Of a DNA stretch of 64,000 bases, positions 1 to 64,000 are shown in pieces. The stretch is from Patescibacteria group bacterium (GTDB lineage Bacteria > Patescibacteriota > Minisyncoccia > Phycocordibacterales > Phycocordibacteraceae): NCBI GenBank assembly GCA_038057055.1, contig JBBUDY010000019.1:25101-89100 (forward strand), in the 5' to 3' direction. Positions within the stretch are counted from its first letter, which is position 1, and each line of letters opens with the position of its first letter. The translations under genes and the position numbers were made by a program. The notes under the pieces were generated by a model. It was not told the DNA's origin. It did not search any database and saw nothing but the letters and a program-made list of their open reading frames with translations.

Positions 1-456
1 GCGTTTGTCGATGCTCTCCGGGTGGGGAAAGAAATCTCCCTAGCAACACACCTTGCGGTCAAACAGGACGGTATGGAGCTCTATGGTTTCGTTGACACTG
101 CTGACCGCGATTTCTTCGAGCTCTTGCTTTCTGTCTCAGGCGTGGGGCCGAAAACAGCGCTCTCGGTCTTGCGCCGCGCGCCGCGCGAGGCACTCATTGG
201 CGCAATCAGCAAACGCGATTTGAGCTATCTTACGAAAGTAGTCGGGCTCGGGAAAAAGAGCGTAGAAAAAATGTTGGTTGAATTGTCGGAAAAAGTTGGT
301 GATGCCGCACACGATGACGCAGATGGTGATGTCTTCGACACCCTCGTCGCGCTCGGCTACACCGAGCGCGAAGCACGCAAAGCGCTCCAAGCGATACCTG
401 AGACAATTGTTGGTAAAGATGCGCGGCTCAAAGCAGCTCTTTCTTCTCATACATGA
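1..456 (+). CDS. ruvA: Holliday junction helicase subunit RuvA (N-terminus cut by window edge)
   Basis: Frame is open from nt 1. HhH motifs LLLSVSGVGPKTALSVL and LTKVVGLGKKSVEKM, and C-terminal domain III LVALGYTEREARKAL. Stop overlaps the next start (ATGA). Confidence 0.9.
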   Translation, partial: AFVDALRVGKEISLATHLAVKQDGMELYGFVDTADRDFFELLLSVSGVGPKTALSVLRRAPREALIGAISKRDLSYLTKVVGLGKKSVEKMLVELSEKVGDAAHDDADGDVFDTLVALGYTEREARKALQAIPETIVGKDARLKAALSSHT

Positions 457-1682
457 GGCGACTACGACGAATCCTCCTTGCTCCGTATCACTACGCGTGG
501 GCACTTCTCTCAGCGCTGTGGTATCGCTTCCCTGCTAAACAACTCGTCGTCATTGGTGTCACCGGAACAAAAGGAAAATCTTCTGTGGCAGAAATGCTCT
601 ATACGATACTCACGGCGGCGGGACACAAAACCGCGCTCGCAGGCACCATTCGTTTTGTTATTGGAACAGAATCGCGACCGAATCTTTTCAAAATGACCCT
701 GCCCGGCCGAGGATTCATACAAAGGTTCCTCGCAGAAGCGCTCGCAAAGAAATGCACCTATACGATTGTCGAGATTACAAGCGAGGCGGCTCTGCAGTAT
801 CGGCATCTTGGTCTTGAACTTAATGGACTCATTTTCACAAACCTCCAGAAAGAACATGTTGAGTCTCATGGCTCATTAGAGAATTATTTTCGTGCCAAGT
901 TCGCCATTGGTAAAGCACTTGTCCGTTCACCGAAACGACCTCTGAGCGTCGTAGCTCATGCTCATGATACCTACGGTGCAAAATTTCTCACACTTCCCGT
1001 CGAGAAACAAATTCCATTCTCACTTGCTGATAGTACCGAAGTAAAAACAAATGAGAATGGTGTGTCATTTTCGTATGGGGGTCAGCATTTTACCCTTCCT
1101 CTCCCTGGAGAATTCAATATTTTAAATGCTCTTGCTGCAATAAAAATGGCAGAGGTATGTGGAGTCCCGCTCACAACGTGTGCAGAGGCTTTGAAAGGAC
1201 TTGTACGCATACAGGGTCGTGTCGAGCGTATCGAGGCTGGTCAAGATTTTATTGCAATCGTTGACTATGCACACACGCCAGACTCTCTCAAAGCGCTCTA
1301 CAGTGCCTTCCAAACACAAAGAAAAATCTGCGTCCTTGGCAACACCGGTGGTGGGCGCGACACGTGGAAGCGCCCGGAGATGGGTCGTATTGCAGACGAA
1401 ATGTGCGATGAAGTGATTCTTACCAACGAAGACCCGTATGACGAGGACCCACGCACTATCGTCGACGCGATGGCAAATGGAATGAAGCGCGCGCCGGAAA
1501 TTATCATGGACCGTCGAGAGGCGATACGTGCCGCGCTCCGCGCGGCACGTCCGGGTGACGCTGTTCTTATCTCCGGCAAAGGCACCGACCCGTTCATAAT
1601 GGGTCCAAGGGGAACAAGGATGCCGTGGGACGACGCAAATGTTGTCCGCGAGGAACTAGAGCGACTTCTCGCTAAACTTTGA
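453..1682 (+). CDS. Mur ligase family protein (MurE-like, short N-terminus)
   Basis: ATP loop GVTGTKGKSS plus DYAHTPDSL and NEDPY motifs typical of Mur ligases. Substrate cannot be assigned from sequence. Confidence 0.75.
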   Translation: MRRLRRILLAPYHYAWALLSALWYRFPAKQLVVIGVTGTKGKSSVAEMLYTILTAAGHKTALAGTIRFVIGTESRPNLFKMTLPGRGFIQRFLAEALAKKCTYTIVEITSEAALQYRHLGLELNGLIFTNLQKEHVESHGSLENYFRAKFAIGKALVRSPKRPLSVVAHAHDTYGAKFLTLPVEKQIPFSLADSTEVKTNENGVSFSYGGQHFTLPLPGEFNILNALAAIKMAEVCGVPLTTCAEALKGLVRIQGRVERIEAGQDFIAIVDYAHTPDSLKALYSAFQTQRKICVLGNTGGGRDTWKRPEMGRIADEMCDEVILTNEDPYDEDPRTIVDAMANGMKRAPEIIMDRREAIRAALRAARPGDAVLISGKGTDPFIMGPRGTRMPWDDANVVREELERLLAKL

Positions 1683-1694
1683 TACTATTCTCCT

Positions 1695-2639
1695 ATGGAG
1701 ATGCATGATGCGTGGTTTTTCATCGGCGTATTTGTCTTCATATTCCTCATCTGGGTTTCGACTGGCGGTCCACTTCACCCGCTCGCGTTTACTGGTCCAC
1801 GACTTTCCCTGCCACAAGAACTTGGTGGCGGCACGTACCTGCAATTCCCTCGAGCATCGTTCACCATTGGTGATGGTTCTACATCTCTATCAGGCCCCTC
1901 AAGTGGTTCGAGAACTGATACTCCGGTTCCTACCTTTGTCGGTGGGAGCACATTTGGAACTCCATCTCCCTATCGCGGCATCGTCACAATGAGCCATTAC
2001 GTTTCGGGCGCCGGTTCTACCGACCCAAAGAATGAATATATCGAAATATCCGTCCCCCAGAACGTCAGTGTGCCTGTCGATCTTTCTGAATGGAGACTGA
2101 TGAGTGAGGCAAGTGGAAATTCAGTACCTATTCCAAAAGGAACAGAGACACCCTTTGCCGGTACGGTGAATGCGGCACAAGATATCGTGTTGTCACCTGG
2201 GATGAGAGCAATCATTGTATCGGGGTCATCGCCCATCGGCGCATCGTTTCGTGAGAACAAATGCATCGGATACTTCAGTACATTCCAAACTTTCTACCCA
2301 ACACTCCCCCAAAATTGTCCCGTGCCGTCTGACGAGCTTGCTGCTTTCTACGGTAGTGGTTACATCCGCGATCCATTTTGTATCGACTATGTAAATAAAC
2401 TCTCACGTTGCCAAGTGACACTTACACCTCCAGTTGGTGCTTCAGGCTCTTGTCAGAACTTCTTGGTGAAATATCTCAACTATAATGGCTGCGTCGACGC
2501 ACACAAAAATGATGCTGATTTTATGGGCAATACCTGGCGCATCTACCTCGGCCGTTCCTCTTCAATGTGGCGTACGAAGCACGAGCTCATAAAGCTGCTC
2601 GACGCGAACGGTAAAACGGTGGATGCGTTCAGCTACTAG
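1695..2639 (+). CDS. Membrane-anchored secreted protein with lamin-tail-domain-like segment and Cys-rich C-terminus
   Basis: N-terminal TM helix FFIGVFVFIFLIWV. NEYIEISVPQNVSVPVDLSEWRL resembles the LTD signature. Several Cys in the C-terminal third. Confidence 0.5.
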   Translation: MEMHDAWFFIGVFVFIFLIWVSTGGPLHPLAFTGPRLSLPQELGGGTYLQFPRASFTIGDGSTSLSGPSSGSRTDTPVPTFVGGSTFGTPSPYRGIVTMSHYVSGAGSTDPKNEYIEISVPQNVSVPVDLSEWRLMSEASGNSVPIPKGTETPFAGTVNAAQDIVLSPGMRAIIVSGSSPIGASFRENKCIGYFSTFQTFYPTLPQNCPVPSDELAAFYGSGYIRDPFCIDYVNKLSRCQVTLTPPVGASGSCQNFLVKYLNYNGCVDAHKNDADFMGNTWRIYLGRSSSMWRTKHELIKLLDANGKTVDAFSY

Positions 2640-2674
2640 AAGAAATGTGCTGTAAGTGGTAGAAATAGCAGTAT

Positions 2675-2747
2675 GCGCCCCTAGCTCAATTGGTAGAGCA
2701 ATTCCCTTTTAAGGAAGAGGTTCTGGGTCCGATTCCCAGGGGGCGCA
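2675..2747 (+). tRNA. tRNA-Lys (anticodon UUU)
   Basis: 73-nt cloverleaf. Acceptor GCGCCCC/GGGGCGC, D arm GCTC/GAGC, anticodon loop CTTTTAA, T arm CTGGG-TCCGATT-CCCAG, discriminator A. Confidence 0.93.
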
Positions 2748-2827
2748 CAAAATATTTTTGACACTTCCTGATCTTTGACCTATCATCCACTCGGGTAGTA
2801 AATCTATCAATCAAACAGGAGAAATCC

Positions 2828-3526
2828 ATGAACGTCAGAGGCATTCTGATGGATCTCGATGGAGTCCTTCTGGACTCCTTCCGAGAAGGACTGCGGCGTA
2901 TTCGTATATTATGCGTCCTTCACGACATTCGGTTTGAGCGGGATACACGGGCAAAACTCTTCAATAGCTGGGGCTTGCCCGGGGTGGAACTGCTCATCCA
3001 GTGTCTCGGCGTGAATGATGCGCTTGCGCGTCGTATGTACATTGAATGGGAGAAGCTCGATAGAGTAATTCCACCACCGCTCATTCCTGGTGCTCGCGAG
3101 GTACTCGTATGGCTTCGTCGGAATGGTTTCAGGACAGCTCTTATCACTTCGCGTCATCGTCCGAATTTACTCGAGGTTTTGGATCAACTTGATCTTGAGC
3201 GCGAATTCTTGGTCATAACGGCGAAGGAGGACGCGAGTCCGTACCACAAGCCAGACCCACGAGTCTTCCGATACGCCCTTGAGACTCTTGATACGAAATG
3301 CGGAGTCAAGAAGGATGAATGCATTTTTATCGGGGATACACCGAGTGATACGACCGCTGGACACGCTGCACAGATAGAAACGTTGGTCGTCCAGACAGGT
3401 CCATACTTGCTCGAGCATATGGTGCAATACCCGGTCCCCCTTTGGAATGTGCTTAAGTCGATCGATGACCTACCGTATTGGGTAGAGAAGCATCACGACG
3501 GAACGCTCAAAGAAACTTACGGTTAA
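2828..3526 (+). CDS. HAD-superfamily hydrolase (phosphatase-like)
   Basis: Motif I MDLDGVLLDS, motif IV IGDTPSD, SD-like GGAG upstream. Confidence 0.8.
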   Translation: MNVRGILMDLDGVLLDSFREGLRRIRILCVLHDIRFERDTRAKLFNSWGLPGVELLIQCLGVNDALARRMYIEWEKLDRVIPPPLIPGAREVLVWLRRNGFRTALITSRHRPNLLEVLDQLDLEREFLVITAKEDASPYHKPDPRVFRYALETLDTKCGVKKDECIFIGDTPSDTTAGHAAQIETLVVQTGPYLLEHMVQYPVPLWNVLKSIDDLPYWVEKHHDGTLKETYG

Positions 3527-3557
3527 CCCCGGTGCTTCGGCACTGGGGTCTTTCGTT
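3527..3557 (+). terminator. Rho-independent terminator
   Basis: 9-bp stem CCCCGGTGC/GCACTGGGG with TTCG loop, followed by a T-rich tract, immediately after the HAD stop. Confidence 0.7.
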
Positions 3558-3611
3558 ACCCCTTTCATCTCTATGAAAAGTGCGGTGGATGCGAGAGAGG
3601 ATCAAGAACAT

Positions 3612-4061
3612 TTATGATCTTTTTATGTAGAACTTCCTTTGCAGATAGTTCTCTAGAACCTCGCGGCTTGGGAAATAAAGCGGGGATGGTAAATTGTGGA
3701 GATCAAATGATTGCCATTCGGTGATTTCATTGGGTTCCATAACTTTTGCTTCACCCTCCCATGAGTGAGAGACGAGGCCGACAGTCAGGAAGTGGGCGTG
3801 CTCGTTTCTACAGTTGTGTACAGAAATAACCTGCGGATCCTGGATATCGATGCCCGTTTCTTCTTTGGCCTCTCGAACTGCTCCTGCTTCAATAGACTCT
3901 CCCCATTCGAGTTTTCCCCCGGGTAAACACCATTCTCCGGCACTACGGAAAGCTGAGTCAGCTTTGTCAGGATCGGGGTGGCGTCGCCCAAGAACAATGT
4001 GGCCATTCTTCTCTAAAATGACCCCGAATCCGGCACCTACTCTTTTCTTTTCTTCAGACAT
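3612..4061 (-). CDS. NUDIX hydrolase
   Basis: Nudix box GGKLEWGESIEAGAVREAKEETGI. Confidence 0.88.
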   Translation of the reverse strand: MSEEKKRVGAGFGVILEKNGHIVLGRRHPDPDKADSAFRSAGEWCLPGGKLEWGESIEAGAVREAKEETGIDIQDPQVISVHNCRNEHAHFLTVGLVSHSWEGEAKVMEPNEITEWQSFDLHNLPSPLYFPSREVLENYLQRKFYIKRS

Positions 4062-4092
4062 AGCAAATTAGTTTTTTTGTTCCATATCTATA

Positions 4093-4482
4093 TCATTCCC
4101 CCTTCATTCGGTGCTCTTTTTTTATCTTCCAGTAAATATCTTCAGACCCCGGATCAACATTTTTGTCCCGATTTTTGAACAAGTGCGCAGGATACTTTTG
4201 CTTCACTTTCTTAAGTTTATCTTTCAGAATCTTTTCCGTATCGAGATCTAACAAAACGCTCATATCGAAACAGTAATTCAATACGTCAGCAAGTTCTTTT
4301 TTAATCGCTTCGACCTTCTTCGCGTCTTTCTTAACCTCCTCAAGACTTTCATTCGTCCACTGGAAGATCTCAAGCAGTTCCGATGCCTCGATAGCAATGG
4401 ACTTCGCCACGTTTACTGGACGGAGCGTATCCCAGCCTCGCTCTTTTAAATATTTCCGGATGCGTTTCTCGTGCTCTTTCAT
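4093..4482 (-). CDS. MazG-like nucleotide pyrophosphohydrolase
   Basis: EASELLEIFQW and ELADVLNYCF helices typical of the MazG/dCTPase family. Start moved to internal ATG 4482 (MKEHEK) to remove the overlap with holA. Confidence 0.7.
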   Translation of the reverse strand: MKEHEKRIRKYLKERGWDTLRPVNVAKSIAIEASELLEIFQWTNESLEEVKKDAKKVEAIKKELADVLNYCFDMSVLLDLDTEKILKDKLKKVKQKYPAHLFKNRDKNVDPGSEDIYWKIKKEHRMKGE

Positions 4483-4499
4483 ATTTTGATTATAAGGGT

Positions 4500-5192
4500 C
4501 TACAGAGATAAAGCCCAGCGCTCGAGAGACAACGCCAGGCCGAGACCTCCCCGACGGGAGTTTTGCAAAAGTTCGATGAGAGAAATCGATAGTTGCCGTG
4601 ATTCTTTCGGCGTCCACGCGTGACTCCCCTTCTCCATTAGGTCACGTGCCTTCCAGTGCAGAAGGCCATGGATCATTTCAGGCGCGTCGCCCGCATAGAG
4701 CGCGCGATTGATTTCAAGCCAAAGCTTTTCTCGACTTCGTGCAGAAAGTGCATTTACTAAGTTGCCATTGAAGCCGTGCTTGTCCTCAAACGTAGCTGGT
4801 TTATCGTAGGTGTATGTCAGCTTCGCTTTCGCCGCAATCTTTTTTACTTTCGCCGCAGTAAGTTTGGGCGCGAGAATGATAATTGCATTATCGGATGTGG
4901 CGAGAGCGTCCAGATGTTCTTCAAGAATACTTCCTCCATTTTCTTCTTTTTCATCACTTTCTTCCTCACGTATCGAACGTGTGGCCGAAAAAGGATCGTC
5001 GATAAGTATCAGAAGCCGCTTTACGAAAAGTCCGCCTGAAAGCGAGGCGTCTTCAAGAACCGCGTTCGTGAGCTCCTCGCGTGCAAGACGTATATACGCG
5101 AGATTCGGCTCCTTCGTGCGCGCTTTCGCCACCCATTCAAACGCTTTACTGCGCGTCTTCTCAACATCAGAGCCGTAGAAAAGGTAGATCAT
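4500..5192 (-). CDS. holA: DNA polymerase III delta subunit-like (HolA)
   Basis: N-terminus MIYLFYGSD and the size fit HolA. ATG 5192 overlaps the polA stop (ATGA). Confidence 0.6.
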   Translation of the reverse strand: MIYLFYGSDVEKTRSKAFEWVAKARTKEPNLAYIRLAREELTNAVLEDASLSGGLFVKRLLILIDDPFSATRSIREEESDEKEENGGSILEEHLDALATSDNAIIILAPKLTAAKVKKIAAKAKLTYTYDKPATFEDKHGFNGNLVNALSARSREKLWLEINRALYAGDAPEMIHGLLHWKARDLMEKGSHAWTPKESRQLSISLIELLQNSRRGGLGLALSLERWALSL

Positions 5193-7567
5193 AGTAGCTT
5201 CATCGTACCCCAATCGGGTCCAGACTTCATCGTTGCAATAATCGGCACACCACGGGTCTCTTTAGTTGGCAAGACAGACTCCATAATGTTTTTTATTTTC
5301 GCACCCAACATCCCAACACGCTCATTGCGAATTTCATACACAAGCTCGTCATGCACTTGTAGGAAGAGATATGCATCAGTCTGTGCTTCTTCTTTCTTCA
5401 GCATGTCATCGACACGCACCATGGCGAGCTTGATGATATCCGCCTGCGTTCCTTGGATTGGTGCATTGATAGCCATGCGCTCGGCTTGTGCACGGACGTA
5501 TGGGAGTGATGATTTCATCTCAGGAAATTGGCGGCGGCGACCGAAGAGCGTCTCGGTGTAGCCGTGCTTACGCGCGAAGCCGCGTGTGCTCTCAAGATAT
5601 TCTGAAAGAATCTTGAATGTGCTGAAATAGTCGTCAAGAAATTGATGTGCTTCGGCGGTGGTGCTCCCCAATTGTGCGCGCAGTGCATTCACTCCCATAC
5701 CGTAGAGGATGCCGAAATTAATGACCTTCGCACGACGACGCATCTCTGCATCAACTTTCTCTGGCTCAACACGAAAGACCTGTGCTGCAACTTCTTGGTG
5801 CACATCACGACCGCTTTTGAAGATATCGCAGAGTTTTTTGTCGCCCGAGAGAATAGCGGCAATACGCAATTCTATTTGAGAATAGTCGAGCGCGAGGAGC
5901 GTAAAGCCTTTTGAAGCAACAAAAGCATGGCGTATCGCCCTTCCACGTTCCGAACGTAGCGGAATGTTCTGAAGGTTCGGATTCTGGCTCGCCATGCGCC
6001 CCGTTACCGCACCCGTCTGGAGAAATTCAGCATGGAGACGATTCTCGCTATCAAGCATCGGCGGGAGGTTTTCAATATAGGTTCCGAGAAGCTTCTTCAA
6101 CTCGCGATATTCGAGGATATCATTCACAATCGGGTGCGCGTCGCGAATCTTCTCCAACTCGCTCTCACGCGTCGAGCGCTGCCCTCCCGCCGTTTTCTTC
6201 TGTCGTTCGGGAATTATCTTCAGCTCATCAAAAAGGATTTCACCGAGTTGTTTCGGAGAACTCACGTTGAACTCGCGTCCCGCCGTTCTATAGATACGTT
6301 TCTCTATCTTTTCAAGTTCTATCCGATACTCTTTCGCAAGAGATGTAAGAACGGCGGGATCAATAAGAACACCGTGCTCACTCATCCGACGTACAATCGA
6401 GATGAGCGGTTTCTCAATCTGTTCATACACTTCTTTTACTCTTTCTGATTCAACGAGTTGTTTCTCGAGCACACGGTATGCAAGATCAAAAGTTCGTTCC
6501 TTGGCAAAAGCGAGAATGTCATCAAGGGATGGGTTTGTAAATTCAGATGAAATGAGCCAGAGCATGACTTGTGCCTCGGCGAGACGCACAGAATCTACTA
6601 TTTCTTCGGGAGCAGTTTCAAAGAGTCCTTCAGTTTCTGATTTGCTTTCAAAGAGTGTCTTAATCCTTTCTTTAAGCGTTCTGAATCCGAACTCATTGCA
6701 CATTTCGAGCATTTTTTGTACTTCGATGTTCTCGTTCCATACTCGCTCGGGGAGAGTAAACGCAATCGGTGCGTCAAGACGTATAGTCGCGAGCGACTTC
6801 GAGAAACGCGCATCCTCTTCGTGCTCTCTTAAGAGAGCTATCATGCGCGCTTTGATTCCTTTTTTCAGAAATGCTGTATCGCCTTTTTTAAGCGCTGTAT
6901 ATATTTTCTCGATAGAGCCGAAACCCGTGATGAGTTCAGTTGCTGTTTTTTCTCCAATGCCAGGGACGCCCTTGATGTTGTCGGAAGGGTCACCACGAAG
7001 CCCCTTCCAGTCTGGAATAAGCGCAGGGAGAAACCCGAATCGCTCCACCACGGCCTTCTCATCGTAGAGAATTGTGTCGTTAATGCCCTTCTTCAACGTA
7101 TAGACGCGTACACGTTCATCATCGACAAGCTGGAGTGTATCCATGTCGCCCGAGGCGATGATGATGTCAACACCTTTCTCTTCCTTCATCTCGTGTGCGA
7201 TGGTGCCGAGCAAATCATCAGCCTCGAATCCTTCTCGCGAATACATCGGAATCGAGAATGCTTCAAAGACTTTATGCGATTCTCCAAGTTGGAGTGCCAG
7301 CGCGTCATCGGTTTTTACCCGTGTCCCCTTATAATCAGCATACGCTTCATGACGAATGGTCGGCTTCGGCAGATCGTAGCACGCGGCAATGTAATCCGGC
7401 TTGAGGTCCGTAATAATTTTAAGCAGCATCGCGACGAGCCCATAGAGTGCGCCCGTCGGTGTCCCAGTAGGCCCCGTAAAATCTGGCAGTGCATGATACG
7501 CGCGATGAATAATCGCATGGGTGTCCAAGAGTACAACTCTCTTTTTTGTCGAAACTTTTTTAGCCAT
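5189..7567 (-). CDS. polA: DNA polymerase I (5'-3' exonuclease plus polymerase domains)
   Basis: 5' nuclease motifs (LLDTHAIIHRAYHA, GDPSDNIKGVPGIGEKTA). Polymerase motifs DYSQIELR, RRRAKVINFGILYG, QVHDELV. Confidence 0.95.
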   Translation of the reverse strand: MAKKVSTKKRVVLLDTHAIIHRAYHALPDFTGPTGTPTGALYGLVAMLLKIITDLKPDYIAACYDLPKPTIRHEAYADYKGTRVKTDDALALQLGESHKVFEAFSIPMYSREGFEADDLLGTIAHEMKEEKGVDIIIASGDMDTLQLVDDERVRVYTLKKGINDTILYDEKAVVERFGFLPALIPDWKGLRGDPSDNIKGVPGIGEKTATELITGFGSIEKIYTALKKGDTAFLKKGIKARMIALLREHEEDARFSKSLATIRLDAPIAFTLPERVWNENIEVQKMLEMCNEFGFRTLKERIKTLFESKSETEGLFETAPEEIVDSVRLAEAQVMLWLISSEFTNPSLDDILAFAKERTFDLAYRVLEKQLVESERVKEVYEQIEKPLISIVRRMSEHGVLIDPAVLTSLAKEYRIELEKIEKRIYRTAGREFNVSSPKQLGEILFDELKIIPERQKKTAGGQRSTRESELEKIRDAHPIVNDILEYRELKKLLGTYIENLPPMLDSENRLHAEFLQTGAVTGRMASQNPNLQNIPLRSERGRAIRHAFVASKGFTLLALDYSQIELRIAAILSGDKKLCDIFKSGRDVHQEVAAQVFRVEPEKVDAEMRRRAKVINFGILYGMGVNALRAQLGSTTAEAHQFLDDYFSTFKILSEYLESTRGFARKHGYTETLFGRRRQFPEMKSSLPYVRAQAERMAINAPIQGTQADIIKLAMVRVDDMLKKEEAQTDAYLFLQVHDELVYEIRNERVGMLGAKIKNIMESVLPTKETRGVPIIATMKSGPDWGTMKLL

Positions 7568-7994
7568 AAGAGATAGTGTGAGAACCGTCAGGACATGCGG
7601 CAAGAGAAACTTTCACTGCAGGTGAAGGGAGAGCACCAATAACTTTTTCTGGCCATTCAAGTAAAATAAGATTGTCTTTGTCTTGCATCAATTCATCAAA
7701 ACCGAGCGGTGCGAGATCGCTACCTTTTTCTAAACGATATGCGTCAATGTGAACAAGTCGTGCAAATTTTTGCCTGTTGAGTATATAAATCTTTTCGAGG
7801 ACAAAAGTCGGGCTAGTAACAGTCTCTTCAACTCCGAGCACTTTCGCAACCGCTTTGGTAAAGGCCGTCTTCCCTGCCCCAAGCTCGCCTCTGAGCGTGA
7901 CGAGCGTTGCTCCGTGACTACTCGGTGTGAGCGACGTTATAAAGCGCGCAGCCTCTTCTTCAAGTTCTACGATTGTCCGAATCACCTTCTCCAT
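7560..7994 (-). CDS. tsaE: tRNA t6A biosynthesis ATPase TsaE
   Basis: GELGAGKTAFTKAVAKVLGV...VTSPTFVL signature. Start at MEKVIR. Confidence 0.85.
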   Translation of the reverse strand: MEKVIRTIVELEEEAARFITSLTPSSHGATLVTLRGELGAGKTAFTKAVAKVLGVEETVTSPTFVLEKIYILNRQKFARLVHIDAYRLEKGSDLAPLGFDELMQDKDNLILLEWPEKVIGALPSPAVKVSLAACPDGSHTISYG

Positions 7995-8059
7995 CCAGCC
8001 AATTGTACCGCTGAATGTAAAAGTGCGCCTGCTCCGAAGAGACAGGCGCACTGGACGAC

Positions 8060-8449
8060 TTACCACCGGCGATAACCGCCACGATTGTACCCGTGACTAT
8101 GACCACCGCGATAGATACTCTGGATGATCGCTACTCCGACCACCCCGGCCACCACCCCCCATCCAAAACTGGGGTTGTAGGTGTAGGCCACCGCCTGTGA
8201 TGCACAGACGACCTGCCCATAGTACACCGCGGGATACGTCCCATACGGACACGGCGCGGGTACGTAGACAACCGCTGGTGCCACAGACGCCGGTGCGGAC
8301 GGTGTTCCGCCCGCCGCCTGCGGATAAGCCGGCGCCTGATTCGACAGCACTGGCGCCGGATAGTAATACACCTGCGCCGGATCAATCGCACAGCCGCCGG
8401 CGAACAAGACAAAAATTGAAATGAAAAGAGCAGAAAATTTAGTTTTCAT
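8060..8449 (-). CDS. Small lipoprotein with Pro/Tyr/Ala-rich region and glycine-zipper C-terminus
   Basis: Signal peptide plus lipobox LFAGGC. GWGVVAGVVGVAII glycine-zipper-like segment. Confidence 0.6.
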   Translation of the reverse strand: MKTKFSALFISIFVLFAGGCAIDPAQVYYYPAPVLSNQAPAYPQAAGGTPSAPASVAPAVVYVPAPCPYGTYPAVYYGQVVCASQAVAYTYNPSFGWGVVAGVVGVAIIQSIYRGGHSHGYNRGGYRRW

Positions 8450-8557
8450 GACTACCTCCTAGATTGGGGGATGCCATCACTGAAGCCGATGGTCTGTGGA
8501 GAGTATAACACTACTTACAGTATTTTGTCAAGCCCCTCCAAAAAGCCTGTATTCTGG

Positions 8558-8566
8558 TGGTAGTAT
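8558..8566 (+). promoter_or_regulatory. Extended -10 promoter (TGgTAGTAT) 6 nt before pilB ATG
   Basis: TGnTAnnnT element ends 6 nt upstream of ATG 8573. No SD, so a leaderless-type design. Confidence 0.45.
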
Positions 8567-8572
8567 AGCGTT

Positions 8573-10243
8573 ATGGACCTACCGTTTGATGTTACCCATG
8601 AGGAGGGAAAGCTTGCAGAGATACGTGAGCGAGAAGAGGAGGATGTGGCGCGCATCCTCTCTGACAAATATGGTATACCCTACGTCGACCTCGCATTAAA
8701 GCAGATTGACAACGATGCACTTCGCATTATTCCTGAAGCGCAAGCCCGTGCCGCCGAGGCAGTTGCCTTCGCAAAAACCGCAAAGGTACTTTCGCTCGCT
8801 ATCCATAATCCAAATAATCCAGCTCTCGAAAAACTTTCTGCCGACCTCGCTGAACGCGGGTTCTCCACCCATACCTCCCTTGCCTCAAAGAAAAGTTTAG
8901 ATAAGGCATTTGCGCGCTACAAAGAACTCTCCTTTGCTACCGAATCAAAACCGGGTGTTTTTACTATCACCCAAGAAACATTCACAAGAGTCATAAATAA
9001 AAGTAATACACTTGCTTCTTTCACTCATGAACTCGATGTCGCGGTCTCCGAGAAATCACTTGATCGCGTCTCGCACCTGCTTGAAGTCATTCTCTCCGGT
9101 GCATTTGCGCTTCGTGCGTCTGATATTCACTTTGAGCCGGAAGAAACAAAGACTCTTCTGCGCTTGCGTATTGACGGCGTCTTATTCGATACTCTATTTT
9201 TTGACCCCGCGACATTCCATCAGCTCAACTCTCGCATCAAACTGCTCTCGGGCATAAAGTTGAATGTGAGCAATCAGGCGCAGGACGGTCGCTTCAGTGT
9301 TGAAAGGGACGGATTGCAAATCGAGATGCGTGTCTCCTTTATTCCGAGTAATTATGGCGAAACTATTGTGATGCGTATTCTAAATCCTGAAGCAACAAAA
9401 AAATCTACAAAAGATCTTGGTATTCACCCAAAACTTCTTGCACGACTTGAGACAGAAATACATCGACCAAACGGTATGCTTCTCAACACGGGACCAACCG
9501 GAAGCGGTAAGACGACCACGTTGTACACTTTTCTCCGAGAGATACACACACCAGAAATAAAAATCATCACGATTGAAGACCCGGTCGAGTATCATCTCGA
9601 GGGTATCGTGCAGACGCAAGTTGAAGGAGAAAAATATACGTTTGCCGAAGGGCTCCGCTCAATTGTGCGCCAAGACCCAGACATCATCATGGTCGGCGAA
9701 ATCCGCGACGGCGAAACGGCCAATATCGCTATCCAGGCAGCGCTCACTGGCCACTTCGTCTTCTCTACCCTTCACACCAACGACGCCGCCGGCACCTTCC
9801 CACGCCTCGTCGACCTTGGTGCAGACCCAAAGTCCTTTGGTTCGGCGGTCACTGTGTCAATGGCACAGCGACTTATGCGCACTCTTGATCCTGACAGAAA
9901 GAAAGAGCGATCCCTTACTGACGAAGAGAAAAGAATGATTGAAAAAGTGTTTGCCCCGCTTGCTGATAAATCACTTGTCCCTAAAAAAATAGAGACGGTA
10001 TGGGATCCTTCTCCCATAAGTGCAGATGAAACAGGTTATAAGGGGCGAGTCGGCATCCATGAAGCTATTTTTATGGACGATGAACTCGCTAACTTCATCC
10101 GTGATAATCCTCCCGAAAACGAGATCGCCAAATTGACGAGCAAGCAGGGCTACCTCACCCTCGCACAGGACGGTATTATCAAAGCACTCGCCGGCATCAC
10201 CTCCCTCTCCGAAGTCGCCGCCACCGTCGACCTTCCTCGATAA
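8573..10243 (+). CDS. pilB: Type IV pilus / type II secretion assembly ATPase (PilB/GspE family), copy 1
   Basis: Walker A GPTGSGKTTTLY, Asp and His boxes (VGEIRD, TGHFVFSTLHTN), N-terminal T2SSE_N-like region. Confidence 0.9.
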   Translation: MDLPFDVTHEEGKLAEIREREEEDVARILSDKYGIPYVDLALKQIDNDALRIIPEAQARAAEAVAFAKTAKVLSLAIHNPNNPALEKLSADLAERGFSTHTSLASKKSLDKAFARYKELSFATESKPGVFTITQETFTRVINKSNTLASFTHELDVAVSEKSLDRVSHLLEVILSGAFALRASDIHFEPEETKTLLRLRIDGVLFDTLFFDPATFHQLNSRIKLLSGIKLNVSNQAQDGRFSVERDGLQIEMRVSFIPSNYGETIVMRILNPEATKKSTKDLGIHPKLLARLETEIHRPNGMLLNTGPTGSGKTTTLYTFLREIHTPEIKIITIEDPVEYHLEGIVQTQVEGEKYTFAEGLRSIVRQDPDIIMVGEIRDGETANIAIQAALTGHFVFSTLHTNDAAGTFPRLVDLGADPKSFGSAVTVSMAQRLMRTLDPDRKKERSLTDEEKRMIEKVFAPLADKSLVPKKIETVWDPSPISADETGYKGRVGIHEAIFMDDELANFIRDNPPENEIAKLTSKQGYLTLAQDGIIKALAGITSLSEVAATVDLPR

Positions 10244-10248
10244 ACTCT

Positions 10249-11622
10249 ATGGGTCTCTCGCTTATATTTTTTCTTTTATTCATAACAATCGTTGTTAGTA
10301 TCGGTTTTGTTTCCTCTCGAGAAGAAACCGAAGATGGTTTTATGATTGCTGAACGTAAGGTGGAGGGGGTCCAGGTTGCTGCCACAATGAGCGCTGCTTT
10401 CTTTGACGGGTTTATGTTGTCTGTCTACATAGCCTATATCTATCAATATGGTTTTTCTGCTATCTGGATGTTTGTCGGCTTAGCGCTCGGGCTGTTGTTA
10501 CTCAAGAAATATGCGTGGCGAATTAAACAGAAAGCGGATGAGTTGAAGGTGTATTCGATGCCGGAATATTTTTATAGGATGTTGGGAAAGAGAAATGGGC
10601 TCATGTTTTCGTTGTTTCTCGTACTCCAATTTTTTCTTATACTGATTGTTAACCTCATAGTCAGTAGTAAGGTCTTATCGGCTATTTTTCCCATTTCATA
10701 TGTATTCGCTTTGAGTATCGGAGGGGTAATCGTTTTATCGTATCTTTTGCTCGCAGGATTTAAGGCGGTCGTAAGGACGGATTTCTTTCAAGTCATCATT
10801 GGGCTTATTATGGCGTTCACGGTATCCGTTTATCTGTTTGGTAAAACCCACATCCCGGCTGCAGAGTTTAGTCTCGGGGCACTCGGTCTTGGGGACACTC
10901 TCGGTTTTGTGATCCTTGGTGGTCTCGGAATGATGGCCGCTCCTGATTTATGGCAACGAATATTTGCAACAAAGGATGAAAAGAATTTGCGGCGGGGGCT
11001 CAACTATTCAGTCGTTATACTTATGGTATTCGCGGTTGTGGTTAGTGTCATTGGACTCGTTACAAAACAATTTTTTCCGGGCATCCTCCCTGAAGATGCC
11101 CTCGTCACCGGGTTTTCCCAACTGCTGCCTTTCGGACTTAAAGAACTTGGTATGATACTTTTGTATGCGGTGACACTCTCGTCAACGGATACCGTCACCT
11201 TTGTCGTCTCATCAATCTTTACGCGCGACCTCAATAACTACACAGAGAAATATAGCGCGACCTCCATGCGGAGGCTCACCCGCTTCTTCATGGTTGCTTT
11301 TATCATTCTCGCGCTCATCGTCGCTGTTTCATATCACGACATCATGCAGCTCGGGTTTTCGCTGGCGAGTTTGAACCTTGCGCTCTTCCCCGTGGTATTT
11401 GGATCACTCTATTGGAAGCTGAAACAAAAAGCGGTGTTTTGGAGCTTGGTTCTTGGGTTTCTAAGCATTCTTATACTGTTTGTCACGAGTCAGCTGAACC
11501 CACAAAACGCAATCATCTCATTGCCGGTTGTCTTATTCTCACTAATTATTTTTCAAAAACTTCTCAAGGCAGATTCTCCGCCTCTCGCCGAAGTCGCCGC
11601 CACGGTCGACTTGCCGAAATAA
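10249..11622 (+). CDS. Sodium:solute symporter (SSS) family transporter; C-terminus formed by a pilB-tail repeat
   Basis: About 12 TM helices. AGFKAVVRTDFFQ and PDLWQRIFATKDEK motifs are SSS-like. The last 14 codons duplicate the pilB tail. Confidence 0.7.
   Translation: MGLSLIFFLLFITIVVSIGFVSSREETEDGFMIAERKVEGVQVAATMSAAFFDGFMLSVYIAYIYQYGFSAIWMFVGLALGLLLLKKYAWRIKQKADELKVYSMPEYFYRMLGKRNGLMFSLFLVLQFFLILIVNLIVSSKVLSAIFPISYVFALSIGGVIVLSYLLLAGFKAVVRTDFFQVIIGLIMAFTVSVYLFGKTHIPAAEFSLGALGLGDTLGFVILGGLGMMAAPDLWQRIFATKDEKNLRRGLNYSVVILMVFAVVVSVIGLVTKQFFPGILPEDALVTGFSQLLPFGLKELGMILLYAVTLSSTDTVTFVVSSIFTRDLNNYTEKYSATSMRRLTRFFMVAFIILALIVAVSYHDIMQLGFSLASLNLALFPVVFGSLYWKLKQKAVFWSLVLGFLSILILFVTSQLNPQNAIISLPVVLFSLIIFQKLLKADSPPLAEVAATVDLPK
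11581..11622. repeat. pilB 3'-terminus repeat, copy 2 (PLAEVAATVDLPK*)
   Basis: Aligns to 10202-10243. Contains the identical 15-nt core CCGAAGTCGCCGCCA. Confidence 0.9.
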
Positions 11623-11632
11623 AGTAGGGGTG

Positions 11633-11641
11633 TGGTATAGT
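11633..11641 (+). promoter_or_regulatory. Extended -10 promoter TGgTATAGT, 6 nt before ATG 11648
   Basis: The motif TGTGGTATAGT is identical to the one upstream of hicB (49283-49293, minus strand). Confidence 0.5.
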
Positions 11642-11647
11642 TTATAT

Positions 11648-11863
11648 ATGAGCACCGTAACGATTCCCAAACAAGAATATCGAAGTCTGAAGCGTCAATC
11701 AGATGCGTATCGTGCTATTGCCGCCGGACGATTTGAATATGTGATCCGCGATAGCGTGGAAACCGTCATGAAAGATTTCGAAAAAACCGGGTTGTATAAC
11801 AAAAGATTCCTGGCCGATCTAGAAAAAGGACTGCGAAGGTCTTCTGTGTATAAGAATGCATGA
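11648..11863 (+). CDS. Putative antitoxin (partner of RelE/ParE-like toxin)
   Basis: 72-aa ORF whose stop overlaps the toxin start (ATGA). No recognisable family. Confidence 0.5.
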   Translation: MSTVTIPKQEYRSLKRQSDAYRAIAAGRFEYVIRDSVETVMKDFEKTGLYNKRFLADLEKGLRRSSVYKNA

Positions 11864-12108
11864 AAATCGCTCCGCTCCATGCGGACGTGACTGTGTATTT
11901 GCGTAAGCGTCAGTTGCTTCGTAAGTGGGATAAGGCGTCTAGACTTTTTGAGACAAACATTCGTCATCCGTCGTTAAATACGGAGCTTATGGAACCACAT
12001 TGGCGCGGCGTGTATTCTTTCAGAATCGATAAGAAATACCGTGCGATGTTTCTTCCAATCTCAAATGACAACGTAGAGATCATTGGAATTACAAATCATT
12101 ATAAATAA
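11860..12108 (+). CDS. RelE/ParE-superfamily toxin
   Basis: 82 aa. RHPSL...YRAMF pattern shared with the toxin at 30456-30701. Typical TA gene pair geometry. Confidence 0.6.
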   Translation: MKIAPLHADVTVYLRKRQLLRKWDKASRLFETNIRHPSLNTELMEPHWRGVYSFRIDKKYRAMFLPISNDNVEIIGITNHYK

Positions 12109-12147
12109 CGATTGACAGGATGTAACCGTTGTATATACTTCGGGTAT

Positions 12148-12432
12148 ATGAAAACTGCCATAAGCTTCAAGATAGACACAGACGTCCGCAACCGAGCACG
12201 AATTGTTGCTAAGAAAATCGGCGTGCCTCTTTCAATGGTCGTGAACCAGCAATTGAAGCAGTTTGCGAATAATCGAAGTATTGAGTTCTATGAGCCACTT
12301 ATCCCGAATGCGAAGACTCGAAAAATTCTCGATGAGGCCATGCGAGATATTAAAGAAGGTCGAGAGGACAAATTCTCTCCCGCATTTACGAATATAAAAG
12401 ATATGGACCAATGGCTTGATAGAAAGGCATGA
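12148..12432 (+). CDS. RelB/DinJ-family antitoxin
   Basis: MKTAISFKIDTDVRNRARIVAKKIGVPLSMVVNQQLKQF is an RHH/DinJ-like N-terminus. Overlaps the toxin start. Confidence 0.7.
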   Translation: MKTAISFKIDTDVRNRARIVAKKIGVPLSMVVNQQLKQFANNRSIEFYEPLIPNAKTRKILDEAMRDIKEGREDKFSPAFTNIKDMDQWLDRKA

Positions 12433-12692
12433 TTGTCATTTATTCTAAAAAATTCCGAAGGAATTACGAGAAGCTTCCACGTAAGCTGCAGGAAAAATTT
12501 AAGCACCGCCGAAACTTATTTCTTGAGAATCAGTTCGACTCGATTCTAAACAATCACCAATTATATGATCCATATGCAGGATGCCGAAGCATAAACGTAA
12601 CGGGTGATTACCGCGCCGTTTTCTATCACGAAAGCCCGGGTATCATCCAATTCATTGCTATCGGCACACATCACGAACTTTTTGGCACATAA
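12429..12692 (+). CDS. RelE/YafQ-family mRNA interferase toxin
   Basis: 87 aa. KKFRRNYEKLPRKLQEKF...GDYRAVF...IGTHHELF pattern. Confidence 0.7.
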   Translation: MIVIYSKKFRRNYEKLPRKLQEKFKHRRNLFLENQFDSILNNHQLYDPYAGCRSINVTGDYRAVFYHESPGIIQFIAIGTHHELFGT

Positions 12693-12693
12693 C

Positions 12694-12744
12694 AGCAGCA
12701 CCTCGCTTGCCGAAGTCGCCGCCATGGTCAACCTCCCGCGTTAA
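12694..12744. repeat. pilB 3'-terminus repeat, copy 3 (orphan; SSTSLAEVAAMVNLPR*)
   Basis: 17 codons align to 10193-10243. Starts 2 nt after the toxin stop and is not part of any ORF. Confidence 0.9.
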
Positions 12745-12817
12745 TTTATTTAGTCACTGTTTGTGTTCCATGTCTCTAACGGTCGTTAGACTTATGGAAC
12801 AGCTTAAAGGAACAATC

Positions 12818-12841
12818 TCCCGTTCATAGTCCTCAAGGCAA
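12818..12841. repeat. 24-nt direct repeat copy A (TCCCGTTCATAGTCCTCAAGGCAA)
   Basis: Matches 13668-13691 with one mismatch. Copy B forms the 5' strand of the closing stem of the candidate RNA. Confidence 0.85.
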
Positions 12842-12951
12842 AACCCTCAAATGAACGCGGGATGGGTATTGTGGCTGTACAGAACGGGCACTTGCGTATC
12901 TACAGGGGGGGGTAGGATTGGGGCATTAGAAACGGGACTAACCAATTTTGT

Positions 12952-13296
12952 ATGAATGAGACTCCCAGTAAAAAGATGGGTTTGGAACAGGGTCGAGATG
13001 GAAATTTGACCCATGAAAAAAAGAGAGAATATCGAAAAAGAAGAACACTGTACGAGAAAGCTATTAAGGAGGAATACAAAAATGGGAGACTGCTTGGGAA
13101 GCCCGATATCTTACTACCCGCTAATATAGATGCTATTTTTGAAAATTACTTTCGAGATAGAATAAAGGAGAGGGGTATTTCAGTTAGCGAAGAGGATTTA
13201 TTCAAGCTTATAGAAGATTTTGAAATGGCGGTAGCAGAGACAAAGGAATACGTCTTTGGGAAGATTAGAGAAGAACTTGATCATATGCCGCCATGA
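12952..13296 (+). CDS. Hypothetical protein (Lys/Glu-rich)
   Basis: 114-aa ORF in a cassette bounded by the 24-nt repeats. No recognisable motif. Confidence 0.5.
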   Translation: MNETPSKKMGLEQGRDGNLTHEKKREYRKRRTLYEKAIKEEYKNGRLLGKPDILLPANIDAIFENYFRDRIKERGISVSEEDLFKLIEDFEMAVAETKEYVFGKIREELDHMPP

Positions 13297-13350
13297 AGAA
13301 AACCATCGACGAATTGTAAAGTGTTTCACTACTAAACTAACATCACCACT

Positions 13351-13665
13351 ATGTCAGCAGAATTCCCAAAATCAGTTCTTCCTCCTCAAGTAGAAAAAAC
13401 TCCGGACGTAGACAAAGCTGAAGTACTGTCCGCCGCAATATCTCGAGTCGATGAAAAATTCGGTAATGTGCCAGATGATGCTTTTGTTCTAATAAAAAGA
13501 GAGAGCCCCTCCGAGGTTTCTGTGACTCTTTCAGATCGAAGGTACCACGCGCAGATTAATCTGTCGGAGACATTACATTTACCTGATGACATCGCTCTCA
13601 GGACAGAAACTGGAAGTGTGACAACTAGTTCAATGGGAGCACTAAGAAAGTTATTAAAACAGTAA
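13351..13665 (+). CDS. Hypothetical protein
   Basis: 104-aa ORF. Its stop lies 2 nt before repeat copy B. Confidence 0.5.
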   Translation: MSAEFPKSVLPPQVEKTPDVDKAEVLSAAISRVDEKFGNVPDDAFVLIKRESPSEVSVTLSDRRYHAQINLSETLHLPDDIALRTETGSVTTSSMGALRKLLKQ

Positions 13666-13667
13666 AA

Positions 13668-13908
13668 TCCCGTCCATAGTCCTCAAGGCAATAATCCAGC
13701 CCCAGTTTTGTAGCGCGATCGCTATTACCGGTTTCCCTCGTTTTGCTTCGTAGATTCCAAGTAAAATTGGTACCCGTCACAAAACTGGGGCTGGAGGGGA
13801 CGAAACACCTGAGGAGTTCCACAGCAACACGACCGAAATCGTGGAACCAAAGAGTCCTTGGGGAAACGCCCGAAGCCGTCAAGCCTTGCCTAGAGGAGTA
13901 TGAACAGG
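13668..13908 (+). ncRNA. Candidate structured RNA of unknown class (~240 nt)
   Basis: Perfect 16-bp stem 13696-13711/13779-13794. Closing stem 13669-13689 with 13883-13908. Hairpins 13816-13822/13841-13847 and 13857-13875. A separate ruvB promoter-like TGTGATAGAAT lies at 13954-13964. Strand is not proven. Confidence 0.4.
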
Positions 13909-13984
13909 ATTAAGGGAACACTTATGTCGCGGCACATGCTGCGACCTGGAAACTGTGATAGAATGTTAGCACTACAACATTTTT

Positions 13985-14980
13985 ATGTCAAGCTTGTCGA
14001 ATATCAATCCTGCCGCTCCTACCTCGCTCGATTCGGCACTCCGCCCTGTCAATTGGAATGAATACGTCGGACAGAAGCAGGTAAAAGCGAATGTCCGCAT
14101 CTCTCTTGATGCGGCAAAAAAGCGCGGGAGCATGCCCGAACATATCCTCTTCTACGGTCCACCGGGCGTCGGTAAGACAACACTCGCTCACTTGGTCGCC
14201 ACAACTCTCGAGTCGCCCTTAAAAAGCACATCGGGGGTTGCTATCGAGCGTGCGGGCGACCTCGCCGCTATTCTTACCAACCTTGAACCAAACACGGTTC
14301 TTTTTATCGATGAAATTCATCGGCTTTCACGAAAGATAGAGGAGCTTCTCTACCCTGCACTTGAATCGGGACATCTCGACATTGTGCTCGGGAAAGGCCC
14401 TTCGGCGCGCACCGTCGAGCTCTCACTCCCCTCTTTCACCCTTGTCGGTGCGACGACCCGTGTTGCGGAACTCTCGGGACCCTTGCGTTCGCGCTTTGGT
14501 GGCGGCGTGTTCCAGCTTGATTTCTACAATGACGAGGATTTGCGCGACATCATTCGCCGCTCGGCGTTTCTGCTTAACTTGGAAGCGCCCGAAGAGGTAA
14601 TCGAGCGTATCGCCGCAAGAAGCCGCGCGACGCCGAGAGTCGCGAACGCGCTTCTGAAGCGCGTTCGCGACTTCTCTGAGGTACATGAACGGGCGCTTTC
14701 TGAAGAGCTGTGCGATGAGGCGTGCGAACTCTTCGGCATCGACGCCCACGGTCTGACCAAAGATGATCGGCGCTATCTCGAGACGCTTCTGAAGAGCTTC
14801 CGAGGCGGCCCCGCCGGTGTTCAGGCACTCGCGGCTGCGCTCCACGAAGACTCTGACACCGTCGAACATGTCTATGAGCCCTATCTGCTCCGTCTCGGCT
14901 TCATCGAGCGCTCCTCGCGCGGCCGCATCCTCACTCCCGCCGGCCGCGCCTATCTTCAGGGTGACACGCTTCCAGTGTAA
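13985..14980 (+). CDS. ruvB: Holliday junction helicase RuvB
   Basis: Walker A GPPGVGKTTLA, Walker B LFIDEIHRL, sensor TTR. Confidence 0.96.
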   Translation: MSSLSNINPAAPTSLDSALRPVNWNEYVGQKQVKANVRISLDAAKKRGSMPEHILFYGPPGVGKTTLAHLVATTLESPLKSTSGVAIERAGDLAAILTNLEPNTVLFIDEIHRLSRKIEELLYPALESGHLDIVLGKGPSARTVELSLPSFTLVGATTRVAELSGPLRSRFGGGVFQLDFYNDEDLRDIIRRSAFLLNLEAPEEVIERIAARSRATPRVANALLKRVRDFSEVHERALSEELCDEACELFGIDAHGLTKDDRRYLETLLKSFRGGPAGVQALAAALHEDSDTVEHVYEPYLLRLGFIERSSRGRILTPAGRAYLQGDTLPV

Positions 14981-14992
14981 GCTGTCTCGTAT

Positions 14993-15547
14993 ATGTCCGG
15001 GCACAGTAAATGGTCGCAGATTAAGAGACAGAAGTCGGTAACCGATGCAGCGAGGAGCCGTGTGTTTTCTCGTTATGCGAGGCTTATCGCGCTTGAATCG
15101 AAAAAGGCGAACGGTATTCTCACGACCCCTTCTCTCGCTGCGGTGATTGCACGTGCGAAGGCGGTCAATATGCCGAAGGAGAACATCGAACGTGCCATTA
15201 CTAAAGGCATTTCAAAAGATTCTGGCTCGCTCGAACAGGTGGTGTATGAAGCCTATGGCCCGGGCGGTGTCGCCATTCTCATTGATGCCCTCACCGACAA
15301 TAAGAACCGTACGACACAAGAGATAAAACATTTACTCGTTCTTCAAGGGATTGAACTCGCGGCGCCGGGCGCCGCGAGTTGGGCTTTCACTAAAACGAGC
15401 CTTGTTTATACACCAAACGAACCTTTTATAGACGTCGTGGGAGAAGATGAGGAGAAGCTTGGTGCGGTGCTGGAAGCGCTCGACGAACATGAGGACGTAC
15501 AACAAATATTCACGAACGCGCGTGGCTATGAGGATACTGGCGATTGA
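14993..15547 (+). CDS. yebC: YebC/PmpR-family transcriptional regulator (short form)
   Basis: MSGHSKWSQIKRQK N-terminus and NMPKENIERAI motif. Confidence 0.85.
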   Translation: MSGHSKWSQIKRQKSVTDAARSRVFSRYARLIALESKKANGILTTPSLAAVIARAKAVNMPKENIERAITKGISKDSGSLEQVVYEAYGPGGVAILIDALTDNKNRTTQEIKHLLVLQGIELAAPGAASWAFTKTSLVYTPNEPFIDVVGEDEEKLGAVLEALDEHEDVQQIFTNARGYEDTGD

Positions 15548-16004
15548 TCCAGGGTATGACCGACTTGGTGTCGCAGTCATCGAGGGGAACTCGTCCCGGC
15601 CAATCCTAGTGTGGAGTGAGTGTATTCTCCCTGATAAGGGTACACGCGAGAAACGTCTTGCACATGTGTGGAGAGCAGTTACTGCTGCCATAAAAAAATA
15701 TTCGCCTGATGCTCTTGCTCTCGAGACTCTTTTTTTCAGTATCAATAAGAAGACAGCTATTGGGGTGGCGGAAGCGCGCGGGGCAATCTTGGCCGCTGCC
15801 GGTATTGCCTCTCTTCCGGTCATAGAATGTTCGCCACAACAGATAAAGCTCGCAGTGACTGGTTATGGCGGGGCTGATAAAATTGCGGTCGCACGTATGA
15901 TTCCACAGCTCCTCACACTATCTAAAAAGAAACGTCTGGACGACGAATTAGACGCAATAGCTATTGGTATCACAGCGCTTGCTCGCGGTCCCCTACGACA
16001 CTAA
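15528..16004 (+). CDS. ruvC: Crossover junction endodeoxyribonuclease RuvC
   Basis: MRILAIDPGYDRLG catalytic N-terminus, LALETLFF, DELDAIAIG. Start overlaps the yebC end. Confidence 0.9.
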   Translation: MRILAIDPGYDRLGVAVIEGNSSRPILVWSECILPDKGTREKRLAHVWRAVTAAIKKYSPDALALETLFFSINKKTAIGVAEARGAILAAAGIASLPVIECSPQQIKLAVTGYGGADKIAVARMIPQLLTLSKKKRLDDELDAIAIGITALARGPLRH

Positions 16005-16154
16005 TCCACAGTACACATAAGAAGTACTTGCGTGAATATAAATTTTTGGTACATATACCACTATGATGGACGAAGATGAAGAAATTCATGATGAAATTCT
16101 CCATGATGAGTTGGATGAATTTATGGATGAGGAGGAAGAAAGATACTAAATAAG

Positions 16155-16163
16155 TGTTAGCAT
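16155..16163 (+). promoter_or_regulatory. Extended -10 (TGtTAGCAT) 6 nt before PBP ATG
   Basis: Same TGnTAnnnT-N6-ATG geometry as the other genes listed. Confidence 0.4.
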
Positions 16164-16169
16164 AACGCT

Positions 16170-18314
16170 ATGAAACAGCAGCGCGCCCACTGGCGTCACA
16201 CGCTTGTCGCTTCCATCCTTACTCTCCTCGGACTCGGCTTCTTGTTTGTGGGCGGTGTTTTCTTTGTTGTGGTATTAACACCGGTCCCTGATATTGGTTC
16301 ATTCGCCTCTCGCCAGGTCGATCAATCAACAAAGATTTATGATCGCACCGGGCAAATTCTTCTCTATGACTATAATCGAGATGCGAGAAGGGAAATTATT
16401 CCTATCGCGAACATATCGCCAAATACCATCAACGCAACCATCGCAATAGAGGACTCAAGTTTCTATGAACATGGGGGAATTCGTTTCACCTCTATTTTTC
16501 GAGCTATGCTCACCGACGCTATAGGGGGGTCCCTTTCCCAAGGAGGTTCAACCATCACACAGCAAGTGGTTAAAAATACTCTCCTCACAAATCGAAAAAG
16601 TGTTATACGAAAAATCCATGAGTGGGTGTTAGCTATAAAAATGGAGCAGACATACTCGAAGGAACAGATTCTTGAAACATATCTCAATAACATCCCGTAT
16701 GGAGGAACACTCTATGGTATCGAAGCGGCGGCAGAATCATATTTTGGTATCCCTGCAAAAGACCTCACTCTCGCTGAGGCCGCATATCTCGCTTCAATGA
16801 TTCAAGCTCCTTCATATTATTCTCCGTATGGCATTCATCGAGCAGAACTTGATGCACGAAAAAACTTGGTTCTCGAGAGGATGCGCACATTAGGGTTCAT
16901 AGACGCCACGACCTATACCCACGCCATGGCTGAGAAAGTATCTTTCGCTACCGCGGGTCAGAATTCTATTATTGCTCCCCACTTTGTTTTTTATATTCTC
17001 AATCAACTTGAGACATTGTATGGTTCAAAAGCTCTGGTGTCTGGATTAAAAGTGACCACATCACTTGATGCAGACCTTCAAGTAAAGGCTGAATCAATTG
17101 TACATACGCATGCATTACAGAACGTAAAGAAATTTAATGCATCAAATGCTTCACTTATTGCTGTCGACCCTTTGACGGGACAGATCCTTGCAATGGTTGG
17201 TTCTCGGGACTTTTTTGATACCGCGATTGATGGCCAATACAATGCCTCCCTTTCATTACGACAACCCGGTTCCACAATGAAACCTTTTGTGTATTCGCTC
17301 GCCCTTATGCGCGGATATACACGCAATACAGTGATTTTCGACACGCCGACACAATTCTCAACCGCATGTAAACCATCAGATAATTTCAATAACGAATCTC
17401 CTTGTTATGCCCCTTCTAATTATGATGAAAAGTTTCGTGGTCCTATGACTTTTGAAACGGCACTCGCTCAATCTATCAATATCCCCGCTATTAAAACTTT
17501 GTACTTGGTGGGAATACAAAATGCCATAAATTTTGCAAAATCGTTTGGACTCACGACGCTTGGAGATCCAAACCAGTATGGACTCACTCTTGTACTCGGC
17601 GGCGGTGAGGTACGTCTTCTCGATCTTGTGAGCGCATATGCGGTATTCGCAAATAAAGGAGTACTGAACACTTCTACCGGCATACTTCAAGTTGATGATG
17701 CAAAGGGGAATGTGTTGCTTTCTTTTACTCCTCAACCCTCTCAGGTCCTCCCAGAAAATATCGCGCACGATATGTCTGCCATGCTTTCTGATGCTCCTGC
17801 TCGTTTACCAGAATATCCTCTTGATTCTCCTCTTTCTTTTAAGGGCTACGATGTTGCCGTAAAGACAGGTACGACCGATGATACTCGTGATGCATGGGTT
17901 GTTGGGTATACCCCCTCCATAACAATCGGCGTATGGGTTGGTAATAATGACAATACGCCAATGGTAAAATCTGTCGCTGGTTTTATTGCTGCACCTATGT
18001 GGCATGAAGTTATGGCATACGCACTCTCAAAATATCCAAAAATGTATTTTGGAGAACCGACTCCCATCCTTTCTTCAGTCCCCCCTCTCTTACAAGGGAA
18101 TTGGTACATTCCAGACCGCGAAGGAAATATTATTCCTCACGATTTATTGTATTGGACTAATAAGAACAATCCTCAAGTACCTCTTGTACATGACCCTTCG
18201 CAAGATCCACAATTCGCATCATGGGAGTATGGTGTATCGATGTGGTATGAAAGACACCCGGAACTTTTTTCGAGTGAAATACTGTTGCCAGTTCCGCTCT
18301 CAAACACTTTTTAA
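16170..18314 (+). CDS. Class A penicillin-binding protein (glycosyltransferase plus transpeptidase)
   Basis: GT51 motifs EDSSFYEHGG and GGSTITQQ. TPase motifs STMK and KTGTT. N-terminal TM anchor. Confidence 0.93.
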   Translation: MKQQRAHWRHTLVASILTLLGLGFLFVGGVFFVVVLTPVPDIGSFASRQVDQSTKIYDRTGQILLYDYNRDARREIIPIANISPNTINATIAIEDSSFYEHGGIRFTSIFRAMLTDAIGGSLSQGGSTITQQVVKNTLLTNRKSVIRKIHEWVLAIKMEQTYSKEQILETYLNNIPYGGTLYGIEAAAESYFGIPAKDLTLAEAAYLASMIQAPSYYSPYGIHRAELDARKNLVLERMRTLGFIDATTYTHAMAEKVSFATAGQNSIIAPHFVFYILNQLETLYGSKALVSGLKVTTSLDADLQVKAESIVHTHALQNVKKFNASNASLIAVDPLTGQILAMVGSRDFFDTAIDGQYNASLSLRQPGSTMKPFVYSLALMRGYTRNTVIFDTPTQFSTACKPSDNFNNESPCYAPSNYDEKFRGPMTFETALAQSINIPAIKTLYLVGIQNAINFAKSFGLTTLGDPNQYGLTLVLGGGEVRLLDLVSAYAVFANKGVLNTSTGILQVDDAKGNVLLSFTPQPSQVLPENIAHDMSAMLSDAPARLPEYPLDSPLSFKGYDVAVKTGTTDDTRDAWVVGYTPSITIGVWVGNNDNTPMVKSVAGFIAAPMWHEVMAYALSKYPKMYFGEPTPILSSVPPLLQGNWYIPDREGNIIPHDLLYWTNKNNPQVPLVHDPSQDPQFASWEYGVSMWYERHPELFSSEILLPVPLSNTF

Positions 18315-18333
18315 TTTTTTATATACTGTATTT

Positions 18334-19434
18334 CTATTGATTCATTGGAGAAACAAGATATAAGAGGGATGTATCACCTACCCCTTTTATAATGAGTGGT
18401 CGACCAACACCTGCCGCGAGAAGAGAAATACTTTCTGTGGTTGTAAGGGAAAGAGCTGTAGTAAGATATCGATGATTAAATGAGAGATCAAGTGCACTTC
18501 CTGATATGTGTGCTGGTATTGTCTCTGATGACTCACCAATATCTGTATTTCGTGCAAAAAAAGAAAAAGAATTCTTTTTTGGATCGAAACTGATACGTAT
18601 TTTTTGAAATGAATCAGAAAATATAACTGTTCGTTTTAAAGCTGTTTCAAAATCTTTTCGTAATATAACAGCTTCAACAATCGATTCTTTTGGAATAATT
18701 TGTCGATAATCGGGATAGGTGGCATTTGTCAATCTTGAAACAAGCATACCTATACTACTCACAAATGCACATTGATGATCATCAAAAGAAACAATAATAT
18801 CATCATCCGGTAATGCTTGAGCTATCTCAAGTGCATTTTTTGCTGGGATAAGAAATTTTCCTTGAGTTCCTTTATTTGAGAGTGGTACTTTTTTTTCTGC
18901 GAGTCTGAATGAATCTGTTGCAACCGCAGTGAGTACCCCTCCTTCTATAGATAAATATAGACTTGCGAGCTCTGGACGAACTACTGAAGATGATGCACAA
19001 GACGCTATGGTAGTGAAAAGAGTACGGAGAAGAACACCAGGAACTATAATTCTATTTTTTGCATTTTCTGGAAATGGTATTGAAGGAAAATCATCATATG
19101 GAATGGTTTTTATTGAACTTTTCCCTGTACCGCTTATAAGGGTAATAACATCACCTATATGTTCGAGATTAATTTTTCCCTCATAAGTAAGGGAACTTGC
19201 TATTTGTTGTAATACACTAGCAGGAATAGCAACAACCCCGTTAGAAATAATTTGTCCTTCTAGTTTTAAATCAATACCGGTCTCAAGATTTGTCGCCCTC
19301 ATTTTTATACCTTCATCGCTCGCAATAAGTAATACTGAAGAGAGAGCTGGGAGTGTCCCTATTTTTTTCTCAGCAAAACGAGAAACAATATGTACTGCAT
19401 CTGAGAATTTCTTTTTTTCAATTGAAATATTCAT
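18334..19434 (-). CDS. dnaN: DNA polymerase III beta sliding clamp
   Basis: 366 aa, position immediately downstream of dnaA, three-domain length, N-terminus MNISIEKKKFSDAV. Confidence 0.9.
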   Translation of the reverse strand: MNISIEKKKFSDAVHIVSRFAEKKIGTLPALSSVLLIASDEGIKMRATNLETGIDLKLEGQIISNGVVAIPASVLQQIASSLTYEGKINLEHIGDVITLISGTGKSSIKTIPYDDFPSIPFPENAKNRIIVPGVLLRTLFTTIASCASSSVVRPELASLYLSIEGGVLTAVATDSFRLAEKKVPLSNKGTQGKFLIPAKNALEIAQALPDDDIIVSFDDHQCAFVSSIGMLVSRLTNATYPDYRQIIPKESIVEAVILRKDFETALKRTVIFSDSFQKIRISFDPKKNSFSFFARNTDIGESSETIPAHISGSALDLSFNHRYLTTALSLTTTESISLLAAGVGRPLIIKGVGDTSLLYLVSPMNQ

Positions 19435-19546
19435 ACAAGCTCTATTAGGACTGTTGATAAGGGGAAAAGTGAAGAAAAGCTATATACATATTGGTTATTT
19501 TCATAGGAAGAAAATATATAAAATGTTGATAAGTCTTCATATAGAT
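19435..19546. promoter_or_regulatory. Candidate oriC segment (dnaA-dnaN intergenic)
   Basis: Two identical 9-mers TGTTGATAA (19452-19460, 19524-19532), which are TTATCAACA on the other strand, one mismatch from the DnaA box TTATCCACA. AT-rich tract AAAATATATAAAAT. Confidence 0.5.
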
Positions 19547-20899
19547 TCATATAAGGAGTGTTCGTATATTTTGTATTTCCTTTGCAAGCTCACTATCCAC
19601 AATTACTTCACGCTTTATCTTCTCACATGAGTGGATAACCGTCGTGTGATCACGTCCCCCAAGTTTCGTACCAATAGTGGGGTAAGAAATACTAAAATCC
19701 TCCCGAAGAAGGTACATAATCACCTGTCGAGGACGTACTACTTCCCTCCTCCGTGTTTTTTCATAAATACTTTCTTCATCAATACCGTAATATTCAGCAA
19801 CTTTATCAACAATATTCTTCACTGATATATTTTTTTGCGGTCGGGTGAATGAACGTAATGATTGACGCACTTCCGCTATATTAGGGGCAAATCCTTTCAC
19901 TTGAGCATTACAAATAATACTATTTACCATACCCTCTAATTCACGAATAGAACCGGACATAGAGGTTGCAACATACTCAACAACCTCATCTGAGAGAATA
20001 ACCCCATGACTTGCCGCCTTCTTCTTCACAATAGCCATACGCGACTCAGGATCGGGCTCCCCAATATCGATAGTCATACCACTCGCCAAACGCCCTTTTA
20101 AACGCTCGGTAATATCGGGAATAGCGAGTGGTGCGCGGTCAGAAGAAAATATGATTTGTTTGTTTGTGTCGTGGAGGGCATTAAATAAATGGAAGAGTTC
20201 CTCCTCACTCCGCTCTTTTTTTGAAAGAAATTGTATATCATCGATAATAAGAAGATCATAATGACGATATTTTTCTTTAAATCGATTTGCAGTACCTGCT
20301 TGTACTGAATCAGTGTAATCAACCACAAATTTTTCTGACGTGAGATAAAACACCTTTCTTCCTTGATACAATTTTTTAAATTGGTTTCCTATTGCTTGGA
20401 TGAGATGCGTCTTACCACGTCCAGTATCGCCGTAGATAAAAAGAGGATTATACGTAATACCCGGACGCGTCAGTACTGCTTGTGCAGCAGCATACGCAAG
20501 ATTATTAAATGAACCAATAACAAAGGTATCAAAGGTATAACGCGGATTTAAATTATCACTTTTATTTATATAGAATTCATTTAAAGGAAGTTCTAAAGCG
20601 CCGCTCCGTGTATTTTTTATTTCCTTCGGTATTTTTCTGTTTTCATTTTTTACAATAAGATATTCGATGTTACGAAACTCATATGATACACCACGAACTA
20701 TTTTTAACAAAAGTGAATGAAACTTTTTTAAATACCATTCTTTAAAAAACTGACTTGGTACACCAATATGTATGACCCCGTCCTCCACCTTTACAATAAA
20801 GCTATTATGGAACCAGGTATTGAAATTTGCGGCGGATATTGAGAGTTCGACTTGGGTGAGGACATATTCCCATAATTCCCTTGAATTTCCTTTATCCAT
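19547..20899 (-). CDS. dnaA: Chromosomal replication initiator DnaA
   Basis: AAA+ Walker A GDTGRGKTHL, Walker B LLIIDDIQFL, C-terminal DNA-binding helix (GGRDHTTVIHSCEKI). Start at MDKGNS. Confidence 0.96.
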   Translation of the reverse strand: MDKGNSRELWEYVLTQVELSISAANFNTWFHNSFIVKVEDGVIHIGVPSQFFKEWYLKKFHSLLLKIVRGVSYEFRNIEYLIVKNENRKIPKEIKNTRSGALELPLNEFYINKSDNLNPRYTFDTFVIGSFNNLAYAAAQAVLTRPGITYNPLFIYGDTGRGKTHLIQAIGNQFKKLYQGRKVFYLTSEKFVVDYTDSVQAGTANRFKEKYRHYDLLIIDDIQFLSKKERSEEELFHLFNALHDTNKQIIFSSDRAPLAIPDITERLKGRLASGMTIDIGEPDPESRMAIVKKKAASHGVILSDEVVEYVATSMSGSIRELEGMVNSIICNAQVKGFAPNIAEVRQSLRSFTRPQKNISVKNIVDKVAEYYGIDEESIYEKTRRREVVRPRQVIMYLLREDFSISYPTIGTKLGGRDHTTVIHSCEKIKREVIVDSELAKEIQNIRTLLI

Positions 20900-20990
20900 A
20901 GTGTTTTGGAGTATACGCTGACTCAGAAAGAAAGGCACGGGTAGCATTTCGGGGAAAACCTGTTAGTATCATGTGTATAACCTATATTGT

Positions 20991-21128
20991 ATGGCAAAAC
21001 AGACATATCAGCCGAAAAAGAAGAAAAGAGCTACCACTCACGGATTCCTCGCGAGGACAAAGACAAGTGCGGGGCGTAAAATCGTGCAGAAGCGCCGCCG
21101 CATCGGGCGCAAGCGCCTTACGCCGTAA
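20991..21128 (+). CDS. rpmH: 50S ribosomal protein L34
   Basis: [45 protein letters not shown]. Below the ORF-track length cutoff; found by reading the sequence. Confidence 0.93.
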
Positions 21129-21135
21129 TATTCTT

Positions 21136-21435
21136 GTGTTTCCTCGCCGCCAGAGGCTCTCTCGGGCAGTATTTCCCTCAGGATTGAAAGGAAAACGCCT
21201 TATTTCCAAAAATCTGTCCGTGCTCCTCCCTCAAGAAGGAGTACAAGGGTATGCAGTCGTTCTACCAAAAAAAGTCGCTCGGCTGGCGGTGACCCGTCAC
21301 CGTATTAAGCGGCATATCCTTGCTGCGCTCCGAACACTCTCCCTTCCTCCCTCCCTTATTGTTTTTCCCAAAATATCTGTACATAGTGTAAGCTACGAAG
21401 ACATTCGTACGGAATTAAAAAATCTTCTTTCGTGA
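21136..21435 (+). CDS. rnpA: RNase P protein component
   Basis: Position after rpmH. Basic N-terminus RRQRLSR and RHRIKRHILAALR motif. GTG start inferred. Confidence 0.75.
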   Translation: MFPRRQRLSRAVFPSGLKGKRLISKNLSVLLPQEGVQGYAVVLPKKVARLAVTRHRIKRHILAALRTLSLPPSLIVFPKISVHSVSYEDIRTELKNLLS

Positions 21436-22163
21436 TATCTTCTTTCTTTAACACCGCTTTCTACGATCCTATTTATAATGCGCTCGTCGCGCTCGTCTCA
21501 TTTATTCCTGGCGGAGATGTGGGTGTCGCAGTCATTCTTGTGACGATTGTTATACGCCTCCTCCTCCTCCCCTTCTCTCTTTCGGCGGCGCGCACCCAAC
21601 GGGCAATGAAAGTGCTTGAACCGAAGATTAAGGACCTGAAGGAAAAACATAAAGGTGATAAAGAAAAAGAAGCGCTTGAAACCCTCTCACTCTATCGAGA
21701 AGCAAAAGTGAACCCATTTGCAAGTATTCTGACCGTTTTTATTCAAATTCCTATTCTTCTCGCTCTCTACTTTGTCTTCTATTATGAACCATTTCCGGCT
21801 ATCAATGCTGCGCGACTGTACTCATTTACCCCGACTCCGGACATAGCATCACTTGAATTCCTCGGGCTAATTTCAGTTGCAAGCAAAAGTATGGTACTGG
21901 CACTTCTCGCAGGGATAACGCAGTTTTATCAGGCACATCTCGCACTCTCGGGGACAATGAAGCCATCAGACACAAAAAGTATGCAGAACGATTTTCAAAG
22001 GATTATGGGTCTGCAGTTGAAATATGTGTTTCCGTTCCTTATCGGAACCATTGCATACACCACCTCCGGTGCCATTGCGCTGTACTTTATTACCACAAAT
22101 CTTGCTGGCTCTTTGCAGGAAATATATGTGCGCCGAGCGCTTACGGCAGAAGAATCACAATGA
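21432..22163 (+). CDS. yidC: Membrane protein insertase YidC (short type)
   Basis: rpmH-rnpA-yidC synteny, 5 TM helices, LLLLPFSLSAARTQRAMKVLEPKIKDLKEKH. Confidence 0.88.
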   Translation: MISSFFNTAFYDPIYNALVALVSFIPGGDVGVAVILVTIVIRLLLLPFSLSAARTQRAMKVLEPKIKDLKEKHKGDKEKEALETLSLYREAKVNPFASILTVFIQIPILLALYFVFYYEPFPAINAARLYSFTPTPDIASLEFLGLISVASKSMVLALLAGITQFYQAHLALSGTMKPSDTKSMQNDFQRIMGLQLKYVFPFLIGTIAYTTSGAIALYFITTNLAGSLQEIYVRRALTAEESQ

Positions 22164-23348
22164 GTAACTCCAGAGTGAGAGATCATTTTTATTCACAAAT
22201 ACAAGCGTTGAATTAAGTTGATCGACAACGAGCGATTCAGCATCAAGTAAAGTGTTCGTTTCTTTCGTAAAGTCGAGTACCAGCTGTGCGTAGCGCCCAG
22301 ACACCTGTACCTTCCATATCCGATCAGAGAAATGTACCGCACCCTGATACCAGTCATCAGGGTAGGATCCAAAAGGAAATTCTAATGGGACACCACAGTA
22401 AATAACTGAATCATCGGCTGACCATACGCATTTGTCTGTGATGGTGGAAATAGGAAGGGAGAGAACCTCGTTTGTTGTTGTATTTACCAGCCCCATTTGC
22501 ATAGACCCATTGAGTGAATAACTCACGAGTACCCATTTTCCTGAAGGGCTTGCGAGAGCAGTGAGCCCCATGCGCGGACCGAATATGCGAGAAAAGATGC
22601 CAGCACTATCAACGAGATAGGCGTTGCCCAGGAGGAGAGATGATGGTTTTGTATAAACGAGATACTGATTTTTCCCTGCGAAAGAAGCATGAATTGCAGA
22701 TAAGGGTGTAGTGAATATTTGAGTTGCATGTGAGCCGTCAACATTCGTGAGTGAACCAATTGAACCATTGACTCCAGAGGCAAGAATAAGAACGCTCGTC
22801 GAGGACACGGCGATGTCAGCAAGATTTTGAGATAAAAAGAAACCTCCGGAACCACTAAGAGGGAGTGCATAGGTGTTGATAGTGGAAGAATTGTCTCCAG
22901 AGAGATAGCGCACAAAAGCAAGTGAGGCGTTCGGGAGCCAAGAGGCAGACTGGATACCCGGAATAGTTTTATTGGAGGTGCGTGTTGTTGCTCTTGAAGC
23001 GGTACTGTATGAGAAGATGTTGCCACTTTCGCGATCGATATAATTCACGGTCGTTTCTGGGGTAGAACTTGTGCTCACAGTCTTGCTGACGACACTTTCG
23101 CCGAGCGCGACCGGTCCCACACTGATACGTACTAATCGTGGTGAGACAGTAGTCGGGGTGTTAGGAGAGACGATGGTACCACCACCCTCGGGTATACCTG
23201 TCTGCGACGTTCCCTGCCCTGCTATCGGGAGACCTACCCCGGGAGTGGTCGTCACCACTGGCTTTTTGGCAAGGAATAAGAAATAAATAATCACCCCCAC
23301 TCCGAGGAGAAGTATCACCACTGCCGCAATAAGTAAGTACCGTCGCAT
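22155..23348 (-). CDS. Membrane-anchored extracellular protein of the T4SS-like cluster
   Basis: N-terminal TM (LLIAAVVILLLGVGVIIYFLFL), Ser/Thr-rich beta-rich body. Start at MRRYLL, 8 nt after the upstream stop. Confidence 0.55.
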   Translation of the reverse strand: MRRYLLIAAVVILLLGVGVIIYFLFLAKKPVVTTTPGVGLPIAGQGTSQTGIPEGGGTIVSPNTPTTVSPRLVRISVGPVALGESVVSKTVSTSSTPETTVNYIDRESGNIFSYSTASRATTRTSNKTIPGIQSASWLPNASLAFVRYLSGDNSSTINTYALPLSGSGGFFLSQNLADIAVSSTSVLILASGVNGSIGSLTNVDGSHATQIFTTPLSAIHASFAGKNQYLVYTKPSSLLLGNAYLVDSAGIFSRIFGPRMGLTALASPSGKWVLVSYSLNGSMQMGLVNTTTNEVLSLPISTITDKCVWSADDSVIYCGVPLEFPFGSYPDDWYQGAVHFSDRIWKVQVSGRYAQLVLDFTKETNTLLDAESLVVDQLNSTLVFVNKNDLSLWSYSL

Positions 23349-23355
23349 AGTTATT

Positions 23356-24069
23356 TTACTGGCAAGAGCCGTGTGCTTTTGAAGCGTCATATAATAATCC
23401 TCCTGGAGGATCTAGTACCACCTTCTTGTCAGGAGGACAGGTTTGGCACACATATTTATTTACGCCGCCCAATACTGGTAAAATGAGACCAGGACCACCC
23501 GTTGCTGCGGTACACTCTGTCTGTTTTTGCTCAAGAACGGATCTCACAGTTCCTTTGAGGGTAACTAGATTAATTTCGAAACCATACAAAACTCTTCCTC
23601 CTTGCGATTCTCTTATCTCCCGATCTTCAGCTGGGAGTGTATATGTCGATGTTGTTGGCGTATACGGTGTGTACTCAAGATCAAGCGGGGGGAGATTGAG
23701 TGAAAGATTTAAGATACGCGGGTTGATGATAGAGAAGACAAGGACGGGCGAGAGGACAAGTACGAGACCGAAGATGGCATTTAGTATCTTCTCTTTTCCC
23801 GCGCCCTTCGCTCCCGGCACGTCCTGTGTTGCATACTCAAGCCCGCCCCAGATAATCATAATGACGGCGAGCGCCGCGGCGAGACCGACGCAATACTTAT
23901 AGAGATTATTGAAAAAGTTTCCGAAGTCAACAGAACCATTCACCATCTTTACTACTCCCACTTCCGTTAGTCCTGGAATAGGAGCAAGTGGCACAAATCC
24001 TTGTGCGAAGACGTGTGGGGCGACACTAAAGAGAAAGAAGAAAGCAGACACGAAGATTAGTTTTTTCAT
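23356..24069 (-). CDS. Putative T4SS pilin-like protein (TrbC/VirB2-like topology)
   Basis: Signal peptide ending FAQG, then two hydrophobic helices (LAAALAVIMIIWGGL; AIFGLVLVLSPVLVFSII). C-terminal extension with Cys. Confidence 0.45.
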   Translation of the reverse strand: MKKLIFVSAFFFLFSVAPHVFAQGFVPLAPIPGLTEVGVVKMVNGSVDFGNFFNNLYKYCVGLAAALAVIMIIWGGLEYATQDVPGAKGAGKEKILNAIFGLVLVLSPVLVFSIINPRILNLSLNLPPLDLEYTPYTPTTSTYTLPAEDREIRESQGGRVLYGFEINLVTLKGTVRSVLEQKQTECTAATGGPGLILPVLGGVNKYVCQTCPPDKKVVLDPPGGLLYDASKAHGSCQ

Positions 24070-25049
24070 AAGCCAAAGAAGTTAGAGCTTTCTGTCGCAC
24101 CAAATAGAAGTGAGAGGTCCATCGATGCGGTCAGAGTACTCCCTGAAGAGGCGGTGAGCGAGAGTGACGCAGTCCCTTGCCCGTCTCCTGTGGGACGTAG
24201 CGTGATAGAGCTTCCTGTTTGCGCGGGAGAACCATTGACGAACCACTGGAGAAAAGGAGCTCCCCGAGCTGTCGGGAGTGAGAAGGGCGCTCCGTAGAGT
24301 GTCGATTCTGCGCCAGTGATAGAGAAGGAACCTATAAGTGCGCGATCGAAGCGAATGCCGAGAAGCGGATCATTCTCATATATTCGCATCGAGGGCTCTT
24401 GCGGAGAGAGGGAGACAGTGCTGCCGCCGACGAGAGTTCCACCCTGGTTCGTGACTTCGACTGAGACGTCGCGAGCGCGATATTGGAGCGGCGACGCGAC
24501 GATAATGGCGCTTTTGCCGATGCCTGAAGAGTTTGCGATACGAGTATCATCGACGACCCATTTATAGGTGAGGGTAGAGGAGTCGACTGATACACCACCT
24601 GCAGTTCTAAAATTTGCCACAGCAACGACGCGCGCACTCCCCTCGACTGGTACCGAGGGTTTGCCGGGGTAGAGTGGTGGCGCCGAAGAGATTGGTTCAG
24701 CGACGAGGGAAACATCTTGGGGTTGAATTGAGACCGTCTGTCTGTAGTTTGTACCGCCGACCACTATCGTTACTTCCACCTGGGTGACACCCCCGGCTTT
24801 CCCGAGAGAGAGAGCAACAGGACGTACACTCCCCTGATAGACATTCTTTCCCCCACTCGTGACAGTCATCGTTGCGTTTGCGAGGTCGAGTGAACTTGAC
24901 TCAATAGAGAGGGTCATTCGACTATACGGCGCTGGATATTGAGGATTGATTGAGACGGTGAATGGCGCGGTGTTTCCTATCGATCCCATAAACTGTGCCG
25001 TAACCACAGCTGGAAGGAGGAGAGAGAGAGTAAGAACAGCAAGACGCAT
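24066..25049 (-). CDS. Secreted protein of the T4SS-like cluster
   Basis: Signal peptide MRLAVLTLSLLLPAVVTAQF. Repetitive beta-rich sequence. Translationally coupled to its neighbours. Confidence 0.55.
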   Translation of the reverse strand: MRLAVLTLSLLLPAVVTAQFMGSIGNTAPFTVSINPQYPAPYSRMTLSIESSSLDLANATMTVTSGGKNVYQGSVRPVALSLGKAGGVTQVEVTIVVGGTNYRQTVSIQPQDVSLVAEPISSAPPLYPGKPSVPVEGSARVVAVANFRTAGGVSVDSSTLTYKWVVDDTRIANSSGIGKSAIIVASPLQYRARDVSVEVTNQGGTLVGGSTVSLSPQEPSMRIYENDPLLGIRFDRALIGSFSITGAESTLYGAPFSLPTARGAPFLQWFVNGSPAQTGSSITLRPTGDGQGTASLSLTASSGSTLTASMDLSLLFGATESSNFFGL

Positions 25050-25078
25050 ACTTCTAGTATAGCGCCTACGCGAGGTAG

Positions 25079-25756
25079 CTATGCTGCCTTATCCATCCGT
25101 TGGGTATATTCGTCATCATTTGCCGCTTCTACTCTCTCTTGTTCGTATGCCGCATCGTTTGCCGCCCCCTGCTGCATTGATATAGCTCCTTGAGCTGCTT
25201 GAATTTGTGCAGCCTGTGCCATTTGTTCGTTTCTCTCCCGCAGTCGAGCGTCTGCCGTATCCTTCTCCCATTTTTTGAATGCTGCTGTCTCGACTTTGAT
25301 TTGATTTCTGTACATTCGCCATGTGGTGAAAGTCAATGCGGGGAGGGCATTGACAAAAGGAACTTCGCTCACCGCGAGACTAACAACGAACGAAAACAAG
25401 TTTTCTTTAAATATGCGCGCATTGGTCATCACCATCTTCATTCCAATCACCAGCCATCCGATAAGGCCCGTCGCCATAGCCATTACCACTCCAATGGGAG
25501 TAGTTGCTTCTACCGCTGCAGTTCCCACCACCGCAGCGACACCAGAACAAACTATTGCCGCGGTTTTCATTCCGAGCCATCCAAATGTCCATGACGATAA
25601 GACACCACTCGCTTTTGCTGTGCAATACAGAGCGGCAAGTGCTGGTCCCAAAAACCAAAAGAAGGTGAAAAATAGACGCACAGTATCAAAGGTTCCAGAC
25701 ATGACAATAGTTGGCATCGCCTTCGACCAGGTCATCAACGGGGGTGGTTCGGTCAT
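25079..25756 (-). CDS. Polytopic membrane protein (possible VirB6/TrbL analogue) with Gln/Ala-rich C-terminal coil
   Basis: About 5 TM helices followed by AQAAQIQAAQGAISMQQGAAN. Start at MTEPPP, downstream of the virB4 stop. Confidence 0.45.
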   Translation of the reverse strand: MTEPPPLMTWSKAMPTIVMSGTFDTVRLFFTFFWFLGPALAALYCTAKASGVLSSWTFGWLGMKTAAIVCSGVAAVVGTAAVEATTPIGVVMAMATGLIGWLVIGMKMVMTNARIFKENLFSFVVSLAVSEVPFVNALPALTFTTWRMYRNQIKVETAAFKKWEKDTADARLRERNEQMAQAAQIQAAQGAISMQQGAANDAAYEQERVEAANDDEYTQRMDKAA

Positions 25757-25781
25757 TTTGCCGCGGCGGAGCCGCGGCAAA

Positions 25782-27602
25782 CTAGGTGTTCTTTTCGGCG
25801 GCATATCGTTGCTTCTCCGCTTTTATTGCCATGAGTTGTGAGGGGTCGGAGGTGATAATCTGGTCTTCGGTATAACTTGCGACGACCTTAATCGCGACGT
25901 GTTTGAGACCCGCGAAGAAGAGCCCCTCCCCTACTCCCGCCTCAAGCAATAGATATTTTTCCTCGTCGGTGAGATTAAATGTTTTCTGCAGTACATCAAT
26001 CGTTGTCGAAGACTGTTTCAACAAGAGTTGCATTGAAGAGTTGGTGAGAATCGGTCGACCGTACGGGCTCTTTAAGAAGTCTTCAACGTCTTGGGTGATG
26101 GTGCAGACGCCGAGATAATATTTGCGGCCACGTTTCGCGAGAGAGTAGAGAAATGACGCGGTGTCGTCGCTCTTCATCATCCACCACGCCTCATCGACAA
26201 TGAGCAGACGTTTCTTGATGTCATGGCGCACCTCGTTCCACACGTAGTGGGTGAGGATATACATCGCGACCGGCTTTAATTCGTCCTCCATATCGCGTAC
26301 CGAGAAGACGGCGAATTGCTGTTTGATATCGATATTCGTCGGTTCATTGAGAAATCCAGACCACGTGCCGCGGGTGTATTTTGAAAGGCGCTCAAGGAGT
26401 GAGGTACTTCCCTCCATACCGGAGAGCACTTGTTCAAAGTCTGAGAGGAGCGGCGGTTCTGCACCCGTGAAGTCGGCGTCACCGGTAATATCTTTGAGCG
26501 CATACGTCTCGCTGATGGCGCGGTCGATGATAGCGTCTTCTTCAGGCGAAAGGCCGGAGAGCATAATGCGGAAGAGTCCAACGAGCGCGATGATGTTGGA
26601 GCGCAAAATATCCTTTGGGTCCTCATCCTCTTTGACCGGCGGGAGATCAAATGGATTGATATGGTGCTCAGAGGAGAGTGAGATGTTAAAGGAGCGGCCG
26701 CCAGTCGCTTCAGCGAGTTGCTCATATTCGCGTTCTGGATCGATGACAATAACATCGGTACCGAACATAAGTGCGCGTATGATTTCAAGCTTCGTCGAAT
26801 AACTCTTACCAGAACCGGACTTTGCGAAGACGACTGAATTGTAGTTTTCGAGCGAGAAGCGGTCAAAGAGAATAAGCGAAGAGTTATGGCGATTGATACC
26901 GTAGAGAATGCCGCGGTCGCTCGTGAGGTCGAAGGAGACAAACGGGAAAATAGAGGAGAGCGGCGAGGAGTTTAATTTCGTATTCACGAGGAGCTCGTCA
27001 GTGCCGAGTGGGAGGCACGAACGGAATCCTTGCTCCTGTTGGAAGAGTGCCGGTTTTGTATAGACGAGTTTTGAATCAAGGATGCCGCGGATATTACCCT
27101 CGGTCTTTTCTATCTCTTCTTTTGTATCGCCATAGAGTGCAAGATACAGACCAACATCAAAAAGCTTTTCTTGCGCTTGTTGGAGACTGTCGCGCAAACT
27201 CTCAAGATCTTGGTAGCCCGTGTCGAGAAGCGGGTCACGTACAAGACCCTTCTCCTCCCTTTCATTAATCTGACTCTGATACTCCGCGACTTTTTTCTGG
27301 AAACCGCGGAGTGCTTGTTCAGTGTCTATTGGGTGGATGAAGATGGATACATCGAGCACTTTATCGAGATTGATGACCGGCGAGAACCAGCTATCAGAAA
27401 GATAGCGCGGGTATGAGATGGTGTAGAAGGCACGGACGAACTTTTCACCAAGCTCGAGCTCACGCGGGCTTATTTTGAGCGCGGTCGGAGAGATGGTGTC
27501 GACAAGGTCGAGAGCGCCCTGTTTATAGATATCTTTCGGAAGCACCGGCATAACCGATGGAGCTTCTTCTTTTTTGCGATGGAGAAAATCGAGAAGGGAC
27601 AT
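25782..27602 (-). CDS. virB4: VirB4/TrbE-family T4SS ATPase (C-terminal ATPase part)
   Basis: Walker A FAKSGSGKSY, Walker B LLIVDEAWWMM, conserved GVCTITQ. Confidence 0.85.
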   Translation of the reverse strand: MSLLDFLHRKKEEAPSVMPVLPKDIYKQGALDLVDTISPTALKISPRELELGEKFVRAFYTISYPRYLSDSWFSPVINLDKVLDVSIFIHPIDTEQALRGFQKKVAEYQSQINEREEKGLVRDPLLDTGYQDLESLRDSLQQAQEKLFDVGLYLALYGDTKEEIEKTEGNIRGILDSKLVYTKPALFQQEQGFRSCLPLGTDELLVNTKLNSSPLSSIFPFVSFDLTSDRGILYGINRHNSSLILFDRFSLENYNSVVFAKSGSGKSYSTKLEIIRALMFGTDVIVIDPEREYEQLAEATGGRSFNISLSSEHHINPFDLPPVKEDEDPKDILRSNIIALVGLFRIMLSGLSPEEDAIIDRAISETYALKDITGDADFTGAEPPLLSDFEQVLSGMEGSTSLLERLSKYTRGTWSGFLNEPTNIDIKQQFAVFSVRDMEDELKPVAMYILTHYVWNEVRHDIKKRLLIVDEAWWMMKSDDTASFLYSLAKRGRKYYLGVCTITQDVEDFLKSPYGRPILTNSSMQLLLKQSSTTIDVLQKTFNLTDEEKYLLLEAGVGEGLFFAGLKHVAIKVVASYTEDQIITSDPSQLMAIKAEKQRYAAEKNT

Positions 27603-27604
27603 AA

Positions 27605-28264
27605 TTAGGTGTCGAGACGGATAGGATTCTCGAGTTCGCCCGGGTTGAAAGAGCGATACAGAAGCTCGATGACCTCTTCAGTACCGAGCGGGACCGCACG
27701 GACGCCGACGCCCGCGAGCCCGCTCCCGACGAGCGTCATCCTTTGTTCGAGTTGCGCCTGCTCCTCTGCAAAAGAGGTTTCAGAATTAGCATCTTTCTCC
27801 GCGGCATTTTCATGACGCAGGAAATTCACTGTTTTTGTAGCAGAGAAGTGAGGGGAGTACGGCACGATGACATAAAAAGATTTTGTCATGATATTTGCCT
27901 GGTCGGCAAAAGAACGGATGAACTCAATATATTCATGAAGCTGGACTCGCATAAGCTCGGTTTTTTGCTCCGTCTCTTTTTCAGCGAGGAGCGCGAGGTA
28001 CGGACGCAGGTCCATCTTTCGTGAATTGATAACGATTTGAATTGAGAAATCGAGCGTATTGAGGAAATTCTGAAAACCGAGAATGATTGCGTGCTGCTCC
28101 TCAGTCGACTTAAGACCGAAATTAATCGCGGAACAAATCAGGACACCGCGGTAACTACTGTCTTTGAGGATAATAACGCCATTCCGGATTTCCTTCACCG
28201 GGACGAATTGTTGCGTTGCATTTGCAGAGGCGAGTGCCATATCAGGATGTTTTTTGCATACCAT
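27605..28264 (-). CDS. VirB4 N-terminal-domain-like protein (split from the ATPase)
   Basis: QFVPVKEIRNGVIILKDSSYRGVLICSAINFGLKSTEEQ resembles the N-terminal region of VirB4/TraC-type ATPases. Stop lies 2 nt before the ATPase start, in a different frame. Confidence 0.5.
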   Translation of the reverse strand: MVCKKHPDMALASANATQQFVPVKEIRNGVIILKDSSYRGVLICSAINFGLKSTEEQHAIILGFQNFLNTLDFSIQIVINSRKMDLRPYLALLAEKETEQKTELMRVQLHEYIEFIRSFADQANIMTKSFYVIVPYSPHFSATKTVNFLRHENAAEKDANSETSFAEEQAQLEQRMTLVGSGLAGVGVRAVPLGTEEVIELLYRSFNPGELENPIRLDT

Positions 28265-28658
28265 TTGAAGGATTCTGCACGTCGAGTGACCACGCGAGCT
28301 CGGTGAGTTTCCCTCGTGTGAGCTTGGGCGTATGGCGGACCACCGGTGCAGTGACCATCTCTTTCTTTACGTTTTTTGGTTCCTCATGCTTCCAGAGGAA
28401 GAGCTTCGGACGTATATAATAGTTGAAACCGGATTCCACCATTTCAATAAAGGGCTTTCCATTTATTTTGTAGAACGCGAGCGCCGCAACAAAGCCTGCG
28501 ACCGGTAGTGAGAGGAGTACCGCGAAGATGATTGGTACATATGAAAAGAACACGACACAGAGCCCTGCCCCACCGGCGAGATAGATGAATTGCTTTAAGG
28601 TCAAAGGGCCAATAATCTTGTCCTCAACCCCGATGAATTGCGGAACCTGGTATTCCAT
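28242..28658 (-). CDS. PrgI/VirB3-like small membrane protein
   Basis: MEYQVPQFIGVEDKIIGPLTLKQFIYLAGG N-terminus plus two TM helices, as in PrgI-family proteins next to VirB4. Confidence 0.6.
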   Translation of the reverse strand: MEYQVPQFIGVEDKIIGPLTLKQFIYLAGGAGLCVVFFSYVPIIFAVLLSLPVAGFVAALAFYKINGKPFIEMVESGFNYYIRPKLFLWKHEEPKNVKKEMVTAPVVRHTPKLTRGKLTELAWSLDVQNPSNGMQKTS

Positions 28659-28765
28659 TACTCATTAGTATAGCAGTAGTGCATAACGAAAATGTGGAAT
28701 TATACAGGGTGTATCGTTATAGTGTGCGACCTGTTCTTTGGGTTGGGTTAGGTAGGGAGACCAAT

Positions 28766-28969
28766 ATGGGCATGTCCGGTGGTTTTGGTTCAATCGTTAT
28801 CTCGCACGAAGGAGGAAGAGAGACGTGTAGGAAGTGTGGAGCCCTGATTAATTTTGGGAATTCAGAAAGTTATCACGAGTGCACACAGGCGGTCGGCAGT
28901 TCTTATGTTGTCATCGGGTACATGTGCCTCGATCCTTGCTGGACACCATTATCAGAGCTTGATGCCTAG
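28766..28969 (+). CDS. Small Cys-containing hypothetical protein
   Basis: SD AGGGAG 7 nt upstream of ATG 28766. CRKCG...HEC possible zinc-ribbon. Hairpin 28971-28990 downstream. Confidence 0.4.
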   Translation: MGMSGGFGSIVISHEGGRETCRKCGALINFGNSESYHECTQAVGSSYVVIGYMCLDPCWTPLSELDA

Positions 28970-29011
28970 GGGGCGATGATGCTATCGCCCTCTGCGTTTG
29001 TCCGAGCAACA

Positions 29012-29272
29012 CTATTCCCCACTCCCTTTAATATCTTTTGACTGAATCGGGCTCTCGATACCGGGCGACCACTTGGCAGCGATAGCGCCAAATTTCTTTT
29101 CATACTCCTCGACTTGGTGCGAGAGGCTCTGCACGAGTCGCTTCATGTGAGCCGGTGTGAGTGCATAGGCAGTCGCAGTTTCTCCGACACTCATCAGCAT
29201 GACGAAATTCTCTTGGGAATGCCCCGCAACAACGTTCTCGCAAAACTGCTTTGGTATTTTATTGAAGTCCAT
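29012..29272 (-). CDS. DUF3467-like small protein
   Basis: 86 aa. NVVAGHSQENFVMLM...ALTPAHMKRLVQSL pattern recalled from DUF3467; not searched. Confidence 0.45.
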   Translation of the reverse strand: MDFNKIPKQFCENVVAGHSQENFVMLMSVGETATAYALTPAHMKRLVQSLSHQVEEYEKKFGAIAAKWSPGIESPIQSKDIKGSGE

Positions 29273-29279
29273 AAGTCTA

Positions 29280-29915
29280 CTATATGCTCCCGCCGGTTAG
29301 AAGTCCAAAGAGCCACACAACGAGTTTGAAAAATGGCCCCGCGAAAATATAAGAGAAGAACAATAAGAAAAGAATGAGTGAGAGCATGCCGGCGCCATGA
29401 ATCTGCTGTTCAAGACGCACAAGACCACTCGCAAGATGCCACGGGAGTATCGTGCGAAGCACCGTGAAGCCATCAAGTGGAGGGAATGGAATGAGATTAA
29501 AGAGACCCAAAAAGAGATTAATAAATGCAATGGTTGCGGCGAGATAGAGCATATTTGCATCAAAGCCGAGTATGGGACCAAAGCGTACGATGAGTCCAAA
29601 GATGATTGCAAGAAGTAAGTTGGTCGCCGAACCCGCGACGGCGACGAGGGTCTCGCCCCACCGCTGATTCTTGAGATTGTAGGGGTTATAGGGGACCGGT
29701 TTTGCCCACCCGAACATAATTGGTGAGCCGGTGAAGGTAAGGAGGGCGGGAATAATGACCGAACCCATTGGGTCAATGTGCGGGAGTGGATTGAGGGTGA
29801 GGCGGCCGGCAAGGCGGGCGGTCGGGTCGCCGAGAGAGTTGGCGGCGTAGCCGTGCGCCACCTCGTGGGCAATGACGGAGAGGATAAGGACAACGAGTGA
29901 GAGAAAGACAATCAT
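29280..29915 (-). CDS. Site-2 protease family (M50) membrane metalloprotease
   Basis: HEVAHGYAA (HExxH) and NLIPFPPLDG motifs, multiple TM helices. Confidence 0.85.
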   Translation of the reverse strand: MIVFLSLVVLILSVIAHEVAHGYAANSLGDPTARLAGRLTLNPLPHIDPMGSVIIPALLTFTGSPIMFGWAKPVPYNPYNLKNQRWGETLVAVAGSATNLLLAIIFGLIVRFGPILGFDANMLYLAATIAFINLFLGLFNLIPFPPLDGFTVLRTILPWHLASGLVRLEQQIHGAGMLSLILFLLFFSYIFAGPFFKLVVWLFGLLTGGSI

Positions 29916-29955
29916 GTTTGCTCGTTCAGAATCTTATGCTACCATGGGGCGACTT

Positions 29956-30198
29956 ATGGCACGCGCCTGCGAAATCACCGGCAAGAGCACGCAAATCGGC
30001 GGGCGGTACTCCAACCGTACCCGCGCGACGCAATTCAACCCAACCGGCAAGGTACGCCGCAAGGCCAATCTCCAGAAACGCCGCATCTATGTCCCCGAGC
30101 TCGGCAAGACCGTTATCGTGGACGTCTCGGTTAAGGGCCTAAAAACTATCAAAAAAAACGGCGCCTTCGCCGCGCTTACAAAAGCCGGAGCAATTTAA
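29956..30198 (+). CDS. rpmB: 50S ribosomal protein L28
   Basis: MARACEITGKSTQIGGRYSNRTRATQFNP is a typical L28 N-terminus. Confidence 0.88.
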   Translation: MARACEITGKSTQIGGRYSNRTRATQFNPTGKVRRKANLQKRRIYVPELGKTVIVDVSVKGLKTIKKNGAFAALTKAGAI

Positions 30199-30204
30199 CG
30201 TTTG

Positions 30205-30213
30205 TGATATAAT
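30205..30213 (+). promoter_or_regulatory. Extended -10 promoter TGaTATAAT, 6 nt before ATG 30220
   Basis: Perfect TATAAT with an upstream TG, starting 7 nt after the rpmB stop. No SD. Confidence 0.55.
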
Positions 30214-30219
30214 CGCGCT

Positions 30220-30459
30220 ATGGCAACCGCGACACTCAATAAGACAGACAGACTGCTCATAGAAGTGCTTCGCGAGGTGCGCGAGGTACGTTCTCTTGTA
30301 GAATATCCTTCACGCCCAGTCAGCACACGGAAAAAGAGTATAAAAAAACTCCCCAAATGGCTACAAGAGAGCCTAAGAGATGTTGAGGAAGGGCGAGTAT
30401 ATGGTCCGTTCAATACGGTTAAAGAATTGCGTGCATCTCTGGAGTCGGACGGTGAATGA
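30220..30459 (+). CDS. Putative antitoxin
   Basis: 79 aa, overlaps the toxin start by 4 nt. Confidence 0.55.
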   Translation: MATATLNKTDRLLIEVLREVREVRSLVEYPSRPVSTRKKSIKKLPKWLQESLRDVEEGRVYGPFNTVKELRASLESDGE

Positions 30460-30701
30460 AACTTGAACACACGAAAAAGATCAGACGTGCGCTCCGCGAA
30501 TTTCCAAAAGAAATTCGAGAAATCTTTTACAAACAAATAGAATATCTCAGAAAAGATTTGCGTCACCCCTCACTTCGTGCAAAGAAGTATGGCGGGACAA
30601 CCGATGTGTGGCAAGCAAGGGTCACGGATACTGTAAGATTTTATTTTCAAATAGCAGGAGACACGTATCGCCTCTTAAACATCAGGAAACATCCTAAGTA
30701 A
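30456..30701 (+). CDS. RelE/ParE-superfamily toxin (paralogue of 11860-12108)
   Basis: 81 aa. Shared LRHPSL motif and C-terminal beta pattern VRFYFQIAGDTYRLLNI. Confidence 0.6.
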   Translation: MKLEHTKKIRRALREFPKEIREIFYKQIEYLRKDLRHPSLRAKKYGGTTDVWQARVTDTVRFYFQIAGDTYRLLNIRKHPK

Positions 30702-30702
30702 A

Positions 30703-30762
30703 GCCTCAACCATCAAGAAGAACAGCGCTTTCATTGCGCTCTCGAAAGCCGGAGCTATTTAG
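30703..30762. repeat. rpmB 3'-terminus repeat, copy 2 (orphan; ASTIKKNSAFIALSKAGAI*)
   Basis: 20 codons align to 30139-30198. Starts 2 nt after the toxin stop. Confidence 0.9.
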
Positions 30763-32023
30763 GTTTTAATGTAGCTATACGCTCCGGATTGAATCCATAT
30801 TCATCGCCAAGTTCTTTAATGTAGATTTTTCCACCTGAATCAGCATCAACTTTTTCATAAGGAGGTCGTAAATGATATTTCTCTGCTTTCTCATTGTCCC
30901 CTCTCCAAACTTCTTCTGTAATTCCTATCTTCTTAATTGCCACTCCATCTACTATTTTCCGAATAAAAGCAGGACTTGCTTTTATTTCCGCCATAATTTT
31001 CAAAGCTTCAGACTCCGGTAGTAAGACTTCTATACACAAGATATTACCAGGACGACCAACATCATCTCTATATGCCAAGTCTTGGCTACCATTATCATCG
31101 GTATTAGATTGGAATGCATACCACAATTTCAAAAGAGGTTCATTTTTACCATTTGTGACGGCTTCATTATGTAGAATAGGCTGCTCACCGACCTTTACTT
31201 TTTTCTTTTCAACAACCGTCTTTGACGAGAATCCACCCCAACTTTTTTCTTTCACAGGCACCTCAATTTCATTATAGATGTCTTGCACAGCTGGGACGAG
31301 CGCGACAAACTCGCGCACATGTGCCCCATCATATTTATTCTTCAAATCTCTATCGCCAAGACCGAAAAACCCCCGCATATCTCTAGCAAATAGAGACTCA
31401 TCTTTCTTAGCTCTTTCGACTCTTCTACTATCTAGCATCCCTCCGAGTCCGCCCGGCAACGAAGCATAAAGCCCAACACTTCCTTCTGCCATTATTTTCA
31501 GCATTAACTCAGTTTCTTTTATTTCCTGATCGTTTTTAGCACGCTCTACTTTTTGTGCTTCTGATTTTTTCTCAACAGATTTTACACCTTGTGCGCTTTG
31601 CCACTCTAGAAAACCTCTCTGTTTTAGTTCACCGAGATTGAAATGTTCGACGAAATATTTTGTGTCTTCTATTTGTTGTAATACTTTTTCAATACGTTTA
31701 ATTTCTACTGCGTCTTTACGAGAACCAGCAGCATCCGAATCTTGATTAGAAACATTCTCAGTCTGATTTAAGGAAGCAATCATATCGTCTGTACCGCCAT
31801 TTGACGGTAGTGTGCTAAGCATTTGGGCTATGCCGACAAATTTTTCTGCAGTTGGTCTTTTTCTTGCTCTATCTTTTTCGTCCGTTGCTTCTGATACAAC
31901 TTTTTGGGTACGGTCTATCATATACTGGGCATACATTGAAAGGTCGCGTATTTCGATAGGTCGTTCGCTCGCTTCTTTAGTTTTTTCTGGAGAAGAGGTC
32001 GTTTTGGGCTTGCCTTCGGACAT
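30755..32023 (-). CDS. Hypothetical 422-aa protein (AT-richer cassette cargo)
   Basis: Long ORF, charged and coiled N-terminal half, no recognisable catalytic motif. Its stop overlaps rpmB repeat copy 2. Confidence 0.6.
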   Translation of the reverse strand: MSEGKPKTTSSPEKTKEASERPIEIRDLSMYAQYMIDRTQKVVSEATDEKDRARKRPTAEKFVGIAQMLSTLPSNGGTDDMIASLNQTENVSNQDSDAAGSRKDAVEIKRIEKVLQQIEDTKYFVEHFNLGELKQRGFLEWQSAQGVKSVEKKSEAQKVERAKNDQEIKETELMLKIMAEGSVGLYASLPGGLGGMLDSRRVERAKKDESLFARDMRGFFGLGDRDLKNKYDGAHVREFVALVPAVQDIYNEIEVPVKEKSWGGFSSKTVVEKKKVKVGEQPILHNEAVTNGKNEPLLKLWYAFQSNTDDNGSQDLAYRDDVGRPGNILCIEVLLPESEALKIMAEIKASPAFIRKIVDGVAIKKIGITEEVWRGDNEKAEKYHLRPPYEKVDADSGGKIYIKELGDEYGFNPERIATLKPK

Positions 32024-32051
32024 AGAATCTTAGTATATAACAAAATCCGAC

Positions 32052-32091
32052 CTCGCTTTGCTTGCACTCTACAAAAGCCGTGGCTATTTAA
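32052..32091. repeat. rpmB 3'-terminus repeat, copy 3 (degenerate orphan)
   Basis: CTCGCTTTGCTTGCACTCTACAAAAGCCGTGGCTATTTAA aligns to copies 1 and 2 with a 1-nt indel. Confidence 0.75.
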
Positions 32092-32144
32092 ATCGGTTTT
32101 TCGTAGACACACCCGCCTGAATGGGTGTGGTACATTTTATATCT

Positions 32145-32753
32145 ATGACCTACACCGCAAAGACATTTAACCTGCCAGCGCTCGAGGGGATTTCAGAAAA
32201 GCAAATCAAAGTACATCTCGCGCTCTACGAGGGTTATGTGAAAAATATAAATCTGATGATGGAAACGCTTCATGGCTATGCAGCATATGGCGACAAAGCA
32301 ACTGAAGGCGACAAGCTCGCAATCGCGGAACTGCGTCGGCGATTCGCGTTTGAATTCGACGGGATGCGCCTTCACGAATTTTATTTTGAACAGTTCGAGG
32401 GAGAAAAAGGCGGGAGTCCAGAATCAGGGCTTGCAAAGGTGGCGGCAGAGAAATATGGCAGCGGAGAAAATTTCTTGAAGCACATTCGAGAAGTGGCAGG
32501 AAGTCGCGGTATCGGTTGGGTCGTCGTCTATGCTGATCCGATTGCAAAAACAATTCACACTACCTTTGTGGGCGACCATGAAGTCGGTCAGCTCGCCGGG
32601 CTCCCAGCACTCCTTGCACTCGACCTCTGGGAGCACGCATATATGGTGGACTATGTGCCGGCAGAGAAAAAGAATTATATTGATGCTTTCTTCGCGAACT
32701 TGAATTGGTCAGTCGTCGAGAAACGCTTCGACACGGCGATGAGCGCCGCATAA
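32145..32753 (+). CDS. Fe/Mn superoxide dismutase
   Basis: HLALYEGYV, FEFDGMRLHEFYF and C-terminal DLWEHAYMVDY metal-ligand motif. Confidence 0.9.
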   Translation: MTYTAKTFNLPALEGISEKQIKVHLALYEGYVKNINLMMETLHGYAAYGDKATEGDKLAIAELRRRFAFEFDGMRLHEFYFEQFEGEKGGSPESGLAKVAAEKYGSGENFLKHIREVAGSRGIGWVVVYADPIAKTIHTTFVGDHEVGQLAGLPALLALDLWEHAYMVDYVPAEKKNYIDAFFANLNWSVVEKRFDTAMSAA

Positions 32754-34165
32754 GCGACGAGGACAAGCACAAATGGGAACTGCTCGATTGTGAATGCTGC
32801 GAATGGGAGCGCGGAACTCTTTTCTGCAATAAAGATGAAGTAGCGGGTGATAATAAAGACCGGATAGCCGACGATAGTAACAATGACTGGGAAGAAAGGG
32901 CCAACCGTCATACCGACGACGCCCGCGATTACCGACCACGCCATCGCGAGCGGTACGAGTGGGTTCACGAGCAGGTTCGCCGGTAGAGCGACGAGCGAGA
33001 AGAGCCCGATGTCATAGAGTAAGAGCGGCAATACCGAGATTTGTGCGGCGAGCGTTGTCGCAACGACATTTTTCCAAAAAGGCCATAAGCGAGTCATGCG
33101 CGCTTCAAAGATTGGTGCAAGCCAGATGATGCCTGCGGTTGCGGCGACCGAGAGACCGAAGCCGGGGTCGAAGACGAGATAGAGCGGATTCCACATGAGC
33201 ATGAGGAGGACGGTGAAGAGGAGTGCGCGACTCGCGGCATAGCTCTTGCCGGTCGCACGCGCATAGAGCGCGATGACCGCCATAATCGCGGCACGCACGG
33301 CCGTGGCAGAGATGCCAGCTATCCCGACAAAGAGCAAGAGCGCCGCCCCGCCGGCAAAGAACTGCAGCCGGCGGGGCATGAGTAAAAATGCGAAGAACGC
33401 CATGATCCATTCGGCGACGATCATCACGTTGTAGCCGGAGAGCACAATGATTTGCACGAGCCCGGAGCGCGTGAACGCCTCTTTGAGCTCGGCACCAAGC
33501 CCCTCCTTCCCTCCGATCACGATGCCGCCTGCGAGTGCCGCATCAGGATTCGGCAGTGCACGATTGAGGCCGTCGAGGAATACATGTTTAATACGAGCGA
33601 GTGCAGCCGGTACCGAGTACCATGGTGCCGGTTCGACAGTGTAGATCGAGCCATATTGGATAAGGAAGCGGACACCGCGCGCCTGCAGGTATTTGTCATA
33701 GCGGAAGGTGCGGCCGCCGTCTGTCTCAAATGCATGCGGGAGCGAGAGCGTCCCATACACGCGCACGCGGTCGCCAACGCGCACGTCTGCAGAGAGCGGC
33801 ATCACTGCGAGTACGCCAACCTCCTCACTCCCCTTTTCCACCGAGAGCGCAATACGCTGATTCTTCTCGCGTACATCAGGATCACTCACGACCACTCCCT
33901 CATATTGCACACGATGTTTCAAATCCCCCACGAACGCTTCCGGCAGTGGCGTATCAGCAACCGTCGAGCGCACCATTCCAAGTGCAACAAAAATAAAAAA
34001 CACAGCGACGAGTGAGTACACTCGCCGCTCTTTTAAAAAAGCCGCGGCGCCAAGAAGCGCCACGAGGAGCATTACAAACACAATCGGTTCCCACCCAAAA
34101 CTAAAAACCGACCGCACCCCCACCCCACTCGCAAATCCCGAAACAACAGCAAGGAGCGCGCTCAT
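32675..34165 (-). CDS. comEC: ComEC/Rec2-family DNA internalisation channel (membrane domain form)
   Basis: Polytopic protein. RSGLVQIIVLSGYNV competence-domain motif. N-terminal OB-like region. Confidence 0.8.
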   Translation of the reverse strand: MSALLAVVSGFASGVGVRSVFSFGWEPIVFVMLLVALLGAAAFLKERRVYSLVAVFFIFVALGMVRSTVADTPLPEAFVGDLKHRVQYEGVVVSDPDVREKNQRIALSVEKGSEEVGVLAVMPLSADVRVGDRVRVYGTLSLPHAFETDGGRTFRYDKYLQARGVRFLIQYGSIYTVEPAPWYSVPAALARIKHVFLDGLNRALPNPDAALAGGIVIGGKEGLGAELKEAFTRSGLVQIIVLSGYNVMIVAEWIMAFFAFLLMPRRLQFFAGGAALLLFVGIAGISATAVRAAIMAVIALYARATGKSYAASRALLFTVLLMLMWNPLYLVFDPGFGLSVAATAGIIWLAPIFEARMTRLWPFWKNVVATTLAAQISVLPLLLYDIGLFSLVALPANLLVNPLVPLAMAWSVIAGVVGMTVGPFFPVIVTIVGYPVFIITRYFIFIAEKSSALPFAAFTIEQFPFVLVLVAYAALIAVSKRFSTTDQFKFAKKASI

Positions 34166-34413
34166 TTATAAATATCTCGTCGGTGACCAACGCCTTCGAT
34201 ACTTACCAGATCATTACTGACTGTATAGGTCGTACGATAGTTACCAACACGGAGCTTATAGAGGTTCCTCAACTCCCTATGCAATTTCTCATGCTGGAGG
34301 TGCTCAAAATTTTCTTTAAGCCAGGTTACTTTTTCTACAACTCTCTCTGCAATGACAGAGTCGAGCTTATCTAGATTCGCAAGAGCGGTGGTACTCCATC
34401 TAACGGAGACCAT
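34162..34413 (-). CDS. RelE/ParE-family toxin
   Basis: NLYKLRVGNYRTTYTVSNDLVSIEGVGHRRDIY is a classic RelE/ParE C-terminus. Stop overlaps the comEC ATG. Confidence 0.8.
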   Translation of the reverse strand: MVSVRWSTTALANLDKLDSVIAERVVEKVTWLKENFEHLQHEKLHRELRNLYKLRVGNYRTTYTVSNDLVSIEGVGHRRDIYK

Positions 34414-34588
34414 ATTTTTTCATCACTTCAGCATGCGAAATATATTTTTGTTTTCCCTGCATCCTCTTGCGCAGTTTCAACAAGAAACTTCTTTTGAGTT
34501 GAAGCCCTTCATCAGGATCACCAAGGAACTCGAGCAATTTCTGCTCGACGATGGCTCCTATTTGTTTATTGAGTTGCGCAGTGGTCAT
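34400..34588 (-). CDS. Antitoxin of the RelE/ParE pair
   Basis: 62 aa starting MTTAQL. Overlaps the toxin start. Start chosen because TGGTATAAT lies 7 nt upstream. Confidence 0.6.
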   Translation of the reverse strand: MTTAQLNKQIGAIVEQKLLEFLGDPDEGLQLKRSFLLKLRKRMQGKQKYISHAEVMKKYGLR

Positions 34589-34595
34589 GCGGAAT

Positions 34596-34604
34596 ATTAT
34601 ACCA
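34596..34604 (-). promoter_or_regulatory. Extended -10 promoter TGGTATAAT (minus strand) with TTGAAA -35
   Basis: Minus-strand reading: TTGAAAtaagtgattaTGGTATAATattccgcATG. Confidence 0.6.
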
Positions 34605-34633
34605 TAATCACTTATTTCAACAGGTATCAAAGA

Positions 34634-34653
34634 CTTGTCGCTATAGCGACAAG
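34634..34653. promoter_or_regulatory. Perfect 20-bp palindrome CTTGTCGCTATAGCGACAAG (likely TA operator)
   Basis: Lies just upstream of the TA promoter. The core CGCTATAGCG recurs at 34690-34699. Confidence 0.5.
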
Positions 34654-34719
34654 TCGTGGATAGGTACTTCTCGTGTGTACCTTAATTAACGCTATAGCGT
34701 AAAACAAGGTACATGAGAT

Positions 34720-34740
34720 TGTAGACACCGGGTGTCTACA
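34720..34740. other. Perfect hairpin TGTAGACAC-CGG-GTGTCTACA abutting the orphan comEC fragment
   Basis: 9-bp stem. Marks the exact junction between the orphan comEC 5' fragment and the TA cassette. Confidence 0.5.
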
Positions 34741-34803
34741 GAAAAACGACTGCACCCCTACCCCACTCGTAAATCCCGAAACAATGGCGATAAGGACGCT
34801 CAT
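34741..34803 (-). repeat. comEC 5'-terminus repeat (orphan; MSVLIAIVSGFTSGVGVQSFF)
   Basis: 21 codons align to 34103-34165 (MSALLAVVSGFASGVGVRSVF). Retains the ATG. Confidence 0.9.
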
Positions 34804-34825
34804 ATATCTTTATGGTAGCGCGAGG

Positions 34826-35305
34826 CTAAAGTGTTTTCTCAAGCTCCTCGACATCGACTCTATCTACTTCGCGGTTGAGTTTCTTCTTGTATTCGATAAG
34901 AGTTGCTTTGAGAATTAATGGGACCTCAACCCCATATATTTCCATCAGTTGAAAATTCTTCAAATCGACACGAGCCGAAACCCAAGTTTGTGAAGTTTCG
35001 TCAAACTTTTTTGCATCATATGCGCCGCTTATATCAATCCGTTGCCCTCCATACGAAAGTGTAAGCAGAATCAAATCCCAATGATCATCTTTGTATTGAG
35101 TTGGTCCATGAATTATATAAGGACGAACTTCAGGTAATATTTTTTCAAAATCTGCTTCTGGAATATCAAAATCTATATCGTGCAACTCACGCTGTACTCC
35201 ATACGCACGAGCCGCAAATCCCCCCGCGATTTGAAAAGGTATTTGATGTTTCTTAAATAGTCCGACAATCCATCGAAATGCTGCTTCAGTATCTCGTGTT
35301 TCCAT
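34826..35305 (-). CDS. Nucleotidyltransferase-fold protein (ANT(2'')/lincosamide-NT-like)
   Basis: AGGFAARAYGVQRELHDIDFDIPE fits the GG-x(n)-DxD NTase motif. Confidence 0.55.
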   Translation of the reverse strand: METRDTEAAFRWIVGLFKKHQIPFQIAGGFAARAYGVQRELHDIDFDIPEADFEKILPEVRPYIIHGPTQYKDDHWDLILLTLSYGGQRIDISGAYDAKKFDETSQTWVSARVDLKNFQLMEIYGVEVPLILKATLIEYKKKLNREVDRVDVEELEKTL

Positions 35306-35314
35306 ACGGAATGA

Positions 35315-35731
35315 TTATGTTCCACGATCCATCGCTTCGTTGGCGAGGGCGTCGGCGTCACTATTTTCAGCACGGAAGACGTGGTTGAAAGAAACAACGC
35401 CGAATTGTTCGATGACTTTTTTCAGACGCGCGTGCTGTTCTTTAAGAACTGGATGCTTCACTTTGTACTGGCCCTTCATCTGCTTCACCACCAGCTCGCT
35501 GTCCATTTTGACTGTCACCTCTACTGCATCCGTTTTCTTTTTTAGAAGTTTCGCCAATGTTTCGAACGCAAGAATCACCGCTTCGTATTCGGCGAAGTTG
35601 TTGGTCTGGTGACCGAGAAATTTTGAAACGCTCGCGACCGAATTGCCGAGCTCGTCGCGTATCATCGCCCCTGCCCCACTCGGTCCCGGGTTCCCCCGCG
35701 ACCCCCCGTCAGCATGGATAGTGAATTTCAT
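35315..35731 (-). CDS. rnhA: Ribonuclease HI
   Basis: HADGGSRGNPGPSGAG and NNFAEYEAVILAFE catalytic DEDD context. Confidence 0.85.
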   Translation of the reverse strand: MKFTIHADGGSRGNPGPSGAGAMIRDELGNSVASVSKFLGHQTNNFAEYEAVILAFETLAKLLKKKTDAVEVTVKMDSELVVKQMKGQYKVKHPVLKEQHARLKKVIEQFGVVSFNHVFRAENSDADALANEAMDRGT

Positions 35732-35825
35732 TCCGCCTACTATACGTGGATTTGACTCCAGTAACAATCAAAAGTAAGATGTCTCCAGAGTTCCCCAGGC
35801 ACCAACCAGTTTTGGAGGAGGCATC

Positions 35826-36311
35826 GTGGCGTTCAATCCTTACGTTTTCAACATCCTTGCTCTTTTGAGGATGTGCAGCAATAGCCCGTCTGCACAGTTC
35901 ATAGCAACTCATTTCAAGGACCGCGTGGAGGAGTTTCTCGGTTTCATCGAACTCTCACCGGACCGCGTTGTCGATTTGGCAGAAGGCGATGAAGAAACCG
36001 CAGAGAAGACTTGTCTGTCAGTATTCCGCTATGGCTGGCTCAACCCCGAAGGAGAGTTCATTTCAGTCGGATTCGCACAGCATGATTCGACGGTTCAGCA
36101 AATAACAGGCTTTGATGGGTGCGACAAAGCTTGTGCAGCAGGTTGGGTAAAGTTCACCGTCGGGCTTCCCTATAACCAACACGGCGAATGTCTCTTTGAG
36201 CCGGGGGCTGACAAGAAGTCACTTTCATTGACCCAGCGAAACTGGCTCAACACATGGTTGGAGACCATTGCGCAAGAAGAAACCAGACCTCGTTTCTTGA
36301 GAGCGGTTTGA
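35826..36311 (+). CDS. Hypothetical protein
   Basis: 161-aa ORF (GTG start in the track) followed by a strong terminator. No motif recognised. Confidence 0.45.
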   Translation: MAFNPYVFNILALLRMCSNSPSAQFIATHFKDRVEEFLGFIELSPDRVVDLAEGDEETAEKTCLSVFRYGWLNPEGEFISVGFAQHDSTVQQITGFDGCDKACAAGWVKFTVGLPYNQHGECLFEPGADKKSLSLTQRNWLNTWLETIAQEETRPRFLRAV

Positions 36312-36326
36312 AGTACTCCCTCGCCG

Positions 36327-36367
36327 AGCCCACGATAGCCCACACGCTACATCGTGGGCTTTTCGTT
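36327..36367 (+). terminator. Rho-independent terminator
   Basis: 10-bp stem AGCCCACGAT/ATCGTGGGCT, then TTTCGTTT. Confidence 0.6.
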
Positions 36368-36368
36368 T

Positions 36369-38141
36369 CTATACCAAGCGGATATCTAAAAGACGTAGGC
36401 GGACGGGAGAAGAGCGCGAGAAGGTGTCGCGCTCGAGGTGCGCGAGGAGATTCACAAGGGTGCCCCTTGTAAGTGAGTTCGCGACGCGCGCGATAGGACC
36501 TTTTACAAAAAAGGTCACCGCGTCGACACTCTTTTTTCCATCACCTGCCTGCGCAGGCAGGTGTGAATCAATTTTTAATTTCAAATGCTCTTCTGACTTT
36601 CCGAAACGTGAAATCTCTCGTATCGAGACATCACGCAATAAAAACACGGGCTTTTCGTTCGACATACCAAACGGGGCGAGCTTCTCTACTTTTGTGAGAT
36701 ATGAAAGCGTTGCTTCTTCGGGAGTGAGCACCGCGTCCGCGCGCCCCATTAGAGAATCGCCCTCCTCTAACGGGGCAAGCTCTGCATACGATTTATTCAA
36801 TCTGTCTTCGAGAAAAAATACTTCAGTATCAAGCACGGTGAAACCGCCCGCGGCTGCGTGCCCACCAAATTGTGCAAATGTTTTTTCAGTCGCACGTATG
36901 AGTTCCATAATTTGTGTGAACCCGCCACTGCGAAATGAACCTTTGAGCGAATTGTTCCCTTCTCTCCCCCAGAGGAACACTGGCCGCTCATATTCTTCTG
37001 CAATCGTATTTGCAACAAGACCGAGGAGTGATGGCCGCCACTCGGGGTCGCCAAGTGCGATGATGTCGCGCATCTCACCACGCTCTTTTAATCGCGCGTG
37101 CACCGCGCGCGTGATAGCACCTGCTTGTGCTTTACGCTCACGATTTAATTTCTCCAATTTCTTTGTGAGTAAATCTGCTTCGCTTTCGTCAGTGGTAATA
37201 AAAAGTTGAAATGCATCACGCGCCTCACCCATGCGGCTCGCCGCATTCACCCGTGGCGCAATCATAAAGCCGATATCGTCTTCTGTGAGCTGGCGCTGCT
37301 CGACTCTCATTCCGCGGAGCAATTTCTGGAGACCGATGCGTGGGGACTTCCTCATCACGAGGAGCCCATAGGTCACGAGGAGCCGGTTCTCATCCATAAG
37401 CGGGACCATGTCCGCGACAGTTGCGAGCCCCACCATATCAAGGAGCCATTTCTCCCAACCGAGCGGTATCTGCTCGGTTGCCCTTCGTAGCCTTGGCGAA
37501 GTAGGGCTCGGATTTCGTAGTACGTCCAAAGTGGCGCACATAAGCTTCCACGCGACGCCCGAGCCGCACAAACTCTTGAACGGATATGTTTCTTCTGGTC
37601 GCGCGTTTGGATTCAAGATTGCAAAAGCAGGCGGCAATATTTCTTGTGGTAAGTGATGATCAGTAACGATGACCTCCATACCCAATTCGTTTGCGCGTTT
37701 GATGGGCTCTACGTCTGTGATACCAGAATCCACCGTGACAATAAGTTGCACGCCGTTTTTTGCTAATTTTTCAATTCCCGCGATGTTCATCCCATACCCT
37801 TCTTCATGGCGATGTGGAATATAATTTTCAAAGTTTGCCCCAGCTTTTTTCAAGAAGTCGTGGAGGAGCACCGCGCCCGGGATGCCGTCGCAATCATAAT
37901 CGCTCCACACCGCTATCTTTTCTCCGTTTAGAATCGCACGCGCAAATCGTTCTGCCGCTTTCTGCATATCAGTCATCAAGAATGGATCGTGGAGGTGCAA
38001 GTCGTAGGAGGGATTCAGAAATTTCTCTGCCGCTTCTTTTGTCACTACGCCGCGGCGCGCAAGCAGCGCCGCGGTGAGGTCGTCGTAGTGCGAGAGTTCT
38101 GCGCGCAAAACATCAGTCAAAGGATCGTGCAATGGAAACAT
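36369..38141 (-). CDS. recJ: Single-stranded-DNA-specific exonuclease RecJ
   Basis: DHH motifs (DYDCDGIPG, VTVDSGI, IVTDHH) and DHHA1 GGHAAAGG. Start at MFPLHD. Confidence 0.92.
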   Translation of the reverse strand: MFPLHDPLTDVLRAELSHYDDLTAALLARRGVVTKEAAEKFLNPSYDLHLHDPFLMTDMQKAAERFARAILNGEKIAVWSDYDCDGIPGAVLLHDFLKKAGANFENYIPHRHEEGYGMNIAGIEKLAKNGVQLIVTVDSGITDVEPIKRANELGMEVIVTDHHLPQEILPPAFAILNPNARPEETYPFKSLCGSGVAWKLMCATLDVLRNPSPTSPRLRRATEQIPLGWEKWLLDMVGLATVADMVPLMDENRLLVTYGLLVMRKSPRIGLQKLLRGMRVEQRQLTEDDIGFMIAPRVNAASRMGEARDAFQLFITTDESEADLLTKKLEKLNRERKAQAGAITRAVHARLKERGEMRDIIALGDPEWRPSLLGLVANTIAEEYERPVFLWGREGNNSLKGSFRSGGFTQIMELIRATEKTFAQFGGHAAAGGFTVLDTEVFFLEDRLNKSYAELAPLEEGDSLMGRADAVLTPEEATLSYLTKVEKLAPFGMSNEKPVFLLRDVSIREISRFGKSEEHLKLKIDSHLPAQAGDGKKSVDAVTFFVKGPIARVANSLTRGTLVNLLAHLERDTFSRSSPVRLRLLDIRLV

Positions 38142-38163
38142 GTGAGCACTATTGTATACTCTA

Positions 38164-38529
38164 ATGATGGAAAGCTGTATTTTCTGCAAAATAGTGAGTG
38201 GCGAAATTCCGGCGCACAAGGTCTATGAAGATGAAGATTTTTTTGCATTTCTCGATATTCATCCGCAAACGCCTGGACACGCACAAGTTATCTCAAAACA
38301 ACACTACCGCTGGGTCTGGGACGTTCCGAATATTGGGGAGTATTTTGAAGTAGTGAAGAAGATTGCTCTCGCACAACGAAAAGCATTTACTACCGACTGG
38401 ATACTATCGAAAATAATCGGGGATGAAATTGCGCACGCGCACATTTGGGTCTTCCCGAGCAATGAGGCGAAAGGAGACAAAAACGATTTCGAGCAAAACG
38501 CAGAAAAAATTCGTCAGGCTCTCCAGTGA
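38164..38529 (+). CDS. HIT-family nucleotide hydrolase
   Basis: CIFCKIVSGEIP N-terminus and histidine triad region AHAHIWVFP. Confidence 0.85.
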   Translation: MMESCIFCKIVSGEIPAHKVYEDEDFFAFLDIHPQTPGHAQVISKQHYRWVWDVPNIGEYFEVVKKIALAQRKAFTTDWILSKIIGDEIAHAHIWVFPSNEAKGDKNDFEQNAEKIRQALQ

Positions 38530-39704
38530 TGGTCGAGAGCTTCGATGCCGGGGAGCGTGCCGCGCGCCAGGAAGTCGAGCATCGCGCCGCCGGCTGTGGA
38601 CACAAATGAAAACTTCGATAAAAGACCAAGTTCTTCAATAGCAGCAATGGTGTCCCCGCCGCCCACAACCGAACGAGCTTTTGCAACAGAGATAGCGCGC
38701 ACAAGAGCGCTTGTCGCTGCCGTAAATCCCCCTTCGTACTTCCCCAAGGGACCGTTCCACAGAATAGTTTTTGCTTTCTGCGTGAGGTCGGCGAGAAGCG
38801 CGATGGTGCCCGGACCATGATCGAGAATAATTTCATTCGGGAGTACCTGCCCCATCGGTGAAATGCGCGATGCTGAATTAACGCGGAAGGTATGGCGGCG
38901 CACCTCTCCTTGCGTGTACCCGGCTCCGGCCGTACGTGCAGTAAGTGAATCTACCGGCAAGACAAGCTTCGGGCTCGCGAGCAGTTTCTGCAAGGCATTC
39001 TCGTTTCCGTGGGAGACGAGCGACTTCCCCACCTCTTGCCCTGCCGCTTTCAAGAAGTCATTCGCGAGTGCACCACCGACAAACACGTGGTCATACACAG
39101 TGAGTAATGTAGTAAGCACCTCTTCTTTCGTATTAAATTTTGCTCCGCCGATAATTGCAACCGCAGGATGCTTCGGCGTGAGCGCGTGCGAGAGTTCTTC
39201 TATTTCTTCTTCAAACAAAAGTCCTGCGTACGAAGGGAGCAGTTTCGACACGCCGACGATGGACGCGTGCACTCGATGACACGTATCGAGTGAGTCCTGG
39301 ACAAAGATGTCTGCCAGCGCCGCGAGTTCCCGTGCAAATACCGGATCGTTCCGCTCCTCGCCCTTGCTGCGGCGCAAATTTTCTAACACCAGCACATGCC
39401 CCGGTGCAAGACTACGGACCGCGGCGCGAGCCCGCTCCCCTATTGTTTCTGGAAAGAATGAAACATGTTGGACGAGTTCTCCCAGTGCCGCTGCGACCGG
39501 TGCGAGAGTCTCGGTGCCCATCTGTCCGATATGGCTCGCAAGCAGTATCTTTGCACCGCGCTCCTGCAAATAGCGGATGGTGAGGAGAGCACGACGAAGC
39601 CGATAGGTATTTACGACCTTGCCATTTACAACCGGGACATTAAGCGGAGCGCGTACGAGTATGGGGATATTCTCGAACAGCTGTATATCGCGGATAGTTT
39701 GCAT
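38514..39704 (-). CDS. pgk: Phosphoglycerate kinase
   Basis: N-terminal VRAPLNVP, SHIGQ-type basic patch, C-terminal STAGGAMLDFL. Confidence 0.93.
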   Translation of the reverse strand: MQTIRDIQLFENIPILVRAPLNVPVVNGKVVNTYRLRRALLTIRYLQERGAKILLASHIGQMGTETLAPVAAALGELVQHVSFFPETIGERARAAVRSLAPGHVLVLENLRRSKGEERNDPVFARELAALADIFVQDSLDTCHRVHASIVGVSKLLPSYAGLLFEEEIEELSHALTPKHPAVAIIGGAKFNTKEEVLTTLLTVYDHVFVGGALANDFLKAAGQEVGKSLVSHGNENALQKLLASPKLVLPVDSLTARTAGAGYTQGEVRRHTFRVNSASRISPMGQVLPNEIILDHGPGTIALLADLTQKAKTILWNGPLGKYEGGFTAATSALVRAISVAKARSVVGGGDTIAAIEELGLLSKFSFVSTAGGAMLDFLARGTLPGIEALDHHWRA

Positions 39705-39707
39705 GTC

Positions 39708-40472
39708 TCACGCAAGTTGCTGTACGAGAAGCGAAAACGTATCAGGAGTGACCGATGCGTGTCCAACAAGGAAGCCATCGACGTCTGAATGTGCCGCAAG
39801 ACCGCGTATATCGCTCGGATCGACTGAGCCGCCATAGAGTACCAGGCTTTTCTGCGACGTTTTCCCCGAGAGCAGTTCTGCGAGCACCTTACGGATATAC
39901 AGCACCATTTCAGCGAGGTCACTTGGTTGAATTGCAGCATCAGCCGTCTTCCCGATTGCCCACAGGGGTTCATAGGCGACGATAACTTGTAATCGTTCTT
40001 TCGGTGTGAGCGACTCGAGAGCAAGCGTGAGCTGTTCGCGCACGATAGCGAGATAGCGCCCCTCACTGTCTCGTTCGCGCTCGCCGATACAGAGGATGGG
40101 AGTAAGTCCGTGTGCAAGTGCGTGTGCACATTTCTCTATCACAATAGAATCGGTATCTCCCGCCGCTCGCCGCTCTGAATGGCCGATAATGGCGTATGTC
40201 GCACCCGCCGTAACATACGTTTGTGCAGTGACTTCACCCGTGGAAGCGCCGCCGGTTGTACGAGATATGTCTTGTGCGGCGAAGGCGACTGATGACGTGT
40301 TTCGAACCGCAAGCGCACCAAGAAGTGGTGCGGGAGGCGAGAGAACAATGGTGATGTGGGTCGTACGTGCGAGCCGCTTCGCGACAGCGAAAAGTTTTTT
40401 TGCTTTTGAGAGTTCCTCCACATACGCCTTCCAATTCGCGACAATGAGCATACGCACAGTATACCAAGCCAT
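39708..40472 (-). CDS. tpiA: Triosephosphate isomerase
   Basis: ANWKAY, IIGHSERR, YEPLWAIGTG-like (YEPLWAIGKT) and LYGGSV motifs. Alternative start ATG 40451. Confidence 0.92.
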   Translation of the reverse strand: MAWYTVRMLIVANWKAYVEELSKAKKLFAVAKRLARTTHITIVLSPPAPLLGALAVRNTSSVAFAAQDISRTTGGASTGEVTAQTYVTAGATYAIIGHSERRAAGDTDSIVIEKCAHALAHGLTPILCIGERERDSEGRYLAIVREQLTLALESLTPKERLQVIVAYEPLWAIGKTADAAIQPSDLAEMVLYIRKVLAELLSGKTSQKSLVLYGGSVDPSDIRGLAAHSDVDGFLVGHASVTPDTFSLLVQQLA

Positions 40473-40509
40473 ACATTCGAATGGGCAGTCCTCTTGGTAT
40501 ACTTACATC

Positions 40510-40896
40510 GTGATTCGCACAAGCAATCAGCGTGGTTTTTCTCTCATCGAAATAGTCGTTGCACTTTTTATTATGAGTGTGGGGGTTGTATTTGCGACGA
40601 TGGTAACCGGAACGATGAAAGTAACGCGCGATTCGGCGTTTGAGAACAGTGCGTTCCATATTGCAGACAATAAACTGAACGAATTACGTGCTCTCGGGTA
40701 CGCCGCGCTTCCCGAGGATGGCATTTTTTCCGACCCACAGCTTGCGAGCCTGCCGCAAGGCACAGCGAGTACCACGATTACGGTGTGGAACGCTAAGACA
40801 AAACAGGTGGTGATAGGGGTTTCGTGGCTTGGCACGGGAAGCACCACGCGCATAGTGTCTCTCACAACGCTCATTACCGAGTCCGGCGGTCTCTAG
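40510..40896 (+). CDS. Type IV pilin-like protein (prepilin leader, GTG start)
   Basis: Leader MIRTSNQRG followed by FSLIEIVVALFIM (class III signal, Gly-Phe cleavage site, Glu+5). Confidence 0.75.
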   Translation: MIRTSNQRGFSLIEIVVALFIMSVGVVFATMVTGTMKVTRDSAFENSAFHIADNKLNELRALGYAALPEDGIFSDPQLASLPQGTASTTITVWNAKTKQVVIGVSWLGTGSTTRIVSLTTLITESGGL

Positions 40897-40897
40897 T

Positions 40898-41446
40898 ATG
40901 CAGCGCGCCTTCACTCTCATTGAAATAGTTATTGTTATCGGCCTTTTTGCAATTATGGTGCTTGGGATTGCACAGTTGTATATCGTGTTCGGGCGGGTTA
41001 TCACGATGCAAAGTTCGTCTATTAGTGTCACTCTCGGCGGAAGCGCCATTGTCGACACTGTTCGTGTTGCAGGTCTCCAAGCTGCTCATGTGGTTCAGTC
41101 CCACACGTTCTCTGGTGTGAGCTACAACTCGGGGACAACAACGGCGATCTTCGAACTCCCTGCTATTGATGCATCAGGCGCGATTATTGTTGGCACATTT
41201 GATTACGTCGGCATTTACGTGTCAAGCACAACCGTATACCGCACAGTTGATGCTGCAGTCGGCAGTTCGCGTACCTCCGGCACCAAAGTGTTAACGGATT
41301 CTTTGGGTGCGCTCACCTTTACCTACGATACTGCAAGCTTCCCTTCCGTCACAAGCGTTATAGTGGATGCAACGACCAGTGCCGTCGTGAAAGGACAGAC
41401 GACCCAGATGCATTTACGCAGTCACACCTACCTCCGAAACTTATGA
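40898..41446 (+). CDS. Type IV pilin-like protein
   Basis: MQRAFTLIEIVIVIGLFAIMVLG N-terminal methylation-type motif. Confidence 0.75.
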   Translation: MQRAFTLIEIVIVIGLFAIMVLGIAQLYIVFGRVITMQSSSISVTLGGSAIVDTVRVAGLQAAHVVQSHTFSGVSYNSGTTTAIFELPAIDASGAIIVGTFDYVGIYVSSTTVYRTVDAAVGSSRTSGTKVLTDSLGALTFTYDTASFPSVTSVIVDATTSAVVKGQTTQMHLRSHTYLRNL

Positions 41447-42825
41447 ACCACAATCCCTATCGCTTTGCCCGTGGATACATTGTCGTTTTTGCACTTATTA
41501 TCAGTGCAGCTATTATGGCGATAACCGTCGCGTTCTTCGGGTATTACGGGAGCGCAGTACATGCAGAACGTTTTGCACTCGCCTCGACACAAGCGCAAGC
41601 GCTCGCGGAGGCGGGTATTGATAAGGCGGTCTACGAACTCAATCAGAGCGCTGGGTATTCGGGAGAGAGCGATAGTGCACTCGGGAATGGAACGTATAGC
41701 GTGTCGATTGTAAGCATCGATGGCAACACAAAACGAGTGATTGCCACGAGCTATATACCGAACAGCACGAACCCGATTGCGACGAGAGAAGTGCAGGCGA
41801 CTATTGGTATAGATGCGTCTGTGGCATCATTTTATTATGGTGTTCAAATCGGACAGGGCGGTCTAGAGATGAGTAATTCATCAAAAATCATTGGTAATGC
41901 GTATTCAAATGGAAACATCATCGGCACCAATTCGGCCAGAATTCAGGGCGCCGCGATTGTTGCCGGGCCAATCGGCATTATTGATGGTATGGATATCGAC
42001 GGTGATACCTGGTCCCATACCATACGAGGAACTTCAACGGTCGGAGGGAACGCAACGAGTTCCGTGCTTCGAAATACAACTGTCGCCGGTAATGTTGTGG
42101 CTGATTCCATTTCCAATTGCACAATCGGGGGCACAGCCACCTATGATACAAGTTCAAGCTGTACGGTGACTGGAACCACGATTACCCCCAATCCCAACGT
42201 TTTTGTTCCAGCGGATGTGTTACCTTTGCCAATCTCGGAGGCTCAAATTGATGTGTGGGAATTGGAAGCGACCAACGGAGAGAGTGTGGGCTTCCAAACC
42301 TTCAGTAGTGGTACCAGAAGCATGGGACCAAAAAAGATTAACGGGAATTTGATTATGAGTGGTGATGCAGAATTAGTAGTCACCGGGACTTTGTGGGTTA
42401 CGGGAGAGATTGAATTGAGCAATAACTCAAAGATCAAGTTGGACGCCAGTTATGGTAGCTCAAGTGGCGTAATCATAGCCGGCATCGATGAAAGTGCGAC
42501 AGCGGGCGAGATCGAGATCTCCAATTCCGCTCAAATATTAGGTTCAGGCTCCGCAGGCAGTTACATTATGCTTCTCTCACAAAGAGAAATGGGTTCGAAT
42601 GCGATTAAAACTTCTAATAGTTCTGCGGCCGCAATTCTGTACGCGGGTGAAGGTCAAATTGAAATCGGCAACAGTGCAGCTCTTAAAGAAGTCACAGCTT
42701 ATAAGCTCAAGATTATCAACACTGCTACCGTCACCTATGAAAGTGGACTACAAAATGCCAGTTTTTCCAATGGACCGGGAGGATCATGGGGCGTCGTGCC
42801 CGGTACGTATGCGATCATTCAATAA
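41443..42825 (+). CDS. PilX-N-terminal-like large pilus-associated protein with beta-helix-type repeats
   Basis: TM anchor then AQALAEAGIDKAVYEL (PilX-like). Middle region has repetitive G-N/A-x motifs (GNAYSNGNIIGTNSARIQGAAIVAG). Confidence 0.55.
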   Translation: MNHNPYRFARGYIVVFALIISAAIMAITVAFFGYYGSAVHAERFALASTQAQALAEAGIDKAVYELNQSAGYSGESDSALGNGTYSVSIVSIDGNTKRVIATSYIPNSTNPIATREVQATIGIDASVASFYYGVQIGQGGLEMSNSSKIIGNAYSNGNIIGTNSARIQGAAIVAGPIGIIDGMDIDGDTWSHTIRGTSTVGGNATSSVLRNTTVAGNVVADSISNCTIGGTATYDTSSSCTVTGTTITPNPNVFVPADVLPLPISEAQIDVWELEATNGESVGFQTFSSGTRSMGPKKINGNLIMSGDAELVVTGTLWVTGEIELSNNSKIKLDASYGSSSGVIIAGIDESATAGEIEISNSAQILGSGSAGSYIMLLSQREMGSNAIKTSNSSAAAILYAGEGQIEIGNSAALKEVTAYKLKIINTATVTYESGLQNASFSNGPGGSWGVVPGTYAIIQ

Positions 42826-44040
42826 TTAAAATGCCGATGAGAGTGAATAGATTGGTGCAATCATCGAGACGGCGAAGATACCAACAACGGTACCGATGAA
42901 GAGCATCAGGACCGGCTCGATGATCGTTGAGAGGTCTTTTGTTTTCTGGGCGACATCCTCTTCATAAAATTCTGCAATTTGTTTTAACATTTCTGCAACC
43001 TTACCGGTCTCCTCCCCCACCGTGAGCATATCGCTCATGAGAATCGGATAGAGTTTCGTATGTGTCGCAAATGCTTGTGAAAGCAACTCGCCCTTTCTCA
43101 CGTGCACCTCTGCTTCCCCCACTACATTGGCAAACACCTCTGCATGCACGACCTCTTTTGTTATCGAGAGCGCGTCGAGCACGGGGACGCTGGATGAGAG
43201 GAGTGAAGAAAGAGTGCGAGACGTACGCGCAGAATAGGTCTCGCGTACGAGCTCACCTATCACCGGTAGATGGAGCGCGATGGCGATTATGATTCTATTT
43301 CCTATCCGTGATCGCAGGAAAGTAATTCCACCGACGATGACCGCAATAATTCCGGCGAGCACAATAGTGACGTTCGTAATCATGAAGTTCGACATGCCGA
43401 CGATGATTCGAGTGGCGAGCGGCACCTGCACCCCGAGCTGGTTAAAAGTCCTCGTCAGTGTCGGCACGACGTAAATGAGCATCAGGATGCCGACGATGAC
43501 AACAGCAACCATAACGATGATGGGATAAATCATCGCGCCTTTTATTTTCCGGGTGAGTTCCTCTGAACGCTCCATCTGAAGTGCGACGACCGTGAGAGAT
43601 TCTGAAAGAGAGCCAGATTCTTCTCCTGCGCGTGCCATCGCGACGAATACCGCAGGAAATATGGCTGGGTAGAGAGCGAGTGCTTCGTGGAAAGAAGACC
43701 CCTTTTTTACTGATTCAGAAATACCGACGGCGATTTTTTTCAGATTTTTATTGCTTGATTGTCGCTCGATGACCGAAAGTGCACGTGAGAGTGAGAGACC
43801 GGCAGAGAGCATCGCGGAAAGATTCTTCGCCACACGAATAATTTCATCGCGCTTTACACCGGTACCAATATTGATAAAGAGCCACGCGGGGAGTTTCAAA
43901 ATACTGATGTTCTCTGTGAGTCCGGTGACCACACCGCCCTCTTTTTGTATTTGTTCGTACACTGCAAAACGCGAGTCGGCCTCGATAGTCCGTTTCTCAT
44001 CCGGTGCTCCCTCTTTGTGTATCGTGACGCGGTACTTCAT
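42826..44040 (-). CDS. pilC: Type IV pilus platform protein PilC/GspF
   Basis: Two GspF repeats and 3 TM helices. Start at MKYRVT, adjacent to the pilB stop. Confidence 0.88.
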   Translation of the reverse strand: MKYRVTIHKEGAPDEKRTIEADSRFAVYEQIQKEGGVVTGLTENISILKLPAWLFINIGTGVKRDEIIRVAKNLSAMLSAGLSLSRALSVIERQSSNKNLKKIAVGISESVKKGSSFHEALALYPAIFPAVFVAMARAGEESGSLSESLTVVALQMERSEELTRKIKGAMIYPIIVMVAVVIVGILMLIYVVPTLTRTFNQLGVQVPLATRIIVGMSNFMITNVTIVLAGIIAVIVGGITFLRSRIGNRIIIAIALHLPVIGELVRETYSARTSRTLSSLLSSSVPVLDALSITKEVVHAEVFANVVGEAEVHVRKGELLSQAFATHTKLYPILMSDMLTVGEETGKVAEMLKQIAEFYEEDVAQKTKDLSTIIEPVLMLFIGTVVGIFAVSMIAPIYSLSSAF

Positions 44041-44041
44041 A

Positions 44042-45790
44042 TTATTCCGATATCGCGCGGAGGACTTCTTCGACAGAGGTAATGCCGCGAGCGGCTTTGT
44101 AGAGACCGTCTTCGAGCATCGTGAGCATACCTTCTTTCTTTGCTTGTGCTTCGATCGCGTCGCTTGTGCTCGTGTGGAGGATGATATCGCGGATAGCGGG
44201 AGAGACAGCGAGCACTTCGTGGATGCCGATACGGCTCTTGTAGCCGTCGGCGCAATCGGCACTCGGTACTGGTTTGTAGAAAGAGAGGTCGTCAAGCGTT
44301 GATCCTGCTTTTACTAATTTTTCTTCCTGAAGTGCCTTAAACGAAGCATCAAACGCTGCTTTTTCAGCGATTTTTGCGCGCGTGGCGGCATCTATCGAAT
44401 ATGATTCTTTCGGGTCGCACAATCTGCGCACCAAGCGCTGGCCAATGATGACGCGAATCGTCGAGACAAGGAGAAATGGTTCAACGCCCATATCGATAAG
44501 GCGTGGGATAGCGCCTGCGGCGCTGTTGGTGTGGATGGTCGAGAGCACAAGGTGGCCAGTGAGCGCGGCATTAATTGCGAGCGAGGCAGTTTCGCCGTCG
44601 CGGATCTCGCCGACCATGATGATGTCCGGGTCTTGACGCACGAGTGAGCGGAGTCCGTTGGAGAAGGTAAAGCCAATTTGCGGATTGACTTGCGTCTGGT
44701 TCACCCGCTTCATCTGGTACTCGATAGGGTCTTCAATGGTGGAGATGTTCACATCCGGTTGGTTCAGGATATCGAGCATCGTGTAGAGCGTGGTCGTTTT
44801 CCCGGAGCCAGTTGGTCCAGAGACAAGGATGATACCCGTTGTCTGTTTGAGCGCATGGTGAATATGCTCCATGTTGTAGCCGTGGATGCCGAGTACATCA
44901 AGCGTGAATCCTTCTCCCGTCTCGCGCAGAAGGCGCATCACGGTCTTCTCGCCGAAGAAGGTTGGGAGGATAGACACGCGGAAGGAGACGCGGTCGGCTT
45001 CAGTCTCCATTTTGAATCGGCCGTCTTGTGGGAGGCGTTTTTCATCAAGTTTTAAGTTCGAGAGCACCTTGATGCGCGCGACAATGCCCGCTGTTGCCGT
45101 TTTCGGCAGGGTCATCGCGTCGTGGAGGATACCGTCGATACGGTAGCGCACGAGAACCTCGTTTTCCATCGGCTCGATATGGATGTCAGAAGCGTCTTGC
45201 ACGATAGCGTGGCGGAGCAGGGTGTCGACGATGCGCACAATCGGCAAGTCCTCCGCCATTTTCTTCAGGTCATCACCGGAAAGGTCTTTATTCCCTTCTG
45301 CAATCACGCGTATCTTGCCCGCTTCAGAAGAGATGATGTCGCCAAACTCGTCCTTGAGTGACTTCTGATACTGCAGGAGCGCGTGCTTAATGCTGTCGGT
45401 GTCGGTGAGCCGCGAGAGTATTTTGAGCCCTGTCTTTTTGCGCATTGAGTCGATAGAAGCAAGGTCTTCGACGTCGAGCATCGCCACCTCAAGTGAGTCG
45501 TTCTCCTTTTTGAAAGCGATGATGTTGTGGGTGCGCGCGATCGGCTCTGGGATAAGCGCGAGGACATCGATTGGGATGCGATGTTCCTTGAGATTCACAA
45601 ACGGGATACCGAGCACATACGCCTGGATGCGTCGAAGTGCATCCTCGGTCAGGTGGCCGCGCGAGACGAGGATATCGCCGAGCGACTGCTTGCGTTTTTT
45701 CGCCTCTTCATCGGCCGCGTCGATATCCTTCTTGGCGACAAGGCCAGAGTCGATAACAAACTCTTTCAGCTCCCCTTCCGAAACGTGCAT
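44042..45790 (-). CDS. pilB: Type IV pilus assembly ATPase PilB/GspE, copy 2
   Basis: Walker A GPTGSGKTTTLY, VGEIRD, TGHLVLSTIHTN. Cys pair in the C-terminal domain (C..C). Confidence 0.92.
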   Translation of the reverse strand: MHVSEGELKEFVIDSGLVAKKDIDAADEEAKKRKQSLGDILVSRGHLTEDALRRIQAYVLGIPFVNLKEHRIPIDVLALIPEPIARTHNIIAFKKENDSLEVAMLDVEDLASIDSMRKKTGLKILSRLTDTDSIKHALLQYQKSLKDEFGDIISSEAGKIRVIAEGNKDLSGDDLKKMAEDLPIVRIVDTLLRHAIVQDASDIHIEPMENEVLVRYRIDGILHDAMTLPKTATAGIVARIKVLSNLKLDEKRLPQDGRFKMETEADRVSFRVSILPTFFGEKTVMRLLRETGEGFTLDVLGIHGYNMEHIHHALKQTTGIILVSGPTGSGKTTTLYTMLDILNQPDVNISTIEDPIEYQMKRVNQTQVNPQIGFTFSNGLRSLVRQDPDIIMVGEIRDGETASLAINAALTGHLVLSTIHTNSAAGAIPRLIDMGVEPFLLVSTIRVIIGQRLVRRLCDPKESYSIDAATRAKIAEKAAFDASFKALQEEKLVKAGSTLDDLSFYKPVPSADCADGYKSRIGIHEVLAVSPAIRDIILHTSTSDAIEAQAKKEGMLTMLEDGLYKAARGITSVEEVLRAISE

Positions 45791-45845
45791 ATACATATAA
45801 GTATAGCGCGCCCCTCCCTTCTCGGGATGCACTTTTCACACATTG

Positions 45846-46715
45846 TTATGCCGCTGCCGTCGGTGCGTTAAATGAAGCGAGGTTCCTTCGTATCTCTTCA
45901 AAGACTTTATCCTGTTTAACGCTTTTAATACCCGCCTTTCTCTTCTCTTCAAGAAGCTCATTTATTTTTTGCAACTCACGCTCGAAAAGCGCCTGAGCGT
46001 AGGTCTTCCCCTTCGTCGCTGCATAAGCTGCATATGCCTTCAATTGTTCAGCGCACTCCTCGAGAAGCGTTACTTGAATGGGATGTGCCGCGAGTTCTTT
46101 ATTGCGACGGTTCATCCACAAAAGACCGAGCTCTTTCACACGTTCGATTTCTACGCCGACGACGACCATCGGGACTCTGCGCAACCGCCCAGTCATTTGT
46201 TGACGGTCCGAATGGAAGTACTTTATCTCGCCGAGTTCTCCACTATCGATTTTTGCACGGATATTGTCGAATTTTCTGTGCAAATCTCGGCTGCCGAAGG
46301 TGATGTCGAGTCCGAGTGCAAGATGGGAGAATCGTTTGTCAGCGTCCTCTGTCTCGACGACCATGTCGATTTTGTTCACAATGTCGTCATAGGGCGCCGT
46401 CTTGATCACTTCCGTGTTCGATCCAAACCAGTTCGAAAGTTCTCCATGTTCGAGTGCGACTGCTTCTAAAATATCTCCATATATTTTTGCTGGCACCTGC
46501 TCGAACGATTCTTTGCGGCGGGATACTTCTACGGCATCGCGTTCGAGCATGGCTGCGCTATAGAGACCAGTAAACGTTTCTGGTTTTATCTCACACTCAA
46601 CAATGGTTTCCTTAGCCCGAGCATGCGTTTCTTCTGGCTTGAAGTGAGTACTCTCAAAAGCACGTTCGTCCGCGGTGCTCCGATAGATGTGTTGTTCTCC
46701 AGGCATATTCCTCAC
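45846..46715 (-). CDS. Hypothetical 289-aa protein coupled to a TrmB-like regulator
   Basis: Start overlaps the regulator stop (ATGA). No motif recognised. Confidence 0.55.
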   Translation of the reverse strand: MRNMPGEQHIYRSTADERAFESTHFKPEETHARAKETIVECEIKPETFTGLYSAAMLERDAVEVSRRKESFEQVPAKIYGDILEAVALEHGELSNWFGSNTEVIKTAPYDDIVNKIDMVVETEDADKRFSHLALGLDITFGSRDLHRKFDNIRAKIDSGELGEIKYFHSDRQQMTGRLRRVPMVVVGVEIERVKELGLLWMNRRNKELAAHPIQVTLLEECAEQLKAYAAYAATKGKTYAQALFERELQKINELLEEKRKAGIKSVKQDKVFEEIRRNLASFNAPTAAA

Positions 46716-47488
46716 ATAGTATCACTACAGAGATTCCAGAGCGATTCAAAAAAGGTTCTATAGTCCCGCGCAATCTGTTCGCTCTTTATCTTGAACACCA
46801 ACACCGGGTCGCCATATATTTGAAACTGTATGTGTTTCGGGTAAATCGAAGTACTGACACTGCTTCTATTAAAGCCGGGCATGATTCTGAAATCAAAATT
46901 CTGCCGCTTCTTTTTCGTTTCCTCCAGATAGTTCTTTTGATCGATTGTTCCTATAAATCTGACCATGATATTTTTAGCAAGACTTTTCTCGTTGTAGAGT
47001 CCCCTCTCCTCTCCGAGAAGTTCTCGGAATCTACTCCCCTCTCCACCGATGATATCTATGAAACTGTCTTGTTCCGCCTCTTCGATCATCTGAAACTCAT
47101 TCGTTACGAATTGATCGTTGCCTTGGTATACTTCAAATTCTTGCTCGCGCTGATGCGTAAACATCCTCTCAAGCGTGTCGCGTGCCTCGTTGGCGACCAT
47201 CCTTTTCTCCTCAATAAGCGAGTCGAGACGGGCGGGCGGGTTCGCGCTCCACTTCTTCCGCCCATTTTTAATCACGTGTTTGACTAACCCCTTTCCCTCA
47301 AGGGACCCAAGAGCGGTATAGACGTATTGTCCGTGGAGCTTTGTGGCGGCAACGATCTTTGAGCTGCCGACCTCCACTTCTCTCCCAATCAAGTAGAGAT
47401 ATATTCTCGATTCTTTCTCAGACAGGCCTATCTTTTCGAGATTCTGAAGGAGACGTCTGTTTCCTTTTTCGTCATATATCTTGTCCAT
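46712..47488 (-). CDS. TrmB-like transcriptional regulator
   Basis: N-terminal wHTH LEKIGLSEKESRIYLYL...VYTALGSLEGKGLV, C-terminal TrmB-type domain. Confidence 0.7.
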   Translation of the reverse strand: MDKIYDEKGNRRLLQNLEKIGLSEKESRIYLYLIGREVEVGSSKIVAATKLHGQYVYTALGSLEGKGLVKHVIKNGRKKWSANPPARLDSLIEEKRMVANEARDTLERMFTHQREQEFEVYQGNDQFVTNEFQMIEEAEQDSFIDIIGGEGSRFRELLGEERGLYNEKSLAKNIMVRFIGTIDQKNYLEETKKKRQNFDFRIMPGFNRSSVSTSIYPKHIQFQIYGDPVLVFKIKSEQIARDYRTFFESLWNLCSDTM

Positions 47489-47638
47489 ACTGTATATAAA
47501 GAGTATATTCTATATAGTCTTTCTGTCAAGTTTTTGTCATAAAAATCATTGACAAATCGCTTGACAATCTGAAATATATAGGCTATCCTTTCTGCATCGA
47601 TAAGCAATTCGGCTTATCAAGCACTTTGGGAGAAGGCA

Positions 47639-48022
47639 ATGAAAACGTACTTCGGTTTTGCCCTTGGGGACAGTATGTTCTCAGGGGATGTGGTGATTCG
47701 GCGTCAAGAGCTTACGCCGGAGAAGGTGAAGTTGGCGGTTGCTCGGGGAGCTATTCCCTGTTGTAACCCGAGCCACTCGGCGACGATTCACGCGATGACG
47801 AACCGGTTCGGGATCGAAGTTGAGATCCCTTCCGAGCCGCCGCGCGTGTCGCTCGAACCGGGCGATTCCGTCATTGTGATGGGTGTTCGCGGCTTGCCGC
47901 GGATGACGGATCGGCATGAGTACACTGCCGAGGAAGTCGCACGAGCGACCTTCCAGTTTGCCGCGTATACCGTTATGTCCCCCGAAATGGGACTTCGGGA
48001 AACGCTTCGTCAAACTTTGTGA
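47639..48022 (+). CDS. DUF1874-like protein (AcrIII-1/Crn2 ring-nuclease family candidate)
   Basis: FALGDSMF...NPSHSATIHAMTNRFGIEVEIPSEPPRVSLEPGDSVIVMGVRGLPRM parallels the family pattern (A.S.NM...GH.ST...NR..I.L..GD...V......L.EG). From memory; no search run. Confidence 0.4.
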   Translation: MKTYFGFALGDSMFSGDVVIRRQELTPEKVKLAVARGAIPCCNPSHSATIHAMTNRFGIEVEIPSEPPRVSLEPGDSVIVMGVRGLPRMTDRHEYTAEEVARATFQFAAYTVMSPEMGLRETLRQTL

Positions 48023-48207
48023 TGACCAGATCAGTGACAGTGCACCAAGGAAACACAGGTCATTCCGTTTGAGCTTAGCTCGATGTACTGCTCGAAAAAC
48101 CACGCCACTTTTCAGTAAAACGAAATGAGTAGCGGGTGAGTAGAGGGTGAATTAAGCCGGATTGATTTGTTGGGTTGAGAAACCCAGAAAACTTCTCCAC
48201 TGTCCAA

Positions 48208-48273
48208 GGGCGAGTCATTGTGGCTCGCCTTTCTTTCAGAGATTATGAAATCAATCGTGATTTCTGAAAGGAA
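48208..48273. repeat. ~66-nt intergenic module, copy A (terminator hairpin plus CTTTCAGA/TCTGAAAG inverted repeat)
   Basis: GGGCGAGTCATTGTGGCTCGCCTTTCTTTCAGAGATTA...ATTTCTGAAAGGAA. Copy B is at 48767-48833. Confidence 0.85.
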
Positions 48274-48414
48274 ACAATTGGGTTTCCATGCTCTGCTCTT
48301 TTTATAGGAGGTCCTTCATGGATCTAATAGTTCCGCTTGTGATGTTAGTGGTTCTTGCGTACGCATACGCACTCAAGAACTTTCCAGAACTTTTTCAGGA
48401 AAAAAGGAGAAAAA

Positions 48415-48741
48415 ATGAGCAAGTTCAACAAACGGCCAGAATTCGAGGCTGAATACAATCGAATTTCCCTGGCAATCCTTAAGTTGGAGCAGGAGCGCAC
48501 CAAGCTTCTCGCTTCTTACAGGGACAGTTTGGGACTCACGGCTGAGGAGCGTGTGCTGGTGGTGAAGGAGTTGTGGCCGAACAAAGAAGAGATACTCAGA
48601 AGAACCGGGTTATCCATCACAACCATCAAAGCCACCGCTTCCTCGCTCGGATTGACTGCTCATCCTAAGAAGCTCGCGAGGGAAACAGTCAGAAACAAGT
48701 TGTACGTTCAAAGGCTTGGTGGAGTTGTAGACCCCGACTGA
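48415..48741 (+). CDS. Hypothetical 108-aa protein
   Basis: SD AAGGAG 7 nt upstream of ATG 48415. Lies between the two copies of the 66-nt module. Confidence 0.55.
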   Translation: MSKFNKRPEFEAEYNRISLAILKLEQERTKLLASYRDSLGLTAEERVLVVKELWPNKEEILRRTGLSITTIKATASSLGLTAHPKKLARETVRNKLYVQRLGGVVDPD

Positions 48742-48766
48742 ATTTCCTGAGGCGGTGTGTTTTTGA

Positions 48767-48833
48767 GGGCGAGTCTGTTGCTCGCCTTTCTTTCAGAGAT
48801 TACGACGAATTGAGTTGCTATTTCTGAAAGGAA
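48767..48833. repeat. ~66-nt intergenic module, copy B
   Basis: GGGCGAGTCTGTTGCTCGCCTTTCTTTCAGAGATTA...ATTTCTGAAAGGAA. Confidence 0.85.
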
Positions 48834-48837
48834 TGTA

Positions 48838-49047
48838 TTAAAGATGGTCAGGCGTGAGACCGGTATGTTTCGCGATACGTGTGAGCATACGCGGACCGAT
48901 TTCTTCACGATCGTGAAAAGCAAACGTGTAATCAGGCCAATCGGCTCTTGAAAGAGTCCGATGTGAACCCTTTTGTCGTTTAATACTCCAACCAATGGAG
49001 AGAATCGCTTTCAATACTCGTGGCGCTTTAACCGCGCGCCACTCCAT
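48838..49047 (-). CDS. hicA: HicA mRNA interferase toxin
   Basis: LKAILSIGWSIKRQKGSHRTL...HDREEIGPRMLTRIAKHTGL HicA signature. Confidence 0.85.
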   Translation of the reverse strand: MEWRAVKAPRVLKAILSIGWSIKRQKGSHRTLSRADWPDYTFAFHDREEIGPRMLTRIAKHTGLTPDHL

Positions 49048-49276
49048 AGCCAAACATACGAGAGACAGGAATGAAGAATGACCCTTGTTCGACACTGTCA
49101 GCGATGGTGCGGAGTGCGATAGCATATACACGCTGTTGAGCCTCGCGCTTTGTTGCACCATAGGCCATAACACCCGGGAGCTTCGGGATTTCAGCAATCC
49201 AGCGGCCATCTGCCTCGCGGTCAAATTCGACGGCAAGTGAAGAGAGTCGTGTTGGTTGTTTGGTGCTCTTTTTCAT
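49028..49276 (-). CDS. hicB: HicB-family antitoxin
   Basis: WIAEIPKLPGVMAYGATKREAQQRV is HicB/UPF0150-like. Overlaps the hicA start. Confidence 0.8.
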   Translation of the reverse strand: MKKSTKQPTRLSSLAVEFDREADGRWIAEIPKLPGVMAYGATKREAQQRVYAIALRTIADSVEQGSFFIPVSRMFGYGVARG

Positions 49277-49282
49277 AAAAGT

Positions 49283-49293
49283 ACTATACCACA
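49283..49293 (-). promoter_or_regulatory. Extended -10 promoter TGTGGTATAGT, 6 nt before hicB ATG
   Basis: Minus-strand reading TGTGGTATAGTactttATG-type geometry. Identical 11-mer to 11631-11641. Confidence 0.5.
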
Positions 49294-49391
49294 AAACATT
49301 GCATATACCCATGGCGTCTGCTATACTTTTGAATACCTGAATGCCTGCGATGCAGGCCTTCTTTTTAAAAAGTGCGACATACACAATCCAT

Positions 49392-50789
49392 ATGATAGAC
49401 CTTAAAACAATCAATGCAGTCTTGGGGGAGTTTGAGGACAGGGGCATTAGCCGCGCGACGATGGTCGAGGCCATCGAGAGCGCGATGGCAACCGCCTACA
49501 AGCGCGAATACGGCAAACGCGGACAAGTGGTCCACGCCAAGCTCGACCTCAACACCGGCATCATCTCCTTTGAACAAGTGAAAACCGTCGTCGACGACAC
49601 GACGGTGCGCTTTCCTCTGGAAGAGCCGGAGACCGGAGACCGGAAGCTAGAAACTGGACATGCAGGATGGCATGGTCACGATGAGGAACATTTGGCTGAA
49701 GGTGAGCTCCCCCGCTTTGACCCGGAGAAACATATTCTCCTTGAGAATGCGAAGTTGATGAAGCGCGGTGCGGCTGTGGGAGAGGAAATTATCTTCCCAC
49801 TTGAGCCGCAGGACGACTTCGGTCGTATCGCCGCACAGACAGCCAAGCAAGTGGTAATCCAGAAAGTACGCGAGGCCGAGAAGCTCTCAATGATGGAAGA
49901 ATTTGGCGAGAAGAAAGGGCAGATCGTGGGCGGTATCGTGCAGCGCATGGAGCGCGGCGCGATCTTCGTCGACCTTGGTCGCACGACCGGCATCATCCCC
50001 TACGAGGAGCAGATTCCAGGTGAGCGCTACCGCATGGGCGAGCGGATTCGCGCGTATCTCTATGCAGTGGATGAAGGATTCCGCGGTGTGTATCTGCGCC
50101 TCTCTCGCGCACATCCAAAGTTCGTCGTGAAGCTGTTTGAGATGGAAGCACCGGAGCTTGCTTCTGGCGCTATCGAGGTAAAGGCGCTTGCAAGAGAGCC
50201 AGGGAGCCGTACTAAGATTGCGCTCGCCTCGCTGGACCCGCACGTCGACCCGGTCGGCTCACTTGTTGGCCAGCGCGGCGTGCGCGTCTCGACCGTGATG
50301 AGCGAGCTCGGCGGCGAGCGCATCGACATTATTGAATGGAGCGATAACGCGAAAGAATTTGTGAAGGAAGCTCTCTCCCCGGCGACACCACTGGAGGTCG
50401 TGCTTGATGAAGCCGACCATCGTGCGACGGTCACGGTAGCGGAGGATGAACAGTCGCTCGCGATCGGTCGCGGTGGGCAGAACGTACGGCTTGCCGCAAA
50501 GCTTACGGGGTGGAACATTGATATCGTTTCTACTGGTGGTAGCGAAACGATTTCAATTACTGCTGATACCCTCGAGATGCCCGCCCCGATGTCAGAAGTC
50601 GGGGAGCCGACCGAAAGCGTCGGCTCTGAAGAGGCCGGCGTGATGCCAACTGAAAGTGTTGAGCTCGTTACCGATGAAGCACCGCAAGTGACTGAACTCC
50701 CTGCCGAAGAGGAACTCACCCCCCTTCCCGCAAGTGACGAGACAGCTGCCGATAGAGAAGAAGACCGCGACAAAGCAAAAGACGAATAG
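49392..50789 (+). CDS. nusA: Transcription termination/antitermination factor NusA with acidic C-terminal extension
   Basis: N-terminal domain, S1 (GGIVQRMERGAIFVDLG), two KH (GSRTKIALAS; AIGRGGQNVRLAAKLTGW). Confidence 0.93.
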   Translation: MIDLKTINAVLGEFEDRGISRATMVEAIESAMATAYKREYGKRGQVVHAKLDLNTGIISFEQVKTVVDDTTVRFPLEEPETGDRKLETGHAGWHGHDEEHLAEGELPRFDPEKHILLENAKLMKRGAAVGEEIIFPLEPQDDFGRIAAQTAKQVVIQKVREAEKLSMMEEFGEKKGQIVGGIVQRMERGAIFVDLGRTTGIIPYEEQIPGERYRMGERIRAYLYAVDEGFRGVYLRLSRAHPKFVVKLFEMEAPELASGAIEVKALAREPGSRTKIALASLDPHVDPVGSLVGQRGVRVSTVMSELGGERIDIIEWSDNAKEFVKEALSPATPLEVVLDEADHRATVTVAEDEQSLAIGRGGQNVRLAAKLTGWNIDIVSTGGSETISITADTLEMPAPMSEVGEPTESVGSEEAGVMPTESVELVTDEAPQVTELPAEEELTPLPASDETAADREEDRDKAKDE

Positions 50790-50801
50790 TATAATCGTTG
50801 T

Positions 50802-51326
50802 ATGAATCTATTACACGATATTGATTCGGGAACGAAGGAAGCGATGAATGTCATCATCGAGATCCCGAAGGATTCGCATAACAAATACGAGATCGATAAA
50901 AAGACGGGACTTATTAAGCTCGACCGCGCGAACTATTCTTCTGCGGCGTATCCCTTTGATTATGGCTTCGTGCCGCAAACGCTCTGGGACGATGGTGATG
51001 CGCTCGATGTCATCGTGCTCACGACCTATCCGCTTGATGTGGGCGTACTCGTCGAAGTGCGTCCAGTCGCAATTCTGACCATGATTGATGATGGTGAATC
51101 TGACGATAAGGTTATTGCTGTGCCAGTAGAAGATCGAAGATGGGAAGATGTGCAAGAGCTACAGGATTTGAACAAGCATACGCTGCGGGAGATTGCGCAC
51201 TTTCTGGAGAACAATAAAAAATTGAAAAGTAAGCCCGTGAAGATCGAGATCGGTGAATATAAGGATCGTGCCAGCGCAGAGACAGCGTTCGAGCGCGCGC
51301 GGAAGCTGTATAATGATTCGAAATAA
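50802..51326 (+). CDS. ppa: Inorganic pyrophosphatase (family I)
   Basis: IEIPKDSHNKYEIDK, YPFDYGFVPQT, DGDALDVIVL motifs. Confidence 0.93.
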   Translation: MNLLHDIDSGTKEAMNVIIEIPKDSHNKYEIDKKTGLIKLDRANYSSAAYPFDYGFVPQTLWDDGDALDVIVLTTYPLDVGVLVEVRPVAILTMIDDGESDDKVIAVPVEDRRWEDVQELQDLNKHTLREIAHFLENNKKLKSKPVKIEIGEYKDRASAETAFERARKLYNDSK

Positions 51327-51327
51327 T

Positions 51328-51627
51328 ATGGAACAACTACCTGCTGATGAAAAATTGCTCCCCGAGGGTGAAGAAGGCATCGAAGTAACAGCACTCCCAG
51401 TGCTGCAGAGCTACGCGACAGCAAGCAAGCCGCTCCCAAAGGAAGCGCCCCCGGCAGCTCCTATCCAACCCGGGGTCCCTTCACCGCAGGCGCAGTCGTG
51501 GGGTACGGTCATTTCTATTATTATCATTGTGCTCATGATTATCATTGGTGCATTCTATGCGTGGGGGAAGCGAGTAGCACAAAATCAAGTTTTCACTGAA
51601 CCAGCAACAGCCCCAACAAGCAACTAA
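51328..51627 (+). CDS. Small membrane protein (Pro/Ala-rich, one C-terminal TM)
   Basis: ATG 2 nt after the ppa stop. [24 protein letters not shown]. Confidence 0.5.
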
Positions 51628-51637
51628 ATTCTACCGT

Positions 51638-52273
51638 ATGAACAAATATACACAGCCCTTTAGCCAGCACCAAAACAGCTTTGGTGCTAGGCAAAACTCG
51701 ATGCTTGTTCCGATGGTGATTGAAAAGAGTCAGTTTGGCGAGCGCGCCTACGACATCTACTCGCGCCTCCTGAAGGAGCGCATCGTCTTTCTCGGCGGCC
51801 CTATCGACGACGATGTCGCAAATCTTGTCATCGCGCAACTTCTCTTTCTTGAAGCAGAAGATCCGAAAAAAGATATTTCGCTCTATATCAACTCGCCGGG
51901 CGGCTCGGTGACTGCCACGCTCGCAATGGTCGACACGATGAATCATGTGAAGCCGAATGTCTCAACGGTCTGTGTGGGCATGGCGGCCTCTGGTGCAGCG
52001 ATACTCCTCTCTGCTGGGCAGAAGGGCAAGCGCTATGCGCTCCCGAATGCTGAAGTGATGATTCACCAGCCGCACGGCGGCGCCGAGGGTCAAGCAACTG
52101 ATATTGAAATTACCGCAAAGCAAATCATCAAGCTCCGCGCGGTACTCAACCGCATTCTTGCAAAAAATACCGGTCAATCACTTGCGAAGATTGAGAAAGA
52201 TGTCGAGCGCGACTTCTTCATGACCGCCGACGAAGCGAAAAAGTACGGGCTGGTTGATAAGGTGTTTAATTAA
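51638..52273 (+). CDS. clpP: ATP-dependent Clp protease proteolytic subunit
   Basis: [20 protein letters not shown], catalytic [11 protein letters not shown] and MIHQP. Confidence 0.95.
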
Positions 52274-52291
52274 ATAGACTCAATATGAGGG

Positions 52292-52324
52292 AAACGCGCC
52301 GGCTTCGCCGGCGCGTTTTGTTTG
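52292..52324 (+). terminator. Rho-independent terminator after clpP
   Basis: GC stem CGCGCCGGC/GCCGGCGCG followed by TTTTGTTTG. Confidence 0.8.
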
Positions 52325-52447
52325 TGGTAGAGTCCCCTCATACCGTCCCACCGATTGACTGATTCGAAAGCACGACCGATCATCTTCTTACTTTGTACTT
52401 AATCCGTCCGTTATCTGGCGGCCGGAATCTTTGGAACCCGAAGTTAT

Positions 52448-53977
52448 ATGTCACTCAAAATCATATTGCTCATGCTTGCGCTCTCGGGCGTCGGCGGAGT
52501 TGTGCTTGGGTATGTGCTACGTGTCCTTATTGGTCTCGCTCAGCGTGGCTCCATCGAGCTTGAGATTAAGCAAAAAATGCTCCAGGCCAAGGAGCAGGCG
52601 GCGAAGATTATCACGGATGCCGAATTCCGCAGTGCAGTCGTCGAGACCGAGCGTCTTGCGCCAGTCGAGGAACGTGAGGAGAAGATAAGTACACGGGAGG
52701 AACGCCTCGCCTTGCGCGAGGAATTTCTCGATTCACGCCAACGTGATGTAGATGAAAAAGAAGTTGAGGTGCGCTCGCGGGAGCAAGCTGCGGTGCATGC
52801 AAAAAATGAAGCGGAAAAATTGACTGCACAGCGTTCCAAAGAACTTGCGAAAGTCGCACACCTCTCCGAAGATAAAGCGCGTGAAGAACTTTTTTCTGAA
52901 ATTGAGCATGCTCATGAGGACGCGATACTTCTGCGTCTCCAGAAACTTGCCGCGAATGGTCGTGAACGCCTTGAGGACAAGGCGCGCGATATCCTCACCA
53001 CCACCATTCACCGACTCGGGAATGCCGTGAACGCCGAGGTAATGTCGCTCTCGGTTGTGCTCCCCTCCAACGAGACAAAAGGAAAGATTATCGGCAAAGA
53101 GGGTCGCAATATAAAGGCGTTTGAGCGCGCGACCGGCGTGGACGTGCTCATCGACGACGTGCCCGATCGCATCACTCTCTCCTCGTTTGACCCGCTCCGT
53201 CGTGCAATCGCGAAAATCGCGCTTGAGAAGCTTATCGTCGACGGCCGCATCCAGCCCGCAAAGATAGAAGAAACGGTCGAGAAGACACGTGCAGAAGTTG
53301 CTGAAATTGTGAAGCAGAAGGGTGAGGCCGCGGCATATGAGGCGGGGGTAATCGGGCTTGATCCCAAGCTCACTGCCCTTCTCGGCCGCCTTCACTTCCG
53401 TACGAGCTTCGGCCAGAACGTACTCACTCATTCTATTGAGATGGCGCACCTCGCCGGTATGCTCGCGACCGAGCTCGGCGCAGACGCGACCATCGCGCGC
53501 ACTGCCGCTCTTCTGCACGACATCGGCAAAGCAGTTGACCACGAGGTGCAAGGAACGCATGTAGAGATTGGTCGCCGCATCCTTGAGAAATTTGGCGTCA
53601 ACAATCGCGTCATCCTCGCGATGCAGTCGCACCACGACGAGCACCCGTACGAAACGCCGGAGGCAGTCATTGTGCAGGTGGCAGATGCTATCTCGGGCGG
53701 TCGCCCGGGCGCCCGCCGCGATACCGTGGACCGCTATCTTGAGCGCCTCGGCGACCTCGAGCGCCTCGCCACTACCTTCCCCGGCGTTGAGAAGGTCTAC
53801 GCCATCGCGGCAGGTCGCGAGATACGTATCTTCGTGAACCCCGGCAAGGTCACCGACCTCGCGATGCACAAGCTCGCGCGCGACATCGCGAAGCGCATTC
53901 AAGAAGAGCTCAAATACCCGGGCGAGATTAAAGTGAATATAATCAGAGAAAACAGAGTTGTAGAATTTGCCCGGTAA
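52448..53977 (+). CDS. rny: Ribonuclease Y
   Basis: N-terminal TM, coiled coil, KH (GKIIGKEGRNIKAFE), HD domain (LLHDIGKA...HH). Confidence 0.95.
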   Translation: MSLKIILLMLALSGVGGVVLGYVLRVLIGLAQRGSIELEIKQKMLQAKEQAAKIITDAEFRSAVVETERLAPVEEREEKISTREERLALREEFLDSRQRDVDEKEVEVRSREQAAVHAKNEAEKLTAQRSKELAKVAHLSEDKAREELFSEIEHAHEDAILLRLQKLAANGRERLEDKARDILTTTIHRLGNAVNAEVMSLSVVLPSNETKGKIIGKEGRNIKAFERATGVDVLIDDVPDRITLSSFDPLRRAIAKIALEKLIVDGRIQPAKIEETVEKTRAEVAEIVKQKGEAAAYEAGVIGLDPKLTALLGRLHFRTSFGQNVLTHSIEMAHLAGMLATELGADATIARTAALLHDIGKAVDHEVQGTHVEIGRRILEKFGVNNRVILAMQSHHDEHPYETPEAVIVQVADAISGGRPGARRDTVDRYLERLGDLERLATTFPGVEKVYAIAAGREIRIFVNPGKVTDLAMHKLARDIAKRIQEELKYPGEIKVNIIRENRVVEFAR

Positions 53978-53980
53978 CCA

Positions 53981-54271
53981 TTATTCAGCCTCTTGCATAT
54001 ATTCAGTCACGATAGTGATTACTTTTTGAATTGTTGCATTACAGTTTTTGAAGCTTATGAGCGAGAGGATTTCATTTCCGTGGATTCGGAATAATTCACT
54101 TATGAGAGCGTGTATGAACGACTGCGTCGCACCGCTTACTCCAGAGAAGTCTATTGTTACTTTTTTACCTTTAGAAACTCTCGGGGTTAACATTTTTATA
54201 CGGATATCTCTGGCGATATCCTTATTTTCAGCAAAATCGCCTATGAGTGGTTTAAGATGAATGATTGTCAT
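53981..54271 (-). CDS. STAS-like (DUF4325-type) small protein
   Basis: 96 aa. KVTIDFSGVSGATQSFIHALISELF matches the STAS-like pattern (hxxDFxGVxxxxxSFxxE). Overlaps the ATPase gene stop by 4 nt. Confidence 0.6.
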   Translation of the reverse strand: MTIIHLKPLIGDFAENKDIARDIRIKMLTPRVSKGKKVTIDFSGVSGATQSFIHALISELFRIHGNEILSLISFKNCNATIQKVITIVTEYMQEAE

Positions 54272-55266
54272 ACAAAAATTGGTTTCTTGTAACGCGCATG
54301 TTTGCGCGCTCGAACAGCTTTCGCATATACATTTCGTATATGTTCCAAGAGTGCAGTAAATTGCTCATTTACGTCAAGCGCGAGGTCGATTCCAATGACA
54401 GTTCCTTGCCAGTGCGGGTAGTCGTTCCCGGCGGAATGCCTATCTTCAAGAGGATCGGCCTGAAGCGGATTTTTGTTCTCGGTTTTTTGTTTCAATAGTT
54501 TATAAAAAGCTGTACCACTATAGATAACAAAGAAGTCACTATTAACCGCAGCGATCGATTTCACGAAAAAAAGTCCAGCCCCAGCATTCTGCTCGGTGCC
54601 GCCCTCACGGTCCGTAGTTCCAGTTATTCCCGGAGTTAATGCAAGACGAATTGACTGAAGATCGTCTGTCGAGTGATGAGATTTCCTGATAGTTCTACTG
54701 ATACCGACTCCTACGTCACTGATTCCTATACGGACAGTATTGCTTTTCGAATAGTATTGGGCGGCAACGAATGCCCCGCGAGAAGAATCAGCGTGTTCCA
54801 ATACGTTTCGAACAAGCTCACTCACGATATATTTAAGAGGTTCTGCATGAATTGGTGCGAGATGAAGGAGAGGAATCATTTCTGTAATGAAACGCGTTAA
54901 GGAAGTAGAGTCTTTTATCTGAGTAAGGGGAATGAAACGTCCACTCGAATCGTGTTCAGTCATGATGATTCCTGAGTCAATCTCCAAAAACTCAAACAAT
55001 CGCATCCGTTCGAAATAATGACGCGATTTCGCTTCAAGTGCTTCGCAATCAATTTTCTCTCTCGGCACTGTTTGTCCTAGAGCTGCGATCATAGTGAGCA
55101 CAATTGGATGTACGGAAATCCATTTCTTGTTTGCGGTTATGAGAAGTTCTTTTGGATTACTCGGATCAAATCTCCGTAAAAATGAATCGAGATTTCCTAA
55201 GAAAGCGCTATTGGGGAGATTTATCCTCATACGGCTTATATTACCGGGAATTATAGATTTATGCAA
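54268..55266 (-). CDS. GHKL-superfamily ATPase (anti-sigma/Ser-kinase-like) with unknown N-terminal domain
   Basis: N box SELVRNVLEHA, G1 ISDVGVGI, G2 GAGLFFVKS. TTG start in the track is uncertain (alternative ATG 55230). Confidence 0.6.
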   Translation of the reverse strand: MHKSIIPGNISRMRINLPNSAFLGNLDSFLRRFDPSNPKELLITANKKWISVHPIVLTMIAALGQTVPREKIDCEALEAKSRHYFERMRLFEFLEIDSGIIMTEHDSSGRFIPLTQIKDSTSLTRFITEMIPLLHLAPIHAEPLKYIVSELVRNVLEHADSSRGAFVAAQYYSKSNTVRIGISDVGVGISRTIRKSHHSTDDLQSIRLALTPGITGTTDREGGTEQNAGAGLFFVKSIAAVNSDFFVIYSGTAFYKLLKQKTENKNPLQADPLEDRHSAGNDYPHWQGTVIGIDLALDVNEQFTALLEHIRNVYAKAVRARKHARYKKPIFV

Positions 55267-55292
55267 TTCCCGGTAGTGTGTGGTACTATGTA

Positions 55293-55361
55293 TTGAAGTG
55301 TCCGGGTGAAATCAAGGTCAACATCATCCGCGAAAACCGCGTGGTTGAATTTGCCCGCTAA
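55293..55361. repeat. rny 3'-terminus repeat (orphan; LKCPGEIKVNIIRENRVVEFAR*)
   Basis: 55302-55361 encodes the same 19 aa plus stop as 53918-53977, with 14 nt differences, all synonymous. Confidence 0.95.
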
Positions 55362-55408
55362 CTTTATAAGATTTCTATAACTTGCATAACTTTATAAAGT
55401 TTGGTAGT

Positions 55409-56350
55409 ATGGGTTTTATGACCATACGGCAGAAATTAGAAATTATCCAGAAGATGCTGGGACTAACCCAGACGAAGCTCGCCGCGAAGTTCGGCGTATC
55501 TTTTGCCGCCTTCAACAGTTGGTGGACTGATAAATCCACACCGCGGTCAAAGATGCAGACCGCTATAAATGAGCTTTTTTTGGAAGTGACGGGGCAAAAA
55601 ATAATTCCTGCCGACCAGCTCACCGCAAAGAAGCAGGTGTTACAACAAAGGTCGAAAGCACACAGAAGCCTCATTAATAGAATTCTGGATAATCCAGATA
55701 TTCGGGATCAATTTATTCTTAAGCTTACCTACCACAGCAATCGCATCGAGGGGAGTACGCTCTCCGAACCTGATACTGCTGCGGTTCTTTTTGACAACGT
55801 TGCACTGCCAAACAAAAGTTTGACCGAACAACTGGAAGCAAAGAACCACCAAACCGCTTTGAATTATCTGTTTGATCACGTTGCAAAAAAAGAAAAAATT
55901 AACGAAGCATTGGTACTAAAACTTCACAGTATCCTCATGAACGGTATTCGTTCGGACGCCGGCACATACCGCAATCATGCAGTGAGAATCATCGGCGTTC
56001 ATTTGCCGACGGCGAATTATATGAGCATTCATACATTGATGCCAAAAGTAATGGCTTGCGCCGTCAGAAAGACGAAAGATATTGTCGCGCTATCCGCTAG
56101 TGTCCATAGCAGATTTGAACAGGTGCACCCTTTCTCTGATGGCAATGGCCGTGTCGGTCGTCTACTTATGAATGCAATGCTTCTTAATGCAAATTTTGCT
56201 CCAGCGATAATTCGCCAAGAGAATAAACAACTGTATTATACATATCTCTATAAAGCGCAGATTAAAGAAGACCAAAGCCAGTTAGAGGATTTCTTTTGTG
56301 AAGCGGTCATAGACGGCTTCAAAATTCTGGAACGGACGGACACACGTTAG
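55409..56350 (+). CDS. Fic-domain protein with N-terminal XRE-type HTH
   Basis: HTH LGLTQTKLAAKFGVSFAAFNSWW. Fic motif HPFSDGNGRVGR. Confidence 0.88.
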   Translation: MGFMTIRQKLEIIQKMLGLTQTKLAAKFGVSFAAFNSWWTDKSTPRSKMQTAINELFLEVTGQKIIPADQLTAKKQVLQQRSKAHRSLINRILDNPDIRDQFILKLTYHSNRIEGSTLSEPDTAAVLFDNVALPNKSLTEQLEAKNHQTALNYLFDHVAKKEKINEALVLKLHSILMNGIRSDAGTYRNHAVRIIGVHLPTANYMSIHTLMPKVMACAVRKTKDIVALSASVHSRFEQVHPFSDGNGRVGRLLMNAMLLNANFAPAIIRQENKQLYYTYLYKAQIKEDQSQLEDFFCEAVIDGFKILERTDTR

Positions 56351-56404
56351 TCGCCACACAAGTCGGGCTGTCTCTCAAAGATTTTCTGAAGCTGTAAGAG
56401 TAAT

Positions 56405-56429
56405 AAAAACCCGGCGCGTACGCGCCGGG
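56405..56429 (-). terminator. Rho-independent terminator (minus-strand operon end; possibly bidirectional)
   Basis: Stem CCCGGCGCG/CGCGCCGGG with a U-tract on the minus strand. Confidence 0.8.
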
Positions 56430-56445
56430 GCCCCAAGAGTCGAGG

Positions 56446-56583
56446 CTATTCCACTCGTGCCGACCTGCGGACTTGCAGGTCATGTGCCCGGATCTCCGTC
56501 CGCGCGGCCCGTTTCACAGGCAGTGGGCGCACTCGTGGCGGGTCCTTCTCCCGCTTTTTCTGCGGGACATTTGTGGCTACCAT
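56446..56583 (-). CDS. 45-aa Arg/Pro/Lys-rich peptide co-transcribed with the radical SAM gene
   Basis: MVATNVPQKKREKDPPRVRPLPVKRAARTEIRAHDLQVRRSARVE. SD GGAGG 8 nt upstream of the ATG, 25 nt after the rSAM stop, terminator right after. Confidence 0.5.
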   Translation of the reverse strand: MVATNVPQKKREKDPPRVRPLPVKRAARTEIRAHDLQVRRSARVE

Positions 56584-56608
56584 TACTCTCACCTCCTTTC
56601 TCTTGCAG

Positions 56609-58342
56609 TTAGACTTCTTTGAGAATAAGTTGATCGAGATCTTCGAGATACTCCCCCACCTTGATGTTGAAGCCGAGCGAGGGGAATGGTTCCGTCGGCT
56701 GCGGATAGTAGTACCAGCGTTCCGGCTGTGTTGAAGCGACGATACCGAGCCATCCGGCGGATTCAATGCGTTCTCCTGCCAGCCCACTTTCAAGCGTAGC
56801 CACGAGCTCTGTAACCACAGCTCTCGCATCCGGCTCGGACAGTCCAAGCACGAGTGGCAACTTCTGTTCTGTTTCGACAATCGTGTAACCGACCCGAAGG
56901 AATCCAAGCGCCATTCGTTGCGACAACTCCAAGCCCGTAGAATCAGCCTGTGCCGCAAGGAGCCAGATTCTGAAACCAGATCCCATAAGTCTTGATTGCA
57001 GATCCGTGTCCCCGCCCTCTCGGTCAACACTTGTGGAAGGAAACGCGATGTTGGTGACCAACCAACCCAGCATCGACGCGTCGGTGTCGAGCCCTATACG
57101 GCGAGCGTCGACCTCGACATCCCACTCCCGAAAATCTATCTCGCCTCTCCCGGCATTGACCATTGCGTTATACAGCGGTCGAAGCATGGAGGACTGAAGG
57201 ATAAACGGGAGGTTCTTTTGCTGCTGCTCGGATAAGAACCGAGCGGTTGCGACGTCGTGAGAGTTCGGGAAATGCATGAGCAACAGACGCGCGTTAATGC
57301 CGGCTTCTCCGAGCACTTGCACTGCGTTCTTGCTTGCGCTTGATACGGCGCGTTTCTGCACTGCATCGAGCACCTCCTGGTCCATTGTCTCCACGCCGAT
57401 TGACAGCGTGTGGCAACCGGCCACCGTAAGACGCGGCGCAATTTCCCTCGTTACGTGGTCACAACGTGTGATCCCCCACCACCCAAACTCCGGATGACGA
57501 GATTTGACTCCCGCAAGCAGTTCCAGAAGCACCGCGGTCTTTTTCTTATGCAACCCGAGAGTCGAGTCGATGAGGTAGTTATTAGTGACGCCGTGCCGGA
57601 GCAGAAACTCCGCCTCATCTGCGACTGTACGTGGCTCGCGATACCGCACACCGACAAGCTCACCGCGGATGGCACAGTAGGTACAGCCATACGGACATCC
57701 CCGCATCATCTCGAGGAGCCCCATCGGCTGTAGGCCGAGGTAACGGTACTTCTGCACGTAGCTCGCGAAGTCAAACGTGCCATTGACCGTGTACAACGCT
57801 TCCGCGCTGTACCCGTCAAGCATTTCGCGCTGTGTGCTCCCGACGACTCCTTCTCTGGTGCACATGCCGGGGACGTCCCGTTTGCCGGAGTCGAGTGCAG
57901 AAAGTAGCTGGGGTATCTCAACGCCGTCGCCAGCATAGAAGATATCTGCGGTGATCTGTTCGAGCGCATTTCCCCGAACGAGATTCATCGCCCCACCACC
58001 AACCACAATCGGTACCGAAGAGATCTTTCGTATCGACTTGGCGACATGCCGGACGATATTCCCTTGTGCCACCGTTGGCCAAATAAGGAACACTGCCGTG
58101 TGTGTGCCGCCGAGACGCCGTGCGACCGCCTCTTCAACCGCTCGCTCGGGATTTTCAGGATTGCTGAAGGCCACGAGGTTGCAATCAAGAAGCTCTACAC
58201 TGACTCCGGCGACGATGAGCCGGTACGCAACTTCGAACAAAACTCGAGGAACCATCAGTCCTTCGAGTGACCCCGGCCCCGACAACTTTCTGACATCCGC
58301 ATAGCTAGATGTATTGCACGCCAGGACGCATAAGATTCGCAT
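56609..58342 (-). CDS. B12-binding-domain radical SAM enzyme with long C-terminal extension
   Basis: CxxxCxxC cluster MRGCPYGCTYCAI. N-terminal Rossmann-like B12-type region. SD AAGGAG 6 nt before ATG 58342. Confidence 0.8.
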   Translation of the reverse strand: MRILCVLACNTSSYADVRKLSGPGSLEGLMVPRVLFEVAYRLIVAGVSVELLDCNLVAFSNPENPERAVEEAVARRLGGTHTAVFLIWPTVAQGNIVRHVAKSIRKISSVPIVVGGGAMNLVRGNALEQITADIFYAGDGVEIPQLLSALDSGKRDVPGMCTREGVVGSTQREMLDGYSAEALYTVNGTFDFASYVQKYRYLGLQPMGLLEMMRGCPYGCTYCAIRGELVGVRYREPRTVADEAEFLLRHGVTNNYLIDSTLGLHKKKTAVLLELLAGVKSRHPEFGWWGITRCDHVTREIAPRLTVAGCHTLSIGVETMDQEVLDAVQKRAVSSASKNAVQVLGEAGINARLLLMHFPNSHDVATARFLSEQQQKNLPFILQSSMLRPLYNAMVNAGRGEIDFREWDVEVDARRIGLDTDASMLGWLVTNIAFPSTSVDREGGDTDLQSRLMGSGFRIWLLAAQADSTGLELSQRMALGFLRVGYTIVETEQKLPLVLGLSEPDARAVVTELVATLESGLAGERIESAGWLGIVASTQPERWYYYPQPTEPFPSLGFNIKVGEYLEDLDQLILKEV

Positions 58343-58502
58343 GATCATCTCCTTAGTTTTGAAAAGGTCTTCCAACAGCATTAGGCATCTTTTACGAAGG
58401 ACAGTCAAAAATATCTTACATAAACGGAAAGATATCTCTATTATGTTGCGTATTCAGTAACTTTATGTAATATAGAAGTTGTAAGAGATTTACGACAATT
58501 TC

Positions 58503-59234
58503 ATGGAGATAAAAGATGTCCTAGCGCAGTTTAGCCTTACCGAGAAAGAGTCCTCGATCTATCTTGCTGCGCTTGAGTTGGGTACTACGACCGCGGCGGC
58601 TATTGCAAAAAAGGCCGGAATCCAGCGCACGCACTTCTACGATATATCCGAAAGTCTTATTACTGCAGGCTTTTTGCAACGAGTTTCTAAAGAGAACAGA
58701 CGACTCTACTCTGCTGCTGATCCCGAAACGCTTATTGAAATTGAGGAAAAGAAAATTGAAAAACTGAAGAAGACTCTTCCCGAGTTTAAGGCGCTCTACA
58801 ACACCTCCGGCAAGAAGCCGAAGATAACCTACTATGAAGGGCGAAGTGGCATCGAACAAATTAACGACGATACGTTACGGTATAAAGGCGAATCGGTCGC
58901 ATTCACAACTCCTCGGTTCGTCTCCTTCCCGAGTAGGAGTACGGGGAAAGCATATATCGAGAAGCGTGTTGCTATGGGTAATCATGTGCGCGTGATTGGA
59001 GAGGACGCTCCAGAGATTCGCGAACTACAGGGGAAAGATGAAGAAGAACTAAGAGAGACAAGGATATTATCTAAGGACATATTTCGTTCGGAAATAGAAA
59101 TTGGCATGTATGGAAGCAAGGTTTTCATTATTGATTACAAGGAGCAATTTGGATTCATCATTGAGGACACAGAAATTGCCCGCGTTATGAAGATGATTTT
59201 CGAGATTGTCTGGGGCCGATGGGAGAAATCGTAG
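58503..59234 (+). CDS. TrmB-like transcriptional regulator
   Basis: wHTH LTEKESSIYLAALELGTTTAAAIAKKAGIQRTHFYDISESL. Divergent from the rSAM operon. Confidence 0.7.
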   Translation: MEIKDVLAQFSLTEKESSIYLAALELGTTTAAAIAKKAGIQRTHFYDISESLITAGFLQRVSKENRRLYSAADPETLIEIEEKKIEKLKKTLPEFKALYNTSGKKPKITYYEGRSGIEQINDDTLRYKGESVAFTTPRFVSFPSRSTGKAYIEKRVAMGNHVRVIGEDAPEIRELQGKDEEELRETRILSKDIFRSEIEIGMYGSKVFIIDYKEQFGFIIEDTEIARVMKMIFEIVWGRWEKS

Positions 59235-59350
59235 TGATTTCGCGTTATCCACGTGAGGTTGGCAAGGGTATTGCGTAATATGGCGCATTTCCTATACTTC
59301 TTTGCAACCCGCCCTCTGTAGGCTGCGGGATTAGCAGCTAGCAGATATTT

Positions 59351-59623
59351 ATGAACAAAGCAGATATCGTAGACAAGGTACATGGCGTTCTCGGCACCAC
59401 CAAGGCCGACGCCGAGCGCGCTGTCGAGACGGTCATTAACTCTATCGTTTCCAGCCTCAAGGGTGGGGACGAAGTGTCGGTTGCCGGTCTCGGCATCTTC
59501 GCGACGAAGGCGCGCCCAGCGCGCCAGGGCAGGAATCCCCGCACCGGCGAGACGATTCACATCAACGCTTCTCGCACCGCGAAGTTCCGCGCCGCGAAGG
59601 CGCTGAAGGACGCGGTGAAATAA
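59351..59623 (+). CDS. hup: DNA-binding protein HU
   Basis: MNKADIVDKV...GRNPRTGETIHI arm motif. Confidence 0.95.
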   Translation: MNKADIVDKVHGVLGTTKADAERAVETVINSIVSSLKGGDEVSVAGLGIFATKARPARQGRNPRTGETIHINASRTAKFRAAKALKDAVK

Positions 59624-59642
59624 GTTTTTCGTGCCAAACACA

Positions 59643-59672
59643 GCGCGGCGCCTCTGGCGCCGCGTTGTTTTC
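59643..59672 (+). terminator. Rho-independent terminator after hup
   Basis: Stem GCGCGGCGCC/GGCGCCGCG, then TGTTTTCTT. Confidence 0.8.
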
Positions 59673-60077
59673 TTATATCAACCAAGGAACACCGACTATT
59701 TGGGCGTTTGCCTCCTCTACCTCGCTCTTGATTTTTTCAAAAGTAACAAGCAACGCCCGGTATCTCTCCAGTTTTTGTGTAGGGGTGTCTCCACTTGTGT
59801 CTATCTCGGCAACATTGAAATCGAAAAAATATCGAACAGCGAGCTCTCCTCCCGGTGAGCCAAGCTGCAAAAGCTTCCCGAGCTCTGGGTAACTTATAGA
59901 CAATCGTCTACGTACTTCAGAAGTTTGTTCCTCCAATAGTGCCACACGAATCTGATCAAAAGGCTTGCTCGCCTGCCTCGCTATTTTCTCAATCTGCTCC
60001 CTTATGGCGGAAATTTTCTCTTCGTCGCTCTGTTCTCCTGACGGAGCCCGTGTCCCCCCTGGCGCGTTGATGCTCAT
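59673..60077 (-). CDS. Hypothetical 134-aa protein
   Basis: ORF downstream of the TrmB-like gene remnant. No motif recognised. Confidence 0.5.
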   Translation of the reverse strand: MSINAPGGTRAPSGEQSDEEKISAIREQIEKIARQASKPFDQIRVALLEEQTSEVRRRLSISYPELGKLLQLGSPGGELAVRYFFDFNVAEIDTSGDTPTQKLERYRALLVTFEKIKSEVEEANAQIVGVPWLI

Positions 60078-60095
60078 AATGGTATTACTGTACCA

Positions 60096-60242
60096 CTATT
60101 TAATTTCTTTCGCGTTCCCCCACACAACATCAAAGATTGGCCGCAAAGCGGCTACGATATCTGCCGACTCTATGACCACAACAAAAGGTTTTTCTCCGAG
60201 GCTGGTAATCGCGAGCTTGTTTTCATAGATCGAGAAGTCCAT
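60096..60242 (-). pseudogene. Remnant of a TrmB-like regulator (C-terminal 48 codons only)
   Basis: MDFSIYENKLAITSLGEKPFVVVIESADIVAALRPIFDVVWGNAKEIK aligns to the C-terminus of 58503-59234 (IEIGMYGSKVFIIDYKEQFGFIIEDTEIARVMKMIFEIVW). An in-frame stop lies 17 codons upstream of its ATG. Confidence 0.6.
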
Positions 60243-60305
60243 CTGCGCCCCACGGAGTGCCGACCATATGCGCACCTGATAGAGAGACCTCTAACGGCAG
60301 AACAA

Positions 60306-60506
60306 GTGCGGCAATTTGCCAAAGAACTTGGATGCAAGGAAAAGAATGAGCTTGTTCTCGGTAATTATTATCTTGGAGCCAGGTTACCGGACAGGACGAT
60401 ATTCGAATGCAATGACGTGATGGTTAATGAATTCCACATGCGCTTCTTGTTCGCGAGAAAGCACGAAGACGAGTGGAAGCCGATAATCAACGAACTGAGG
60501 AGATAG
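60306..60506 (+). CDS. Hypothetical 66-aa protein
   Basis: GTG-start ORF coupled (2-nt gap, SD GAGGAG) to the next ORF. Confidence 0.4.
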   Translation: MRQFAKELGCKEKNELVLGNYYLGARLPDRTIFECNDVMVNEFHMRFLFARKHEDEWKPIINELRR

Positions 60507-60508
60507 TC

Positions 60509-60961
60509 ATGTCGCAAACGAGTGCAGAATCCCGGGAGAGCTGGGTGGCGGTGGGAGCGGACGGAGAAGAACATCTGTTCGTGCATTGCGGGAGCTGTAA
60601 TCAACCGTATGAATCGTCACGGAAAGTACTTCGGGTGAGTGAGGAGGATTACGCAAAGCTAGAGAGGCTGAATAGTTTGGCTACAGAGGAGGCCATAAAT
60701 GGCAGCTCTGTGATCGCGGCTTTATTCCTACTCACGTTTGTGGAACTTTTTTGTGTTCTGGAACTATTCTCGGACCTCAAAGTCCAACTTATGATATCGG
60801 GTGGTACGATTTTACTTTTGGTCATGCTCCTGTGTTGGTCCCGTGTGTGTTCGCAGCAACAAGAAAAAAAGTGGCAACAGAAAGAAGAGATTCTCTTTCG
60901 CTACGGAGCAAAAATCGAGGATAATTATCTCACCCTGCCACCGAAGTCCGAATACGACTGA
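60509..60961 (+). CDS. Hypothetical membrane protein (2 TM) with CxxC
   Basis: HCGSCNQ motif. TM helices VIAALFLLTFVELFCVLELF and GGTILLLVMLLCW. Terminator follows. Confidence 0.5.
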   Translation: MSQTSAESRESWVAVGADGEEHLFVHCGSCNQPYESSRKVLRVSEEDYAKLERLNSLATEEAINGSSVIAALFLLTFVELFCVLELFSDLKVQLMISGGTILLLVMLLCWSRVCSQQQEKKWQQKEEILFRYGAKIEDNYLTLPPKSEYD

Positions 60962-60978
60962 TGTCAGGTCGAACTTCA

Positions 60979-61004
60979 AGCCCGCGCTACGCGCGGGCTT
61001 TTTC
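60979..61004 (+). terminator. Rho-independent terminator
   Basis: Stem AGCCCGCGC/GCGCGGGCT followed by TTTTT. Confidence 0.8.
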
Positions 61005-61070
61005 TATCTCAAATATCTCTTCTTTAACTCCTATGCTATATTACATTGTATTATGAGATAATATATTATT

Positions 61071-61316
61071 ATGGCGACCACGGAAATTGAGAAGGACACG
61101 GTAACATTCCGAATCCCAACACAAAAGCGCACGGAACTTGACCGAGTTGCAGACGGATTATTGCGCGACCGAAGCTTTGTGTTAAACGAAGCGGTAGATG
61201 CCTATCTTGATACGAAACGTTGGCAAATAGCCCATGTCGAAGGAGGACTCAAGGACGCAAAAGCTGGCCGATTTGCAAGCGCGCGAGATGTCGAGCGTGC
61301 CTACAAGGGTGAATAG
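61071..61316 (+). CDS. RHH (CopG/ParD-like) antitoxin
   Basis: TVTFRIPTQKRTELDRVA ribbon-helix-helix start. TGAGATAAT -10 lies 8 nt upstream. Confidence 0.7.
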   Translation: MATTEIEKDTVTFRIPTQKRTELDRVADGLLRDRSFVLNEAVDAYLDTKRWQIAHVEGGLKDAKAGRFASARDVERAYKGE

Positions 61317-61320
61317 AATC

Positions 61321-61611
61321 ATGCGTATACGGTATACAGAGACGGCATTAGCTGACATACATTCGGCATTTAATTATCTCGCGCGAGAAGCAGATGGGCG
61401 TATTGCAATAAGTGTTCTTGTGCGCGTGCAGAGTGCCATACAATCTCTCGGTGATTTCCCGGAACAAGGTCGAGACGGACGAGTCGTCGGCACGAGAGAA
61501 TTGGTTGTCCATAAAACTTCCCTGATTACCGCATATCGGATCGTGAAGAATGAAGTGCAGATTCTCGCGCTTATCCATAGTTCTCGCCGTTGGCCGGACA
61601 CCTTTAAGTAA
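61321..61611 (+). CDS. ParE/RelE-family toxin
   Basis: MRIRYTETALADI...GRVVGTRELVVHKTSLITAYRIVKNEVQILALIHSSRRWP is a ParE-type pattern. Confidence 0.8.
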   Translation: MRIRYTETALADIHSAFNYLAREADGRIAISVLVRVQSAIQSLGDFPEQGRDGRVVGTRELVVHKTSLITAYRIVKNEVQILALIHSSRRWPDTFK

Positions 61612-62743
61612 GATACTTCTTTTTGTTTAACTTTGTCGGCAGGTAACTTTCGTCATCGTACTTTTCGTACCCTTTGCCGTAATCCAATTCCTTCATCAGC
61701 TTGGTGACGGCATTACGGACTTTTTTTGGGATGGGGAGATTGCCGTGTGTTTGCACATCGGCTTGGGCCGCGCGGAGCGCGTCGTAGGCGGAGCGGTCTT
61801 TCTTCGCGCCTGCGAGATAGGCGACGCCGTGGGCGAGATTGATGGCACATTCTGGGTAGCCAATAGTCTCGCAGGCGCGGAATACCGCGTTTGCTACTAC
61901 GAGCGCGGTGGGCTGGGCGAGCCCCACATCTTCAGAGGCGAATATGACCATTCGGCGCGCGATAAAGAGCGGGTCCTCTCCCGCCTCCACCATCCGTGCG
62001 AGATAATACATCGCCGCGTCCGGCTGTGACGCACGCATGCTTTTTATAAATGCAGAAATAGTGTCGTAGTGCTCCTCTCCCTTCTTGTCATACCGCAAGT
62101 GCGGCGACTCGAGCGCTTGATTCAATGTCTCGACGGTCACTGCTCCATACAAACTTTGCGCCCCCTCCATCATCCCGAGCGCTTTGCGTGCGTCTCCGCT
62201 TGCATAGCCCATGAGCCAATCAAAAGCATCTTTATTCACCTTTATCTTCGTGCGCTTCACAATCGCGCGGAGCGCTTCTTCAGAGAGTGGCTCGAGTACG
62301 AATACGCGACAGCGTGAGAGAAGTGCAGAAATAATTTCGAACGACGGATTCTCGGTCGTCGCGCCGATGAGTGTTAATTCCCCACTCTCGACATACGGTA
62401 ACAGGAAATCCTGCTGGCTTTTATTGAACCGATGTATCTCATCTAAAAACAATACTTTGTTTTTACCCTTCGTAGCCTTTGGCGAAGTAGGGCTCACTAT
62501 CTTTCTGATATCGTCTTTCCCAGCAGAGACCGCCGAGAGCTCAAAGAGTTCTGCGTCAAGCGCACGCGCATAGATTCTAGCGATGGTCGTCTTGCCTGTC
62601 CCCGGCGGGCCCCACAGGACAAATGAGAAGAGATGTTTCTTTTCTACCGCAACTCGGAGCGGCTTCCCTACTCCCACAAGGTGTTCCTGCCCGACGACAT
62701 CATCAAGCACCTGCGGTCGTATTCTCGCGGCGAGAGGTTCCAT
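61604..62743 (-). CDS. rarA: Replication-associated recombination protein A (RarA/MgsA AAA+ ATPase)
   Basis: LAARIRPQVLDDVVGQEHL, Walker A GPPGTGKTT, LFLDEIHRFNK, C-terminal MgsA domain (AMYYLARM). Confidence 0.92.
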   Translation of the reverse strand: MEPLAARIRPQVLDDVVGQEHLVGVGKPLRVAVEKKHLFSFVLWGPPGTGKTTIARIYARALDAELFELSAVSAGKDDIRKIVSPTSPKATKGKNKVLFLDEIHRFNKSQQDFLLPYVESGELTLIGATTENPSFEIISALLSRCRVFVLEPLSEEALRAIVKRTKIKVNKDAFDWLMGYASGDARKALGMMEGAQSLYGAVTVETLNQALESPHLRYDKKGEEHYDTISAFIKSMRASQPDAAMYYLARMVEAGEDPLFIARRMVIFASEDVGLAQPTALVVANAVFRACETIGYPECAINLAHGVAYLAGAKKDRSAYDALRAAQADVQTHGNLPIPKKVRNAVTKLMKELDYGKGYEKYDDESYLPTKLNKKKYLT

Positions 62744-62774
62744 CTGTCTATGGTACTCCTCTCTCGAAATTTTG

Positions 62775-62845
62775 TGCGGACGGCGGGAGTCGGACCCGCG
62801 CTGATTGCTTGGAAGGCAACCGTCATACCGTTAGACCACGTCCGC
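62775..62845 (-). tRNA. tRNA-Gly (anticodon UCC)
   Basis: 71-nt cloverleaf on the minus strand. Acceptor GCGGACG/CGTCCGC, anticodon loop CTTCCAA, T arm GCGGG-TCCGACT-CCCGC. Confidence 0.92.
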
Positions 62846-62879
62846 TGATAATGCAAAGATACCATTTTTGGGTTAGCGT

Positions 62880-64000
62880 ATGAAGATGAAGCGCTTTGTC
62901 CCGCACTTGGGTATTGTCGCCGCTCTGGCGGCCAGTCTACTCGCGGTTGCCTTCGCAAACAGAGTCTCTCTAGGATTGTTGCCTACCCCGAGTATCTCCA
63001 CAGTACCCCCGACCCTTTCTGTAGTGCCCGGACTCGCATTGCCCCTTATCGCGCTCTCAGGTACTGAATCCACGACAAACGTATCGGCAGCTCCTGAAGT
63101 TCAGAATATACCGGCACCGGAAAAGACAGCTTCAACGTTTAAAAAATCGACACCCACCGCCTCATCTGTGCCGGTCGCAACGCCGGTTTCTGCGCCCACG
63201 AACCCCGCACCCCATGCGAAATCACAGGCGCAATTAAATGCAGAATTGGATGCAGCCGCATCGACCGTGCGTAGCGCGCTGGTAAACATCATTTGCTATA
63301 CCCCTACGGGAAGCCGCCTACACTCTATTTCAGGCAGCGGAGTATTCGTCGATTCGAAAGGGATTATTCTCACCAATGCGCACATCGCGCAATACTTCCT
63401 CCTCGCAGACCGTAGCGTAGAATGTACAATTCGCACAGGAAGTCCGGCAGTAAATAAATACGAAGCGGCGCTCATCTACATTTCGCCCGCGTGGCTCAAG
63501 GCGAATCCAAATGTGCTCACAAAAACTGCACCAAGTGGGACTGGTGAATACGACTTTGCGCTCATTGCGATTACAAAGAATGTCGACAGGAATCCTCTCC
63601 CCGATATATTTCCCTCAATACCACTCGCAACACTTCCCCCCATGACGGGTACTCCAGTAGTGATCGCTTCCTATGGTGCTCAGTTTCTAGAGCAAAGCCA
63701 AGTACAATCTGCCCTTTTCCCTACTGTCGTCTTTGGATCAGTGAAGGATATCTTCACCTTCGCAACGAATACGATTGATGTGCTCGCGCTCGGTGGCTCG
63801 GCCGCTGCACAAGAAGGTTCTTCTGGTGGCGGTGTTGCAAGTGCGTCTGGCGAGCTTGTGGGTACTATCACGACGAGCACGACCAAGGGCACCACCGACA
63901 CCCGCTCTCTAAGTGCCATCACCGCGTCCTATATCCGTGCCGAGTACGCAAGCGAGACAGGGAGCGCACTTGACCTCCTGCTTGCCCAACCAACCGCAAC
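62880..64000 (+). CDS. Secreted trypsin-like (S1) serine protease, C-terminus beyond window
   Basis: Not in the ORF track because there is no stop in the window. Signal/TM LGIVAALAASLLAVAF, His region GSGVFVDSKGIILTNAHI, Ser region QEGSSGGGV. Confidence 0.75.
   Translation, partial: MKMKRFVPHLGIVAALAASLLAVAFANRVSLGLLPTPSISTVPPTLSVVPGLALPLIALSGTESTTNVSAAPEVQNIPAPEKTASTFKKSTPTASSVPVATPVSAPTNPAPHAKSQAQLNAELDAAASTVRSALVNIICYTPTGSRLHSISGSGVFVDSKGIILTNAHIAQYFLLADRSVECTIRTGSPAVNKYEAALIYISPAWLKANPNVLTKTAPSGTGEYDFALIAITKNVDRNPLPDIFPSIPLATLPPMTGTPVVIASYGAQFLEQSQVQSALFPTVVFGSVKDIFTFATNTIDVLALGGSAAAQEGSSGGGVASASGELVGTITTSTTKGTTDTRSLSAITASYIRAEYASETGSALDLLLAQPTA

Follow-up and report, generated by a model that had tools for sequence, protein, structure and literature searches.

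Arrays of displaced 3′ ends lined up behind an intact gene have been described for Rhs, CDI (cdiA-CT/cdiI) and T6SS effector-immunity genes, and their proposed origin is homology-facilitated illegitimate recombination (HFIR) (PMC5361080; Jackson et al. 2009 as cited there). In such arrays every orphan opens with a piece of conserved sequence, gene-proximal modules are the newer ones and no recombinase is present; a homologous anchor combined with an illegitimate join, then spread by homologous recombination in naturally transformable bacteria, is the route proposed. IMEs and CIMEs are bounded by direct repeats that include the 3′ (rarely 5′) ends of housekeeping genes, e.g., those for ribosomal proteins; the gene stays undisrupted, CIMEs and tandem ICE/IME accretion occur at such 3′ ends, two elements can lie between three att-like copies, integrase-less elements exist and TA modules are frequent cargo (PMC5704250). 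Integron arrays consist of ordered small cassettes, often single-gene or TA, with a repeated element between them and additions made beside a fixed point. In Neisseria, minimal mobile elements (MMEs) are accessory cassettes that lack mobility genes and that naturally transformable hosts exchange through homologous recombination in the conserved genes on either side.

The sequence studied here, a 64-kb window (the whole stretch of DNA analysed) from an ultra-small groundwater bacterium of Candidatus Kaiserbacteria (CPR), resembles these systems in the respects just listed. Its arrays are best read, by analogy, as a housekeeping-gene counterpart of Rhs/CDI/T6SS "C-terminal displacement". Whereas those systems swap a functional protein tip with its immunity gene and so change the product, the displaced end in the window is functionally equivalent (synonymous), the cargo consists of separate genes past the stop codon, the host genes are housekeeping ones (rny, rpmB, pilB, ruvB, comEC), duplication also reaches 5′ ends and the end of an ncRNA, and the host belongs to the CPR. 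CIMEs descend from tyrosine-integrase elements, with intact kin at the same sites and a defined att core and length; here the units are 0.45-1.4 kb, repeats at a single gene differ in length and none of the sites in any relative yielded an integrase. Unlike integrons, the window has no IntI, attI or attC-type imperfect palindromes, and the 'spacer' is a local gene-end copy, different at each locus. Exchange of Neisseria MMEs substitutes one cassette for another without duplicating gene ends, whereas here older ends and cassettes are kept, giving arrays.

Comparison of the window with itself recovered eight diverged direct repeats with partners ≤6 kb apart (E ≤ 0.014), and all eight top local direct repeats fell in six loci: pilB, rpmB, comEC, rny, a two-hairpin module and an ncRNA. 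As a control, pairs >6 kb apart, which make up most of the pair space, gave a single direct match with E < 1. This confirmed an earlier, sequence-only reading that termini of 24-69 nt are repeated two or three times at six or more loci, that one copy is fused to its gene while the remaining copies are orphans, and that three copies bracketing two cassettes imply serial accretion. The same reading held that copies differ mostly at synonymous or conservative sites. This was strongly borne out at rny (12 synonymous and 0 non-synonymous codon changes) and well at rpmB (7 and 3), with only 'conservative' differences at pilB (5 and 5) and comEC (4 and 6). The stop or start codon was intact in every orphan copy. 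Judged from these substitutions, the copies are xenologous coding ends that evolved in different lineages, as had been proposed, and not in-situ duplications.

At pilB (8573-10243, + strand; T2SSE/MshEN ATPase by Pfam), the last 50 nt (10194-10243) form the gene-fused copy of a repeat present three times (10194-10243, 11573-11622 and 12695-12744; 80-85% identity). Cassette 1 encodes a sodium:solute symporter (SSF by Pfam; 10249-11622, +), whose ORF enters copy 2 in frame (11573-11622, core 11584-11622) and ends at its stop, copy 2 thus serving as C-terminus and stop of the transporter. Cassette 2 (11648-12692, +) holds two small two-gene modules: a TA-like one (11648-11863 and 11860-12108, +) and, downstream of a TTGACA-16-TATACT promoter (12112-12139), RelB (12112-12432, +) with a YafQ/ParE toxin (12429-12692, +), both by Pfam. 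Orphan copy 3 (12695-12744, +; SSTSLAEVAAMVNLPR and stop) and a 59-nt spacer follow. A conserved ncRNA lies between pilB and ruvB, and self-comparison located an orphan copy of its closing stem's 5′ strand at 12804-12841 (+). Beyond cassette 3 (12952-13665, +; two ORFs of 114 and 104 aa without family match) lies the retained ncRNA (13654-13915, +), made up of 5′ repeat copy 2 (13654-13691; 82% identity with 12804-12841) and a structured body, with ruvB (13985-14980) immediately downstream. This ncRNA has a fold z of -6.1, is kept in at least 30 species with a consensus structure containing nine covarying pairs, and gave no match in an Rfam comparison. The pilB-ruvB gap is 3.7 kb in the window versus 250-450 nt in most of 80 species.

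The last 55 nt (30144-30198) of rpmB (29956-30198, +), which encodes L28 and has orthologues in relatives, recur with 78% identity (30144-30197 against 30708-30761) as an orphan (30708-30762, +; TIKKNSAFIALSKAGAI and stop). Between the two copies, behind TGTGATATAAT, lie two overlapping small ORFs of 79 and 81 aa with TA-like architecture (30220-30701, +). A second cassette, a 422-aa ORF without family match (30755-32023, -), precedes a weak third copy of 22 nt (32070-32091, +; 19/22 nt matching), collinear with the native junction between the L28 end and the SOD upstream region in relatives. Two-hairpin 'terminator modules' (48207-48273 and 48766-48833, both +; 81% identity) flank an ORF of up to 128 aa without family match (48355-48741, +); the module is duplicated likewise in a relative (L103) with different cargo. 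A type IV pilus/competence region (40096-45832) carries pilin-like genes (40096-41446), pilC (T2SSF; 42826-44295) and a second PilB-like ATPase (44042-45832). Competence genes in the window are thus comEC, pilB, pilC and pilins; recA lies outside it.

The duplication at comEC (32675-34169, -) involves the 5′ end: the retained copy (34104-34169) covers the first 63 nt of the gene and 4 nt upstream of it, and the orphan (34742-34807, -; beginning MSVLIAIVSGFTSGVGVQSFF) is 82% identical to it. The intervening cassette (34162-34740, -) comprises, in order, three hairpins (34625-34740) with a promoter, a 62-aa antitoxin (34400-34588, -) and a ParE toxin (34162-34413, -; Pfam). A relative (L171) has a homologous TA cassette and the same duplication, with 80% ComEC identity and 67.5% nt identity in the TA genes, and the cassette joins after codon 21 in both lineages. 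Some structures are old and not freshly mobile. The two lineages' orphans are alike at only 42/63 nt, each resembling other lineages' live alleles, and the gene-proximal copies beside the homologous cassette are the most alike pair (54/63 nt). On these similarities, the gene-proximal copy travels with the cassette.

At rny (RNase Y; 52448-53978, +), the fused copy occupies the final 61 nt (53918-53978) and the orphan lies at 55302-55362 (+; PGEIKVNIIRENRVVEFAR and stop); they share 77% identity, and the 14 differing nt cause no amino-acid change. Between them is a Pfam-supported DUF4325 (STAS-like; 53981-54271) and HATPase_c (54268-55266) pair (53981-55266, -), also present in L087 and L110, the latter at 85% Rny identity to the window. 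The window's fused copy looks native in these alignments, the orphans of window and L110 being more alike. An outer island (55382-59234) adds Fic (+), a radical-SAM protein (56609-58408, -) and a TrmB-like gene (58503-59234, +); at its right edge TAG-TGA directly abuts the promoter of HU (59351-59623), a zero-length orphan.

Pfam confirmed the cargo proposed earlier, identifying an SSF transporter, RelB/YafQ-ParE, ParE, DUF4325 with HATPase, and Fic. For two further supposed TA pairs (11648-12108 and 30220-30701) the likeness to TA modules lies in the architecture alone, with a weak YoeB match. It had also been suggested that cargo starts with its own leaderless promoter; extended -10 elements are seen by eye, but a two-hexamer scan gave no enrichment over shuffles and a single strong promoter, the one at 12112-12139. 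Toxin stops do abut orphans, with gaps of 2 nt (12692 to 12695) and ~1-6 nt (30701 to 30708), and at comEC the start ATG shares bases with the toxin stop (ATGA). In agreement with the earlier reading, no integrase, transposase or attC was detected in the 64 kb by Pfam on ~60 ORFs, regex and phmmer.

We surveyed 173 related loci (2.08 Mb, flanks of ~8 kb per locus). Duplicated termini were found at rny, pilB, comEC, rpmB, ruvB, ruvC and mgsA, across unrelated studies and habitats. The sites are empty in most relatives and the cargo at shared sites varies by lineage. Orphan rny ends occur in 8 of ~75 lineages, one of which has four copies around three cassettes. Their lengths form classes of 0-3, 39-45, 61-66 and ~108 nt, five begin at K-Y-P-G, and IIRENRVVEFAR and the stop are retained in 11 orphans at 8 loci. 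Repeat length at other termini ranges from 22 to 170 nt, no 6-8-mer is common to the repeats of at least three loci, and cargo has in many cases been inserted at these sites without any duplicate. These three observations speak against the dedicated 'terminus-targeting' process that had been considered, and the alignments suggest that there is no fixed insertion site. The pattern resembles a side effect of recombination anchored by homology, combined with selection to keep genes intact where the genome is highly compact, and does not resemble a targeting device.

We therefore favour, at a probability of roughly 55%, the view that the cassettes are recombinase-free insertions made and spread by host recombination acting on DNA from related Paceibacteria; among the three origins envisaged earlier, transformation-driven insertion fits the data best. 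A donor fragment, possibly taken up through ComEC and the type IV pilus, would carry a conserved gene, its own version of the gene end and adjacent cargo. Homology in the gene body would anchor it, presumably through RecA, and the other junction, located 0-170 nt inside the recipient's version of that end, would come from HFIR, as a join that is illegitimate or relies on very short homology. The outcome would be an intact gene, cargo and a displaced orphan end of a different lineage, and repeated events would stack cassettes. Orphan and gene body could then serve as ordinary homology patches, through which plain homologous recombination would copy cassettes to other lineages, swap them or delete them. 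Two filters would give the terminus its characteristic diverged copy: where hardly any intergenic space exists, only insertions that preserve the gene would survive, and only diverged repeats would escape deletion. The same model has been put forward for T6SS and Rhs orphan arrays (PMC5361080), and natural competence is experimentally demonstrated in a CPR lineage, Saccharibacteria (PMC10633639). Against it, experiments place the frequency of HFIR orders of magnitude below that of homologous recombination (PMC5361080), and repeats of 40-66 nt with ~80% identity are poor RecA substrates. The donor-derived copy, as judged by similarity, is also inconsistent between loci, gene-proximal at comEC but with a native-looking fused copy at rny.

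The main rival, heavily decayed site-specific elements, is disfavoured and we regard it as unlikely. The cassettes would be CIME-like remnants of elements whose tyrosine integrase targeted the gene end and carried a surrogate end; arrays would arise by site-specific accretion, with integrases lost or acting in trans from elsewhere in the genome, a phage or a plasmid. The architecture fits the IME/CIME description (PMC5704250), and the ~8-kb flanks surveyed leave room for a trans-acting recombinase. Constant junctions, at comEC codon 21 in two lineages and in the K-Y-P-G class of rny orphans, are suspicious under our preferred reading and could reflect common descent or site specificity. However, no tyrosine or serine recombinase adjoined any of >40 cargo-bearing sites in the 2.08 Mb, in line with the proposed absence of a recombinase in cis; the only Xer-like genes there were two, ~6.6 kb from rny, and one weak match. 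A separate integrase specificity would be required for each of at least nine different termini; the loci lack a common motif, the gene-proximal repeat edge has no identical core and repeat length spreads from 0 to 108 nt at one gene. Recombination functions cannot fit in cassettes of 470-600 nt, the minimal ones being a HicAB pair (470 nt) or a lone PemK-like gene (595 nt), and 2.9 million viral contigs contained no rny-end mimic.

It is still less probable that these are old fixed functional structures, vertically inherited, with orphans acting as terminators, promoters or leader peptides. The intact orphan reading frames and the sharing of the comEC TA cassette with L171 and of the HATPase cassette with L110 would suit this explanation, but presence differs among near-identical strains (L001, L087), sites are mostly empty, cargo at one site differs among lineages, different alleles gave rise to the orphans of different genomes, and a purely regulatory non-coding orphan would lose the purely synonymous substitution pattern; such incongruence and polymorphism, already observed, speak against this reading. 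Assembly artefact, i.e., strain alleles joined in tandem, is scarcely credible, for although all data are MAGs or metagenome contigs, strain mixtures are present and contigs frequently break at these loci, the longest exact matches between copies (15-17 bases) are below assembler k-mer sizes and should thus preclude a k-mer mis-join, the joins recur in independent assemblies (ENA, NCBI, two Logan runs) and other pipelines and samples, and the architecture reappears in unrelated studies and habitats.

Near-identical strains are mosaics of 100%-identical and 57-92% blocks. Between the window and L087, stretches of full identity are interrupted by blocks of 100-900 nt with 57-92% identity; the fully identical (100%) block at 53750-55369 stops just beyond the rny orphan, and cargo then differs up to the HU promoter. 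Strain variant L001 lacks cassette 3 and differs from the window by a replaced segment whose limits are the antitoxin gene on one side and the 5′ repeat of the ncRNA on the other. These block limits indicate that recombination is rampant and makes use of the repeat and orphan sequences. In another relative (L098), the fused rny copy equals orphan 3 at 58/60 nt upstream, yet at only 35/45 nt at the end. The proposal that cassettes carry the AT-rich rny end was rejected (p = 1). A TGA stop at rny was associated with empty sites (p = 0.002).

Sensitive self-comparison of the window returned eight direct repeats less than 6 kb apart (E ≤ 0.014), and all of them fell in the six loci at which the sequence-only reading had described diverged gene ends: pilB 3′, rpmB 3′, comEC 5′, rny 3′, a two-hairpin module and the 5′ end of an ncRNA. 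As an internal control for this local-repeat scan, pairs within 6 kb were compared with pairs further apart, both inside the window; the distant pairs, which make up roughly 90% of the pair space, gave one match with E < 1. At each locus one copy sits on an intact conserved feature, the rest are orphaned and accessory ORFs lie between them. The orphans retain a stop or start codon, and the third rpmB copy, although only 22 nt long, aligns collinearly with the native junction between L28 end and sodA upstream region in relatives. An origin of the duplicated ends as an assembly artefact, by chimeric joining of strains, is unlikely: the longest exact match between copies is 15-17 bases, and independent assemblies (ENA, NCBI, Logan) contain the same joins.

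The differences between copies had been described as mostly synonymous or conservative. For rny the codon differences are purely synonymous (12 synonymous, 0 non-synonymous); rpmB follows with 7/3, and at pilB (5/5) and comEC (4/6) it is the conservative part of the description that holds. The copies are xenologous, each having evolved as a live gene end, because drift after a duplication in situ would not yield the 12/0 pattern of rny. At comEC, the orphans of two genomes (the window and L171, one of the loci from related strains and species, all given L-handles here) form the least similar pair (42/63 nt), each resembling the functional alleles of other lineages. The most similar pair (54/63) consists of the gene-proximal copies beside the toxin-antitoxin (TA) cassette common to both.

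The rny stop is followed by the hupA promoter in most of ∼75 lineages, and this arrangement is the ancestral state. Orphan rny ends with varied cargo were detected at eight loci; this cargo includes a HATPase pair in the window, L087 and L110, HicAB in L145 and L111, and a PemK-like toxin in L117 and L101. At L098, four rny-end copies bracket three cassettes. Orphan lengths are 0-3, 39-45, 61-66 or ∼108 nt, the shortest class being the window's outer junction, where TAG-TGA is joined to the hupA promoter. Inspection of cargo/orphan junctions for microhomology revealed nothing clear or convincing. The fused copy of L098 matches its orphan 3 at 58/60 nt upstream and at 35/45 nt at the end, a mosaic that would be expected from a foreign end joined by crossover inside the gene. 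An rny-end variant with AT-rich codons was considered as the mark of an incoming cassette and rejected; set against cargo, the counts were 7/21 versus 16/46 (p = 1), and the AT-rich end is also found in L088 and L089, the closest empty-site relatives of the window. On the other side of this gene, the clpP-rny interval of L087 (7443-7877) is longer by ∼385 nt, which include a small hydrophobic ORF; in the window the gap is 50 nt.

Synteny of pilB and ruvB is maintained in 80 species, with a gap usually of 250-450 nt that holds a conserved structured RNA. The window gap is 3.7 kb, and some twenty species have other cargo at the same place; in one of the species compared, with a PilB identity of just 48%, two paralogous ORFs flank a pilB-end duplicate of its own. 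L001 is 99.5-99.9% identical to the window except for a replaced segment, which has the antitoxin gene and the ncRNA 5′ repeat as its limits; L001 is devoid of pilB copy 3 and of the two-ORF cassette. The RNA (window 13660-13915, forward strand) has a fold z of -6.1 and a long closing stem, with compensatory changes at 9 pairs in a 12-species alignment. At least 30 Paceibacteria species have it in this gap, the window copy possessing an extra ∼75-nt hairpin; no Rfam family matched, even at E ≤ 1. Between ruvB and yebC, L026 (11536-14117) contains six copies of a ∼30-nt motif (TGCTGGCTGTCTGGGACGCTGTTGGAACC) separating small ORFs, each copy located 3′ of a terminator-like hairpin and 5′ of a promoter-like TTGACA. 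In this array the repeat is no gene end.

Checking relatives for empty sites and alternative cargo thus uncovered both, as at pilB-ruvB and rny-hupA. Duplicates of the comEC 5′ end were also found in L170/L171, accompanied by a homologous ParE cassette, and in L167, which has an rpmB 3′ duplicate as well; the two-hairpin module is duplicated in L103 around different cargo. When 1.9 Mb of related loci were scanned blind, further end duplicates were detected at ruvB (L015, L055), ruvC (L050), mgsA (L102, L134/L139) and others, with repeats of 36 to 170 nt. One and the same PemK-like family was present at the rny, ruvB and pilB ends of different genomes. From this recurrence at many termini we conclude that the phenomenon is lineage-wide, recurrent and polymorphic.

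Alignments with these relatives show that homologous recombination is pervasive and uses the repeat sequences. Between the window and L087, blocks of 100% identity alternate with blocks of 57-92% identity, 100-900 nt long. The last 100% block (53750-55369) takes in the rny end together with the HATPase cassette and the orphan, and stops at most ∼30 nt past the orphan; beyond it, cargo differs up to the hupA promoter. In these strains, otherwise 100% identical, the nusA end and the whole of ppa (window 50455-51333) are just 57-83% identical, and this block is a gene-sized allelic replacement via recombination with a distant lineage.

Family searches supported the SSF transporter, the RelB/YafQ-ParE and ParE modules and the DUF4325 and HATPase pair among the cargo types initially proposed; two more two-gene modules are TA-like by architecture only, and several cargo ORFs gave no family match. 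Leaderless promoters, also proposed for the cargo, are visible by inspection only, a consensus promoter scan having shown no enrichment over shuffles. The SSF ORF (10249-11622) lacks a stop of its own and enters pilB 3′ copy 2 in frame, ending in ...ADSPPLAEVAATVDLPK before the stop, so that its C-terminus is chimeric, made by the junction with this copy. The Fic protein (55382-56350) gave matches to PDC-S04 and SoFic, two candidate defence families of PADLOC (E = 4e-43), and the HATPase protein (54268-55266) partially matches the DrmA N-terminal region (E = 4e-13). Three hairpins (34625-34740, reverse strand) separate the orphan comEC 5′ copy from the TA promoter. The palindrome CGCTATAGCG, which may be an antitoxin operator, is found in the loop or stem of two of them, and the terminator-like GTAGACACC/GGTGTCTAC stem of the first is kept in L171.

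The absence of a recombinase from the window, noted at the outset, was upheld by Pfam searches on ∼60 ORFs, which detected no integrase, resolvase or transposase. In relatives (4914 ORFs from 173 loci, 2.08 Mb, searched by regex and phmmer), only two Xer-like genes ∼6.6 kb from rny and one weak match were recovered. The smallest cassettes measure merely 470-600 nt. Comparison of the repeats revealed no 6-8-mer common to different loci and no identical core or block at their gene-proximal edge, and the idea of a recombination motif common to all was abandoned. A phage- or plasmid-borne attP mimic of the rny end was sought with a degenerate pattern, which had 0 matches among the 2.9 million viral contigs of viral_contigs.

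What the loci demonstrate, namely the architecture, the xenologous origin of copies, the absence of site and enzyme, and the mosaics, is most likely explained as a whole by uptake of DNA and recombination at one end of a conserved gene. DNA from a relative would be internalized and anchored by homology in the conserved gene, presumably in a RecA-dependent manner. The far junction would be an illegitimate or very-short-homology join, a few to ∼170 nt inside the recipient's copy of that end, and would leave the recipient with one complete gene, the cargo and a displaced end; later events would stack cassettes proximally. Gene body and orphan would afterwards provide plain homology, so that cassettes could be copied, swapped and deleted by ordinary recombination. 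Since intergenic spaces are only 20-110 nt, only joins that regenerate the gene would survive, and since near-identical repeats would be deleted, diverged ones would persist. Genes for uptake machinery are encoded in the window, and natural competence has been demonstrated in cultivated CPR bacteria (PMC10633639). Against this mechanism, the arms are short and diverged, some junctions are constant, which copy travels with the cargo is inconsistent, and the argument from codon type failed. Homology-facilitated illegitimate recombination (HFIR) is, moreover, rare in experiments (PMC5361080).

The closest analogue in logic is the Rhs, CDI and T6SS effector loci, in which sequential 'C-terminal displacement' builds orphan arrays and for which HFIR has been proposed (PMC5361080). 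As in those arrays, an intact gene is followed by displaced homologous 3′ fragments of other alleles, with newer modules proximal (e.g., L098), no dedicated recombinase is present, and homologous recombination is evident around the array. However, Rhs/CDI/T6SS arrays displace the variable functional tip of a polymorphic toxin together with its immunity gene, whereas here the displaced ends belong to housekeeping genes and are functionally equivalent, synonymous versions. The cargo here consists of independent genes beyond the stop codon, and 5′ ends and an RNA gene are affected too. In view of this analogue, and of the lack of a fixed site length at rny, the categorically new terminus-targeting system envisaged in the sequence-only reading was not borne out. 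For aquifer Patescibacteria, a recent survey of horizontal transfer reported many islands (PMC12455944); in those parts of its text reached by term matching, integrases and direct repeats are not mentioned and no sign of the present architecture appears.

The main rival to uptake and recombination is CIME-type decay, that is, site-specific accretion of integrase elements of which only remnants persist. The window loci match the published anatomical description of a CIME or integrase island with tandem accretion, and agree with that of streptococcal IMEs (PMC5704250). Such an island nevertheless needs a recombinase, in the element or in intact relatives at the same site, and none was found in the window and only distant Xer-like genes in related flanks; its att site would also be defined, with a length that does not vary and an identical core at the crossover, which these loci do not show. 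Many lost integrases of different specificity would be required, and the variable repeat length and the total lack of intact relatives in the flanks surveyed contradict this explanation, which is the less likely of the two. Other classes of mobile element differ more simply. Integrons need intI, attI and attC between cassettes, and here no integrase is seen and the gene-end repeats are locus-specific, without a common motif. An IS, transposon or MITE would show a transposase or terminal inverted repeats and a short identical target-site duplication; the window has no transposase, its repeats are direct, diverged and 22-170 nt long, and an IS30-like gene occurs in L017 only. The dif-like 28-bp flanking sites of Xer-dependent IMEX are not apparent, as judged from the repeats alone, which are coding ends with nothing common across loci. 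A fixed, functional structure would suit the age of some cassettes (67.5% nucleotide identity of the comEC TA between lineages) but is contradicted by the polymorphism seen between strains and by the derivation of the orphans from different alleles.

CPR bacteria have tiny packed genomes with few recognisable mobile elements, yet many islands. The pattern provides a concrete, testable, integrase-free route by which they could acquire and accumulate accessory genes (TA modules, Fic, transporters, defence candidates), and is relevant to the old question of how TA cassettes move without mobility genes. It suggests that 'displacement array' logic can work at ordinary housekeeping genes, and offers orphan gene ends with synonymous divergence as a simple signature for detecting such insertions in metagenomes. 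For annotation, short orphan ORFs and C-terminal extensions, such as the SSF protein with its pilB end, call for caution as recombination scars. It is conceivable, though we consider it improbable, that the cassettes are recombinase-free selfish elements, TA or defence modules that evolved with a recoded essential-gene terminus as targeting arm. A competent relative taking them up would then insert them beside that gene with host DNA intact, orphan ends would be continually re-templated and act as landing pads, and integron-like arrays (up to four copies, L098) would be made by host recombination alone.

Exact-protein matches assign the window to a MAG from groundwater of the Hainich aquifer (ENA ERZ1292616; NCBI GCA_964363235.1). 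The gene content of the window is of compact CPR type (polA, tsaE, pilB, ruvB, yebC, ruvC, PBP, dnaN, dnaA, rnpA, yidC, a conserved T4SS-like cluster, rpmB, sodA, comEC, rnhA, recJ, pgk, tpiA, a type IV pilus block, nusA, ppa, clpP, rny, hupA and mgsA), and its closest species-level relatives carry the names Candidatus Kaiserbacteria, Paceibacterota or Parcubacteria. The T4SS-like cluster (22155-28658, reverse strand) encodes a VirB2/TrbC-type pilin, a TraG/VirB4 P-loop ATPase, PrgI and a TraC-like protein. It is syntenic in every relative fetched around comEC and is therefore core rather than an ICE, in agreement with a Patescibacteria T4SS reportedly homologous to monoderm conjugation machinery.

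Additional genes were observed in two further gaps. The hupA-mgsA gap of the window (59624-61603), ∼40 nt in L145, holds three more small gene pairs; one of them, ParDE-like (61071-61611), has a stop that overlaps the mgsA end. This gap contains no detectable terminus duplicate in the window; mgsA 3′ duplicates are present at that site in L102 and L134/L139. Another island, between a second pilB-like gene and nusA (45848-49354, 3.5 kb), corresponds to ∼50 nt in the closely related L087 (4501-4554) and comprises a 289-aa ORF, a TrmB-like gene, a 127-aa ORF, the two-hairpin-module cassette and a HicB-like gene.

Follow-up and report, generated by a model that had tools for sequence, protein, structure and literature searches.

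Three copies of the 3' end of pilB lie within the 64 kb stretch of DNA analysed here (the window), and on balance we regard them as probable junction scars, left by insertions at a gene-boundary hotspot without a recombinase gene in the window. The evidence comes from the copies themselves, from the same junction in relatives and from further loci in the window at which gene ends are likewise duplicated.

The pilB tail and its copies

The window derives from a tiny groundwater bacterium of the CPR/Kaiserbacteria type. Its pilB gene (8573-10243, + strand), encoding the type IV pilus/T2SSE assembly ATPase, is intact (Pfam T2SSE, E=1.9e-103, plus MshEN) and has orthologues in 80 loci. The original prediction that the pilB tail and stop occur three times, all on the + strand, was borne out. 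Copy 1 (10194-10243; GITSLSEVAATVDLPR and stop) is the resident tail, and copy 2 (11573-11622; ending in PPLAEVAATVDLPK and stop) forms, as had been proposed, the in-frame C terminus and stop of a transporter ORF (10249-11622). Copy 3 (12695-12744; SSTSLAEVAAMVNLPR and stop) is indeed an orphan, beginning 2 nt past the stop of a YafQ/ParE-type toxin gene at 12692. Over 50 nt, copies 2 and 3 are 68 and 80 % identical to copy 1, respectively, and none of the three shows similarity beyond the stop codon. The predicted 15 nt core, CCGAAGTCGCCGCCA, is identical throughout and has three exact occurrences, against a mean of 0.12 in shuffled sequence (n=100); no shuffle reached three, even with two mismatches allowed. 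Codon changes among the tails number 10 synonymous and 8 non-synonymous in the true frame (6:14 and 2:18 in the other two), and the replacements S to A, T to M and D to N are each seen in orthologous pilB tails.

Cassettes between pilB and ruvB

Cassette 1 (10249-11622, + strand) is a sodium:solute symporter gene (Pfam SSF) that starts 5 nt 3' of the pilB stop and in which copy 2 takes the place of the native last codons and stop. SSF homologues that are 70-92 % identical across CPR and DPANN terminate without a pilB tail, and 118 of the best 120 homologues have unrelated short tails; the two exceptions are the window gene itself (P0001) and P0084 (locus L081), which carries the same fusion and is likewise encoded directly downstream of pilB. 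That such transporters might bear the tail natively, which would have spoken against the prediction, is thus not what the homologues show, and the tail is evidently foreign to the transporter. The SSF gene occurs in more than 10 genomic contexts, including loci L109 and L112, where it lies beside a tRNA gene between inverted repeats of ~130 nt, and is itself mobile cargo. Between the two pilB-linked cases the SSF genes share only 69 % nucleotide identity, while a tRNA-linked homologue is 87 % identical to the window gene, so that their history involves either more than one event or allele replacement.

Cassette 2 comprises two small gene pairs on the + strand. An extended -10 element read from the sequence, TGGTATAGT (11633-11641), lies 11 nt after the copy 2 stop, where it had been predicted, and 6 nt upstream of the antitoxin ATG, a spacing that suggests a leaderless mRNA; the same layout is found at the rpmB and comEC toxin-antitoxin cassettes described below. 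It precedes cassette 2a (11648-12108), whose overlapping small ORFs encode a putative antitoxin (11648-11863) and a RelE-like toxin (11860-12108). Cassette 2b (12112-12692) has its own promoter (TTGACA-16-TATACT, 12112-12139; 11/12 in the promoter scan), a RelB antitoxin (12148-12432) and the YafQ/ParE-type toxin (12429-12692). The claim of two RelE-type pairs holds for cassette 2b, which matches curated Pfam models (RelB, 26.9 bits, cutoff 22.4; ParE_toxin, 28.7, cutoff 23); for cassette 2a it has sub-threshold YoeB/HigB matches only (E 0.01-0.03).

The spacer 3' of copy 3 contains a hairpin read from the sequence (GTTCCAT...ATGGAAC, 12765-12800, + strand) that is also present upstream of an orfX homologue in L172. 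Cassette 3 (12952-13665, + strand) follows directly 3' of the toxin-antitoxin cassettes and consists of two small ORFs of unassigned function (12952-13296 and 13351-13665) with no match in Pfam or PADLOC; orfX has only two homologues among 5.8 billion proteins, and the cassette is missing from L086. It too is bracketed by a duplication, in this case of the 5' end of a structured RNA. The complete RNA (13668-13911, + strand) lies upstream of ruvB (13985-14980, + strand; Pfam RuvB_N/RuvB_C), which synteny identifies as the conserved right-hand neighbour of pilB. The RNA is found in ~30 loci and has 37 predicted pairs, 15 of them with compensatory changes, and no Rfam match. Comparison with its consensus identifies a partial orphan copy of its 5' end (12818-12865, + strand; the 5' strand of P1 and a degenerate hairpin), which contains a 24 nt repeat, 96 % identical to 13668-13691.

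The junction in relatives

The gene order polA-tsaE-pilB-ruvB-yebC-ruvC is conserved in ~70 Paceibacteria loci, and in most of these the pilB-ruvB gap is ~200-500 nt, compared with 3741 nt here, which argues that the cassettes are insertions. Relatives thus have pilB close to ruvB or its upstream RNA, in line with the prediction, and in L003, L009 and L002 the RNA begins 7 nt past the pilB stop; the comparative data support a tail duplicated twice and bracketing two inserted cassettes. The cargo at this junction varies among species, with TerC-like, lysA-like, ddl-like, LOG-like and toxin-antitoxin genes (names read from ORF translations alone). L055 is an independent case, in which a different, non-homologous pilB tail is repeated over 38 nt (36/38 identical), L059 is a further one, and near-identical repeats also occur in L010, L026 and L074. 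Strains evidently differ in cassette content: the variants L086 and L172, from the same aquifer samples, have the toxin-antitoxin cassette and lack the tail copy after it (copy 3), so that insertion or replacement without duplication must also occur at this site.

Duplicated gene ends elsewhere in the window

A self-BLAST of the window yielded seven local direct repeats, compared with none in each of 30 shuffles, and all seven flank small cassettes situated at the ends of genes or RNAs (pilB, the ruvB-upstream RNA, comEC, RNase Y, rpmB and the hicA flank). The repeats are 24-70 nt long and the cassettes 0.5-1.4 kb, with toxin-antitoxin genes as most of the cargo. Beyond pilB, the duplication of gene ends recurs at five sites of the window, four of which are genes, and also elsewhere among the Paceibacteria. 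At rpmB (30144-30761, + strand), the resident L28 tail (30144-30197; TIKKNGAFAALTKAGAI and stop) is followed by an extended -10, a toxin-antitoxin-like pair (30220-30459 and 30456-30701) and an orphan tail (30708-30761; TIKKNSAFIALSKAGAI and stop). At comEC (34104-34807, - strand) it is the gene start that is duplicated, the resident first 21 codons (34104-34169) and an orphan copy (34742-34807, 82 %) bracketing a ParE toxin (34162-34413) and its antitoxin (34400-34630). A direct repeat of ~67 nt (48207-48833, 81 %) that begins 5 nt past the hicA stop brackets an ORF at 48355-48741.

The RNase Y locus (53918-55362, + strand) is informative as to where orphan copies come from. Its cassette, on the minus strand, encodes DUF4325 (53981-54271) and HATPase_c (54268-55266) proteins, and the resident (53918-53977) and orphan (55302-55361) tails both encode PGEIKVNIIRENRVVEFAR and stop, even though they differ at 14/60 nt, all 14 differences being synonymous. 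In L167 and L168 the site is empty, with a single rny tail followed directly by HU, and in L169 it is filled, with the cassette and both tails; the nucleotide divergence of the L169 cassette equals that of rny (80.8 % vs 81.0 %). Among five rny tails (both from the window, both from L169 and that of L167) pairwise differences amount to 7-16/60 nt, all synonymous, and 12/12 differences are synonymous between the orphan tails of two genomes that diverge by 19 % in rny. The window orphan most resembles the L169 resident tail (its left part differs at 3/42 positions), the window resident is nearest to L167, and the two window copies have a right-hand 11 nt core in common; this is the hybrid pattern expected of a single crossover. 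Since all differences are synonymous and a close relative has an empty site, the orphans originate from functional gene ends, or undergo exchange with them, and are not simply decaying where they lie, and it is evidently the substitution pattern of working gene ends that they carry.

Origin of the duplications

Elements that target gene ends are well known for tRNA genes, icd, guaA and dusA, and classical site-specific integration by a tyrosine or serine integrase, with an attP that mimics the pilB 3' end, would account for direct repeats whose core is identical and whose arms have diverged, for a reconstituted and coding-competent gene end and for the tandem array. The islands would then be small and the integrase gene lost or supplied in trans, and the three tails would be the attL, hybrid att and attR of tandem islands. 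Around DinD-like genes in L123 and L124, tRNA-fragment-like repeats indicate that integrase-type events may occur in the group. We nevertheless consider this explanation unlikely for pilB, because no integrase, transposase or resolvase domain was found in the ~60 ORFs of the 64 kb window, cassettes included, viral contigs contained no relative, and inspection revealed no conserved motif at cassette boundaries. The cassettes are also only 0.5-1.4 kb, L055 duplicates a non-homologous pilB tail, and at least six unrelated targets in one window (pilB tail, RNA 5' end, comEC start, rny tail, rpmB tail and hicA flank) would need as many specificities.

Duplication in situ, by template switching or long staggered-break fill-in that copies 40-66 nt of target, would require no dedicated enzyme and is consistent with the variable repeat length (24-70 nt) and with the near-identical repeats of L055, L010, L026 and L074, which could be young events, as well as with those of restriction-modification precedents (PMC2853133). 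Copies identical at first would then diverge, however, and random decay of the orphans is at odds with the 14/14 and 12/12 synonymous differences at rny and with a window orphan closer to the resident tail of another lineage than to its own. The orphans would look coding-competent only if overwritten by recombination with cassette-free alleles of the population, and with this provision the explanation seems to us quite improbable. Still harder to sustain, and in our view very improbable, is retention of the tails for function, as a promoter or processing signal of the RNA gene or as a C-terminal peptide needed by the transporter. An RNA promoter would fall inside the pilB tail, given the 7 nt between pilB stop and RNA in relatives, and two species share the fusion of SSF and tail; against this, copy 3 is dispensable (L086, L172), 118/120 SSF homologues work without the tail, no copy in the window is directly followed by the intact RNA, the promoter scan called no promoter-like site in the copies, and the same duplication affects gene starts and unrelated genes. 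Although strain variants (L086, L172) coexist in the same samples and several related contigs terminate at or near the pilB 3' end, an assembly that stitched together, through the common tail, variants with different genes behind pilB is scarcely credible, since the exact core of 15 nt is shorter than assembler k-mers, identity among the copies is 68-82 %, and the junctions recur at 99-100 % identity in six independent contigs, which come from different samples and different assemblers (L087, 99.7 % over 8400-13324 with all three copies; L088, L090, L091 and L171, 100 %; L089, 99.0 %), which excludes the strain chimera considered with the prediction.

The account to which we incline is recombination-driven accretion of cassettes at a hotspot, probably of the Campbell type. 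A cassette would land immediately 3' of the pilB stop, with the last 14-17 codons and stop repeated behind it, so that pilB stays intact. The promoterless transporter would be translationally adjacent to pilB, with the duplicated tail as its own C terminus and stop, and the toxin-antitoxin cassettes would each bring a promoter placed for seemingly leaderless expression. Repeated events at the same site would stack pilB, SSF, two toxin-antitoxin pairs, the RNA 5' end with orfX-orfY, and RNA-ruvB in tandem. The tail copies would act like att sites: a cassette circle with one gene-end copy, taken up as DNA of a related lineage or excised from one, would cross over with the resident gene end in the short identical core (15 nt at pilB, 11 nt at rny), leaving hybrid repeats on both sides, and the reverse reaction would remove the cassette cleanly. 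Host homologous or short-homology recombination after natural transformation is the candidate machinery, and the competence genes pilB and comEC are present. Against this, RecA-dependent recombination is known to need more than the 11-15 nt of the identical cores; for the pilB cassettes we saw neither a circular form nor a same-strain empty site.

Relation to known systems

We take as the closest precedent the 'insertion with long target duplication' known from complexes of restriction-modification genes (Nobusato et al., 2000; Furuta, Abe & Kobayashi, 2010, PMC2853133), which the pilB scars appear to match. In those cases, most of them from naturally competent species, mobility genes are absent and the target duplications, of 45-47 bp or longer, can overlap the 3' ends of genes; the direct repeats exceed 30 bp and are single-copy at the empty site, and fusion of a gene at the junction has been described (PMC2853133). 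The present units are similarly small and selfish, without a mobility gene between direct repeats (here 24-70 nt), and share the empty site (rny), the fusion (SSF-tail) and the presence of pilB and comEC. They differ in cargo (toxin-antitoxin pairs, a transporter and orphan genes instead of restriction-modification systems), in tandem stacking, in their CPR host and in repeat identity, which is 68-82 % rather than ~95-100 %, with mainly synonymous differences that point to other lineages' orthologous gene ends as exchange partners.

Minimal mobile elements of Neisseria, in which different cassettes lie between the same conserved genes and are moved by transformation and homologous recombination, resemble the pilB-ruvB junction in cargo that varies by species, in the lack of mobility genes and in the competence genes of the host. 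They are, however, replaced via flanking genes without duplicated gene ends, whereas here cassettes are added and not only swapped. Integrase-borne islands at tRNA, tmRNA, icd, guaA and dusA genes (e.g. PMC4482086) and their integrase-less derivatives likewise show direct repeats of a gene end, leave the target gene intact, carry a mimic that is coding-competent and accrete in tandem; the window differs from them in the lack of an integrase, its tiny cassettes and its many unrelated targets within 64 kb. The analogy to integron arrays is formal, in that the resident tail corresponds to a fixed entry site behind which every cassette terminates in a related repeat resembling a recombination site, and toxin-antitoxin cargo is frequent in both; unlike integrons, the window has no intI gene, its repeats copy coding sequence and showed no attC-type imperfect palindrome by eye, and most cassettes have their own promoters.

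In summary, with no integrase gene in the window, the locus would preserve the footprint of insertion, by which a transporter and toxin-antitoxin pairs came to lie behind a pilus-motor gene, each then followed by a spare pilB tail.

Duplicated ends of pilB and their junctions

The original prediction held that the 3' end of pilB is present three times, around a transporter cassette and a toxin-antitoxin (TA) cassette, and three direct copies were indeed recovered by reading positions 8000-14500, by a repeat finder and by three-way alignment. Copy 1 is the resident end (10194-10243, +, as placed by the alignment) of the gene at 8573-10243, which encodes a T2SSE/PilB ATPase (Pfam E=1.9e-103). 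Copy 2 (11573-11622, +) is in frame with the sodium:solute symporter (SSF transporter) ORF at 10249-11622, to which it contributes 13 final codons and the stop, and its identity to copy 1 in the three-way alignment is 68% over 50 nt and 92% in the central 26 nt. Copy 3 (12695-12744, +), which is 80% identical to copy 1, belongs to no gene and begins 2 nt past the stop of a YafQ/ParE-type toxin gene. All three share the identical 15-nt core that had been predicted, CCGAAGTCGCCGCCA, which has exactly three occurrences; when up to two mismatches were allowed, 100 shuffles contained it 0.12 times on average and never three times.

Similarity ends at the stop codon in every copy, and the stop is kept in all of them. 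Read in the true frame, the pilB copies differ by 10 synonymous and 8 non-synonymous codon changes, as against ratios of 6:14 and 2:18 in the other frames, and for the S to A, T to M and D to N replacements each state is found in orthologous pilB tails. The sole symmetry seen on reading the repeats, GAAGTCG...CGAC(C)TTC, arises from the E-V and V-D-L codons. The alternative that the structure is an assembly chimera, named with the prediction, fails because each junction recurs in contigs obtained from other samples and with other assemblers: L087 (numbers with an L denote comparison loci from other genomes) is 99.7% identical over 4925 nt with all three copies included, and the junctions are found also in L088, L090, L091 and L171 (100% identical) and in L089 (99.0%). 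The finding is real, and the interpretation of these sequences as duplicated tails with cassettes between them is both supported and extended here.

Cargo of the pilB cassettes

The first cassette is the SSF gene, and the other alternative named with the prediction was that such transporters carry this tail natively. They do not: 118 of the 120 best SSF hits lack it and end ~5-10 residues past a conserved FQKLFK in unrelated short tails, and a pilB-like C-terminal peptide is present only in the window protein and in P0084, a 71% identical SSF protein encoded on L081 directly behind pilB. The layout of L081 is that of the window (pilB tail, 3 nt, ATG...KGDS-MTSLSEVAATVDLPSI, stop), and the sequence after its SSF tail is the one that follows the pilB stop itself in L007 and L008. 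SSF homologues 70-92% identical occur in very distant lineages, named in the source as Moranbacteria, Liptonbacteria, Nomurabacteria, Gracilibacteria, Woesearchaeota and Nanoarchaeia, and the gene is evidently one that is often transferred. Elsewhere it is found in ordinary operons (GT2-SSF-galT) or adjoining a tRNA (L109, L112 and L092), and no tail duplication was found at SSF in ~50 other loci. In L109 (3250-3410, 4755-4900) and L112 a pair of ~130-nt inverted repeats encloses it and adjoins the 3' terminus of the tRNA gene; the extended SSF matches there were for this reason rejected as gene-tail duplications, and they appear to be a different, transposon- or MITE-like carriage of the same cargo. 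In L092 (1-182) the gene is simply beside the tRNA. The two pilB-linked SSF genes are only 69% identical in nucleotide sequence, but the window gene and its tRNA-linked counterpart in L092 are 87% identical, so that either the pilB-SSF state arose twice or the body of the SSF gene was replaced.

The second cassette had been read as two RelE-type TA pairs. This stands for the pair at 12148-12692, in which RelB and ParE/YafQ are above the Pfam cut-offs, but the pair at 11648-12108 gave only sub-threshold YoeB/HigB matches. The extended -10 expected before the first pair is present (TGGTATAGT at 11633-11641, 6 nt upstream of the ATG), and the second pair has the promoter TTGACA-16-TATACT. Three TA cassettes begin with an extended -10 (TGGTATAGT at 11633-11650, TGATATAAT at 30203-30222 and, on the minus strand, TGGTATAAT at 34600-34625); its distance to the antitoxin ATG is only 6-7 nt in all three, a spacing which suggests that the antitoxin mRNAs are leaderless. 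Additional ParE-type toxins (61234-61611 in the window; 3551-3832 and 7754-8044 in L167) are encoded beside mgsA/rarA and upstream of the RNase Y gene (rny) in this genome and its relatives. TA density is high for so small a genome.

Copy 3 is followed by a hairpin (12765-12800, +), a partial copy of the 5' end of a structured RNA (12818-12865, +), two ORFs without a family (orfX, 12952-13296, and orfY, 13351-13665), for one of which a search of 5.8 billion proteins gave only two homologues, and, last before ruvB, the complete RNA (13668-13911, +). The duplication of the RNA 5' end (24 nt at 96%, weakly to ~48 nt) means that these ORFs, the third cassette, are bracketed by it. PADLOC gave no match to the cargo of the pilB locus. 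The RNA, ~150-245 nt long, is conserved between pilB and ruvB in ~30 loci (including L002 9678-9842 and L081 2318-2480), and with compensatory changes at 15 of its 37 pairs in a 16-sequence alignment it is real. Rfam has no family for it or for the repeats (gathering threshold over the whole window; E<=10 over 12600-14100). A separate downstream ruvB promoter accompanies it, and in this genome its second hairpin is expanded, with a 17-bp perfect stem (13695-13711 / 13779-13795). Its 5' end (CTGACCTCTCTTCCCGTCCATA) is duplicated in L005 (9700-9830) too, and is therefore, apparently, a second recurrent duplication point; L005 and L004 (3470-3530) also have mini-hairpins like the closing stem of the RNA, between pilB and the RNA.

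The pilB-ruvB junction in relatives and strains

A PilB scan of species-representative genomes yielded 80 Paceibacteria loci (Kaiserbacteria and relatives), in which the order polA, tsaE, pilB, ruvB, yebC, ruvC is conserved. Whether pilB adjoins ruvB or its RNA in relatives was a question raised with the prediction, and the gap proved to be ~200-500 nt in most, as against 3741 nt in the window. The relatives have a single pilB tail and no insert, and in the simplest of them (L003, L009 and L002) the pilB stop is followed by 7 nt, an RNA-like element and ruvB. A peptide- and DNA-level scan of 73 loci found a tail duplication behind pilB in L055 only, so that such duplication is no general feature of pilB. 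The C-terminus of the L055 pilB is a different one (LNDEVMLETIS and stop), and 38 nt (36/38 identical) are repeated around a 127-aa ORF and terminator (9622-10215).

Variable cargo between pilB and ruvB, with mobility genes absent, is present in more than 15 loci. In the larger gaps this cargo varies between species (by eye, the ORF translations look TerC-like, lysA-like, ddl-like, LOG-like or like a DUF559-type endonuclease), which makes the junction a general insertion hotspot. GC content is 0.37-0.48 across 10.3-13.6 kb and 0.50-0.63 in the flanking core genes. Strains vary as well. L086, from the same aquifer well, encodes PilB, SSF and RuvB proteins 100% identical to those of the window in DNA that is ~99% identical, and in it a different RelB-3'/YafQ allele is directly joined to 'aaacaaaaa' and the RNA, with copy 3, the hairpin and the third cassette all absent. 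L172 (well H51), also without copy 3, has a third YafQ allele and, after it, the RNA 5' fragment, one more TA pair in inverted orientation, the hairpin and an orfX/orfY homologue. From these two variants it follows that the region is a recombining mosaic in which copy 3 is dispensable. Look-up found no same-strain empty site, that is, a locus with a single gene end and no cassette, for the pilB cassettes, and no excision product was observed.

The same footprint at other genes

Self-BLAST of the window gave seven local direct repeats of 24-70 nt, with 77-96% identity and 0.5-2.5 kb apart, and 30 shuffles of the window gave none in each. All seven, among them two pilB pairs and one RNA pair, enclose small cassettes where a gene or an RNA begins or ends. 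At comEC (34104-34807, -) the first 21 codons (MSALLAVVSGFASGVGVRSVF and MSVLIAIVSGFTSGVGVQSF) are duplicated 638 nt upstream; the repeats enclose an antitoxin and a ParE toxin (34162-34413; ParE 41.8 bits) whose stop overlaps the comEC ATG, and the orphan copy, the duplicate beyond the cassette, opens a 58-codon ORF. At rpmB (L28; 30144-30761, +) the last 17 codons and stop (TIKKNGAFAALTKAGAI and TIKKNSAFIALSKAGAI, each with its stop) bracket a TA-like pair, which opens with TGATATAAT, 6 nt upstream of its ATG; another 6 nt separate the end of the pair from the orphan tail. At rny (53918-55362, +) the last 19 codons and stop bracket a minus-strand DUF4325 and HATPase_c pair, and a 67-nt segment just past the hicA stop is repeated around one ORF. 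Outside the window, L059 (3141-4238) has the pair ECELERFLLEAV and ECELERFLLEVV, each with its stop, around a 327-aa gene, with 5 synonymous codon changes and 1 non-synonymous. The identity of the flanking repeats is 68-82% in the window, and they are near-identical only in L055, L010, L026 and L074.

Several features lie beside these cassettes. A 36-nt palindrome (GTACCTTGTTTTACGCTATAGCGTTAATTAAGGTAC, 34677-34712) upstream of the comEC-linked TA pair occurs also in L007 (2185-2220), where the copy sits in the pilB-RNA spacer of that other species, and a second CGCTATAGCG palindrome is at 34639-34648. A Fic/DOC gene (55382-56350) that matched the PADLOC candidate defence families PDC-S04 and SoFic adjoins the rny cassette. 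A minus-strand 123-aa ORF at rpmB (30195-30566) was judged spurious. Intergenic repeats of a promoter-like or MITE-like kind account for the repeat hits in L135 and L116, the hit in L113 resembles the starts of tandem paralogues, and none of them is the same phenomenon. Nor is the Microcystis TA module with 152-bp direct repeats, since these are intergenic and not gene ends (PMC7935541).

Origin of the copies

For the origin of the copies the evidence from rny is decisive; the codon-change signal at pilB is weaker and points in the same direction. In the window the resident and orphan RNase Y tails differ at 14 of 60 nt, with an identical peptide and stop. L167 and L168 (RNase Y 96% identical) have one tail with HU directly after it and are thus an empty site, and L169, a 94% relative, has the same cassette with both tails, the cassette being 80.8% and rny 81.0% identical in nucleotide sequence. 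All ten pairwise comparisons of the five tails (two each in the window and L169, one in L167) show 7-16 differences, every one of them synonymous (12 of 12 between the two orphans), and the L169 orphan is outside any translatable ORF, with a stop two codons upstream. Decay of the orphans in place cannot explain differences that are all synonymous; the copies either served as working gene ends until recently or are still being exchanged with such ends. The left 42 nt of the window orphan are nearest to the resident tail of L169 (3 differences), the resident tail of the window is nearest to that of L167, and the two window tails agree on the right-hand side, around an 11-nt identical core. This mosaic is the hybrid pattern that a resident tail and an incoming foreign one would leave after a single crossover.

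Comparison with known systems

[quoted passage not shown] Its structural features are found here as well: the rny insert has repeats of >30 bp, present only once at the empty site (L167/L168), and no mobility gene lies in or next to the inserts among the ~60 ORFs of the window. The cargo, however, is SSF, RelB/ParE-type TA, DUF4325 with HATPase, and ORFans, with no RM; the repeats are ~20-30% diverged, chiefly at synonymous sites, where those of the RM cases are by definition nearly identical; and the cassettes are stacked in tandem, in a CPR bacterium. The minimal mobile elements of Neisseria likewise present a hotspot with variable cassettes between conserved genes and no mobility genes, but the cassettes here are added rather than replaced.

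The 15-nt identical core and the pilB ORF restored intact would also suit an integrase-borne island, but neither the cassettes nor the window as a whole contains a gene for a tyrosine or serine recombinase, and there is no common att, L055 having duplicated a non-homologous pilB tail and the window containing five further unrelated targets. An integron, whose intI integrase would come with attI and Pc, is formally like the array, yet no intI was found (no Phage_integrase-type match in the window) and again no common att. Its attC sites would be imperfect palindromes with R''-L''/L'-R' cores; the repeats here, by reading, are copies of coding sequence. Insertion sequences and transposons (no inverted repeats flank the cassettes, there is no transposase, and the duplications are of variable length, 24-70 nt) and diversity-generating retroelements (no RT domain; mismatches of all types, including G/A, T/G, C/G and C/T, with no adenine bias) were rejected.

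Mechanism

Pfam scans of the ~60 ORFs covering the window found no integrase, resolvase or transposase domains, and viral contigs searched for the tail pattern, SSF and pilB contained nothing related. No common motif is visible by eye at the cassette boundaries, the duplicated sequences are mutually unrelated, and the cassettes measure 0.5-1.4 kb. Taken together, these results make a dedicated site-specific system unlikely, although, the search having covered the window, a recombinase may be encoded elsewhere in the genome. DNA uptake is plausible because pilB, a second T2SSE ATPase, pilin-like proteins and comEC are encoded. The second PilB-like ATPase is at 44042-45832 and the pilin-like genes are at 40096-42825; a type IV secretion-like cluster (22155-28658, -) includes a TraG/VirB4-like ATPase (25782-27602), a PrgI/TcpE-like gene (28242-28658) and a T4SS pilin (23356-24069).

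The best-supported reading is that cassettes accrete at gene boundaries without a regionally encoded recombinase. What the data show directly are the insertions, a foreign-orthologue signature in the copies, a pattern that recurs and the absence of recombinase genes from the window. A cassette with one copy of a conserved gene end, most simply a circle excised from a related genome, would recombine with the resident end in the short identical core, leaving the gene intact and hybrid repeats on both flanks. Successive events would give an array, and the reverse reaction a clean loss of the cassette, as the empty site of L167 may be read. The circular intermediate, the enzyme and the direction of each event are what we infer. 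Four points weigh against such a mechanism: for RecA, cores of 11-15 nt are very short; in L086 and L172 a cassette was inserted or replaced with no duplication; no excision product was seen; and the first duplication at a site is not accounted for.

Implications

CPR bacteria have tiny genomes and few recognisable mobile elements, and to our knowledge their gain of accessory genes is poorly understood. The footprint described here pairs a cassette with a duplicated end of a gene and occurs at six sites within 64 kb, with no recombinase gene in the region; it is a recurrent and searchable trace of gene gain, and its synonymous-only divergence links it to exchange between related lineages. It accounts for the chimeric C-terminus of the transporter and for several orphan mini-ORFs, which will be called wrongly in automated annotation, and it shows the pilB-ruvB and rny-hupB junctions to be hypervariable hotspots prone to assembly breaks. 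Orphan conserved gene ends also provide a search key for recently acquired TA or defence cassettes.

The footprint is a variant of a known but little-studied gene mobility, and it widens long target duplication from RM to TA systems; as both are addiction modules, this extension supports the idea of a shared mode of spread. We regard as tentative, and on balance doubtful, the further proposal that Kaiserbacteria and other Paceibacteria possess a previously undescribed, integrase-independent cassette mobility, in which small selfish or accessory units such as TA pairs, defence-like genes and transporters would carry a 40-70-nt mimic of the end of a conserved housekeeping gene, a recombination arm that moves along with them. 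Once the DNA is taken up, this arm would recombine with the resident end, sparing the gene and building arrays, and frequent excision and re-insertion would keep the orphans under protein-level selection. Should this hold, recently gained genes in ultra-small bacteria could be recognised quite generally by searching for orphan gene ends.

Follow-up and report, generated by a model that had tools for sequence, protein, structure and literature searches.

The window is the whole stretch of DNA analysed, 64,000 nt of a contig (JBBUDY010000019.1) from a Patescibacteria group bacterium. The locus described here lies between a pilB-like secretion ATPase gene and ruvB, and its features are collected in Table 1. 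Immediately upstream of ruvB, a stretch that a sequence-only reading had flagged at 13668-13908 as an unclassified structured RNA candidate proves to be a genuine gene for a structured small RNA, strongly conserved and situated on the strand opposite ruvB. Conservation, covariation, and the lack of Rfam matches agree on an unclassified structured RNA, and the proposed boundaries were nearly exact, the limits now being 13667-13910.

Table 1. Genes, RNA parts, and predicted signals at the locus, with positions in the window.
Feature	Position	Strand	Remarks
pilB-like type II/IV secretion ATPase	8573-10243		
Sodium:solute symporter	10249-11622		
Two small gene pairs	11630-12692		Second pair RelB/YafQ-type
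Leftover duplicate, ~48 nt of the RNA's 3' terminus	12818-12865	-	Short P8, P1 3' strand, tail
Inserted segment	12866-13666		Between leftover copy and intact RNA gene
Two small ORFs in the insert	12952-13296, 13351-13665	+	No Pfam match
U-rich tail UUUACUGUUUUAAU	13650-13666	-	After P1; likely intrinsic termination region
Conserved small-RNA gene	13667-13910	-	Covariance model R1, covariation, G-U asymmetry
P1 closing helix	13886-13910 with 13667-13691	-	~24 bp; paired in the consensus fold
Expanded P8 hairpin	13695-13795	-	17-bp stem, 13695-13711/13779-13795
Long interrupted arm P3-P7	13798-13871	-	Compensatory changes in P3, P4, P6, P7
P3	13867-13871 with 13798-13802	-	
Apical P7 hairpin	13828-13844	-	UUCG-type loop
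P2 mini-hairpin GGCU-UGAC-GGCU	13874-13885	-	At the junction
5' leader (predicted)	13911-13956	-	Predicted start site to P1; extra ~40-nt insert with hairpin, in a subset of loci only
ruvB extended -10 TGTGATAGAAT	13954-13964	+	Overlaps the RNA's own -10, back-to-back
Predicted RNA promoter	13963-13991	-	TTGACA, 17 nt, TAACAT, TG before the -10; 10/12 matches
ruvB	13985-14980	+	Followed by yebC, ruvC
Penicillin-binding protein, dnaN, dnaA			Beyond ruvC

The copy in the window is 244 nt long, compared with a family norm of ~158 nt, because its P8 hairpin holds an insert of ~100 nt. Scored with the covariance model of the family (R1), this copy reaches 145.9 bits (E = 1e-34) when read on the minus strand, compared with 26 bits for the plus strand. 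The 256-nt stretch around it is markedly more stable than its dinucleotide shuffles, with z = -6.3 for the plus strand and -6.1 for the minus strand, and none of 200 shuffles is equally stable. The lengths found in the family (155, 156, 157, 158, 159, and 160 nt) are separated by increments other than multiples of three; hence, the element is not coding. Conservation of the RNA is far above that of the third-codon positions of the neighboring ruvB and of the neighboring intergenic sequence. This independent conservation, together with promoter-like and terminator-like signals of its own, meets the criteria of a stand-alone small-RNA gene, transcription itself being inferred.

A degenerate pattern derived from both arms of the element retrieved 111 metagenome contigs from groundwater and sediment, many of which contain the two arms inverted and ~130 nt apart. 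Extraction from these contigs gave 28 distinct sequences of ~158 nt, and R1 was built from these 28 homologues. Nearly all the metagenome contigs searched with R1 (L004-L101) possess one full-length copy. Exactly one copy also exists in each of the 80 GTDB species-representative genomes retrieved through RuvB, most of which are labelled Candidatus Kaiserbacteria, Paceibacterota, or Parcubacteria, with RuvB proteins 79-92% identical. In all 80 species, the copy lies head-to-head with ruvB, on the other strand and directly upstream of it, and the divergent neighbor is RuvB in 91 of the 99 metagenome loci. A sister strain from Hainich groundwater (L001) encodes a RuvB identical to that of the window. 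A RuvB protein search for more distant relatives returned only matches at least 85% identical. All homologues belong to one narrow clade, with RuvB identities of 79% or more, and the metagenome contigs were picked by exact arm matches; therefore, the sequence invariance partly reflects relatedness and this mode of selection. The odd RuvB of locus L036, 56% identical, is an assembly chimera.

The fold predicted for the RNA, and shown by covariation, is a long rod. At its base, the inner half of P1 (CUCCUCUAGGCAA in the 5' strand) is nearly invariant in the family, and the outer half covaries among divergent members. A closing helix of ~20 bp had been recognized in the sequence-only reading and is borne out, in that 13667-13691 pairs with 13884-13908 with 21 of 25 positions matching; two of the four mismatches turn into G-U pairs on the minus strand. 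No part of the RNA is better conserved than P2: its four pairs are 100% paired across the 80 species, the changes within it go from wobble to Watson-Crick only, and GGCUUGACGGCUUC is found there in 53 of 79 distinct sequences. Above the junction, a hairpin previously proposed at 13816-13847 matches the P6/P7 hairpin, which is conserved, covaries, and has a UUCG-type loop. A further hairpin proposed at 13857-13875 is without comparative support, and its bases form the covarying long-range helices P3 and P4 instead. Variability is greatest at the apex, P7, which carries a deletion in L171 and L032 and is expanded in L133.

The perfect helix that had drawn attention to the stretch, reported as 16 bp, does exist, extends to 17 bp, and has inverted repeat arms 67 nt apart. 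It belongs to P8, which forms a 5-bp hairpin in most homologues, is missing in L176, L177, and L181 (RNAs of 137-138 nt), and has been independently expanded in L125/L061 by an unrelated 95-nt sequence. The ~100-nt P8 insert of the window is common only to L001 and, at 72% identity, to L108. Because P8 is variable or absent in relatives, the perfect helix lies outside the conserved core; judged from the homologues, it arose recently, in one lineage, by expansion of a peripheral hairpin that is dispensable.

RNAalifold on a MAFFT alignment of the 28 distinct sequences yields 55 pairs, 11 of them compensatory. In the alignment of the 80 species (A3), 97.4% of the cells are paired, compared with about 46% (range 40-51%) when the partners are slid by 1-3 columns. 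Both-sided changes occur in 27 of the 55 pairs across the 80 species, and the observed values are reached by none of 500 shuffles. The paired-cell percentage is inflated, since A3 was fitted to the model; the independent MAFFT/RNAalifold result for the 28 sequences agrees with the fitted alignment. Read as minus-strand RNA, the structure contains 761 G-U cells versus 40 A-C cells, and 97.4% pairing on this strand contrasts with 80.7% on the plus strand. The excess of G-U over A-C therefore places the RNA on the minus strand of the window, running from 13910 to 13667. The apical UUCG tetraloops of the homologues read correctly on the minus strand only and become CGAA on the plus strand. By comparison of the sequences, the element is shown to be selected at the RNA level, single-copy, and universal across the sampled clade; the conservation and the strong covariation that the sequence-only reading had proposed to look for in relatives are both present.

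A promoter of the strong sigma-70 type is inferred from motif matches to drive the RNA gene. The arrangement TTGACA-N16-18-TAnnnT is situated upstream of P1 in 102 of 120 distinct loci, in which the -10 is usually TAGCAT or TAACAT with a TG before it. The -10 ends 15-19 nt ahead of P1 in 86 of the 102 promoter-bearing loci, and the gap amounts to 39-80 nt in 16 loci, including the window. The TTGACA is the reverse complement of "TG TCA A" in ruvB (start codon plus Ser codon), and the -10 of the RNA overlaps the extended -10 of ruvB, TGATAGAAT, the two promoters standing back-to-back. Because of both overlaps, the conservation of the promoter is confounded. The promoter-like TGTGATAGAAT, noted at 13954-13964 in the sequence-only reading, is present as described and is best read as the extended -10 of ruvB, overlapping the divergent promoter of the RNA.

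At the other end, transcription is inferred to stop at the U-rich tract that follows the closing helix, and at least five T occur within the nine nucleotides after P1 in 82 of 120 distinct homologues. A simple terminator scan of the window makes no call at the U-tail, as the loop of P1 is far beyond the limit of the scan. The primary transcript, with its ends and its abundance, is thus far only a prediction, without expression data: it would extend roughly from 13956 to 13655 and contain the conserved core from 13910 to 13667.

The Rfam scan that the sequence-only reading had called for returns no family match. At the gathering score, Rfam 15 finds only two tRNAs in the whole window, and a lenient scan of the locus adds only chance-level microRNA matches on the long hairpin. 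Eight typical homologue loci give nothing in Rfam 15 at E <= 1, and a 211-nt typical homologue gives, at E <= 10, one 13-bit match to MtlS that looks like chance. The family is thus without a counterpart in Rfam 15. ARAGORN locates tRNA-Lys and tRNA-Gly elsewhere in the window and no tRNA or tmRNA at the element. No match is found in phage and plasmid collections with BLAST in distant mode. In viral contigs, one arm pattern gives two matches, both in a single virus and inside a 66-codon ORF, a number about that expected by chance, and the core and 3'-arm patterns give no matches. In the literature searched on non-coding RNA of Kaiserbacteria, Patescibacteria, and Parcubacteria, no description of the RNA was found.

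Several identities suggested by short motifs or by the neighboring gene were rejected. The plus strand contains CUGAGGA and GAAAC, as in a hammerhead, but by inspection these bases are taken up by helices, stem II lacks the right closing pair, and the strand is the wrong one. The string GAAAGUCC on the plus strand recalls RNase P, which is ruled out by strand and size. A Holliday-junction mimic acting for a missing RuvA was also considered; a ruvA homologue is present at 1-453 of the window, as found by phmmer with an E. coli RuvA sequence as the query.

The 3' side of the RNA gene is a site of repeated insertion. The family 3'-tail profile matches the leftover duplicate at E = 1e-11, and this copy contains a 24-nt direct repeat of 13667-13690 with two mismatches. 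In L001, the RNA immediately follows the toxin gene, and nothing corresponds to ~12693-13655. Tail duplicates exist in eight loci (the window, L032, L071, L093, L102, L103, L104, and L112); they repeat the 3'-terminal 25-50 nt of the RNA, point the same way as the gene, and lie 0.6-1.6 kb downstream. The intact gene and the leftover copy do not share the same P8 in L102 and L103, which indicates that the insertion replaced the 3' part of the gene, as at tRNA and tmRNA genes. The window and L001 fit the same process: over 9.7 kb, three of their four substitutions lie inside the RNA gene (13674, 13804, and 13838), and their only indel is found immediately beyond its 3' end, a clustering consistent with replacement of the 3' part.

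Across the 55 loci in which the pilB-like gene is represented by a long copy, the distance from the 3' end of the RNA to this convergent gene ranges from 0 to 3.5 kb. The pilB-like stop codon is no more than ~20 nt from the RNA in roughly 20 of them, and the remaining loci carry 0.1-3.5 kb of inserted DNA. The inserts are mostly RelB/YafQ-type pairs; others encode an NYN nuclease, a cytosine methylase fragment with a NOV_C-domain protein, or a Ham1 protein. A Pfam scan of the ORFs in the inserted segments detects no integrase, and the arm, core, and 3'-arm patterns reveal no phage attP candidate in viral contigs. Taken together, the 3' end of the RNA gene is the anchor of a hotspot for toxin-antitoxin and defence cassettes, where the duplications are directly demonstrated and the mechanism is inferred. 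Chromosomal docking sites of this kind are elsewhere described chiefly at tRNA and tmRNA genes. As at those anchors, the 3' end of an RNA gene borders a variable toxin-antitoxin and defence region, and the insertions are flanked by a direct repeat of ~50 3'-terminal nucleotides, the gene-proximal copy of which keeps the RNA intact. Unlike them, the element has no tRNA-like or tmRNA-like features by ARAGORN, and the inserted segments are only 0.6-1.6 kb long and without an integrase. The hotspot offers a defined place to seek mobile defence and toxin-antitoxin cargo in such genomes, and it hints at an unidentified site-specific recombination system.

The locus as a whole is very probably best explained by a single-copy, stand-alone RNA gene with a covarying fold, an inferred role in trans, and an insertion hotspot at its 3' end. 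The role in trans, that of a stable, protein-binding housekeeping RNA, remains a best guess that rests on architecture alone, and no partner has been identified. It is suggested by three properties: pairing involves nearly all the conserved bases, hairpins at the periphery can be lost or take up insertions of ~100 nt, and no gene lies downstream on the strand of the RNA. No conserved single-stranded seed region stands out. The recognition site would probably be the P1/P2 junction, an inference made without binding data. More specifically, with a chance only a little better than even, the RNA represents a new Kaiserbacteria-specific class of housekeeping RNA rather than a divergent form of 6S, SRP, or another known RNA, whose invariant junction binds a dedicated protein and whose gene serves as a cassette docking site. 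Genomes of the Candidate Phyla Radiation are ~1 Mb in size and contain very little non-coding DNA. As the RNA is kept in every sampled member at a fixed position and with a strong predicted promoter in spite of such sparse non-coding DNA, it is likely important.

The main rival, an unlikely one, is that the RNA is the highly divergent 6S RNA (ssrS) of this lineage, an open-promoter mimic that sequesters the RNA polymerase holoenzyme and is released through short product RNAs templated by the 5' junction strand and P1. 6S RNA is likewise a single-copy housekeeping RNA, of 150-200 nt, with its own promoter, and a single-copy RNA of ~158 nt present in every sampled genome, for which a strong promoter is predicted here, fits this description. 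Both are largely double-stranded rods with a closing stem, a conserved junction, and a long internal stem, and the rod-like criterion is met by a P1 of ~24 bp and a P3-P7 arm equivalent to ~35 bp. Sequence conservation is concentrated at the junction in both; the most conserved elements here are the 5' junction strand and the adjoining P1 strand, where a template for product RNAs would lie, and a 7-bp alternative pairing of CCUCAGG with the 3' strand of P1 is possible. This alternative pairing, however, covaries no better than shuffles, and P3, beside the junction, covaries and is a real helix. Unlike the open two-sided bubble of 6S RNA, the junction is three-way or four-way with a conserved mini-hairpin. 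The two-sided criterion is not met, since the 5' side, 14 nt long, can form P2 and appears to do so. On the 3' side, most members have ACC, the P8 hairpin, and UUU, and some members are essentially without an unpaired strand; in the P8-less L176, L177, and L181, this side is only 1-2 nt long, which leaves no two-sided bubble there. Meanwhile, no 6S-type Rfam model matches the 211-nt query even at E = 10. A very divergent 6S RNA would widen the known structural range of the 6S family; an RNA outside that family would be a ribonucleoprotein component new to a major radiation of uncultured bacteria.

A mainly cis-acting role, in which the promoter of the RNA competes with or tunes ruvB-yebC-ruvC expression and the fold mainly stabilizes and terminates the divergent transcript, is improbable. 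The geometry does suit it: the -10 elements overlap back-to-back, the -35 of the RNA overlaps the ATG of ruvB, the likely -35 of ruvB (TGAACA) is located inside the first 12 nt of the RNA, and the overlapping-promoter arrangement is kept in ~85% of the loci. But a terminator hairpin needs no 55 conserved pairs, no invariant junction, and no covarying internal helices, and the RNA is unchanged in 16 loci where 35-50 nt of inserted sequence lie between the promoter and P1. That the element is instead a plus-strand 5' leader or riboswitch of ruvB can hardly be credited. Its position immediately upstream of ruvB and the good folding of the plus strand would permit this; the lower plus-strand pairing and the CGAA loops described above speak against it, as does the location of the ruvB promoter downstream of the element. 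The sequence-only reading had left a leader role unnecessary, and rightly so, since the RNA strand is the minus strand and diverges from ruvB; on the downstream side of the RNA, the genes are convergent in all loci, and a cis leader of any gene was rejected on these grounds. An element acting at the DNA level (a miniature inverted-repeat transposable element, an integron attC-like site, or a retron msr/msd) is very doubtful as well, even though the element ends in inverted arms of 24 nt, neither strand folds better than the other, and a partial second copy lies 850 bp away beside cassette-like toxin-antitoxin genes. A transposable element is contradicted by the single copy at the same position relative to neighboring genes in 80 of 80 species and by the ~180 related loci with one copy each; the window itself contains one full copy and one 3' fragment, and no target-site duplication is seen at the element ends. 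An attC site has RYYYAAC/GTTRRRY core sites, an imperfect palindrome of 57-141 nt, and an integron integrase nearby. By eye, neither RYYYAAC nor GTTRRRY core sites are found at the arm ends, the element is 244 nt long, and no integrase exists among the scanned ORFs. Retrons have a reverse-transcriptase gene adjacent downstream on the same strand, and the minus-strand order of end pairing, short hairpins, and long hairpin does resemble a retron non-coding RNA, but the downstream genes here (toxin-antitoxin, small ORFs, and the pilB-like ATPase) are convergent. Neither an integrase nor a reverse transcriptase is matched among the scanned proteins, the flanking conserved genes not all having been scanned. 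The absence of the element from the phage and plasmid collections and viral contigs, and the G-U over A-C asymmetry, which points to RNA-level selection, likewise stand against a DNA-level element.

For the preferred trans-acting RNA, other known structured RNAs offer partial parallels. SRP RNA (4.5S, ffs) is also a universal single-copy rod with paired 5' and 3' ends. The conserved part of SRP RNA is an apical GNRA loop with symmetric and asymmetric internal loops (domain IV), whereas the apex of the ruvB-side RNA is its most variable part, has a UUCG-type loop, and leaves the conserved core at the base. The SRP criterion of an apical GNRA tetraloop with domain IV is accordingly not met, and no Rfam SRP model matches. 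With more than 100 distinct sequences aligned, clear covariation, a known strand, and predicted ends, the RNA is ready for experiments. A further parallel is formed by large-genome orphan RNAs known from comparative genomics, such as the raiA motif, OLE, and ROOL, which likewise combine a conserved core with variable, expandable peripheral hairpins, and show strong covariation, an unknown function, and a restricted taxonomic range. In Rfam 15, the ruvB-side RNA shows no sequence or model similarity to any of these RNAs. OLE and ROOL are also much larger, and, unlike the orphan RNAs, the ruvB-side RNA is confined (as sampled) to one lineage of the Candidate Phyla Radiation, in which it is fixed beside ruvB.

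The promoters of ruvB and of the divergently oriented structured RNA overlap in a back-to-back arrangement, and the conservation of this layout in most loci suggests that simultaneous occupancy of the two promoters is impossible. TTGACA, the −35 element of the RNA, is the reverse complement of the ruvB ATG plus a TCA codon; the two −10 elements have 2 nt in common, and TGAACA, the likely −35 element of ruvB, falls within the first 12 nt of the RNA. Furthermore, in a subset of loci, including the window, an additional 35–50 nt separates the RNA promoter from P1, the closing helix of the RNA. The leader insert has its own hairpin and terminates in a common GGCAUAAGUGUUCCCUU, and it may lengthen the RNA at its 5′ end or be a leader that undergoes processing. 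With dnaN, dnaA, rnpA and yidC located 5–8 kb away, the RNA locus is close to the likely replication origin.

In other members of the family, P7, the apical hairpin of the long arm, is lengthened in L133, giving an RNA of 176 nt, and P8, the variable side hairpin, carries an unrelated 95-nt insert with its own 16-bp stem in L125, giving an RNA of 236 nt. These expansions arose independently; therefore, both peripheral hairpins are sites that accept insertions.

In L036 (Ga0172375_10214646, 1477 nt), the RNA is identical to that of another locus, L011, as are the first ~68 residues of the RuvB ORF, beyond which the ORF switches to a sequence just ~56% identical to the RuvB of the window; this contig is probably an assembly chimera. 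In the IMG/VR contigs L002 and L003, 20 nt that match the 3′ arm of the RNA exactly fall within a 66-codon ORF belonging to an uncultivated virus; there is no further similarity, and the number of such matches is about that expected by chance.

Compared with L001, the sister strain from Hainich groundwater, the window carries divergent alleles of a YafQ/ParE-type toxin gene and the C-terminus of its antitoxin between flanks of 99.5–99.9% identity on either side, a pattern that, as judged from the sequences, indicates allelic replacement inside the hotspot of toxin–antitoxin and defence cassettes. Over the 9.7 kb of window 13656–23349, the two strains differ by four substitutions and one 2-nt indel in total. 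Three of these substitutions fall within the RNA gene and the indel lies at 13662–13663, which places the recombination boundary between the strains within the RNA gene rather than at its margin.

In addition, the final ~37 nt of the symporter gene (…GCCGAAGTCGCCGCCAYGGTC…) recur 1.1 kb further downstream, so that two small gene pairs are flanked on both sides by the symporter-end repeats. This arrangement looks like a second insertion event, with its target duplicated at the 3′ end of the symporter gene. A hairpin between the duplicated end and the leftover RNA tail, a partial duplicate of the RNA 3′ end, may have originally served as the symporter terminator.

Coordinates of the features (window positions unless a locus is named)
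Feature	Position	Remarks
Symporter gene end	11586–11622	
Two small gene pairs	11630–12692	
Toxin/antitoxin alleles	12402–12692	L001 4797–5091
Symporter-end repeat	12707–12745	
Hairpin, 38 nt	12765–12802	GTTCCATGTCTCTAACG / CGTTAGACTTATGGAAC
Leader insert	13911–13956	also L001, L004, L015, L072
Different leader insert		L042, L075, L102
Overlapping promoters	13954–13991	
dnaN, dnaA (−), then rnpA, yidC (+)	18334–22163	
RNA with lengthened P7	L133 2543–2718	
RNA with P8 insert	L125 3726–3961	= L061 8742–8977
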